Source of the DNA: Hydrolagus colliei
Taxonomy: Eukaryota
Direction: 5' to 3'
NCBI GenBank assembly: GCA_035084275.1
Contig: CM068754.1
Span: 15,748,001-15,812,000 of the forward strand
Length of the DNA: 64,000 nucleotides
Shown here in pieces: positions 1-64,000 of the stretch. How positions within the stretch are numbered: position 1 is the stretch's first letter; the number at the start of each line of letters is the position of its first letter. The position numbers and the translations under genes are program-made. Under the pieces are notes generated by a model, which saw nothing but the letters and a program-made list of their open reading frames with translations, searched no databases and was not told the origin of the DNA.

Positions 1-183
1 ACCTGCAATAATAAAATTGGCCATTTCAATCCACGACTGTTTGTGGGACACTGCTATGTGCAATTGGCTGCCCACAAATATACAGTCAATTCACTTTATA
101 GTATATTCTGTGAAGCGCTTTGAGACGTCTAGAAGATGTGAAAAGCATTATATCAAATGCAAGGATTATTATTATTATTATTA
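1..183 (+). mobile_element. SINE 3' half (further fragments at ~1910-2028, 6400-6520, 24560-24720, 27070-27250, 29836-29990, 30549-30760, 55198-55305, 55470-55660, 58620-58810)
   Basis: Recurrent consensus that gives the spurious '[14 protein letters not shown]' peptides in the ORF track. Confidence 0.85.
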
Positions 184-1747
184 TCTCCATACTATCTCGC
201 AGCTCAAATCTTTCTTAATCAAACAGTGCCATTTGGACCACTGGACTAGCCAGTGTGAGGTGGTTGTTAAGTGATTATAGTCCATCCCACTTCAGTAATG
301 TAAACACAGAAGATGTTTTTATCAGGGACTTGATGCACAAATATTACATCCGGCACATCTCCCATGTGATTTCTGTTTGCGGGGCGCAGATAGCATGAAA
401 AAGAAATGGAGATCTTTGTGTAGGAGGAAAAAGTGTGTACAATAGTGGCACTGTGCAGTTGCCAAAGGAATGCTTGTTTAGTGAGCTATCTTCTGTGGGG
501 TTTCAGAACCAGCTGCTCTCAGGTTAAAGATCCATAGTGTCCTAGAACACCCACATAAGGAACTGGGGCATTTCAGAGGAAATCACTGCTGGTGGACAGA
601 GCAATGGGACTTGTGGTAGGAATTCCATTTAAGTAACGTACGCATATACATACATTATGTGCACTGGAGTTGTTTCAGCCACATTTTCTCTCCATTACTT
701 CAGGCAAGCCTTTACTTTAAAAGTCTTACCACTTTTCAAAGCAATATTAAGGCTTTGTATCGGTTAACTAGCTGAGGAGAAGACATGCTTCTTAATCTAC
801 CATCAAAACTATTTTATCATCATCAATGTAAGGGAGGCTAAATTGATATTAATAACTGAATGTTTGCACTGCAGGATACTTGTACGTGTGTTTTTATCAG
901 AAGTGTATAGCTCAGATCATAAATTATTGCAAATTCTTTATACTTTAGGGGGGAATGTAATGTATCAACACCAGCATCTGGTGTACAACATTCATAAAAG
1001 AATCATAATTTGGATAGTCAGACTTATATGAAGTAGCAGTTGTAATTTAATGCTGTGTGTAATTTACTGGACATACTTGAAAGCAGTTAATAGAATATTT
1101 CATGCACCTTTCGCCACTGTAACTGTTGTGAATAGCGCTCCTAAACTTATGAAGTGGAGACCCTTAAGCCAGCCAGCCGTCGATTTGCTCTTTATGTCTT
1201 TGAATCGGTGTCAACTCACACTATGGGGGCAAGGTCTAGACTAAACTAAAACGTTACGGAGAACTGCTGAGGCCATTGTCCCGTTGTTAGCACCGACTGA
1301 ACGGTTTGTACGGAACGAACCTCTGCGATAATTCTGGTTCCTTGTGCAAGGCGTAGGTCATAAAGATCACCACCAGAGAAACACGAGCGCACACCTGCAA
1401 AACACTCATAAATAACAGCCACTGGCAGTGGTCAATTTAAAAATGGGAGTTAGCCGCTTGGTAAATAACATTCCTGTTACAGTGTGAAGCATTTCTACTA
1501 TATACAGAGATAATGTGCAATGGCGGTCGTAAATTTATTTTATGATCGCCCTGAAAACGTAGGTATATTTGGACTGGAAAATAGAAGTATTCCTAGAAAT
1601 GTTCGTGAGCGGCAGTTTGCCAGTAGCGTTAAGTTGGGAGTGGGATTGAGCTCAGCCACTCGCTGCTGCGAGCTCAAGTCAGAAAAGTCAAAGTTTTAAG
1701 AGGCGACGATGAGAAAACTAAACGCGTGTTCTTATCTCACACAGAGG

Positions 1748-4700
1748 ATGAAGCCTGCGATACAGAGGAGACGTTCAGCACCTACAATGGCCATTAGCAA
1801 AGCTCTGAGCAAAACAAGAAGCCAATCGAGGTGAGTGCTTTTGTTCTTTAAAAGGCGATTGGATTCCGGAAACCTGGAGCTCTCTCTCATCCCCCAAAAA
1901 GGCTGTGGACGCCGGATTTCACCCACAAAAACCGTACAGTCAATTCACTTTACGGTATATTCTGTGAAACGCTTTGAGACATCTAGACGATGTGAAAAGC
2001 GCTATATCAAAGGCAAGGATTATTATTATCTTCAGGACCCAGGCAGATAGCTATTTGTTAGGTCGCGGTATTCAGGGACAGTGGCATGAACTCATCGGAC
2101 GCAATGCTCTGTTTCTGTACCACATCAATACGTAGCACCACCTCGCATTGATAAAGATCCCTTCCACACAGGACAATGTCTTGAATGAGGATGCTTTGTC
2201 ATTCGATGTCCAGCTTTTTTTTAGATAGCCTTGTTGATCATGAGCAGATGGAAGACATTTCAAAGCTTTGTAGCATTTTCATTACACAGTACTTTCAAAG
2301 CAATCGAAAAAATAAATGTTTAGTTTCTCAATCAAACCTACAACAATATTTGTTTGGGGTCAGCGATCGCAATCACTGCTGGTTGGACAGAACAATGTAG
2401 CAGTGTAGACTGAAGCATTTGGGGAAAAAAAAATTCCTCGAATGTACATTTTGCTCTTAATTGTGGCTTGAAGGGTCGATTCCATATTTCTTAATCTACT
2501 TAGGATAGTTGGCAGTGTCAATCGTAAAAATGCTTCCCAAGAAGCTTGAATGGCTTGGATTCCGTCCCAACGCAATTTCCTGGTTAAAAACCATATCTCA
2601 AAAATAGAACTTAACGTACAATTTGTACATGGCTCATTATGGGGTTTATACTGTGTAAGATACTTGTTGTCTTTCCAGCGTTTCAAATTTAGCTCCTTTC
2701 CTTTTCCCGCTTATGGCTGCGTCAATGCTTATGTGTGTGTCAATGACCCGCATTTGGTACATTTTATAGTCAATTTGCTTTGCAGTACAGGTAGAACCCG
2801 TTTAACATGGTCTCGGTTAACTTTTTTTTCGTTATTACGTTGCTGATACTTTGGGAACATATGTTCATTTAACGTTGCGATGTTCGCTATTAGGTCGTTC
2901 GCCAGCGGGTGGAAAGGGGGCACGATGGCGCTAGGACCTGGGAGTGAGCCAGGCCGGCAGCGAGAGACAGAGAGATAGTCGGCAGCGAGTGAGTGAGTTG
3001 GGCAGGCAGTCAGGGAGCGAGTTTTATGTTTTTTTTAAAGAAAATTTTGACGAAAAATGTACCAAAGAACCTAACTCCAGTTTTTACATTAATTCTTGCG
3101 GGAAAAACATATTTGCGTAACGTCGATTCACTTAAAGTCACACTTTTCAAGAACCAAACTACGTCGTTAAGTGGGGTCTACCTGTATATCCTTTACGTTT
3201 GATGTCGCGCTTTTAAGGTGGGGGAGAGCACTGCAAAGCGCTTCACGGGATTTACTGTGAAGTGCAGTGACCGTGTATTCTGGAGACAAACCTCAGCAAT
3301 CAATACGCATAACAGCCAAAAGTCCCACAAACGTCCACGACGCGAATGAGAAGTTTTGCCGGTTTGGGAGAAACTCGTCTGCAGACATTCAAAGTCTCGT
3401 CCAAAAGGACGTTGCACTTCGGAGAGGTAGTTTACTCTCTGACTTTATCCCCCAAACCCTTCACTGTGACTTCACTGAAGGCAGAGATTAAGAGCTTCTC
3501 CTGCGGAGATCACAGGAATAAACCTACTGTGCTGCGCACAAGGCATGTGAGGGTAGGTTTGTGTGTCTGACTGCAAACAAAAGCATGGTTTAGAATGCTG
3601 ACAATCTCCCTTGCACAAGGATTTGGCAGTGATTAAGAATTGGCCTGACTTAACACTAAGGTCAATAGAGTAATGCTGGAAAGGATTTTTCTTCACATAA
3701 ATCCACGAGACTTCGAAGGTTTGGAAGTCAAACCTTCCACCATAAAACATAAAAATCATGCTGTTTCTACAAGATAAAATAAAAGTCCACGGAGGTATTA
3801 AAAGAGACGGGTGACATTTTTATTAAATACTAAATTTGCCAATTTAAACTTATTAAATTTCAACACTGTTAATGGCAGAGCATTGCATGGCAGAATGGCC
3901 TTCTCATTGTCGAGTCCTTGACCACTCTGAATCCTTATCCTCTGCTCATGAAATATTAATATTAGTAGCTATAGAGAATGCCCACATTGCCACCACCAAC
4001 ATGGAGAAACGTGGGAGAAAGTATTAGGAGACATGTTGTTCTTATGCATTCTGCCCAGTATAAAACTCTCACGCAGTTATTACATTAGTGCGCAAACAAA
4101 TTATTCTGCCAGAGGTTTTAAGCCACTATGATACCAATAGAAGTACAATGTTACTGGATGGATCTGAATCTCCGTCCGTTTCAAGATACCCAACGGATCC
4201 TTGTGAGAGCCTGGCAATTTCTGTCTTGGCATTCACTCTCTTGTACACATTGACACTGGGTTCAAGGGCTCCAATCTCTCTCCACACATTTCAACAAAAA
4301 ACTAAAGTACCCAATTCTGTTGGCTTCATGCGATCGGAGGGTTGGTCCGTTCTAACGTCCTCAACTCAAGTGAAGGAGAAGCATTAATCAGACTTCCTTA
4401 TCTAGTTATTAATGATAATAATCCTTGCATTCATTTTAAGCAGCTTTCACGCCGAGAGGACGTCTCAAAGCACTTCACAGGATTTACACTGAAGTGAAGT
4501 GACTGTGTATTTTTTTAATTGACTGCTGAAAGGTCCCTGCAAATCACCCATCTACTTAACCATATATGTGTAAAGGTGCATTTCTAAACGTGTGTCTGCC
4601 TGCTTGCCTTCTTGTAGGCTGTACATCAATGATAATGCGTGTGGATGTATGTATATGTGTACGTATGCATTTGTAATATAATTGATAGCTGAAATGCATT

Positions 4701-7700
4701 GACGTATCCTGCTCCGAATGATGGTTGGGGGTTTACATTAACCTGACCTCTGTCCGTGAAATGAATTAATCCCAGGATTCACATCCCCTGGAATGGCCTG
4801 CACATACTCAGTACCACTCTGGTGTCCCTTGCTGATGAAACTCAGAGAAAACTTTGGGTCCTGAACATTTTCTCAAAGAATTCTTGACTTTATTTGGCAA
4901 GTGGCTGCACTGAAATGTCTCCGTTGTGGAAACTGGGACTGAAAAGTCTAAACAGCTGCTTGTGATTTACAACCACATAATGAGCCGTTGTCAGTTTGGC
5001 TTAGGCTATGAGAGCGTTAGTGGAATTTTCGTACTCCTGGTCTGTTTACAGAAGCCAGAATTTATCCAAACCTAAAACGCAGGTTCAACGTTTCACTGTC
5101 AAAGATTCTCTGCTGGGTTGACGCACGGGCAAACTGCACGAGCCATGATTGGTAATAATTCACTTTTACAACGCCTGGCACCATCGCCAAGTATGTTAAA
5201 TTTTAAAAAAAAGTAGTTCAACATAGTACATAAACTCAAACTGCAATACCAAAATATAGCAGCTCGCCAGGCCGATAAACGAACAGAGATTCGGCTAACT
5301 TCAAAACTTCAATGGCTTTACCTTGTTATTAATCCATTCAGTCATTGGATTTCCCAGCTTTCATCTGCTACTTTATTTGTTGGAAGTAATACATGGTCTC
5401 GAGTCTTTTGGGAACTCAGTGAAAAAAAAAGATTTTTTTTTTTTTTTGCGTCTCTTCATGCCTTCAGAAGTTCAGAGAGTTGGCGGTTTGAATGTGGATC
5501 AGTCTTGCACCAGGTGGAATTTAGTGTCAGCTTGACTCAGCTGGTAACATTCTCGCCTTTGAGGCAGTGGATTGCGGCTGCAAGCCTCCACGTCAGGACA
5601 TTGTACTCACACTTTGGGCTGACATTCTCAATCCATTGCTGGGGAGGTTGGGAGTGGGGGAGAGGTGGGGGGGGGAGGTGATTTGATACGTTGTCGGAGA
5701 TGCCATCCTTTGGATAAGACAGCATCGAGGCCAACGAGTTTAATTGTGATGTTTTTAAGACTGGGGGGTTTACATTGGAGCACTTTATAAACAAAATTCA
5801 ATGACTGTCTCTCTTCCTGCACAGAGATGGACCTCTTTCGCCAGTATCTCCCGACAGCAACTCACTTGTCCGTGCCTTCAGCAGCTCAACATCAACCTTT
5901 ATAATGGACGAACATGTTCAGCTCACAACGGGACTGCAGACACAGGAGAGACACCTCTTCCTCTTCAGTGATCTGTTGGTGATCGCCAAATTAAAGTGAG
6001 TGTTTGGTATTACGCACTGTTCAGTCAGTTCCAAGTGACTTCCATTAAGATTCTGTGTTATGATCAAATAAGTCAGCGAGTCAGCAGATATATAATGCTT
6101 CAAACTGGTTGAATCAGGCACTGTGGTTCCTCATTTAGTTCAGATTGGGTGACACTTTACGGGATTACAAAATAATAATTTGGTCACTCAATCCATGACT
6201 ATGAGAGTGAGTGAATGGCTGTCCCGTTTTGCGCCCAAAAGGCACAGTCAATTCACTTTGCAGTATATTCTGCTATGAACTTTGAGATGTCTCAATGATG
6301 TCATTATAATAATAATAATTATAAGGCATAATATTAAATGCAAGGATTATTATATTACTCGGGGTTACGGGTTAACTGCAGATCCTTGTGACAATTCTTA
6401 TCCATTAATTCGCCCACAAGTATACAGTCAATTCATTTTACGGTATATTTTGTGAAGTGCTTTGAGACGTCCAGAAGATGTGAAAAGCACTATATCAAAT
6501 GCAAGGATTATTATTATTATTGTTTTCTAAAATAATTCTGAAAAATGTCCCTGAAAGAACAAAAAAGGGAAAACACCAGCTGGATCTGTTCATTGTACAC
6601 GATTTCCTTTATAACGAAGTGCGAATGAGACCAATTTATAGAACACTGTTGTAGCCAAAGACAATATCACGTGTTAGATTTAGGTAACGCTTTAACAATA
6701 ATAATCCTTGCATTTGATAAAGGGTACATGTAGTACATGGACTATAGACTGGAGCTGGGAGGGTAGCTTTTAAATAACACCAAGGTTGTGTGCTATATAC
6801 ATGTATGTATGTACTGTATATATTTAGAGAGAGAGAGGTGGGCTTTCCTGACATTGAATATGCGTAAATAAACTCAGGCAAATGGCCAGTACAGGCATGA
6901 TTTCCTGCTCAATGCAGTGCTGGGAATACTAACTGAGATTTTAACTAGCACACATAGTTAAATACCAATAGCGACTGAAGCTTTCTGTTGGTCTTTTATT
7001 ACTACTAATCGTCATTGATCCTAAGTAAGAATAAGAATAATCCTTGCATTTGATATAGAGCTTTTCACGTCTTCTAGACATCTTAAAGCTCTTCACAGAA
7101 TATCCTGCAAAGTGAATTGACTTTATTTGTAGGCGAAACTTGGTGGCCAATAGCGCACAGCAGTGTCCCACAAACAGCTGTGGATTGAAATGACAAATTT
7201 ATTATTATTTTTTCCGAGGGATTATTTATTATAAGGCGTGTGAGTAAGGAAACTCGCCCAAGGTTTTGGCTTGCCTGGAATCAAACCCAGGTCTCTCACT
7301 TGCAAGGCTAGTGCTCTAACCACTGAGCTACAGGAACTCCATTGTGAAATAATGAAGACCTTAAATAGCACGTAGCTTAAGATATCTTCGTTATTATACA
7401 TTTACGTCGAGAGAAATTGTGGAGACAAAATTAGCATCACATGATAATATGTTTGTTCTAGTGATGATCAAAATGAACACAACAACAGTGCTGCAAGTTA
7501 TTGTTGAAACTCTTTTACATTTCCCACCGTTGTTCCCCTTTCTCGATGCCACACAGATCTTCCACGAGCTTAAAGCCAAAGAACCAGGTCAGACTGTGTG
7601 AGATGTGGATTGCCTTCTGCATCGATGAAGTGTGTGAGAGGAAGACGACAGCCGAAAATTCCTTCGTCATTGGATGGCCCACAACTAACTGCGTGGTGAC

Positions 7701-10700
7701 ATTCAGGTGAGTGAAGTGAGGGAGTGAGCGGGCGGGACAGGCAGGCGGGCAAGTGGATGGTCGTAGATGTTTTGGATGTTTCCTTAGCATTCCTTGGAGG
7801 GTGCAGTACAAGTACTATAATAGGGCGTCCAAAGCAATGTTCCTTCTACTTATCAGATCTCAACTGCATCTCTTTCAGTTGTTCGGATGTGAGAGAGAAA
7901 TGGCTTTCAGCTCTGCACTGGTAAGTGTTTTTATTCACATTTGAAGCGGTGGCACTCTCGTTGCCATCCCCACAAACAATGATGTTATAAACGAAACGCA
8001 CCCAACAGAACTGGAGAATTGCAGTGGAATAGGTATTATTTCCTGTAGTTAAACTGCAAGTCGTCTTATCCGCTGCATTTCGCTTTACAAATCTGAAATA
8101 ATACAGTGACAGTGTGGTCAGTTATGAAACACTAAATCAAATGTAAGGATATACAATTTTTTAAAGTGCTTAAGATTACCCACAAGTTCCAAGTAGATCA
8201 CTGATACCTAGGTCGACATGCAGTTTGTAGTGGAGACACCAAGACATGAAAAGCGTCATATCAAATGCAAGAATTATTATTATTATTAAAATTCCTGGTG
8301 TTCGGTCTCTTTACAGGCAAATCAAAGAAATGAAAATGGATGAACTTCGAAAGAAAACATTTATGAAAGTTACGGTCATGCCAGTCAGGAGTTGCACCTG
8401 TGTAAGTATTATCATTTAATTGCTCCATTTTATAGATACAAAGAGCGACAGAAAGGACCTTTCATATTCCTTGCTTCCCTTCAGAATGTGCTAAGCACTT
8501 TGACTGAGTTTTATAATGATAAACAATGTTACAGTGATCTTCTAAAGATAGACGTTTGATCCCAGGATGTTGTCTTCTTACGTAAGCAAACTCTAGCGCG
8601 AAAGATAACTGAAATCTGCGATTTAGCTCCACAAGTTAAAGTGATCGTTCTCGCTGTGACCAGGTTATTCAAACCCGCAAACTTTACTGGGTAACTCAAC
8701 AACGCTCGAATAAGCATAAGCATTTCGCCCCATTTAATTACTGAGCGCAGAACACCAAAAGGAATTTGTTACACTGAATTGATATCCTCCCTCGGTCCTC
8801 AAAGCCATGTCCTTGTCAGTAATTATTTTGCATTGGATTGATGTGAGTTGAGTGGTTTGTTTTTCATTTTCATTTTTGCTCTCAGACATTAACGCTTTCG
8901 GTAAGCAACACAGATACAGCAGACAACGTCATTAAAATGGCAACAAAGCAACTGGAAGCAAGAGTGAGTTACCATCAGATTCATACGCACTCACGAGAGG
9001 CGCTAACATTAACCCTGTTTGCTTTATAATAATAATAATAATCCTTGCATTTGATATAGTGCTCTCAAAGCACTTCACAGAACATACAATATACAATTAC
9101 ACCGCTTGAAGCATTCGAAGTGCGCAGAGACAGCTTGTGACGGATAATGCAAATTATAATGGAAAAACGCTGCGTTAAAATGGAATGGAAAACGTAGCCT
9201 TTTTCTTGCGATCACCGAGGTTTAGATCCTCCCGCGCGCACCTTGCGTCTTGTCTGTGCTTAGCTGCGGACAGACAACCTCGTCCTCCCTACAGCTGATA
9301 CCTATCTTTCTTCCTTGAAGCACAAGCAGGGGAGTGCGGGTGACTACCAGCTTTGGGTGATTTCAGGAAAAGAGGATGCACCGTACCCACTCATTGGTAA
9401 GTCCTGCGAGTTTCCAGAGGTTTGTCACACAGAGAGGTGAGCCTAAAGAAGGCAGGAAATTTGACAATTATTATAATAATTATGATAATAATAATAATCC
9501 GTGCCTTTGATATAGCGCCATAGCACTTTTTCGAGATGTTTCAAAGCCCTTCAATAGCTCCCAACTTATAGAGAGGGAAGGATGTCTTTGGCATAATAGT
9601 CATTGAAATGCTGCAGCTCAAAGGTCCTCATCCAAATTGAAACACACAAGAGCCACTGGATTGAATGGGACTCACAGGTTCGCTCTTGAAAGAGCCGCCA
9701 CTGACACAATCGATTGGATGGCCTCCTTCTGTGCTGTAGATCTCTCTGGTCCTGTGGAAGAAGAACACATTTCTCCGAAGGTCAACACATGGTCAGTTTT
9801 CCAAGGTTCCACTCCGATGCCTCACCAAATCAACTCGACTTCGTAGTCGCTTGTTGGTGACCAGGTCTTGACCTCGCCAGAGCTCGACTGTACTGTGTAT
9901 TTATAGAACAGCAGATGGAGGACTTTCGAGTATGGGAAAGCACTCGTTGGATCGATGCCAAGAGAGGATCATTGACAAGACTGTGGGTGGGTGGTCACGG
10001 CATCGTTCTTGACATCACGAGCTAGTGCGGAGTCTTGACATTCCTCAGCTCCGGAAGACTGTCGTAACTGTCTTCAAATTCTAGCTCATGCGGAGAAGCG
10101 CCACCCGCTTCCAAATTAACCGTGAATTTTTTTTTGCCAATCTGTGTGATCTTAAATTTGAACGCAGAAATGGTCTCGTCAAAGTCTTAAGACTGGATGG
10201 AATTTTTGGTGCCTCGTCTCTCCATCCTGTGCCACCTCACCTAATAATTTTACGTTTGCTGCGCAGTGGTGAGTTTCAATTTCTAAATTTTCCTCATTCA
10301 AACAAACAAACAGCAGTACCTTTTTTCCTTCGTAACACCTTCGCCCCATAAAAAAATACACTCGTCAATTTCACTTCACAGCCCGTTTGGTGAAGCGCTT
10401 TGAGATGTCTCGAAGACGCTATGAGGCGCCACACACAAAAAAAACAAGGATTGTTATTGGCAGGACTAGGATTACAGTAATTATTTCAATGATTTATTGC
10501 CAGGAACAGTGAATGTCTCTTAAAACTGGGGAGCCATAACAAGCAAGAAAAATAACATGCCAACAAGCCGTGATTGGGTTTTGAGGTTGAGGTCGGTGTG
10601 ACCAATTGCGAAAGATGAAGGGAACATGACGAGCGGCATGTTGTCCAAGCGAGGTCACGGGGCAGGACACAGATCCTTGGCCCTGACAAGCCAGGTGTCC

Positions 10701-13700
10701 TTGGCAATAGATATCCAAACCTCTGAGTTCACAGCGATATAAAAAGCCAAAGTTGGCCACAGCACGTCTAAATACTTTAAAACCGGATTAGTGGTGTGGC
10801 TAGACTTACACCACAAATAGACTGGTATGTCACTCCCCCCCGGCAGGAAAGCTAATGGCAATCTCTGCCGTTTAATAGAAAGTCTATTTGTGTCTTAGGC
10901 TGTATTCATTACAGGCAACATTTCTGAACGTGTAAAGGTTCCTTCTATTATTTCATACTAGTTTAGGGGAATTCTTACTTAAGGTTGACTGTTGTGTTGT
11001 GTTATTTTTCGGTCTTTATTCAGACAACCAAAAGTTTTGGACTTTCACATTTATCATTGGCTATTCACGGAATATGAACCTGAAGAATGTGTCTCCGTCG
11101 CAAAGATATGTCCCCATTAAAGAGACTCGGGGACGAACTGATAGTATTGTACAGTGACAGAAACAGCATTAAAGTCATACAAAGTACTGTAGATCAGTGG
11201 TTAGAGCATTCGCCTTACAAGTGTGACACCTGTGTTGGAATCCAGGCAGGTCAGGGCGAAACCTTGGCCAAGTTTCCTTACTCCACACTCCTATAATAAT
11301 CCCATAAAAAATAATAATAAAATTGGTCATTTCAATCCATGACTGTTTGTGGGACAATGCTGTGCTCAATTGGCTGCCATATTTCACCCACAAGTATGCA
11401 GCCAATTCACTTTACAGTATATTCTGTGAAGTGCTTTGAAACATCTAGAAGACATGAAAAACGCTATATCAAGCCCTATATAAATGCAAGGATTATTATT
11501 ATTATATTGTGACTTCATATTGTGTTCAAGTTACTTTTTGAAATGAATCCAATGTCTCGGCTTCAACCACCCTTTCTGGCAACCGGTTTCAGTTGTTAAT
11601 TAACCTCTGGATAAAGGAAATCTGCCTTGTTCCGTCTGTCCGTAGATTGCCCTTTGAAATTCAAAACAATTATCCTGCCTGGTGCATTTCTCTCTCTCTC
11701 TCCCACCACCTCACCCCCTCCTCACCAAAAAAAAATACATTTGAGAAGTAAATAAAAATGAGAAGCTCAATTCCTGGCACCATCCTCCCCGACTGTGGCT
11801 ATTGCTTTGTCTCTGATGTCCCCTTTACACAAAGAATAGTGGAAATCTGGAACTTGTAGCCTCAAAAGTACTGGAGCCCATTGTAATTTTCGATGGGAGT
11901 TGAGGTACAGATCAGACGTGTTCTAGTAGTATGGCGGAGCGGGCTCGAGTTGCCTGAAATGACTTACTCCTGAACTTCTGTTCCCGAATTAATGACCGAT
12001 CAATGAACTGCTCTTCGTTTCAGGGCACGAGTACCCGTTCAGCATCATAACAAACTGCCTGAGAGATGTGGCCGCCCGGGTGGAGAGATCTAACAGCAAC
12101 GTGCAATCACAGGACAGCCACCAAGACGACCTCTTTGAGCAGCTGCCAAAACGCAAGCAATGTCAGTTCATCTTGAAGCCAAGACCCCAGGCTGATGTGC
12201 ATGTGACCAGAGGTGAGCGCAGACTGAAGGAATCCAAACTATTCACTGAGTGGGAAGTGTTTGCATTCAACGGTTTCAATAGCCCAGCACAGCGGGAAGC
12301 ACTCTTCACATTTTTAGGCCCATGAATAATTCGTCCACAATTCGGTGGAGGTTTCTTTTTTCCTGCGGTCAATGATGCAAGTGTGACAAACGATGTCTTG
12401 TGGGATAATTTAGTTCTACCACACCCTTGCGCTAACACGCAATGGTTTGTTCATGATCAGGGCTGTTCCACTTCACCGCTCTACAAGCCTTTGCCCGCGT
12501 CAACCCGCGCCTAATACTCTCCGGAATTAGATAAGCGGGATGCGTCCCTCCAGGGAGAAGGAGAGTGCGCTGTCTATCCATTTTCTTGTGTAGGTGAGAT
12601 GCATGGAATTCCCTGTTTGGTTTGGCTGCCTTTAAGCGCGGTGATGGACTTCCTTCCGTATGTGTCAAACAACCAGCTGACACCCAAAATAATTACTGCC
12701 ACTAGTTCGTTAGAAATTTATAGAAAATGACAGCACAGAAGAGGACCCTTTGGCCCATTGTTTGTGAGCTGGTTCTTTGCAAGAGCAATCTTACTTAGTT
12801 TGCTGAGCTCCGTTACCCCATCCGTAGGCCGGTAAATTACTCATTTCGTTCGATATCTACAGTGTCCAGTTCCCTCTTGTGCTTCAACTAACAACACCAA
12901 CAACAACTTGCATTTATATAGAAGTCCCATTGGGGTATAATTAAGAAGGTCCTTTGGGACAAATTTGCTTTGTTGTTACTGGGAGAGAAGATACGTTATT
13001 GCATTAGGAGGGTTATTATTTCCTGTTGCTCTAGTTAATTGCCACACTAATTGAGATGCACTGGTGTTGTTCCTTCACCGAGGTCAGGCTATTTATGGCA
13101 TAATTGCACGCAGACTGTTCCTGTTTTCGAGTCTCTGTGGAAAATGTGATAGGGATCTGTTTTTACACACACAGATGACATTTTGAAGATTAGTTTCTCT
13201 ATTCAACAACCAGCAGCAAGTTGCCGGCTATTATTGGCTGTGCGTACGCACATTGTTGGTGGCAAACTCGAGTTGCGTAACGTCTCTCACCCATCAAATG
13301 TAATGTGTTATTGTTGCTGTTGTTGTTATTCTTCTTATACCTGCCTTGGCATTACAATTACCTAATCCCTACACTTTACAGAAACTTTACAAAGTAGAGG
13401 ATTGTTGATACAGTACTTTTAAATGCTTGGCACATTATACCTTAGCCGTAGTCTGATTTTCTTTTGTTTCTTTCTTTCTACATTTCCAGTAACGCTTCCG
13501 AGGCCGCTGAAAAAGAAGAAGTCATTGATTGACTGGGCGTTCCGCCGAGGCCCTCACATTAACGCAGACAACGACTCTCAGTCGGGGTCTCCGATAATCC
13601 CGAGGAAGCTTTTTGGCCTCTCGCTGCCCTCCATCTGCAAGAACGGGACCCTCCCCAAGCCCATCAGGGTAAGCGACCCCTTTAGGAAGCTGTACGATCC

Positions 13701-16700
13701 TCAGTTTGGTGGCCAAGAGAAAGAGATGGCTTCTTCACCCCAAACCTGCCTTGTGATAAATTGGTCGTTTTAATCCACGACTGTTTGTGGGACATGGAAA
13801 GTGCTAAATCAGATGCAAGGATTATTATTATTATTAGTGCTTACTGTAACCCAACCCAGCTTTCAGCATCACTTCCTCGCTTGCCCCCAGAGTGGGCCAG
13901 CAATTTCGCTTCTCTAGAGTTTCCGTGTAAGGGAGACGCAGAAATTAAAAAAAGAATCTGGCTGGCTGTGGAATCTGTGACACATTCTGACCCGCGACGC
14001 CTTTGGTTTCCTCCAGGACATGCTACTGCTTCTATATCACGAAGGTCCCACCACCAAAGGCATCTTCAGGCGCTCGGCCAATGCCAAGACCTGCAAGGAG
14101 CTGAAGGAGAAGCTGAATTCTGGAAATGAAGTGCACATGGAAATAGAATCTGTCTTTGTGGCGGCTGCTGTCATTACGGTATTATATTCTGTTCGACAGT
14201 CTTTGTACAGTAAAACCTCGAGTATCCGGTACCCAACCAAACGGCATACTCAACCAACCGGTATCTCCCAATACAATTCACCATTTCAGCAACTCAGGTC
14301 TCATACCGTAGCCGTCTGGGACACTCGCGAGTATGCTCACTTTGCGCATGCGTGCAATGCCTATGCAAATGCGCACTTATTAAACCCACCGAACACCGGA
14401 ATGATTTTTTAACGATTATTTTACCGAGTGTGCCGGAATGCTTTATTGGTAAGTATCCCTACAATATTCTGTTATTATTCAATCTATTATTAATATGGTA
14501 TGTTTTAAAATAAGTGCATTTTGGGGGTTGGATTTTCGGCAACTTGCCACTCCGGCGTGTTTGATTAATCGGCTCTGGGCAAGTCCCGAGGGTGCCTGAT
14601 AACAAAGGTTTTACTGTACATATGTTTTTGGTGGTGGGAGGAGGGTGGTCTGGAAATTTTTCGTGGGCCTGCAAATATTTTCTGACAGGAGGTTACTTTC
14701 CCTGCGCAGGATTTTCTCCGCAATATCCCCGGCAGCGTTCTGTCGTCGGAGCTGTACGACAGGTGGATGGAAGGAACAGGGAACGAGAACGAAGAGGAAA
14801 GGATACAAGCCTTGAAAAAGTGAGGAGAAAGCCTCTTTTGAGGATGTGATTGCGTGGCTGCCCGTGCATCGGTCCGACCGAGACTGACTGTATCGACGTG
14901 TGTGCGTGAGGTGGACAGTGGTGTTGACGGGTGTGTGATTCCGAGCAGAGAAACGCTGCGAGCTTAAGAGATCTCTCTGTTTCCCGGGTGTGCGCTGGAT
15001 GCCGGGAATAATAACGCGTTCCCGATGTTTTTGCAGACTCGTGGAGGAGCTTCCCGAAGCGAATCTTCTCCTCCTTCGTCACTTGTTCACCATTCTCCGC
15101 CGCATCGAGATGAGGTCGGAAGAAAACCAGATGACGGCTTTTAACCTGGCTCTTTGCATAGCCCCCAACATGTTGTGGCCGCCCGGGCCTGTGGGCCCCG
15201 AGGAAGAGAGTAAATCCACAAGAAAGGTAACGTACTTTCTCTTTCCCTGAATTCTACAGGGTGTCCGCAAAGTACTGTTACCGTGTTTCTTTTCAACAAC
15301 AACAACAACAAAATGACATTGGTAACAGTGCCTTTCATGTTGGCAGGACCTTCCCGAAGCGCTGGACAGTTTGTCTCGTAGTCAAGTCAGTAGTTTGACC
15401 AACAACGGAAACACTTGGAAGAACAATGATAGTTGTATTCAGCAGTATTTAATTGTATTCAGTACCTGTGTGTAACTGTGATTAGAAGTCCAGAGGATAG
15501 GGGTAATAGCTCTCAATCCCACACTCTCGGTAACACCTTCCAGCCCCTGTCGGCCCAATGCTCAGAGAATCCTTGACAGTCTCTTCGCAAAACATCAACA
15601 CGGGGAGAACTTTGGTGACTTTAACTCAGCGGAAAAGCTTGGCCTCCGAGTGTGTTTATGTGGGCAATTAGACTAACAATCATAAGTGTGTGTAATTGCC
15701 ACAGCTCGGGAGGATCCACATAGATCCATGTACATGATAATGCGGTTGTGATTCAGCTAACAGTACAGTTTGAGCCGTAGCTGTTCGGCGTAGTAAGTAG
15801 TGTGATCGTGTCCGCGCTATTGCTTCAAACAAAGTAATGATCTAAAATGTATTCTGCCGTGATAAGGCACTACATCAACTGCAAGGATTGTTATTAACAG
15901 AAACGTCCCCCCACCCCCACACAGAACTCCCTCCCCCACTCCCCCCCCCCCCCCCCCCCCCCCCGCCAGCCCATAGTCAGGCCGTTGTTAAGCGCTCTGA
16001 GGCGCTACCTGGTGCGGAGGGCGCTGTTTAAGTGCAAAGTTGTTGTTTGTTGTGGTTGTTTCTGAGTTTGGGATTTCTTGGCTTTTTTCAGGTGGCTTTG
16101 CTGGTGCAGTACCTGATAGAAAACTCTCCCAGGATCTTCGGCGATGAAGTTCTTTTACTCTTCGCGGGTTCCGCCGACGTTCAGCAGGAGAATCTGGAAG
16201 ATTCACTGGGTCAGTGCAATCTCCTCAGCGCTGCTACTTTGTTGTTTTAGCAAAAAAAAATCTTATTATCCATTTAACGCATCAAGCGTGCTTTTTAAAT
16301 GAGTCCAGTGTCCTGACCTTAACCACCCTTCCTGGCGACTTGTTCCAGGTGTTGATTACAGACACGGCGAAACCTTGGGCCAATTTCCTTGCTCCGCATG
16401 CCTGATAATAATACCCCCCAAAAATAATAAGAAGAAATTGGTCATTTCAATCCACAACTGTTTGTGGGGACACCGCTGTGTGCAATTGGCTGCCGCGTTT
16501 CAGCCACATATGTACAGTCAATTCACTTTACAGTATATTCTGTGAAGCGCTTTGAGACGTCTTGAAAACGTGAAAAACGCTATATCAAATGCAAGGATTA
16601 TTATTATATCCTCAAGGATTGATTTTGCTTTCCTGTTTACGTTCTTACAATCTAAAGATCTTGTCCTTGCCTGGTGTTCTCTGTCCGTGTGGTCCTAATC

Positions 16701-18443
16701 CTTCTCTCGGTTTCACTTGATGTTGCAGATGTTGATTTGCTGAAGCAGCACTATTCCTCCGATGACATGGATTCCCCGCTCTCCAATCAGGAGAGGAGAA
16801 GGGTCGACAAGGGGCAGGAGAGCGACGATCTCTTTAGCGGCTTGAACGACCCCTTGCTGGACCCCGACGAGGAGGCAAAGGATACGTGGAGTGGGCAGGG
16901 CTTCTTTGACGATGATTTGTGCAAAAACGTTCTTCTGGAGAACAACGACGGTACCGATCTTTCCGAGCAGCTGGAAAGCGAGTCTCTGTACTCCTCGGTC
17001 TCTTCTCTCGTCGGGATCCAGAGCATTGGATCCGCTCGAGATCGGTGCTCGTCAGAGCCCAGTGTGTGCCTGGCCCACCGTGTGGCCTTGTCTCACGAGC
17101 CCGTGGCCCGTCAGTTCAGCTGTGACGCTGCCGTGACTCACGGCCACATCGATTACTTGCAGCAGCTGAAGAGACTGCAGATCGAGAGCCAGAGGCTGCT
17201 GGACGATGGGAGAGGACCTGGCTCTAATAAGAACAGATATGTTTATTGGAGATCGCCGCAGATCAATCCCAGGCTGATACAGCCTAGTTCGTACAAAATG
17301 AACCTATCCACCAGATCAAGCCTCTCCAGCCTATCTTCTCCCACCACGTCGCCATCGGAGTCCTCACTCAGCTCGGTGGACAGCGCCTTTTCCTGCTCCG
17401 ACTCGTCCGTGTTTGGCCGGAGCGAGACCGTGTTCGGGAACTCCGGCAAAGGGCAGGTGTCCTCACCTTGTTCCCCCAATAAAATTCCCGTCAAGCTGCA
17501 CGGAGCTCCCTCCGCCTCGATGGCCCGTTGCCTCGAGGACGTTGATTGGTACGACGAAGAGGCGGAGAAGGACGCGGACTTGGAGGCGGAGCAGGCTCGG
17601 GAACCGCGGAGCCCAGCGTCTTGCCCGGAAGGTCAAGGGCTCGACATGGACGTCAAAGGCCAAGGGGAGGACGGGAAAAGTTACACCAGCGTGGCTTACA
17701 TCAGAAAGGGCCAAACAGGGACTTTGTTTGCCCAGAACGACAGGGAGGAAGCGGACAGAGGGAGCTGCGGGGAGGCGGAGAACGAGACGTCTCGTCCCAA
17801 AGCGTCCCAGACCTTCCCGGCCTCACCCGACACACAGCAGACACCCTGCAGCGAGAACATGAAGCGCACAAAGATAACCTTGTACATGGCGCCAGGGAAG
17901 GCGCTACCCCTTCAGCGCGGGGGAGATCCGGGCGGGCAGGAGCTGGGCAGCGGCGGGGACTGTGAGGCCTCAACGGCCCAGGAGAAAGACGGAGTAGGTC
18001 GACTGGTGCAGACACTGAAAGTCCACATCCCGCAGACTGTCTTTTACGGCCAGAACGCGCCGTTGGTCCTCCAGTCCGCTGCACGCAGATTACACATCAC
18101 GCCCGGCGACGCTTTGCTCAAAGGCTCGTCCGCGGATTCCGCGTCCCGGGGCAGCGAACAGTCGCCGGACTGTTCCGTCCAGTCCGCCTGCCCCCACGGT
18201 TATTACCGGGACAAAAGCGCGAACAGCAAACGGCACAGAATCCGCATCATCTTACCTCCGCCCGTCCAAAACACGGTCCATCAATACTTCCTTCACAGCG
18301 AGGCCCAGAACTGCGTGAGGGAGGCCGCAGCGGTGGAGAGCGAGTTAATAAGGAGCAGGCAAGAGTGGCGCCACCGCCGCTGCACTGACCCCCAATTAGA
18401 AGACTTTGAACAATTAATTTTCACAGAGGAATCGTACGTCTGA
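1748..18443 (+). CDS. ARHGAP20: Rho GTPase-activating protein 20-like (PH + RA + RhoGAP; ARHGAP20/TAGAP family; probably a paralog rather than the 1:1 ortholog), 14 coding exons
   Basis: Exons with GT-AG ends and consistent phases: 1748-1830 (acceptor at 1744, so an upstream exon probably exists), 5825-5995, 7557-7706, 7879-7920, 8317-8401, 8886-8963, 9330-9396, 12024-12212, 13490-13668, 14017-14178, 14710-14819, 15037-15226, 16092-16209, 16729-18443. Total 3339 nt = 1112 aa + stop. Motifs match ARHGAP20: MKPAIQRRRSAP, QERHLFLFSDLLVIAK (PH), SFVIGWPTTNCVVTF, DYQLWVISGKEDAPYPLIGHEYPF (RA), KLFGLSL, GPTTKGIFRRSA (arginine finger), DFLRNIPGS, NQMTAFNLALCIAPNMLW. Ends in EESYV. Confidence 0.9.
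2788..3184. mobile_element. Tigger/pogo-like MITE (Tc1-mariner superfamily)
   Basis: TA|CAGGTAGAACCCGTTTAAC ... GTTAAGTGGGGTCTACCTG|TA: imperfect terminal inverted repeats with TA on both sides, ~400 bp, no transposase. Confidence 0.7.
7027..7340 (-). mobile_element. Full-length tRNA-derived SINE with LINE2-type tail
   Basis: Head gtagctcagtggttagagc...gggtttgattcc (A/B boxes), conserved body tgtgggacactgctgtgcgc, tail gtgaaaagctctatatcaaatgcaaggatta. Confidence 0.85.
11183..11503 (+). mobile_element. Full-length tRNA-derived SINE
   Basis: Same head, body and (TTA)n tail as the other copies; boundaries approximate. Confidence 0.85.
14208..14616. mobile_element. Tigger/pogo-like MITE in a RhoGAP-domain intron
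   Basis: Left end TA|CAGTAAAACCTCGAGTATCCGGTACCC; reverse complement of right end CAGTAAAACCTTTGTTATCAGGCACCC, followed by TA. Confidence 0.75.
16368..16606 (+). mobile_element. 5'-truncated SINE
   Basis: Starts at gcgaaaccttgggc; body and (TTA)n tail present. Confidence 0.8.
16729..18443 (+). CDS. ARHGAP20: Large terminal coding exon of the ARHGAP20-like gene (Ser-rich, probably disordered tail ending in ESYV)
   Basis: Corresponds to the 589-aa ORF 16674-18443. The real exon starts after the pyrimidine tract and ttgcag at 16728, in phase 1 with the preceding exon. GC-rich coding composition. Confidence 0.9.
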
Positions 18444-18616
18444 GAAGTGTAAAATCCCGCACATCCTTCAATGTGTTTTTAATTAAGTTATGTGCATTGC
18501 GAATTTCAGCCACACACTTTTAAAACCAGGTGTTGTGGTGTTATGGCTCACTACTGCTACTGCCCCAGCGGGAATGGTCACATGTAGGTTGTCAATGAGC
18601 ACGAGGACTCGTAATA

Positions 18617-19057
18617 CAGTAAAACCCGCCTGAGTCTTGCCTTTTTCAAATCGTATAGTGGACAAAGTCGTACGTGCTCTTAGGTCCGCCCTGAGTCCTA
18701 TCAACACCACTTAGATTTCATTGCACGTTTCACATTGACCCACGAATACACAGCCAATTCGTTTTACAGTATATTCTGTGAAGCGCTTTGAGATGTCTGG
18801 AAGATGTGAAAAAACGCTATATCAAACGCAAGGATTTTTATTAGTAGTAATAATCATCCTCTAACTTCTAACACCGCTGCCCTTATTTTCCATTACCCCT
18901 GCACTACCGCCTGCTCACATACCAGCTATGCTGAATTACGCAGTTAGTTTATTGATTAAATCGGATTTTACACGATTTATACAGTTTACCTGTAACTCGG
19001 GACTTCAAGTAAGTCATGTTATTTGTCGCGTTCCCGACTGATACATGAGTTTTACTG
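18617..19057. mobile_element. Degenerate Tigger-like MITE with a nested SINE tail, just downstream of the ARHGAP20-like stop codon
   Basis: TA|CAGTAAAAC ... GTTTTACTG|TA termini; a SINE 3' tail lies at ~18740-18840 inside it. Confidence 0.5.
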
Positions 19058-22000
19058 TATTACCACAGGGCTTCCCACTCCAAACCTTCCTGACCTCAGC
19101 ATGTGTTTCACATTGATCCTTATCCTACACATTCACACCCACCACAGATCATCATCTATGGCCAGGTGGCGTGGGGTGGGAATGCGGAGTGTGATATCAT
19201 CACTGGTGATCATGTCACACTCTGTAGTGACGCGCTCCCTCTTCTCCACATCTGCCCCCCCACCACACCCCCCCCAGCCCTCCGTCTTGCAATCTGCCTT
19301 AAACCTATCTGTTTGATTCAAACGCCTGCCGTTGAGCCAATATGTTATTCCTTGAGCTGTTCATTTCTTTCTCATTTCTCTGCGGCTCGGCTGCCTCTGC
19401 TTCTCCAGAGGTTAACCCCCCCCCCCCACCACCCCACCCACCCCTTCACATTGTGACCTGTCGCTTTGGTACATTCCGTATTTTTGTGTAGAATGTTTGG
19501 ATTTTGATATAAATGTATACCAAGGTACACGGTTTTTGGTCCTAGAAGATGTCTATACTTTTTTTTAAAAAGAAAAATTCTAAATATCGTTTCGTTCTGA
19601 CATTGCATGAGCAACAGAGGCCCTTCCATTGAGCGATACTGATTCAACCTGTAAACTGTTTGCCAGTTGATTTTAATGCCAACTAATAATTACTTTGATC
19701 ATACTGTATTACTCAATGCGAAGAATTCTGTAGGGCACCCACCCGCATATCTATTGATCACACCCGGCAGACACTAAAATTATTTGCGTGTTTTTTTTGT
19801 TGAAAAAGGAATAGGTCAAAGCTTTAAAGTGATGATTTAATGCAAGGTGCCATTACAGTGTAATGCTGGATAATAGTAACACGTCCGAACTGTGTTTCGT
19901 TATTTTTTTTCTTCTTGTAATTCAGATGTAATCGTTTGTACAGAGGACTTGGTGTCTGCATAAGCATTGTGAGCTTGTGTGCTAGCTAGAGAATTGTAGG
20001 GGGGACGGGACGATAACTGATTCACCCACAGAGAATCTCTCTGCTTGGTATCACCGTCAAGTCTTCGCACTTGCAGGGCGGGCGTGCGAAGGAAACGCAA
20101 ACCGTCCAAACGTTGGGCACACGGTTGAAGCACGAGAGCCAATAATTTATACGGGATTATTCCTCCAGCTGTTTCCAGGAGTTGAAATCTGAAAAGAGCC
20201 AAAGCCAAAATAGAACTGTCAGTGCTAAACGAGGAGCAGGAAAACTCTTTTTTTTTATCATTGATTGACTGACAACAGCAACCCAAGGCAGGATCCATAT
20301 TAGCTTTCAGTAGGGAACGAGTTAGATATCGGAAAGGAGTAATTGGCATGAGGAAAGGCGGATAAGTGGGACTGACTGGATTTATTTTCCAAAGAATCAG
20401 CAGGGACAATGATGGGCTGACTGGCCATTCTTCTGAGTTGTAAATTTCTGTGACTTTATAACTGACTTTGTTATCGTTCGACCCACAATATGTAGTTGCA
20501 TCTCCGACAATATTTTTTTAAATATATCAATAGCACTCATTCACTGAAACGCTCTGCGAAAAAAACAAAAACAATATGCTTGAAACTCACGTACTTTTGT
20601 TACAAATTGCGGACGTGAGCCCCACATTCCCCGCACAATAAGATTAGAGAAAACAAGGTCACCAAATAGGCGCTGAGATTTTGGGCTGACTGTTTTAACT
20701 GGTGCCTGTTTTTATTGAGTTTGCAGTTGTACATCAGGTACTGTTTGAGGTTTAGTAGAAGAGACAGAGAAAGAGAGCATGGGGCTGGTACTGTGAGAGA
20801 CGACAGAGAGAGAAAGACTTTCCACTGTGTGTGTGTGTGTGTGTGTGCGTTGGGGGGGGGTTGGAATGACACTCTGTATGAGGGGAGTTTGAAAGAGGGG
20901 AACTAGTATTTTGGGGTTCGATAGTCCCATCCTATCTCCTAAAGGAAGACATTTCTAGTACATTCTATTTGGTTTAATGACCTGATATTTAATGCACTGT
21001 TTTTCCTTTCTATATGGGGCTGGTCCCAAGCAATGTAGTGATGGAGCTCTCTACTGTATAGCTGTCCCATTGCATTGTGTCAAACCCAAATAAAATTTGC
21101 AAGGGCCTTTTAGATGCCCTTCTAAATTGGAGTGAATTTTCTGGATTGAAATGTTTCATTTCTGTGCGAGTCCCAGATCAGCCGATGACTCCTGATATCA
21201 CTTCACGTAGGAGAATCAATCTCAACTCTTTATTTAAGAACGAAGCTCATCTGAAGCGAGCAACTTCCGCAAGAATTCTTTGGTTGCCGATTCAACACAT
21301 TATATTATGGGGGTGGTGGTGGGGGGGGGGCTAAGGAAAGTCTCAAGTCCCCAGTATCTGGGAACAGCACTGCGAGCTTGTGGTAGGAACTTACATTCGG
21401 AAGAAAAATTACATAAATTGTGGATTTTAAGCGCTAAACCACATTGTGCGCCCCGCTCGTTATCTGGTCATACGGTTAGTGAGAGTATATTCTGGTTTGT
21501 CGACTCCTGCTGAACCGCCAGTGGATGTGGGCCTGTCTCGTGCTGTAAGGAGCTATCACCTCCTCTTGTTTATGTACACAGAGCCACTCGTTGTTGGGCG
21601 GCTGTGGAACATCTTGCGTCCTTTTCTGTGCAACTGCGTGTGGTTGGTTACCAAGGAGGGCTTATACAATAAAAGATAGTCACGTTAAAACGTTCCCGCT
21701 CGTCTCATTTGATGCAGCAACATTCTTTCACACCACGGTGACTGTCCTGTTTCCCATCAGCGAGGCTGTTAACTGGAAGGACTGCGATGGTGCTGGTATG
21801 TTAAACATGTATCCCAGCGAGCGAGCGCACACGGCATTCAACAGGACGTACCTTGGGTTCAAACTTTTTCCATAGATGGTACAACTGCTGAAAAAAAAGG
21901 ATCGCAGCTGGAAAGGAGTTCCACTCAACGGACTTCGTTCTATCCTTGAGAGTTCCAACAAGCGGAAATAAGAGTCCATTTCTTAAGCCCAAAGATTCCT

Positions 22001-22280
22001 GAGGGTGGAGGACTTAACCGATGGCTGTGGGTTTAAGGGAATTTTCTCATTTATTGACCGAATCCCAACAAGCTGGGATTTAATGTTCCCGATGTGCGGA
22101 AAGTAACCTTCTCGATGGTACCAGCTAAATAACCTTCTTCCCACATGTTGTCAGGGTGCAGCAGAGTGGGGCGTGCAGCTTATTGTGTGAAGGGTTTTAG
22201 GGCATTATAAAGGGCTGTATCTAATGCAAGTACTTTTACACATTAAAGAGAAGAGTTGATCCTTTGTCACTTGCAAAACA

Positions 22281-22577
22281 GTCCTTGCGTTTGATATCGC
22301 ACTTTTCACATCTTCTAGAAGTCTCGAAGCGCTTCATAGAACATACTGTAAAGTGAATTGACTGTATATGTGGGCAAAATACAGCAGCCGATTGTGTACA
22401 GCAGCATCTCACAAACAGTCTTGGACTGAAATGATCAATTTATTATTGGGAGGTTTTCAGGCTTTTTGTCAGGTATGTGGAGTAAGGAAACTTGCCCAAG
22501 ATTTCACCCTGCCTGGTATCGAACCCAGGTCACTCATTTGTAAGGCGAGCGCTCTAACCACTAGCTACAGGACTCCA
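22281..22577 (-). mobile_element. Full-length tRNA-derived SINE
   Basis: Reverse complement of the same consensus, head ggagtcctgtagctagtggttagagc. Confidence 0.85.
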
Positions 22578-22954
22578 CAAACTTCACAGTTGTATTAATG
22601 TGACATTTCTGATTTGCACATTGACCCAAGTAAAATGAATAACTAATAATCCTTGCATTTGATATAGCGCCTTATCATCACATCTTCGAAGCGTCTCAAA
22701 GCGCTTCCCAGGATACACGCAAAATGAATTGCCTGTAGCAACTAGGCAGCAAATGATTTCCCCCAAAGCTTAGTAACTTGGTGAAGAGAATGCTGCGAGG
22801 AACTTTGCGACGTCCTCCTGATGTGACGGGCGCCAGCCAAGTCCAAAGTCACGATGAACGTCGTCAGGAAATGTTTTCCAATGAATTATTAATCACAAAC
22901 CATAATAGACGAAGCAGTTAATTGCCATTTCACATATTTAATGAGAAAGAGAAA

Positions 22955-22985
<31 letters not shown>

Positions 22986-23519
22986 TTTAATCTTCCACTT
23001 TTGTTTATCTACCAAAATGAGAGGTTGTAAAAGCATTCGCAGTGAACGCACAGGGTCATTCGCACAGACACGGAGAGAGAATGGTGACTGGTATTGTTTC
23101 ATACTCCCACCTGCTGGCTGACTAGATAATGCACCACTGGTTTGCAGCACTGAAGATCCCCACTACAATCACAACAGCTCATGTTGCATGTGGTTCTGAA
23201 CAGTACAGTACCCTGCTTACCAACTAAAGACGATCCATGTCAACGCTCACATAGTTATGCAGCTTGATCTGAACTGATGTCAAACTAGCGAGGCGAGAGG
23301 CTTAAAGAGAGGGAACAACAGCACACATGCTTTTTCGTTAACTCTTATGTGCGGCCGAACTGCAGAACCAATGTCAAATCATCACAGAGACAAGTTAACG
23401 AGCACCAACATCTGCATAGTGAATAACATCTAATGCCTTTGTTTCATCGAGACATCAGCAATCAGGGTCACTGACTAAACCAGCTCCGCACATTGTATAA
23501 CAAACAATGATTTTGTCAC

Positions 23520-23622
23520 AAATACAGAAGTTGCTGGGGCAACTCAGCAGGTCAGGCAGCATCCATGGAGAAAGGAAAAAGAGTCAACGTTTCGGGTCTA
23601 CAACCCTTCGTCAGAACTGACG
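23520..23622. mobile_element. Penelope-like element terminal fragment downstream of the ferredoxin stop codon
   Basis: tgctggggcaactcagcaggtcaggcagcatccatggag...aacgtttcgggtc, recognised from memory as a common chondrichthyan repeat. Confidence 0.5.
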
Positions 23623-23922
23623 ATTTTGTCACTACTAACCAAATATGAAGGCGGTGGGTTGGTGGTGAGTCTGGGAGCCAGTACAAGGGAGGGCTCTACT
23701 CTGTGTTGTAATAAGATATTCCAGCTAATACACTTCAGTGTAGTCGATCACTTGCACCGACTGCCTGACGTCACTGCCGTCTCTGTTGGCAGCGGCAGAA
23801 ATGGGATCCAGCTCAGATCTGGCTACTTGAGTGCATTACAGTGTCGCTGACTTCGAGATTCTACAGAGGTGGGTAAACGGGCAAAGCTGAGGGGTATGTC
23901 TTCACAGGTGGTTGGCGAGGCC

Positions 23923-26900
23923 TCACTGCTTGTTTGCACCGACTGATTTCCTGATGTCAGCCATATCCTTTGGCACCTTCATGACCATCCCCTCCATAGA
24001 CCTATTCAAGCAGATCTGGCAACCCAGGCGTGACCTGGAAAAAGGACGCATTGGTACTGTGAGGTGTGGGGCGGGTGGGTGGGGGGGTGAGGGGTGTTGT
24101 TAGACGAGTATTAGACAATTATTATAATAAAAACAATAATAATCCTTGCCATTTGATATTGTGCCTTATCATGTCGTTGAGAGGTCTCCAAGCGCTTCCC
24201 AGAATATACTCTAAAGTTGTTTCGAAAGTCACTGACCATTTATTGCCCACCAGATTAAATCGCCCCATTCTGTAAGTACGGCAACTGATCCCGGCAGACC
24301 GCATTCCCGGAAGTTTCTATCTTAAACGGAGGCTTGGTCCTCCTTGCGTTCTAGTTTACAGATTGTTCCTGTGGATTCGTGTCCCTGGGAGATTCCGCCT
24401 TTGTCATTTTTAATAATAATTATTATTGTAATAATTAACAATTGAGATAAAAATTGAAATGTATTCAAATAAAAATGAAGGATTGGACCCATTGAATTTG
24501 CTCTTCCATTGAACTATTGATCCCAAGCACGATTCCCTGCTCGGCCCCCTTCAAAGATAAATTGGTCGCTTCAATCCACGACTGTTTGTGAGACACTGCT
24601 GTGCCCAATTGGCTGCTTGCGCATTTCGCCCACAAAATGTAACAGTATATCCTGTGAAGTGCTTTGAAAACGTCTTGAAGACGTGGATAAACTGCTATAT
24701 CAAGCACGAGGATTATTATTTTTAATAATATTACAGTATTAGCAAAGTAATACGTGTCTCACCCACATGCAAGATGTCTTGAAAAGCAATTAAAAAGTGC
24801 AACAAGAAACAAACGCATGTAAACCTTCTGTAAAATGTGTTACACATTTTATCACTCCCTACCGCCCACCCTCCTTCTTTCCCGGCTGCCTGTATTTTGC
24901 TCTGGCTGCCAACATTCCCCCTTTGAAATAACACTACACAGATAATTTCAAGGTCTCCCGCAGTATTTCAATTTTAGCTGTGTTTAAGAGATAAGGATGA
25001 ACCTTGGTTACGAAATAGCTGCAGATATTTAATCCAAATTCCAATGGCTTCTGACTCCACTGCAATGATATGGTCCGTGCTCTTTAATCTCTTGTTCCCA
25101 AGCAATTTGACTCTTAATTGGGGTTGATTTGCTCTTAGTTGGGTTAAGTTCGCTGTTATCTCGGTTATTGAAAGAGGAATTGCAAGGGTTATTTATTAAT
25201 AATAATAAAACTAATCCTTGCATTTGATACAGCGCTTTATCATGTCTTCAAGGCGCCTCCAAGGGCTTCACAGAATGTACCATAAAGTGAATTGACTGTA
25301 TATTTTGCGGGTGAAAATTGATCTTGGTGAAATGGACGATGGAACGATGTTAGATGTTACAACAGCAACAAATTACACTTATAAAGAGTATATTTCACGT
25401 CGGGAGGACGTCCCAAGGCGTTACAGTGGGTTTTCATGCCACTAAGCCACCATTTTAACTCCGAAAAATACCCTGGTCACTTTCGTGCAATCACATTTTT
25501 CTAACGGGGGAATAAACTATGAATTTAATCCACACACCTGCTCTCCCTGCCTCCTCCCCATCCCTCTCCCCCAAACAGAAATTCCTGACATTTTCAGGAT
25601 TTTCAATTGGAGAAGTAGCGGCTATTTCACGAAGCCAATTGGGGTTTTAATGTGGGGAAACAGGAAAACAAAAATCACTAACAAAGCTGTGATCATTTTA
25701 GCTCAAGCACAAAAAGCTCTATGATTCCCTCAGAGATCACATCTGGTCTGGGAGTGGTTTCAGAATCGTAGGCGATTAACTCTGGCAATAGGTACGTGAA
25801 ACACGCCGGGGGCGTTTAAATGAATGTTGCAGATCAAAGGAGTGGCACTGGGAGTTTGCACACAACCTACATATGGTTCAGGAAACGGGCCTTTCATGAC
25901 AAAAACATTGCTTACGTATCACTCAACCCATAGGCCAAATCCAGCATATCCAACTCCTCATCCATAATCTTGTCCAGATTTTCAAAGGTCTCCTTGTCAA
26001 AGATTAGATGGCAGGTCGAGCAGGATAGAGTTCCTTCACAGACACCTGTGGCAGAAAGACAACTCATAACTCATTCATAAGTGCAGTTGACAGTCGTATA
26101 AAATTTGAATCGAGTAATAATGAATTGCCCAGATCAGATAGCATATAAATACACGCTTTGAGATATCTCAATGACGTGATGAGGTTCCAATAATAATGAT
26201 GATAAGATTATTATAATAATAATCATACAAAGGCAGGAATTATTAGGATAAATAATTATTACTGTTATTATATAGCACCTTTTCCATCATGGGGGAGGGT
26301 GGGGTGCCTTCTCAAAGTGCTTCACGCTGCCAATAATTTTTTTAAATAGTTTTTATTGAAAGCAGTAACAACATAAAACTTCAACAATCAAGAAGCCAGA
26401 ACATCAATCAATAACCTCCAGTGCAGTGTCTACAAAGCACGAGTACTCGGACAACTTGCCATGTGTGTTTGTTTTAATGAAACACTTTGATCTCTACAAC
26501 AATGTGTGGTTAATGAGCCATCGCTGTAGAATACTGCGCTGTGTCCGTTATGCTTTAAAGTGGCTCGGCAGTTTATCTGGAGCTTAAGTGACTAATTCAA
26601 TCTTGCAGACATTCTCGGTTTGCTGGTTTGGTTTAAAACATCCTCTAAAAAGAAAACGCTACGTTCACGCGTGCCAAACTACAGACGCGTGCGTTCAAAC
26701 ACACTCACCGAACCCATCGATAGCCAAGTTGTTCTTCATCACGACGTCCAGCAGGCTTTCACCCTCCTTGCCCACTCCTGTAAGAGTTTCCCCATCCTGG
26801 TTGACGAAGTAAACTACCACTTTATCACCGAGTTGGCTGCCGTGTGGAAACGGGAAAGCAAACATTAAAAAAAAACAAAGAAGAATAACAACTGGAGGTT

Positions 26901-29549
26901 GCACCAGATGTAACCGCCACAATCAAAGGGGAACGGAAGAAAACACGGAGTCCGCAAGGTAATGGGTTGTTTGGTAATTGAGATAAAAGGCATGTTTATA
27001 CTGAGAAGAGAGATTCCACAATCCCGGTTTATAGGTACAGTATTTAGTCAAATTCCAGATGACCATAATAATAAGAATAAGAATCCTTGCATTTGAGTAT
27101 AGCGCTTTTCACATATTCTAGACGTCTCAAAGCGCTTCACTGAATATACTGTAAAGTGAACTGTTTATTTGTGGGCGAAACGTGGCAGCCAATTGCGCAC
27201 AGCAGTGTCCCCACAAACAGTTGTGAATTGAAATGCCGAATCTTATTATTGTGGTTTTCTGTGTGGGAGGGATTATTATTAACCATAACCATGAAATCAC
27301 CTCTTTAACTGCCCCAAATTTCGCCTGCAAAATGCACAGTCACTAGATTTTACAGTGAAGCACTTTAGGATACATAGTTTCTTTTCAAATGGTGGGTGAG
27401 TGGTTGCACGTCAGTGTTAAAACACCAGTAAACGTGCATTGGGCCATGGGAATGTTGGTAAATTTTACTTCTAAAACAGTGTGATCTCTTATTGCTTTAA
27501 CCTTCTCAAGACGATTTGTTGAAAATTCCAAAGCGTGGAATGAAGACAAACCGTCTCCAAATTCCAAAATCAGCCCAGCCTCAACACCAGGACTTTGAAT
27601 CTTTGAACATTTTAGCTTGCGATCTGCAAATTTGCTCCCCACCCCTCCCCACCACCCCCCACATCCCACCCACCCCCACCACCCACCCCACACACTGGTG
27701 TTAAGGTTAACACTATGAGTCATCTTGAGCCTCTGGTGTTTTGCTCGTGTTTGTGAAGATTGGCCTCAAGGTTGGCCTCAAGGTTGGCCTCGAGACCAGA
27801 TCAAGGAACGTATCATTTGCAAGGATGCTTGCAAAACCAGCAAACCTGCATGTAAAGGAAATGTTCAATGGCTCTCATATCCTTTGTAGTTACGGACATT
27901 TATATCAATTTAGAAGCACGTCACAGGTCATAAATTTAAAATGCCGGGTTCATAACACAAAACAGAATCTTTCTGCGTATCAGTAGAAGCTTGCGGTTTC
28001 ACTCAAGCTCAAACGAAAAAAAAAAATAGCCTCACTGTGATTGAAAACCCCCTACAATTATTTTTCCAGATGAACTAGTCCCTTGCCTCACGCAAACAAA
28101 AAAAAGTAACGAAAAGATACTTTCAGCCGGAGTGAATCTGCTTCTAGTTTGAAAAAGAAAGACACTGAATAATCTGTAATTACGCAGAACAGACGTTTGA
28201 CAACAACAGCAACAATATTACATTTGTACAGAGGCTTTCACGCCGGGAGGACATCCCAAGGCGCTGAACAGTTGTGGGAGATAATTCAATGGGGGAAGTA
28301 ATGAAGGGTCCACGTCATGTCATAAACCACACCAACTGATTTGCAGTTTGCACAAACCACACTCATTCGGTTTGCAAACTTCAGCTGAACTTGAAAACGT
28401 ACATTTTCACTTGTATTTGAAATTCAATGTGTTTGTCTTTTTCCACATTGGTTCACTTATAAAGCGGATGTCGACAGCAAAATAATATTTTTTTAAATGA
28501 CCTTTCGTCGGCAAATTGCAACTCTAAATAGAAAGTGCCATTTTGAAAAACTATTTACCGCAAAATTTATCTATTTATCTCTCGCAAAAAAACAACGAAT
28601 CTGTTGAGCAAACAGAATGGTAAAACTAAATCTCACGTTTGCAAGCGCAATTCACACTGACCTATTTGAAATTCTCACTTGATGTATTGAGAGCTGGTAC
28701 AAATACACAGTCACTCCATTTCACGTGTGAAGCACTTTGAGACGTCCTTTCCAACGCATCCCCTCCATCTCCCTACTACTTCCATCGGCTTTCCGAAAGG
28801 CTTTGAGATGTGGTATAAAAAAATACAACATAAATCCAAGTCGTTACCATGTAAACCACTCACCCATTTCACTCTCCCATTCACCAGGAACTTTATCTTT
28901 CACTAAGTCTGAAGCAACATTGAAAGGAGGCAATAATTGATTGTGGCAATCCCACAACCTGCCCAACACTCAAAATAAAATTGGTCTCTCACTCCACGTG
29001 CTGCTTGTGGGACATTGCTGTGCGCAATTGGCTGCCGAGTTTCGCCCACAAAATATACAATCAAAACCACTTTACTGTATATCCTGTGAAGCGCTTTGAG
29101 ACGTCTGAACGACATAATAACGTGTCAAATGCAAGGATTATTATTATGATAACAACAGCACCTTGTGTCGCAGAGATCACACCTCGAGGAGAACTTCTGT
29201 TTCCACTTATTCTAGATAGAAAAACACACGCGTTTCGCCCGCAAATATACAGTCAATTCGCTTATATCCTGTGAAATGCTTTGAGACGCCTAGAAGACGT
29301 GAAAAGCGCTATTTCAAAGGCAAGGATTATTATTAAAGTTATTATTACGTTGCATACGCGTAAGCCTCACCTGCTGCCTGCCGCAGAGTCACTCCGGAGC
29401 TCGGACGATAGACTCAAAAGCCTTTTCGGCAGCTTTGCGGTGGGTTGGTCAAATGGAACTGGTTGCAGCGCAGAAGACCCAAAGCACCGTACTTGTTCGA
29501 AAACCAATCCACGCACCATTTGCAGCCTGGTCCAACGTAGAGACATCAT
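23923..29549 (-). CDS. fdx1b: Adrenodoxin / mitochondrial ferredoxin of FDX1 type (probable fdx1b paralog), 4 exons, 182 aa
   Basis: Exons 29549-29371, 26836-26709, 26045-25916, 24034-23923 (549 nt; intron phases 2,1,2). Basic, Ser-rich N-terminal transit peptide ([14 protein letters not shown]...). Mature part is [92 protein letters not shown]..., with four [2Fe-2S] Cys ligands and the acidic DEExDMLD helix. FDX1-type, not FDX2. The 'b' assignment is inferred from linkage to moesin. Confidence 0.9.
27760..27794. repeat. 12-bp tandem repeat x3
   Basis: ttggcctcaagg ttggcctcaagg ttggcctcgag. Confidence 0.85.
28975..29335 (+). mobile_element. Two tandem SINE 3' fragments in ferredoxin intron 1
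   Basis: Body plus tail at ~28975-29147 and a second tail at ~29228-29335, ending ~35 bp from the exon 1 donor. Confidence 0.8.
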
Positions 29550-29692
29550 CTTTGCAACCGCTGACAAGGAGCCTGGAGCTGTTTTGCCTGGACGAGATAG
29601 CGATTGTGTTTTTCTAGTTTACTCGTGACTCGCCCGAGAGTCGCAGATAGGCTCGGAAAGAAAGGTTGGCCGGCTGCCCAACGTGAGCTGTC

Positions 29693-29701
29693 CCAAGGTC
29701 A
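29693..29701 (+). promoter_or_regulatory. SF-1/NR5A consensus site upstream of the ferredoxin gene
   Basis: CCAAGGTCA is an exact YCAAGGYCA match, ~145 bp upstream of the ferredoxin ATG at 29549. Confidence 0.55.
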
Positions 29702-31131
29702 CATAGTGTTGCAATCGCAGGGTTATTAGCCTTCCTCCCAATTTGTGGTCATTCTGTTGTGTTGCTGTAACTGACAGAAGTCAAATAAGTACATCCCAAC
29801 TCTACAAACAAAGCTTTTCCCTCCCTCTCTCCCTTTTCAATCCACGACTGTTTGTAGACTCTGCTGTTTGCAAATTGGCTGCCACGTTTCGCCCACAAGT
29901 ATACAAGTATACTTTACAATATATTCTGTGAAGTGCTTTGCGACATCGGGAAGACGTGAAAAGCGTTTTATCAAATTCAAGGATTATTGCTATTGCTGTA
30001 TTATCAGTGCAGAGTTAAAGTTAAATCAGCCTATGTTAATGAACAGCTCAAAAACATTTTTTTGCTTCAAGTGCATCACTGATCAGTGTTCGGCAACAAA
30101 TGAAGATATTCTGTGGCAATATTCCGTGGTTTCATCTTTTCATTATCCTTGGAGCTTTGATCATGTCTCAAAGATTTATCTCTCCACCGCCTCACACTCA
30201 CACACCTTGGCTTCCTTATAGCTGTGTTTTACAAAGGGACGGCAACAACAACGACAACCTCAGCAACAGCTACGTATGTTTACGTAAGGATTGAGTCTCG
30301 GAGGGTTTGTACAGGCATTTTATGTCAGGGCTACACTCTGACCTGAGAAAGCTCCTGAGGAGCATATCCGCTAAACTGGATCAATAGGGAACCCTGCAGG
30401 TCCGAGAGCAGTAAAAGCATCAACGGATGTGGGGAAGAAGCTGGAAAGTGAGATTAATACTGTGATTCAAAAGGACAAAGTAAATGTTGCACAAGATAAA
30501 GAATCAATGGTACTGGGGTCCAACCAATGAATGTTGTCTGCGCCAAAATGGAGCTCCTGTGGTTAGAGCACTTGTCTTGCAAGCTGGGGAGACCACGCTG
30601 GGGAGACCTGTGTTCGAATCCAGGCAGGTCAGGATGAAACCTTGGGCAAGTTTCCTTACTCCACACGCCTGATAATAATCCCTCCAAAAAAACTCACAAT
30701 AATGAAATTGGTCATTTCAATCCACGGCTGTTTGTGGGACACTGCTGTGCGCAATTGGCTACCCCTTACCTCTCTTGAGATTTTGAGCTGAATAAGTGGC
30801 TCCAATGACACCTTTGTCTTGCTCAGAAGGAAGTTTCTTTGTAAATCGTGTCCTGCTTTGGGCAGGAACCAACCAGCCCCAAAACAAGATTGATTTGTTT
30901 GTGGCATTCTGCTGATACCAGTGTGGAAGTATATGTGTCTTCACTGTCCAGCGAACCTGGATGAAACAGTCCCTGGGTGAGAGAACATTGAGTCCATAGT
31001 AGCGAGGGATAAATTGTGCCACTTTAAGAAGAACGATTACATACCACAAGATTTTGACAGGGGCTGGGATAAACCTGCCATCTCTTCAGCTCCTACCCAC
31101 CGTACTGCTACAACCAATGTAAGTGTTTTGT

Positions 31132-31450
31132 GGAGTCTTGGCAGCTCAGTGGTTAGAGCACTCGCCTTGCAAGCGAGAGACCTGAGTTTGATTCCAGACA
31201 GGTTACGGCAAAACCTTCGGCAAGTTTCCTTACTCCGCACGCCTAATAATAGTCCCTCAAAAAAATATAATAAATTGGTCATTTCAATCCACGACCGTTT
31301 GTAGGGACACTGCTGTGCGCAAGTGGCTGCCGCGTTTCGCCCATAGAATAGACAGTCAATTCACTTTACACTATATTCTGTGAAGCGCTTTGAGAATGTC
31401 TAGAAGACGTGCTGTATCAAATACAAGGATTATTATTATTCTATTATTAT
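31132..31450 (+). mobile_element. Full-length tRNA-derived SINE
   Basis: gcagctcagtggttagagcactcgccttgcaagcgagagacc head (TGC anticodon loop, tRNA-Ala-like), body and (TTA)n tail. Confidence 0.85.
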
Positions 31451-32804
31451 TACACAGTGAATTGCAAGAATGAAAACAACTCATTCCCTGCCATTACTGT
31501 TTTAGCCACAGGGTGGGGACTTGAGGCAATGATTGCTTTCAAAAGCACAAACCTGGCTCCCATCAATTGGTGCACCAGTTCCACAGGAAGTGGGTTCACC
31601 CTCTGAGCCACACAGGATGGATGAGTGGTATACCTGCAGCTGAACGTTTGTGTCAAGGGTGAAAGGACACAGAGACCCAGTCTGCTCTGTGGGTGGGTTC
31701 ACGAGTTGTTGAATGCAATGCAAGTTGTTGTTGACCTTCAAATCCCTCCACTCCTCTGCAGCCCTACCCCTACCTCTCTGACCTCCTCTCTCCTCACAAC
31801 AGTACCCGTCGCCTTCACTCCACCGGGTCTGGCGTCCTCGTTGTCCCCTGAATCCTTCGCTCCACCCTCAGCGGCCGTGCCTTCAGCCCCGAGGCTCTGG
31901 AACTCACTTCCTCACTCCCTTCGCCTCGCTCCCCTCTCTTCCTACTTTCAGGTCTCGGCTAAAGACCTTTCTTTTCGACCGCGCTTTCGGGCACCTTCAT
32001 TCCCCCCTCCTCCCCATGGCCCCAGGATCCATTATTGGGAAGCGCTCTGAGACGCCGTCCGATGTTGAGGGAGCAATATAAATCCAAATTGTTGTTGTTG
32101 TTGACCTCGGCCAGTCTGGCTTTGGGGATGGGAGGTGTAAGGGAAGGTGGGCGGGGGTGCGCGGGGTACAGGAAAATCAATCCAAGCTGCGCTCCATCGT
32201 CTTCTCTGCAAAGTGCAATTTTATTTTATTTCTACAAATATTATACATACATGGTGATTTTTATTCAGGGGTTGGGTGGTGAGGGGAAATATCCGAAGGT
32301 ACTTGCCCTGTTTGTTGCCTTTTTCTTTAAGCTGTAAAGACCAAAACAAGGTCTGAGAGGATACCGGTGCTTTGCATTCTAAGAAAACACGTGTGGGAAA
32401 GCAACAGTAACACAGGTGGTAATGGATACTTCGGTCAATCCTCAAAGTGCACCCCCCCACCACCAATTGCCTTCAAATTGCCTTGTGACACGGTGAAAGG
32501 AAGAGCTAACTGGAGACTTTACTCAGCAGGCATTCAGCGTACCTACAGCGATTACTTAATTTAACGGTAATTAAGAGACCAAATTGCAGGCCGGCTCTAA
32601 TCTGTGGTTTTTGGGTGTGGGGTATGGGTGGGGGGAGGGTGGTGGCGAACTTTTAATCAAACCCGTATGAATAAGAACGCAAGAGGTCTGGAATTCCACC
32701 CAACCTCCGCCTGCCTGCCTACCTGTTAAGGCCTCTTGGTCTTCAAATCGAACATTGTGGAAAATAGAACACAAAATTGCGGAAAATACTTCCAATTCAG
32801 CAAC

Positions 32805-33410
32805 AGGAATCCTACAGGGTAATAGGGTATTCTAGAAGGATGAGATTAAGTAAGAGTTATCTCATCCATAGCACCCTGAATGTAATATAACATTAAACTT
32901 GGAACAAAGACTTCAATGGGAGCAAATAGCTGCATCATTTTTACACACTGAGAAAACAGCCACAAACCCTTACCGCAGTCAGATACATATATATGAGTTT
33001 GCACCAACAGCTCCAAAGAGAAGTCGCTTTACGTTTCAAGAACTGAAGAAAGTCGGTTTCCAAATCGGGCAGGAAGCTGAGGATTTTCCACAATGTGGCC
33101 AGGTCTGAAATTTCAAGGCAAAGTATCTTACCCCCACCGGCTGAGACTTGTTGGAATTCAGTCCCCGTGATTCACCAAGTTTCTAACCCGTTACAAATGC
33201 CCTCTTTGGAGCTGTAGGTGCAAACTCGTACAAATGACTGTGATAAGGGTTGTGGCTATCTCTCAGTGTGTAAAAATGATGCAGCTATTTGCTCCCATTG
33301 AAGTCTTTATTCCAAATCTAATATTGTGTTACGTTCAGGGCGCTATGAATGAGATAACTCTCATTTTAATCTCATCCTTCCAGAATACCCTATTACCCTG
33401 TAGGATTCCT
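32805..33410. repeat. Long inverted repeat / foldback element (arms ~215 bp, spacer ~180 bp)
   Basis: 32805-33020 is the reverse complement of ~33202-33410. For example, aaagacttcaatgggagcaaatagctgcatcatttttacacactgaga is perfectly mirrored. Confidence 0.9.
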
Positions 33411-33714
33411 ACAGCTCAGTGGTTAGAGCACTTGCCTCGCAAGCGAGGGACCTGGGTTCCATTCCCGGCAGGGCGAAACCTTGGCCGAGTTTCCTTACTC
33501 CACAGGCCTGATAATCCCGAGAATAAAAAAAAAGCAATAATATATTGGTCATTCAATTCCTCGACTGTTTGTGGGACACTGCTATGTGCAATTGGCTGCT
33601 GCCTTTCACCCACAAAAATACAGTCAATTCACTTTGCAGTATATTCTGTGAAGCGCTTTGAGACGTCTAGAATACATAAAAAGTGTTATATTAAATAGCA
33701 AGGAATATTATTAT
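33403..33714 (+). mobile_element. Full-length SINE abutting or overlapping the right arm of the inverted repeat
   Basis: ggattcctacagctcagtggttagagc head, followed by body and tail. Confidence 0.8.
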
Positions 33715-36700
33715 TTGTTATATTAGACTTCCACCACAGATTCAAGCTTTATCTTGAATGAGTCCAACATCCTAATCCAGTTACCCTATAAATATCAACA
33801 TCAAATTTAAACCAGCAGTTCTGCTGTAACTGATGCTAGAGAGAATCTCAGAATATCAGTCTTTGTCAACTAAGGATCGACAAAGGAGGAAAAGATCTGT
33901 CTCCAGGTTTCAGCAGTTGGTGAGCCAGAGATTGCAAAATCAAGGAGGTGTCTGAGGTTTTCCTGCACTTCAATCCTTATGTTATTCACTGGGCTGAGTT
34001 GAGAGAAATGTTGGACGAAGGCAAACCCCACTGCTAACCAAACTGTGGTTTTCCATCAGATCAAGTTGTCAATTTAATTACCGGGTGTACCTCATTCCAG
34101 CTACCGCAGAGAAGAAACAGTGTAAAAGTATCATCAGCATCCTCTCCCTTTGGAATAAACCATCCCAGAGATTGACTGGGTTTCACCACAGACACAGAAT
34201 GTAAACTCCAGGTAATGTTAACTTCCCAGCCTGATGTTAAGTGAATGTGGGAGATTGAGAGGTGGGAGATCTCTGTTTCTGCAAAGTTAAATTTGCTGAA
34301 GAGCCACAGCAGACGCCTTAGGAAATGATCCAATTGTCTCCCTGTTTTGCCTTTCTCGCTAAATATAAGTTTGAATGGAAAAATCTGCTTTCGCTTTGTC
34401 CGAGTTGCTGGCAGCCCTCATGTCCCTGGGTCAGAAGGCTGTTGTGGCTTCTTCACAAGATCACAAGAGGGGTTTGGCTAAAGAAAGCCCTCAGACACAT
34501 TTAATCTCATCCTTCCAGGATACCCACCCTTCTTCCCATCACAACATAAAGCTGTTCCTTAAGTCAGTGTCCTCAACTGAAACCCCCTCCCCGGTAACTT
34601 GTCCCAGTCTTTAATAATTCTGTGTAAAGAAATACTTCCTCGTGTCCATCCCCAAGTTGTTTAGAACCGTGAACCTGCACCATTGCATTCTACCATCAGT
34701 GTTTTTTAAGTTTATGATTAGACTTAAACTTCACTCAGGAATCGAGCTCATTTTGTAACTGACGTTCCACTATAATACTGTGGAAGAGTACTTGCGCTGT
34801 CAATGGTACACACTGACCTTCATTCCTTTAACCTGCGAACCTGCACCACTGCACTTTCTCCTAACTCCAGCTAAATATACTTGTTGTTTGTGACTAATCC
34901 TGTTTGATAACTCTAATTAAGAGTTTTCTATGAAATAAATGACAATTTTCCAAAATGGGTTCGAACTGTGACGCCTGGAGCCACACTGACACTTAAGCAC
35001 TGAAACCTTGACTGAAAGCCTGGGAATTAGGTGGTCATTCAGGTTTGTGTAGATCAAATCTTTACATCCATTAAAAATCGATGTAGTCAACACCCACTAT
35101 AGTCTGCTTCTTCTATTCCAGCTGCCTCCCTAACTCAAACTGAATGTCCTTAATGAAAACTCTTGAGAACATCTCTGGCACCCATGGCTGTAGCTGGAAG
35201 ACTGAAATGATTGATTGATTGATTTTAATTAGATTTTCACCCACGCAATCATCTTAAAGACTGGACTTCACAGGGAAGCTCCACAATAATTTACAACGTC
35301 ATGTTAGGACTAAAGGTCCAGTTCTGGGATTTATGGCGTGTAATTATAATAGATTCATACCTCGGTTTTCTGCACTCATGCCTTGCTATTGTTAAAATGG
35401 GGGGAACCTTTAAAACTCAGTTTACAGCATATTGGCAGGTGTCCCTAGTCGTACCTTTGCATTTCCATGCACAAGTAGTGAAACAATGATAGCGCCGTGA
35501 TCTGTGTTTGATGACGGATTAACTGACCCGATCAATTTTGAGACAGTTCCAATCACTCTATACTGTAAACGACACTTACCGAAGAAAACGTCAGCTAATT
35601 TTTATCTACCTCGGGACGTCCTCCCGACGTGAAAGACACTCTGCAAATATAATTTTTTTTGTTGTTGTTCAGGGGGCGGGGATGATGTTACAAATGAGTT
35701 GGTGCTCAAATGGTGCTTCAGTCAAGAGTCTACAGGATGTCCATGGCAATGAATGGGCAATCTACCAACCTAGGTGAATTGATAGATTAACGTGCATTAG
35801 TAGGACAGAATGGAGAGGTTTACTCTCCCGCATCAAGCTGTGTCATACATCAAGTGAGCGCCTGTAATGGAAACAATTCCTCACCTTTAACAGGGACCGA
35901 ATGTAATTTGGAAAACAGCTGGAACACACAAGACCATTTACACCAATGAAAGCTGAATTTTTGAACAAAAAAACACACAGCAATCGTGTAGCACACGAGC
36001 CAAAACAATTTTTTGATCACACATTGGGCCAAGAGGCCAAAATCAAGTGATTCGTTCTAAGACTCCGCAGGAATCAAGCGGAGAAAAGAGAACTGTGTGA
36101 GATTAAAACATTTTCCTTGGAAAAAACCCCCAGCCGTCAGTTAAAGAGTATAAATGTTGTATTTACTTATGGCCATGCTGAGATTCAATGGAACAAATCA
36201 CACAGCAAAACAGAACTGAAAGGCTGGTCAACACATGGTGAACACCGATATACTGAGTAAACTCATCTCAACAAACCCAGCTGCCGAAGGAACCCAGGGC
36301 TGCAGAATAAATCACTTCCTTCAGGAGTGGAGAAAAATTGGGAGTGTTTAAGTGTGAGAGACCACCTGCTGAATTAATAGAATCATTCTGGTTTCCAACC
36401 CATGATTTGATTTATATATACTGTGTATATATATGTACATTATATACAATTACACACACACACCATTAGCTGATTTTCTACAAAGCTTGTTCCCCAAGTC
36501 CTTACAAAACAGGCAGCCCTCAGGATAATACTCAAAACGAGCTTCAATCCTCTACAGACCCAGCTGAACAGGAAGGCAGTGTAGTTTACAGGTTTGTGTT
36601 ATTTCAAACAATTACTGGGTAAGTGCCCCGCTTTGTGTTCCAGATCATCCTTGGTCATCACTTGATTCCGGCTTCTGTGTTTGCCCAAAAATCACATTCA

Positions 36701-37273
36701 CTTTAACTTCTATTCAAATTAAGATTTTTGTCAATGTTTATACTGTATTTACATGAAGGATTCTTCGTATTCACAAAGACAATACTTTCTCTCTTTCACC
36801 CCCCACCCCCACCTTTGTGTGACAATTCTAGTACTTTGTACTGCCTACTTGCTTCCTCTATTATCAATTCTCATCTCTTGCCCTATCTCTGGAATTGAGT
36901 CATTTTGATGGATTGGTAAACGACAAGTTAATTGAATTGTACCTAGATTCTTCCCATTCCACAAATACCATTCTCTTTCACGAGGGGTTTGACAAGCCAC
37001 GGTAATGGTGATACAGCTGGTGACTGTTTCACAGTAGGTGGAATGGAACATGTAATTCCACGAGGCAGCCTACCTTAACATCAAAGGCAACACACACTCG
37101 CACACATGCATGCACGCAGACCCACGTGGAGATAAATAATCCACCCGCGACTCCAATTAAGAATGGCTAGTTTGCAACCCTGCGTCTCGAAAGAATTCAA
37201 GCCTTTCGCAAAAACGGCTGCAATAAACATAAGGTCGCGGGGGGGAAAGAGAAAACATTCGACTTTATGAAAA

Positions 37274-37279
37274 TTTATT
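37274..37279 (-). promoter_or_regulatory. Distal polyadenylation signal of moesin
   Basis: AATAAA on the minus strand, followed by a U-rich tract (tgttttctctttccc). It ends a ~2 kb stretch without recognisable repeats after the stop codon. Confidence 0.6.
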
Positions 37280-38294
37280 AGCACAAAAAAGGTGAAAGGA
37301 ATACAAATCCAGAACAGCAAAATGTTGTATTACCGAGATCCCATTTGTAACTAGTTAAATAGCAAACAGATTTCACTAGCACGAAGAAATTTACACTGGC
37401 CAATTTCCTACTTAATTTACAACACAGAATATGAATAAGCAGCGAATGCTAACAAGCTCCACAGCCTTGCTAACTATATAAAGAATCGCTCGTTATACAG
37501 TGACATTGAAACCAGGAAGGTGAACTTTCTTTTTTAATACAAATCAACAGTTCTCTTAATATAATACTGCGAGTTCTTAAATCAATTCTCCTGCAAATTA
37601 TAAGATGTCTTCACAAGCATCGATACTCTGTGAACAAACAGGTACGGAAAGAAAAAAAAATTCTAAATAAATTTGCTCTTCCTACTTTGCATAGATAAAG
37701 TTGTTTTGAAGTCCAAAGTAAATACATTGAGTATAATACTATAAGGAAAAGGAGAAACCAACTACATAAGGAGTAAACATGGTTACAAACATTAATACAG
37801 GTACGCATAACACTGTAAATATAATGGTTTTTGGCATTTTCATAGTTTTTTCCTAAAAAAAGTGACACACAACATGACAGCCCCCAACAGAGTTTCCAAT
37901 TTAAATATGAAGCTCAGATGACAAAGTCCGCACTAACATTTTCGTCAAGTGTGCTCGTGGACTTTTAAAACTTAAAAAAATGATTGGAAGGATTTCAATG
38001 GAAATCCTGACCTATCCACACTTCGAAAGTCAAAGGATAGAGCTGTCCTTAAAAGAAAATGGCGGTGTTTTTAATACTACAGTCTTAGCCAAATCAACCC
38101 TCGTTGGTGGGTCAAAATCTGTAATGAGCCAGAGTTAAACCACCAAACTGCACTTAATGAGGTAGTAACTGCTCCCTCCCAGGCACTGCTCTCTCTCTCT
38201 GGATGATTTTGACTAGGTATGGGGCGGGGTGGGAAAAAAAATAATCACATCGACCTCTCCCTTGCAGATACACTTGAAATTCCAAAATAAATCC

Positions 38295-38300
38295 TTTATT
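38295..38300 (-). promoter_or_regulatory. Candidate proximal polyadenylation signal of moesin
   Basis: AATAAA on the minus strand ~1 kb after the stop codon, with moderately GU/U-rich sequence downstream. Confidence 0.35.
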
Positions 38301-39303
38301 AGCAGTACAATCAATATTTTCCACAGTTGAACTATATGCTGTTTTACAGAATACAAAAAAAAATTCTTCTTACTAAATTCTACGAGTGAGATGATGCTCT
38401 TAAGGCTATGTATGGTGTATATGCGTCAAGCAGAAATACTCGGGATCTTTAAATAGTTTCTATTATTTCCAGCCGTATAGTTAGTTTCACAAAAAAACAT
38501 CTAAAGAGTTTGTCCCATTTGAGAATTTGAAAGAAAGTGTTAAATTCACAATGGCATGGCAGGCTGATGGAGCTTGGGATCTCAAGAAATTTGCTCATTT
38601 TCTTGGCACTTCGTTTATTTAGAATGATTCAAAAGACAAATTTGGAAGTCATTTATTCCCCCAACCACAGCTATCCTCTCGATTCAGCTTTGCCCCAACA
38701 CCTGTTCTGCTTGAACCCATAGTGCAAAAGTGGATAACAAAACAAAGGACTAAATAACCGATAACCGAACAATTTAAGCGATCTCAAGCCTCTATTATTG
38801 TGGTAATCTAATTTAGCCAACAGCAATTTCAGTGTAATCATCTTTTTATAAAAAAATGTGGCCTCGAGAATAATGGGTTGGTTTTTTTTTAAGGGGGGAG
38901 GGGGAAGAGAAACAAAATATAAAAGTCAAAATATAAGTTAATGGAAATATTCAAGTTTGTTAATTTAAATCGTGAAGAGTTGATGTGTAAAAAACAATTG
39001 GCATTTAGATGGGTTCGGGGAGTTAGGGAAATGCGGTTCACATAAAGTTGTGAAGGGACAAGCTCTAAAGCAACCATAAGCCACCCCCCACCCCCCCAAA
39101 AAAAATGTGCAACTCTGCAAACAAGGACTACATTTTGTGCTAGACTAGACTTCAGAACGAACTCAGGAACAAATCGGATACAACTCTTGTTTTCCACCCC
39201 AGATTCTGCTGGACGCTGGCGTGCTGTAGAATGGGGATTCTCTGCAGCTTATGACAAAACCAAATTCACTCCTCTGTAGTGGCCGAAAGCACGGATCGGG
39301 ACT

Positions 39304-56943
<17,640 letters not shown>

Positions 56944-59900
56944 TTAACAAGGAGAGGAAGAGAGAGAGACTTGCGTTAATTTATTTTAAGACTAAATATA
57001 GTATAATTGTTACATTCCCTCTTCCTGGCACCCCACCCCACAAACATATACCCACTTTGTCCATTAGCATGCTGCATTTCTTCAGGCATCAGCGTAGATA
57101 TAGTGGTATAGCCACATTCACTGCATACAAAACATTTGAACACCATTTCTGAGGTGGGTTTTAAGGCTGTTGAAAAAATGGGAGAGAGCAGCCACTATGG
57201 GGATTCCTGGTCCATAAGAACCAGATATAAGTAGAAACAAAGAAAATCACTGTGGCTGATGTGTTACATAGTCTCTGTAAAGTACTTTGAACTGTATTGC
57301 CATCCAACTTAATACTAGAACAATCCTTGCATTTGTCATAGTGCTTTTCATGTCTTCTGGACGTCTCAAAAGCGCTTCACAGATTATACTGTATATTTGC
57401 GGGCGAAATGTGGCAGTCAATTGCGCACAGCGGTTAACTTAACTCCACTGGCAACTGTACATTCACTATTCACAACATCGTTACTCAGTGTGTAACAGTG
57501 CAACACAAGCGTAAACTGCACTGCAACAAGTAGGGACCGGTTCAAAAATTCATTAACAGGCGTAAAATTATTACCTGATAAGCGGGCACAGCCTAAGTGG
57601 CATTCAAAGGGAGGTTTCAGATTGTTAGCAATAGTAGCACAAGTTTAAAAGCAGATTTTGGCTACTTGTTATATAAACATATTAATTTTTTTATTAAAAA
57701 AGTACAACTAAGTTTTTTTTCCAAAAAATTGTGGGCTCAAAGGATTTAATTGTTAAATCCTTGGATGGGATGACTTTTATATCAAACTAGATTAAACTGA
57801 CGGTGCCCAGTACCAAAATACAGTCAGTTAAAATTTTCATCTCGACCGACCACTTAAAATGGCTAGGTGTGCTTTATTTAGCCAGTGTACTGCGGGAATT
57901 GCTTCTTTTTTTTGGAAAAAAAAATCAGCCCAAAAATATGAAATTAAAATCAACTGATAAATGTGAAAATTTCAATTAACAAAAACTTTTAATAAAGTTT
58001 GCTGGGGATTACCTGGTATAAATGTAGGTACAGCCAAGTGTGAAGAATTATAAAATACAAATTTTACACATTAGCAACTTTTAATACATTTCAGGATTAT
58101 GGCCTCAAGCGGCTTGCGCGCAGTCGGTCGATTACACAAAAATTTGCGACGCATCAAGAATCAACCTTTCCCAGCTTGTTGTTTTTACCCCCACATTAGA
58201 CTATCATTTTATTATACCATTCATCAGAATAAAAGTCAATCTGAAGCAGCAAGACTTGATGAAGGTTCACATTAGTATTTATTATTATTAATAACCAGGG
58301 GAGAGACTAGCCTTTTGGCTAGTGGTCAGTTGCTCAGCCAGAAGTCATCGAAAGATCATATCACGCTGTGTGGATTTCAAGAAATCTACTTGAGTATGCA
58401 CCAAAATCAACTGGCCAATCCTCTAGATATCACTCTTTTTTAAAAAAAAACAGTCTCAACTGATCAGCAGAGATCCACAGAGGTCAATTTGCTGCTTTAT
58501 GTCAGAGGGCAGAGACTAAAATGAGTATCTTTCTTTCTGTACCCTAGCCAACAATTGCCCAAATAAAGCTGGTCACTCGCTTCATGGCTTGAACCCACAA
58601 CGTTCTACCCCGGAACTAATAATAATCCATCCCCCAAAAAACCATAATAATAAAATTGGTCATTTAAATCCACGACTGTTTGTGGGACGTTGCTGTGTGC
58701 GATTGGCTGCCGCAGTCAATTCACTTTACACCGTATTCTGCGAAGCGCTTTGAGATGTCTAGAAGATGTGAAAAGCGCTGTAACAAAATGCGATGATGAT
58801 GATGATGATTATTATTAATATTAAGAGTGCTACCAACTGTGAGCCAAGTGGGACACTGAAGCAACTCCCAATTTACTTGGACGGAGTTAATAGAGAAAGG
58901 TTTGCATGTACAGAAGTCAGAAATAATGGGTTCCTTGTTGGTGCTCTCAAATCAAAGCTGCAGCTGCTGAACGCGGAACAGCAGCGAGTAAAACACATCT
59001 GGACCATCATACTCTTGGCTAACACCCAAAATGGCAGAACCAGAATGAAAAACTATTGTGTGAAGAAAAATATTTTAACATGTAGCAAAAAATATCAACC
59101 CCCCCACCAACCCCATTACATGACTAGATATGGCTGATGACTGTGTAACAGAACCGCTCAGGTTTCCTTAAGTGGACAAGCGCAGACACGCAACCGATGT
59201 TAACAGTCGCTGGACTGCTCGGTAAAGTACTTCCAACTCACAGAGGACCTGCAGCAACACGCGTTGCATCAACTGAACAGAGCTGCTTAAGTCAACAAGG
59301 GCGACACATAAAGGCACCGCATCTCAATTCTAAGGAAGTACAGTAACTAGTTCTCCATTGGAAACATGCCGACATCAACCAACAGACAACAGGCTGACAA
59401 GAGGATTCTTTTTTTCCATTTGATTAGAATCTCAAGTCTAGACTGGTAATCCAGAGCAGTGTTGGGTGAGTGCAAAGAGAGAGAGAGAGAAATAGCTGTA
59501 TTGTTGGTGGCATCATTTTTTAGATGAGAGTTAAACAAAGATGCAGTTTGTGCCTGCTCAGGTGAACCCTAAAGATACTGTGGGTGGGTGAAGGGGGGGG
59601 GGGAGATGGCAAAAGATATCAATTGATTTAGCTTCACAAGACAGTCACTTCATACAGATGTCTGGTTGAAAACAGGAAACGAAAAGCAAAGCTATTTTTA
59701 TTTTTTTAACATCTCTTCAGCTGGTGTCCCGAGGTGGGAGGGCGGCAATGCAAGGTAGGTGAGAAACTAATACACATGCACATAATGAAAGGCTGCACCA
59801 CCCCCACAATCACTCTTTACGTATCAGCGTTCACATAGTATGTCTTGGGAATGCTTTGCATTGACAGGGATCCAAGACATCCTACTTGAGTATGAGTTCG

Positions 59901-62900
59901 GGGACAGAGAGGAAATCTACAGAACTTTGGCATAGTTGTCAACAGAATAAGGCATACAACAGATGCCGTGATGTCCTCCCGACGTGAAAGGCGCTCTCTA
60001 AATATAATTGTGTTGTGGTTGTTGCTGCTGCACTGTGACACCTTTAACTGAAGCACCTTTAAACAAAAGATGAAGATTTTCATCATAGTAATAATTCTGG
60101 CATTTGATATAGCCGCCGCATTAGCTTCAGATCATTCTGCTCAGAACAAAAAACGTCTACAGAAGCTAGGCCAACGCCATAAACCTTGGACACCTTCCAT
60201 TGCTCAACTGCAGTTCCTTCTTCAAGCCACGTCAAAACAGATTTCCAAATACAGCTGAGCAAGGAGTGAGAAAGGGGAATGGTCCATTTGCTTACTGCTG
60301 GAAAATTAAATGAGAGACTGGGCCAACTGATTAAACCCCAACATTGTATAGGCTTTGAATGATTAACCCAAACTATGTTCCAAGTCTTACACAACCAACT
60401 TCATTGGTGAAGTTGATTGAGCGCATAGCAGTCAAATGTTAAGAAGACCAAGGCCCTCCCGTTTGGCTCGCGCCAACACCTTCACACATCAGGCGCTGGC
60501 AGCATCAACCTCCATGGTTGCACACTCCAGCTCACCAAGCCAGTCAGGAGCCTAGGTGTCCTGTTCTATCCTCGACTGTCTTTCCTCCCCCTACATCCGA
60601 GCCATGACCAAGCCTCTTCTATGATGGTCCCATTGGTCACCCCAAATCCCCTCCTTTACCCTGCACTCTCCCCAATCCTGACCCCAGTTCGGGTCTGAAA
60701 CATTGACTGTCCAGTGCCTCGGAATGTCCTCCTGACGTGACAGGCACTATACACATGTAAATTTTCTTGTTGTTAAGAGCCTGGAGACTAAATGAGATCA
60801 ATAAAGAAAAACCTGATTGAGTGATTGAGGAGTTAATCCTGTTGAGTTCGTGTTCGCTCCCTCCCCCCCCCCCAAAAAAAAACTTTCCCCCCCACCCCGA
60901 CAGCTCAACCTAGCTAACGAGTGATCACATACTTAGTCCCTATGATTAATAGTCCTCATTGGTGCAGTGTAAAGCAATGTGAGAGTCCTGGGCCATTGCT
61001 GGTGAGAAACAACCATAATCTACTCCCAGGAAGAAACCTTCGACTGTGATAAAACTTTGCCCCCTTGCCCCCCCCCCCCCCCCCCCGATACAGTTGATAC
61101 TTCAGTCACAGGGCGGTGGTCAGAGTCAAAAGGACAGGGACGCAATGGGGTGGAGGGTTGATTGACGAGAAGCCTAATTTCTGCAGAGTCACCGCTGTGG
61201 TTTTTAATAGGACAAACAGGCCAATTCCTGTACGCTTTCACACGAGCAACCTCCTGCCTGCACAGAAGTTGAGGCCTTTAGAAACAGCAAAGAGGGAGGG
61301 TGCCTTTGTGGTACACATCCAAGCTAAATGCAACAACTGCAAGGCATGCATTTTTTTTTAAAACAACCCAAAGTAAAAGTTCAGTTCCATTCTGTACAAA
61401 GTCTAGCGTTCACGAGCTGCCACTTGACCTGCCTTTGTTTTTTTTATTGAAAAAAACTTCTAATACAGTACTTCCACTAGATCCTAACAGTAGACTGTCA
61501 AGTGATTCCTTCTCTCTCTCTCCGTTTCTCTGAAATTCAAGTCACTGCAAAGAAATTGTGCATCCAGCCATTTGGATCAGGTCCACTGCAACCACAAAAA
61601 AAGGTTCGCCACACACACCTCCCCATTGCCCCTTCCAAGTGCAAAAGTACAATTCTTCGTTACCCACCTCCACCCCCCCCCCAGTACTGTATCTTAAAAG
61701 TAGCGTTTTGCGGGAGCTATCTTTGTGAAGGTATGTTTAACTTTGAAATCATAAGGAAATGTGAAGAGCAACACTCGCAGGTTATAAGAGATATTTGGAG
61801 TCACTAATAATTCCCCTTCACCACAGTGGAACTGAAGGGGAATTCCATACAGTATTAATTTTTCATTAGTTCTAAGTGAGGGTTGTGGGGGCTATTTTAA
61901 ATGCGAGCGCACGAGTTTCCCCAGAGATCTGGGCGGGGGGGGGGGGAGAAAAAAACAACACACGCCATTACAGATCTCAATTCAAAAAACACTTCCGCCT
62001 ATCAGAATATCTGTATATATTTAAAAGCACACACGCACCACACTCATGTACAGTAGTAAAATGGGAGAAAGAAAATCAAACAGGGAGAACGATTTGATGC
62101 GTCAAGGTACAGATTCAGAATGGACAAGGCTGAACCCATTTCTTTACACACTTTTAATTAACGGGCGGAACCGGTTACCAGGAAGGGTGATCAAGGCTAG
62201 GACACCGATTATAGAGGCAGCTGAAGTGGGAATTCAATGGGGGTGGATATTCTGGAGGGATGACCTGTGTAAATCTGTGATCGCACGAGTGTTATGGTGT
62301 AGCAGGCAAGGCATAGATTACAAAACAAACCTTTCCCAAACAATAGGTAAGAGCAAGAATTTACTGAGCCTCGAGGCACAAGACTGAATAAAAGCACTTA
62401 CCAGCGGAGATTTGATTTGCCCACAAAATATCCAGTCAATTAACTTGACGGTACACTCTGTGAAGCGCTTTGGGACGTGATTAGGCGCTGTATCGCACGC
62501 AAGGCTCATGATATTTATTACAGATAAGTCGTACTCTACATTTTCGTGGGCAATTTACAATCTTTGCACACGCAGGCATCAAAATTTCAATCATTCAGAG
62601 TATACTTTAAAACAAGATGCAATGCGAGAACTCTGCATTTCCTATCAAGTTCTCTCAACACACGCAGATTGTTTTTTTTGTGTGCAAGGCAGTGCAGCTA
62701 GCAATAACATGGATGCGATAGGCTAGATGCCTGGCCCCACCTGTCGAAATACTCTTTATAAATCCAAAGTATTATCCAAAAAATTGCCAACACTTACAGA
62801 CATTTGGTGGTTTCCTTACTACAGGTTAAACTCCAGAACCAGCCCTGCAAGCAAGGAAGCAAGAGCCTCTACCAGGTCACATGAAAAGGCTTGCAATTTT

Positions 62901-64000
62901 TGTGAGGATTACATTCAATTAAGCCATTCCCCCATTTTGGTGTTGTTAAAGGAGTCATTCATGCCTCTAAATCTAACCTTAGTGGAAGTGGATTCAACCG
63001 GGTCCAGATTACTAGACAGTAGCCGACTTTACCACGCCGCTAGAATTCAACCATCTCAAGTTTGACTCATTTTTATTTAAGTCAGGTGAACCTCAGGTTG
63101 CAGCGAAGTGAAAGTTGTTCAGCTCCAAAACAGGACCCCCCCCCCCCCCCACCCACCGAGACCCGGTTGACCATAAAATGGCAGAATAAAGTGAAGCAAA
63201 CCACAATAAAGTCTGTCGCGCACTTTAATTGATGACTTCAGAAGTGGAATAAGCTTGACGAGCAAGACAGAGGAACTAATGAAGGTCAAAAGGAACCAAA
63301 ATTTAATGTGTGTGTGTATGTATGTGGTCAGCTGAATGGATAGAGCTTGATAGCTTCTACCATACACTGAAAGTTAACAGAACTTGTCCCATTGCACGAA
63401 CCAGTCGCAACCAAAACGAACACAACACGGCTGCGTACAGTGAGCGGGTGGGGTGGGAGGTCAAACATTGGGAGGCCCACCACAGAAACCATTGTGCCCC
63501 ACTTCCTCTCATTCACAGGTAGAGAAGGAAGTCAGTGGATTCCGTTGGACCAAAATAAAACACGAGTGAATGTGTAACCAGGGTTTTTCTTCTTGTTTTT
63601 TTTTAAAAAAAAGCACACACACACAACAAAAGTTTAACTGGTTAAATAAAACTGTAGAATTATTTTCGCTTTGGCAGATTTTACGGAGCTGCCTCTTAAT
63701 ATGACCTCAACCCTCCCTCTCCGTTATACGCAAGGTGTCCTGAGCTCCCACAGTTGACATTAGCAGAAGAATAACCCCCCCCCCACATCGAGCTCCTCTG
63801 CTGTCAAGCTCTCGGGAACGCGACCCTGGGTGAGGAGCGCTATACAAACGCAAGTTGTTGTTGGGACAGTTACCCTTGTGTTAAATAATGGCTCGGTTTC
63901 TAGCCCGCCAGCCAGGACGCTGCTAAATGTTACTTCCTGTGTACCAGGTGGCAGGAAGAGCAAGACTAATGCTATTTCCTGCGCTCTGCGCATGTGCAAT

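Follow-up and report, generated by a model that had tools for sequence, protein, structure and literature searches.

A probable moesin-FDX1B-ARHGAP20B locus in the chimaera Hydrolagus colliei, the likely sister of the radixin-FDX1-ARHGAP20 block

The window, i.e. the whole 64-kb stretch of Hydrolagus colliei DNA that was analysed, most likely holds a moesin-FDX1B-ARHGAP20B locus, one of two sister blocks that were duplicated before the split of cartilaginous and bony fishes, most likely by the second whole-genome duplication (WGD) of jawed vertebrates. We estimate the probability of this reading at roughly 80%. The initial annotation had described the stretch as an MSN-anchored sister of the RDX-FDX1-ARHGAP20 block, and this description is borne out by an ERM tree that places the anchor gene with moesin, by the existence of a separate chondrichthyan radixin, and by the presence of both blocks in chicken. 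The block as such is ordinary and already known from annotation, and is thus not a discovery, because the chicken annotation names MSN-FDX1B-ARHGAP20B and NCBI names the Callorhinchus milii protein 'ferredoxin 1b'.

Exon-by-exon reconstruction recovered the ERM gene, the FDX1-type ferredoxin and the ARHGAP20-like gene as intact neighbors, with the limits and orientations under which they had been recognized initially. All 27 of 27 introns of the three genes are GT-AG, and no frame contains an internal stop. Along the minus strand in 5' to 3' direction, the ERM gene comes first, the ferredoxin follows in the same direction, and the RhoGAP gene faces both. The ferredoxin is thus located 3' of the ERM gene and co-oriented with it, as had been noticed before, and starts 9,754 bp past the ERM stop; its own stop lies 5,479 bp from that of the ARHGAP20 gene, tail to tail.

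1748..18443, plus strand: ARHGAP20B with PH, RA and RhoGAP domains and a long C-terminal exon; 14 coding exons, 1115 aa, 13/13 introns GT-AG; exons 1748-1830, 5825-5995, 7557-7706, 7879-7920, 8317-8401, 8886-8963, 9321-9396, 12024-12212, 13490-13668, 14017-14178, 14710-14819, 15037-15226, 16092-16209, 16729-18443
18444..23922, no strand: convergent 3' intergenic interval between ARHGAP20B and FDX1B, 5,479 bp
29549..23923, minus strand: FDX1-type mitochondrial [2Fe-2S] ferredoxin, most likely FDX1B; 4 exons, 182 aa from the first ATG at 29549, 3/3 introns GT-AG; exons 29549-29371, 26836-26709, 26045-25916, 24034-23923
29550..39303, no strand: moesin stop to FDX1B start, with moesin 3' UTR and FDX1B promoter region, 9,754 bp
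56940..39304, minus strand: moesin (msna), coding exons 2-13, 578 aa, 11/11 introns GT-AG, exon 1 outside the window; exons 56940-56857, 49198-49103, 48743-48469, 46791-46708, 46368-46222, 45215-45119, 44260-44097, 43398-43268, 42800-42640, 42063-41971, 40088-39849, 39468-39304

Candidate poly(A)-signal hexamers are present on both strands of the convergent interval 18444..23922. In 29550..39303 no further gene was recognized, the part from 35000 to 38000 being judged from ORF lists only, and LAS1L, ZC3H12B and VSIG4 are outside the 64-kb window. A search with Rfam at gathering threshold gave no microRNA, its sole matches being seven tRNA-like repeat heads. The short first exon of the ERM gene was not found in the window by a motif scan; a stretch of 12 residues at 57623-57588 that matches the start of C. 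milii moesin was rejected as exon 1, as it has neither a start codon nor a GT donor. Each of the three genes has its nearest named relative, among the matches listed, in C. milii, with protein identities of 96.0% (ERM), 85.7% (RhoGAP) and 76% (ferredoxin); these proteins, Moesin a (P0002), ARHGAP20 (P0242) and ferredoxin 1b (P0121), belong to a species other than that of the window.

Judged by its sequence, the ERM gene is a moesin. The search with exon 4 gave 3397 matches, of which the best 120 were listed and the 41 named ones were used. The window protein is 96.0% identical to C. milii Moesin a and 83.0% to the radixin-type protein P0058 of the same species, and shark and ray moesins are 87-89% identical to it. 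Raw identity would nevertheless mislead on the ERM class, because radixins score 83-84% over the whole protein, as high as bony-vertebrate moesins; this fits the description of radixin as the slowest-evolving ERM (PMC6978628, in part), a source that also gives ezrin as sister to radixin plus moesin with 100% bootstrap. The tree, a quick one without bootstrap, was calculated from 40 rows after exclusion of two long branches, an insect protein and ezrin, the latter being the only one available. In this tree, 28 moesin-type rows including the window are split from 12 radixin-type rows with an SH-aLRT of 100, and a grouping of the window with radixin is rejected (dlnL 58.9, p-AU 1.8e-7). Such a grouping was part of the outcome that the initial annotation had named as speaking against its own reading, and as the window ERM does not group with radixin, this objection falls away.

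The residues of the ERM protein, which had been called moesin-diagnostic, turned out to be mostly so. At the 29 columns that separate 13 bony-vertebrate moesin rows from 5 tetrapod radixin rows, the window has the moesin state in 15, the radixin state in 9 and another state in 5 cases, and the corresponding figures for the radixin-type C. milii protein are 0, 25 and 4. We take a polyproline run before the C-terminal domain to be a criterion for radixin, and its absence to indicate moesin. In the 40-row alignment, the window has two tandem prolines at this site, and runs of at least five (one Leu allowed) are found in 11/11 tetrapod and chondrichthyan radixin-type rows. In keeping with the FERM domain, helical region and C-terminal ERM domain of moesins, the protein matches Pfam FERM_M and ERM_C, and its last exon encodes KYKTL, the actin-binding motif of ERM proteins (PMC6978628, in part).

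The predicted RhoGAP is ARHGAP20B, the moesin-linked paralog of this family. Searched with exon 10, it gave 207 matches, and there are no mammalian names among the best 120 that were listed. Its identity to C. milii P0242 amounts to 85.7% over the whole protein and to 94.9% within the GAP domain. Compared to 22 further named matches that cover this domain completely, the values for the domain are 68-85%, with 80-85% for sharks and rays and 68-76% for coelacanth, lungfish, amphibians, reptiles, birds and a char; for the moesin-linked proteins of birds, amphibians, lungfish and coelacanth they are 71-76%. To PDB 3MSX, which presumably represents the domain of human ARHGAP20, the C. milii protein is about 59% and a loon protein about 57% identical (counted by eye), and because of these low values ARHGAP20 proper falls outside the chimaera and bird group, as far as pairwise distances rather than a tree can tell. 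Pfam RHG20_PH and RhoGAP were matched on single window exons, and the RA domain was assigned from the precomputed Pfam annotation of the C. milii ortholog. The arginine aligned with that of p50RhoGAP, which we take to be catalytic, is kept. An isoform of Heptranchias ARHGAP20 begins at the same Met as the one at window position 1748, and tblastn gave no match in 1-1744 to the upstream exon of C. milii and shark isoforms.

The association of the three genes is not limited to the chimaera. As a proxy for linkage, we regarded two genes as linked if they have the same longest contig, judged by identical size, which on a large chromosome indicates the same chromosome and not adjacency; the values were compiled by hand for species present in two match lists. 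By this measure, a contig is shared by MSN and GAP in 15/16 species, by FDX and GAP in 17/20 and by MSN and FDX in 3/4, and the mismatches (one, three and one species, respectively) may be due to differing assemblies. Shared contigs include ones of 58.8, 61.8, 62.0 and 351 kb, the lungfish carries all three genes on one chromosome, and the linkage spans sharks, rays, coelacanth, lungfish, sturgeon, a newt and birds. Locus tags of Bambusicola (862/864) and Hirundo (15208/15210) leave a single gene between MSN and GAP. Moreover, a falcon UniRef entry of 184 aa that is named 'Moesin' is in fact FDX1B (89.7% identity to loon FDX1B), which points to a gene model in which two neighbors on one strand were fused, and thereby to a co-orientation of MSN and FDX1B in birds as well. 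Radixin behaves differently: like C. milii, sharks and rays have a separate radixin-type protein besides moesin, radixin is found on another contig than moesin in 4/4 sharks and rays, and a contig is shared by radixin and GAP in 0/2 informative species, the radixin value of Cetorhinus being discounted as it stems from a shared-cluster Carcharodon chromosome.

In chicken, both blocks exist in one genome and on different chromosomes. The order on chromosome 4 is ZC4H2, ZC3H12B, LAS1L, MSN, FDX1B, ARHGAP20B, HSF3, EDA2R, AR (PMC12681815, in part), in which the three genes and their order match the window, and chromosome 1 carries ARHGAP20, FDX1, RDX and ZC3H12C (PMC10976558, in part), so that ZC3H12B and ZC3H12C constitute a fourth paralog pair between the blocks. 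An SNP in an FDX1B exon and an SNP in an ARHGAP20B intron are 3.7 kb apart in chicken, compared to 5.5 kb between the stops in the window (PMC12681815, in part). The chicken source, as far as its consulted part goes, is a GWAS without strands or evolutionary reading, whereas the window stems from a cartilaginous fish. The block ZC3H12C-RDX-FDX1-ARHGAP20 of chicken chromosome 1, sheep chromosome 15 and cat D1 (PMC10976558, PMC8355708, PMC8813908) has the same families and the same ERM-ferredoxin-RhoGAP order, with genes that are paralogous to those of the window.

These data would be explained if an ancestral ZC3H12-ERM-ferredoxin-RhoGAP segment had been duplicated once before the split of cartilaginous and bony fishes, with one copy giving rise to the RDX-FDX1-ARHGAP20 block and the other to the MSN block. 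The presence of moesin and radixin in chondrichthyans dates the duplication before this split, and three-point distances of the GAP domains agree; the ferredoxin duplication itself is dated only as before the split of ray-finned and lobe-finned vertebrates. The likeliest cause would be the second, jawed-vertebrate WGD, although we infer a WGD rather than a segmental origin. This event has been described as an allotetraploidy with biased loss on one sub-genome (PMC7269912, in part), and the RDX and MSN blocks may well be its products, with the MSN block as the loss-prone copy. A linkage-group-to-chicken map was not found in spreadsheet supplement 3 of that paper. In mammals, FDX1B and ARHGAP20B would have been lost beside moesin, in keeping with the absence of mammalian names among the 120 matches listed for each gene. 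We assume that the chromosomes of the two blocks have been assigned to sub-genomes of the jawed-vertebrate allotetraploidy.

Gene orientation would add one further step. Human RDX and FDX1 are presumably head to head, the ERM gene of the human RDX block is, as we assume, oriented opposite to that of the window, and in human EZR/TAGAP as well as RDX/ARHGAP20 we take the RhoGAP gene to be 5' of the ERM gene and co-oriented with it. If these strands hold, an inversion in the moesin block would have flipped the ERM gene, as moesin and ARHGAP20B of the window converge. The literature and the supplement searched give no strands for RDX and FDX1.

Could the two blocks instead go back to a segment that was duplicated locally in the stem of jawed vertebrates, or to the first genome duplication and not the second? 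Such an origin would be compatible with the fact that just four gene pairs (ZC3H12, ERM, FDX1, ARHGAP20) are seen and that the spreadsheet supplement of PMC7269912 holds no map onto chicken; moreover, a segmental origin has been raised because synteny of human ERM genes is poor (PMC6978628, in part). We nevertheless consider it unlikely, as the blocks are on different chromosomes in chicken and on different contigs in all four sharks and rays, and as the timing agrees with a duplication that precedes the last common ancestor of jawed vertebrates (PMC7269912, in part). The pairs AR/PGR, GRIA3/GRIA4 and OPHN1/ARHGAP42 are, as we take it, on the same human chromosomes as the two blocks, and this would count against a segmental origin as well.

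The ferredoxin is the gene of the block whose assignment requires most care. Of 371 matches, the best 120 were listed; among these, C. milii 'ferredoxin 1b' is the best (76% over 181 aa), and mammalian names are absent. The features of adrenodoxin are kept, namely Cys46/52/55/92, His56, the acidic helix Asp72-Asp79 and Pro108, and a mitochondrial presequence is predicted from length and position only. As the C. milii ortholog matches adrenodoxin with E~1e-54 and ferredoxin-2 with 5e-21, the predicted window protein is an FDX1-type adrenodoxin and not FDX2. Trees were calculated for the mature domain (49 rows) and for the full length (39 rows, 10 having been left out because their N-termini were incomplete or wrongly predicted). 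The 46 named bony-vertebrate rows fall into two groups: FDX1, with proteins of teleosts, reedfish, frog and lizard (support 91/89 in the full-length tree), and FDX1B, with lungfish, sturgeon, bonytongue 'Ferredoxin 1b', turtle, crocodilian, lizard and bird proteins (86/92 in another of the trees), the latter being recovered as a single group in 95% of the 200 bootstrap trees of the full-length set. One gecko species has both. Since both groups span ray-finned and lobe-finned vertebrates, their duplication is older than the teleost duplication.

Within this framework, the chimaera ferredoxin is probably the FDX1B ortholog, on the grounds of its position, its termini and the NCBI name of the C. 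milii ortholog. It is located between MSN and ARHGAP20B, as is FDX1B in chicken. A profile of the N-terminal region gives 11.5 bits for FDX1B versus 0.9 for FDX1, and the result is reversed for an oyster control (0.7 versus 4.0). Residue 116 is Gln in 19/20 FDX1 rows and in 0/26 FDX1B rows, and the window has Lys. The presequences of the chimaera proteins comprise 62-63 residues, compared to 42-54 in 17 FDX1 rows and 42-62 in 19 FDX1B rows. A long presequence and a non-Gln residue at 116 as marks of FDX1B-type termini were derived here from the 46 rows.

A reading in which the block is a moesin block with a ferredoxin that is an ortholog of FDX1, or a copy converted by FDX1, has to be weighed against this. 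The trees leave the chimaera pair unplaced: with the mature domain, neither placement is rejected (AU 0.482 with FDX1B, 0.491 with FDX1), and in the best full-length tree the pair stands beside FDX1 at 41/83. The window has the FDX1 state at 5/6 mature-domain columns that separate FDX1 from FDX1B, and its mean mature-domain identity is 64.9% to FDX1 versus 63.2% to FDX1B. However, FDX1-like columns may be ancestral states, the gene holds the position of chicken FDX1B, and presequence length, N-terminal profile and C-terminal tail favor FDX1B, and we therefore regard this second alternative as quite improbable. That the window is a plain RDX-FDX1-ARHGAP20 locus can practically be dismissed: the three families are identical and the ERM protein resembles radixins as much as bony-vertebrate moesins, but the ERM tree and the AU test (p=1.8e-7) refute this identity, C. 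milii has its own radixin-type protein, and the best matches of the GAP share contigs with moesin and in neither of the two informative species with radixin.

The FDX1B-type ferredoxin of the window has diverged fast. Compared to C. milii, 23/111 mature-domain positions differ, while the GAP domain differs at 10/197 positions and moesin at about 4%. When the state of most remaining vertebrate rows is taken as reference, the lineage of the window accounts for 15 changes and that of C. milii for 4 (binomial p=0.019, a single post hoc test). Two of the changes are beside cluster cysteines, namely Ala45Val, found in 0/48 other rows, and Ala51Ser, found in 1/48; further changes are Arg14Gln and Thr71Met, and all cluster ligands are kept. 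Both relaxed constraint and adaptive retuning are compatible with these changes, and Ala45Val and Ala51Ser could possibly retune the redox potential or the P450 partners.

Functionally, the three genes would act independently, being kept together by inherited synteny and not as one pathway. Moesin would serve as membrane-actin linker and ARHGAP20B as RhoGAP, while FDX1B, by analogy with zebrafish Fdx1b, most likely supplies the mitochondrial P450s of steroid-producing tissue with electrons that it receives from ferredoxin reductase. In zebrafish, fdx1b is restricted to steroidogenic tissue and indispensable for cortisol (PMC4769370, in part), and in pike FDX1B shows a testis bias, as does STAR (PMC13296275, in part). 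The zebrafish protein is an FDX1-type paralog like that of the window, and position 71 is non-phosphorylatable in both, with Val in zebrafish and Met in the window (PMC4769370, in part). In our trees, whose row set did not include the zebrafish sequence, teleost proteins of the name 'Ferredoxin 1b' cluster with the moesin-linked ones of sturgeon, lungfish and birds. According to the consulted part of PMC4769370, the ferredoxin pair arose by the teleost duplication and zebrafish is the sole teleost with both. In contrast, we find the FDX1B-type paralog in chimaeras, lungfish, sturgeon, bonytongues, reptiles and birds, and it is also present in pike (PMC13296275, in part). It is conceivable, at somewhat less than even odds, that FDX1B is a dedicated steroidogenic ferredoxin throughout jawed vertebrates that originated from the second genome duplication and evolves fast in the chimaera.

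What does the block change? It had been expected that annotation driven by synteny would mislabel it. This applies mainly to the RhoGAP, which in sharks is named plain 'rho GTPase-activating protein 20', and to many bird and reptile ferredoxins ('adrenodoxin-like'), but not to moesin, which is labeled correctly. A statement that combines the parts into a paralogon was not found in the PMC-CC and bioRxiv full text, and subscription journals or ohnolog databases may carry one. The human-centered ERM study reported one radixin-moesin neighbor pair in human and little synteny of ERM paralogs, and left a local origin open (PMC6978628, in part). Its text and supplement, as far as consulted, do not mention FDX1 or ARHGAP, and the block adds these two radixin/moesin neighbor pairs that were overlooked.

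Instead of going back to the teleost duplication (PMC4769370, in part), fdx1b would have originated no later than in the ancestor of bony vertebrates, and probably in that of jawed vertebrates. The zebrafish fdx1b mutant would then be a model for losing a paralog that seems to be missing from mammals, and a steroidogenic ferredoxin of their own is probable for birds, reptiles and sharks. If the proposed role of FDX1B is true, cartilaginous fishes, lungfish, reptiles and birds would split their electron supply between a housekeeping FDX1 and an FDX1B of steroid tissue, as zebrafish does, and mammals would be the exception, in which both jobs went back to FDX1 after the loss of FDX1B and ARHGAP20B beside moesin.

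The ferredoxin gene of the window (23923-29549, minus strand) encodes a predicted protein that is faster-evolving than its Callorhinchus milii ortholog, as 15 lineage-specific changes fall on the former versus 4 on the latter when the mature domains are polarised against the majority of other vertebrate sequences (p=0.019, binomial, a single post hoc test). Among these changes, Ala45Val and Ala51Ser are unusual residues that adjoin the cluster cysteines, Thr71Met is a further change, and Arg14Gln is also found in the FDX1B of sturgeon and bonytongue.

Among the 120 listed of 371 matches to this ferredoxin, there was neither any shark or ray ferredoxin nor any frog or percomorph FDX1B, whereas sharks and frogs are abundant among the RhoGAP matches listed. 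The missing ferredoxins may be due to a ranking effect or to independent losses of FDX1B. One of the matched proteins, the falcon UniRef entry P0167, is labelled "Moesin" and is a 184-aa FDX1B, which suggests merged gene models or a read-through from MSN into FDX1B. FDX2 lies on a different chromosome from FDX1. The side-by-side placement of both genes on 11q22 in a review (PMC12670532, Introduction) therefore looks like an error.

For ARHGAP20B, Pfam detected no family above cut-off in the last exon:

16729-18443, plus strand, last ARHGAP20B exon, encoding ~570 low-complexity residues

The C-terminal tail is acidic-hydrophobic and conserved, reading ESYV in both sharks and chimaeras and ESFV or ETFV in lobe-finned vertebrates, and it resembles a PDZ-binding motif. 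A swallow model matched by the RhoGAP search (P0338), in which a partial ARHGAP20B-like GAP domain is joined to a PF00429 domain, is probably a fused prediction.

Copies of a ~330-bp SINE-like repeat, which has a tRNA head and ends in an (ATT)n-like tail, are abundant throughout the window (38 loci, 6.1 kb in total), and none of the 38 loci lies inside a coding exon of the window. The copies have a median identity of 81% to one copy, 3' fragments predominate, and seven heads pass the Rfam tRNA threshold.

Example copies of the SINE-like repeat
7029-7332
11187-11508
31142-31446
33412-33715
51455-51800

In case of moesin, an intronic stretch (57623-57588, minus strand), when translated, agrees with the UniRef model of C. 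milii moesin at 11 of that model's initial 12 residues. This match is probably a spurious predicted exon, but it reveals non-coding sequence that is conserved ~650 bp 5' of exon 2. The C. milii radixin-type model likewise opens with an 11-residue non-standard leader. At the site of the radixin polyproline run (within the exon at 39849-40088, minus strand), chondrichthyan moesins have two prolines and bony-vertebrate moesins at most one, and this gradation from the run of the radixins suggests that an ancestral proline tract was lost stepwise.

Follow-up and report, generated by a model that had tools for sequence, protein, structure and literature searches.

The ferredoxin gene located in a 64-kb stretch of Hydrolagus colliei DNA (64,000 nucleotides, here called the window) is, judged by its phylogeny and neighbours, FDX1B and not canonical FDX1. 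We propose, with a probability of roughly 0.88, that this holocephalan FDX1B is a mitochondrial [2Fe-2S] adrenodoxin that was already present when the jawed vertebrates last shared an ancestor, and that it is most likely an ohnolog derived from whole-genome duplication.

FDX1B is encoded on the minus strand by four coding exons (Table 1), which together comprise 549 nt, that is 182 amino acids and a stop codon, and its ATG-to-TGA span corresponds exactly to positions 23923..29549. The reading frame contains no internal stops, and the three introns are all of the GT-AG type (phases 2, 1, and 2). The four cluster cysteines (C46, C52, C55, and C92; mature numbering throughout), located in motifs 1 and 3, are all kept, as are H56, P108, and the acidic partner helix (D72/E73/D76/D79). 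The charge of the mature domain is -9, compared with means of -8.2 in the FDX1B clade and -12.3 in canonical FDX1. The N-terminal 60 residues are rich in R, S, and L (6 R, 2 K, 2 D, 2 E, and 10 S); this leader resembles a mitochondrial presequence, is homologous to the Callorhinchus milii leader, and is predicted to direct import and to be cleaved. Profile searches of single ferredoxin exons against Pfam gave no score. For exon 3, the match to mammalian adrenodoxins (E about 1e-16 to 1e-14, 56-62 bits) is far better than that to human FDX2 (E 6e-4 only, 23 bits), which identifies the gene as FDX1-type and agrees with the original prediction of an intact gene of this type.

Table 1. Features of the Hydrolagus colliei FDX1B locus (positions in the window).
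Feature	Position	Strand	Description
ARHGAP20-family RhoGAP gene	5898..18443	+	exons for PH and RhoGAP domains and a long last one; convergent with FDX1B; position of 5' start approximate
FDX1B coding exon 4	23923..24034	-	112 nt; C92, P108, stop
FDX1B coding exon 3	25916..26045	-	130 nt; loop C46, C52, C55 and acidic helix D72-D79
FDX1B coding exon 2	26709..26836	-	128 nt; mature domain begins; KEGES, a motif characteristic of the FDX1B clade; Y10, Q14
FDX1B coding exon 1	29371..29549	-	179 nt; ATG, presumed mitochondrial presequence; end-to-end alignment with C. milii fdx1b presequence
Putative strict NR5A (SF-1/LRH-1)-type element CCAAGGTCA	29693..29701	+	144-152 nt upstream of FDX1B ATG; non-repeat
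Moesin (msn)	39304..56940	-	12 coding exons, 578 aa without the short first exon; upstream of FDX1B, same strand

Proteins of the adrenodoxin family are imported by means of a presequence, bind their cluster through four cysteines, and carry electrons from the reductase through the acidic helix to mitochondrial P450s. On this established family knowledge, FDX1B would be imported into mitochondria and then cleaved, C46, C52, C55, and C92 would hold the [2Fe-2S] cluster, and electrons received from ferredoxin reductase would be passed by the D72-D79 helix to mitochondrial P450s (CYP11A, CYP11B/C).

The main tree was built from 66 rows and 123 columns; zebrafish Fdx1b was absent from the matches listed, and the trees include neither it nor placental FDX1, nor any named cyclostome or amphioxus rows. 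H. colliei FDX1B and C. milii 'ferredoxin 1b' were sisters in every tree (support 100/99 in the main tree), nested in a chondrichthyan FDX1B clade (100/91) and in an FDX1B clade of 29 rows (100/96) comprising sharks, rays, bichir, sturgeon, gar, teleosts, lungfish, turtles, crocodilians, squamates, and birds. The suspicion that fdx1b might be an ancient gnathostome gene was thus well founded, and its distribution is wider than had been thought, including lungfish, reptiles, and birds; orthology of the H. colliei gene to fdx1b follows from a phylogeny that includes named teleost fdx1b sequences, and the link to the zebrafish gene runs through source names and V71. An origin in the teleost duplication, with teleost fdx1 and fdx1b forming one clade, was rejected (AU p=0.0007), and both copies are present in gar, bowfin, sturgeon, bichir, and sharks, so that fdx1b is not confined to teleosts and the split, as predicted, is older than the teleost duplication. 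Both copies also occur in at least nine chondrichthyan species among the best 120 of 8000 matches (five of the nine are in the tree). No named mammal, frog, or spiny-rayed fish rows fell in FDX1B among the best 120 of 371, 120 of 8000, and 150 of 4299 matches. On the evidence of these trees, FDX1B is shown to have arisen before the gnathostome radiation, that is before the split of chondrichthyans and bony fish.

One might still regard the gene as the sole canonical FDX1 of H. colliei, simply divergent, given that it keeps canonical-like residues such as G23 and I94 and that this genome is known here from one window, the second copy being known from C. milii. This reading is extremely improbable: 139 of 182 residues are identical in C. 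milii fdx1b, vs 87 of 182 in the other copy of that species, identity with canonical chondrichthyan FDX1 was rejected (AU p=0.0005), and the neighbour is moesin, not radixin. By analogy with C. milii, a canonical FDX1 very probably lies elsewhere in the H. colliei genome.

FDX1B sits between moesin and an ARHGAP20-family gene in the window. The moesin is 96% identical to C. milii moesin a and 83% to radixins, and is sister to C. milii moesin (100/100) in a chondrichthyan moesin clade (99/95); a pattern search above position 56940 gave no match to its first exon. The ARHGAP20-family gene matches Pfam RHG20_PH (E=6e-13) and RhoGAP, and its top PDB match is ARHGAP20 (3MSX, E=7e-19; runner-up 2.5e-6); its RA-like exons received no Pfam score, and its last exon gave only low, unrelated matches in the ESM Atlas (best 0.83). 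Among the matches listed, the longest contigs of FDX1B and moesin are equal in length in 11 of 13 other species, which, except for Dallia and a 350-kb Alopecoenas scaffold, indicates a shared scaffold or chromosome and not adjacency; the lengths differ in Rhynochetos and Acipenser sinensis. Canonical FDX1 shares this length with moesin in 0 of 10 species among the matches listed, and with radixin in both informative species, Carcharodon and Anolis. The msn linkage, which the original prediction had proposed to check, is common to sharks, bichir, sturgeon, lungfish, one bird, and one teleost, Dallia, whose locus tags for the two genes are consecutive (FDX1B and moesin, DPEC_G00231570/231580). 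The msn-FDX1B-ARHGAP20-like block mirrors the human gene order, RDX-FDX1-ARHGAP20, which argues for genome-duplication ohnologs: FDX1 and FDX1B would have been duplicated along with their ERM and ARHGAP20-family neighbours, both of which are duplicated families. An origin in the vertebrate genome duplications is therefore probable, with the first and second rounds not separable. Zebrafish RNA-seq supplements name fdx1b, fdx1, msna, and arhgap20 but give no coordinates (PMC6197330).

The position of the root bears on this origin. The split between FDX1 and FDX1B is supported by 99/97 in the ingroup-only tree, and duplication-loss rooting is cheapest there (49 events vs 68 for the outgroup-chosen root). 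In the outgroup-rooted tree, canonical FDX1 is paraphyletic, with chondrichthyan canonical FDX1 sister to FDX1B (97/84); the nearest outgroups place the root inside canonical FDX1 and marginally reject canonical monophyly (p=0.03), whereas the rejection disappears when the outgroups are limited to invertebrate-like sequences (p=0.17). Such a topology would fit a pre-gnathostome FDX1B formed by a segmental or later duplication nested in canonical FDX1, or separate chondrichthyan and bony-fish duplicates, and a chondrichthyan-only duplication is itself rejected only modestly (AU p=0.02). We consider these alternatives improbable, since rooting by outgroup would require a branching order of species that nobody accepts and gives a root that shifts with the choice of outgroup, both neighbour families were co-duplicated, and the msn link extends from sharks to a bird.

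The residues singled out in the original prediction say less about identity than the trees do. The motifs GVCEGTLSC and DEELDMLD, where human FDX1 (PDB 3P1M) has GACEGTLAC and DEENDMLD, are real, but position 75 is not normally conserved: L occurs in 32 of 54 FDX1B and 18 of 54 canonical sequences, most others have M, and N appears in 1 of 108. An excess of L75 in the first match list (best 120 of 371) was an effect of the query; in the wider set, L and M occur in both clades. S51 is seen once per clade (Naja FDX1B and C. milii canonical FDX1), and V45, absent from 217 database loop motifs, is carried within the compared sequences by H. colliei FDX1B alone. The substitutions thus do not serve as signs of paralog identity or specialization. 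On four scored columns of five clade-diagnostic ones, the protein is FDX1B-like in one, canonical in two, and neither in one, none being decisive; since single residues are inconclusive, its placement depends on the phylogeny and the gene neighbourhood. We read the unusual loop residues as drift specific to this lineage, whose branch is somewhat faster (11-14 private changes, C. milii having 2-6; p 0.007-0.33 in relative-rate tests with six outgroups, two of the six below 0.05).

It has to be considered whether V45, S51, and L75 adjust the cluster, or the surface that meets the partner, to a special P450 reaction of cartilaginous fish, e.g. 1-alpha-hydroxycorticosterone synthesis. We regard this as very unlikely, because A45/A51 is kept in the fdx1b of sharks, rays, and C. 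milii alike, so the change is not common to the animals making this steroid. In a scan of human FDX1 (a score of 0 being silent-like and one of about 1 null), whose read-out is cuproptosis rather than P450 turnover, the scores are -0.32 for A105V, 0.40/-0.44 for A111S, 0.15 for T131M, 0.15/0.66 for N135L, and 0.32/-0.60 for R74Q, vs 1.03/1.51 for C106A and 0.90/1.08 for D136R (PMC12855868); judging by these values, the stressed substitutions seem to be tolerated for the most part.

A dedicated steroidogenic role of FDX1B in cartilaginous fish, as suggested earlier, is plausible. The strict NR5A pattern occurs at two sites in 64 kb vs 3.35 expected, and the chance of one falling within 200-500 nt is about 0.01-0.03; the degenerate pattern shows no enrichment in the window (11 sites vs 10.3 expected). 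Two of the degenerate sites are copies that lie within a 12-bp tandem repeat of FDX1B intron 1. Against a dedicated role, the putative element upstream of FDX1B is a single 9-mer, ERR factors bind the same element as NR5A, and human FDX1 is an SF-1 target too. Zebrafish fdx1b is confined to steroidogenic tissues (interrenal, gonad, and brain) and needed for cortisol synthesis (Griffin 2016, PMC4769370), and pike FDX1B is testis-biased, as STAR is (log2FC -6.0). In addition, an 'adrenodoxin-like' gene decreases in goose atretic follicles and a protein 'Adrenodoxin, FDX1L' was detected in chicken adrenal, the FDX1B identity of both being putative.

We lean slightly towards a bias of FDX1B to steroidogenic tissue in chimaeras. 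More tentatively, at a little under even odds, the ancestral gnathostome may have divided the labour between a radixin-linked, general FDX1 and a moesin-linked, NR5A-driven, steroidogenic FDX1B. Sharks, chimaeras, reptiles, and birds would still keep this arrangement, and FDX1B would have been lost from mammals and, it seems, from frogs and spiny-rayed fishes. If so, the general tasks of FDX1 would be lipoylation and serving bile acid and vitamin D P450s, FDX1 would have done both jobs after the loss of FDX1B, and the split would have gone unnoticed in sharks, chimaeras, reptiles, and birds because the copy is labelled 'adrenodoxin-like' or 'FDX1L'. A real possibility, at somewhat less than even odds, is that the orthology is right and function is unpartitioned in chimaeras, with FDX1B broadly expressed, redundant, and under relaxed constraint, and with its confinement to steroidogenic tissue an innovation of ray-finned fish alone. 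This would suit the long stem of ray-finned FDX1B (0.18), the closeness of chondrichthyan FDX1B to canonical sequence, the many private changes of H. colliei, and a 2026 shark interrenal paper with 0 occurrences of ferredoxin; however, simple redundancy sits poorly with the retention of the gene in at least nine chondrichthyans and in many sauropsids, and the NR5A-type site and the goose and chicken observations speak against an unpartitioned function.

Griffin 2016 regarded fdx1b as a teleost-duplication paralog retained by zebrafish alone (PMC4769370), a view that the present phylogeny contradicts. Database names already imply an older fdx1b for fishes (NCBI uses 'ferredoxin 1b' for shark, gar, and bichir genes, and the name stands on 20 of the best 120 of 8000 matches), and the H. 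colliei gene itself is an ordinary ortholog; in the open-licence literature, we found no paper stating that fdx1b is gnathostome-wide. The correction to a gnathostome-wide paralog means that the zebrafish fdx1b mutant is a model for a paralog of human FDX1 rather than for its ortholog. For steroid studies in sharks, reptiles, and birds (CYP11 reconstitution, adrenal transcriptomes), it becomes a question which ferredoxin acts, and an ancient steroidogenic specialization can be tested directly.

Among known systems, C. milii 'ferredoxin 1b' (NCBI/nr, AFK11629.1) is likewise of 182 aa and, beyond the identity given above, aligns without gaps across the presequence; the last exons differ in four residues, and C. 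milii has H10, R14, A45, A51, T71, and M75 where H. colliei has Y, Q, V, S, M, and L. Elasmobranch, bichir, gar, and salmonid 'ferredoxin 1b' and sauropsid, sturgeon, and lungfish 'adrenodoxin-like' proteins form one clade with H. colliei FDX1B, sharing the moesin scaffold or chromosome and a variable position 71 (T in 12 of 54); unlike the fish copies, the sauropsid ones are not called fdx1b by their sources. Zebrafish Fdx1b, probably the same gene judged by clade and naming, also has a non-phosphorylatable residue 71, V71, whereas zebrafish Fdx1 has S71 (Griffin 2016, PMC4769370); the named ray-finned fdx1b rows have V71 and the canonical electric eel copy S71. Zebrafish Fdx1b differs from the H. 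colliei protein in having 168 aa and motif 1 in exon 4 instead of coding exon 3. Human and bovine FDX1 (PDB 3P1M, 1AYF) share with H. colliei FDX1B the fold motifs, cluster ligands, D72/D76/D79, H56, and P108, but are paralogs of the more acidic canonical clade, which has T71 in 52 of 54 sequences and is radixin-linked in Carcharodon and Anolis, whereas H. colliei FDX1B is moesin-linked.

An intact minus-strand gene occupies 23923-29549, in line with the original prediction of an intact FDX1-type gene, with 549 nt of coding sequence in four coding exons, GT-AG introns and a 182-aa product. PDB matches to exons 2 and 3 are mammalian adrenodoxins, with FDX2 matching exon 3 weakly, and the motifs quoted in that prediction are correct for both the window and human FDX1 (PDB 3P1M; human origin stated in the accessible text of PMC12855868). 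Among the matches listed, exon 3 scores best against "ferredoxin 1b" of Callorhinchus milii (83%), and 139/182 residues are identical over the whole protein. Interspersed repeats make up ~20% of the span and are wholly intronic. A candidate splice acceptor (pyrimidine tract and CAG) lies ~12 nt above the ATG, which would imply an upstream non-coding exon; an extra exon is seemingly present in zebrafish fdx1b too (motif 1 in exon 4), as far as its accessible description goes.

Features of the window discussed in the text (FDX1B, the fdx1b orthogroup)
Feature	Position	Strand	Remarks
FDX1B coding exon 1	29549-29371	-	gene model
FDX1B coding exon 2	26836-26709	-	gene model
FDX1B coding exon 3	26045-25916	-	gene model
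FDX1B coding exon 4	24034-23923	-	gene model
Candidate splice acceptor	29561-29572	-	
Candidate NR5A-type site	29693-29701	+	
12-bp unit x3	27756-27791		FDX1B intron 1
Moesin	56940-39304	-	12 coding exons; upstream of FDX1B, same strand
ARHGAP20-family gene	5898-18443	+	downstream, convergent with FDX1B; PH, RA-like and RhoGAP exons; last exon 1.7 kb
Weak tRNA-like matches (n=7)	7272, 22504, 31135, 33413, 50152, 51463, 52515		31-43 bits

The ancient origin of FDX1B is well supported by phylogeny. Among the best 120 of 8000 scored rows of a profile search, at least 20 bear the name "ferredoxin 1b" (C. milii, 11 elasmobranchs, two bichirs, gar and five teleosts), and at least nine chondrichthyans, including C. 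milii, have a second, canonical FDX1 copy. A tree was built from 123 columns and 66 rows: 10 unnamed outgroups, and 56 rows, named or from the window, picked to cover lineages (zebrafish Fdx1b and placental FDX1 absent). The window gene and C. milii fdx1b form a pair (100/99) that shark and ray fdx1b join at 100/91, all within a 29-row clade (100/96) to which copies from lungfish, sauropsids, bichir, sturgeon, holosteans and teleosts also belong. The predicted grouping with teleost fdx1b, and a fdx1/fdx1b split older than the teleost duplication, were thus borne out.

A teleost-only origin of fdx1b was rejected by the AU test (p=0.0007), as was placement of the window gene within canonical FDX1 (p=0.0005); a chondrichthyan-only duplication was rejected more weakly (p=0.02). 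Speaking against a clean two-clade picture, outgroups place the root inside canonical FDX1, whose monophyly was rejected by a narrow margin when the four nearest unnamed outgroups were included (p=0.03) and was not rejected when those four were left out (p=0.17). The ingroup-only tree splits FDX1B from canonical FDX1 at 99/97, each half roughly following the species tree, and duplication-loss counting favours a root between the halves (49 events; next 52; outgroup root 68). We read the odd outgroup root as an artefact of the short alignment; the exact node is tentative. Four FDX1-like proteins (P0259, P0260, P0264, P0268) branch beside those of jawed vertebrates and are possible cyclostome paralogs.

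The upstream ERM-family gene is, on sequence comparison, moesin: PDB scores are 174 bits for moesin, 169 for radixin and 158 for ezrin, and a 31-row tree separating moesin from radixin (94/83) places it as the sister of C. milii moesin (100/100) inside the chondrichthyan moesin clade (99/95). Identity is 96% with the C. milii protein and 87-89% with those of sharks and rays, which would make the source a holocephalan other than C. milii. A search of the 64-kb window did not turn up the short first coding exon of this gene, which may lie beyond position 64000. The downstream gene, assigned by its RHG20_PH and RhoGAP domains and closest structure (ARHGAP20), is probably the moesin-side ohnolog of ARHGAP20. 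Human RDX, FDX1 and ARHGAP20 lie next to one another, and the window thus holds the sister block. The seven tRNA-like matches most probably represent the heads of a tRNA-derived SINE; up to 30 copies of another repeat family occur in the window.

The fdx1b-moesin link holds elsewhere. With equal length of the longest contig per protein, matched by eye within species, as a proxy, FDX1B and moesin agree in 11 of 13 species among the matches listed (Scyliorhinus, Mustelus, Carcharodon, Heptranchias, Rhinoraja, Leucoraja, Polypterus, Huso, Dallia, Protopterus and Alopecoenas) and differ in Rhynochetos and Acipenser sinensis. Canonical FDX1 and moesin agree in 0/10 species listed, and canonical FDX1 and radixin in both informative ones (Carcharodon, Anolis; Cetorhinus uninformative). 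Such matches show shared scaffolds, adjacency lying mostly beyond them; in the teleost Dallia the locus tags are adjacent. All six tested ERMs labelled "hypothetical" or partial are moesins, and a falcon ferredoxin of the FDX1B clade carries the source label "Moesin", as expected if gene models merge. FDX1B of birds, crocodilians, turtles and squamates goes under "adrenodoxin-like" and is apparently unstudied; bird copies lie mostly on 19-26 Mb contigs, resembling the moesin-bearing contig.

The residues stressed by the original prediction (V45, S51, L75) are no marks of fdx1b, since among 54 FDX1B and 54 canonical named sequences L75 (32/54 and 18/54) and S51 (1/54 each) occur in both clades and V45 in neither (nor in 217 database loop motifs), and C. 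milii fdx1b, unlike the window copy, carries A45, A51 and M75. N75 is found in 0/54 and 1/54. FDX1B tends instead to lose T71 (kept in 12/54 vs 52/54), has Q14 in 19/54 vs 0/54, and has a less acidic domain (-8.2 vs -12.3). The window copy evolved 2- to 3-fold faster than that of C. milii, significantly with two of six outgroups. Canonical C. milii FDX1 (P0438) has S51 and V71, here features of the other paralog; such changes seem tolerated in either holocephalan copy. Two shark FDX1B proteins (P0397, catshark; P0410, sevengill) have E or G in place of D79 in the acidic helix, and F82 replaces Y82 in most shark and ray FDX1B copies. In the accessible part of a human FDX1 deep mutational scan (PMC12855868; 0 taken as silent-like, 1 as null, per its scaling), A105V scores -0.32, A111S 0.40/-0.44, T131M 0.15, N135L 0.15/0.66, R74Q 0.32/-0.60, H70Y 0.05 and V165M -0.12/-0.42, beside C106A at 1.03/1.51 and D136R at 0.90/1.08. 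Most window-matching single changes look tolerated and N135L mixed, in an assay other than P450 turnover.

With its cluster and acidic helix intact, FDX1B would, as is known for the family, pass electrons from FDXR to mitochondrial P450s. A steroidogenic bias may be inferred, with a dedicated role as a candidate. One of two strict NR5A-type sites in 64 kb (3.35 expected), by what we take to be the consensus, lies 144-152 nt above the ATG; the chance of one falling within 200-500 nt is about 0.01-0.03, and counting from an ATG with a possible acceptor 12 nt above it weighs against the site. Degenerate NR5A-like 9-mers in two copies of the intron 1 repeat are likely chance. In the accessible texts, zebrafish fdx1b expression is limited to the interrenal, the gonad and the brain (PMC4769370), and pike FDX1B is testis-biased alongside STAR (PMC13296275); goose follicle "adrenodoxin-like", possibly FDX1B, drops in atresia (PMC9843891), and "Adrenodoxin, FDX1L", possibly FDX1B, is present in chicken adrenal (PMC7985386). 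Against such a bias, human FDX1 is likewise an SF-1 target (PMC6463655, accessible text), and ferredoxin goes unmentioned in the accessible part of a study on the shark interrenal (PMC13678717).

No paper treating fdx1b beyond teleosts, sharks included, came up in the open-licence literature; databases already name chondrichthyan, gar and bichir genes "ferredoxin 1b". The window gene thus belongs to an already known orthogroup, and its ancient origin is a modest, useful correction: zebrafish, according to the accessible text of Griffin 2016 (PMC4769370), is the sole teleost retaining both genes after the teleost duplication, and both halves of that statement are contradicted by the present data.
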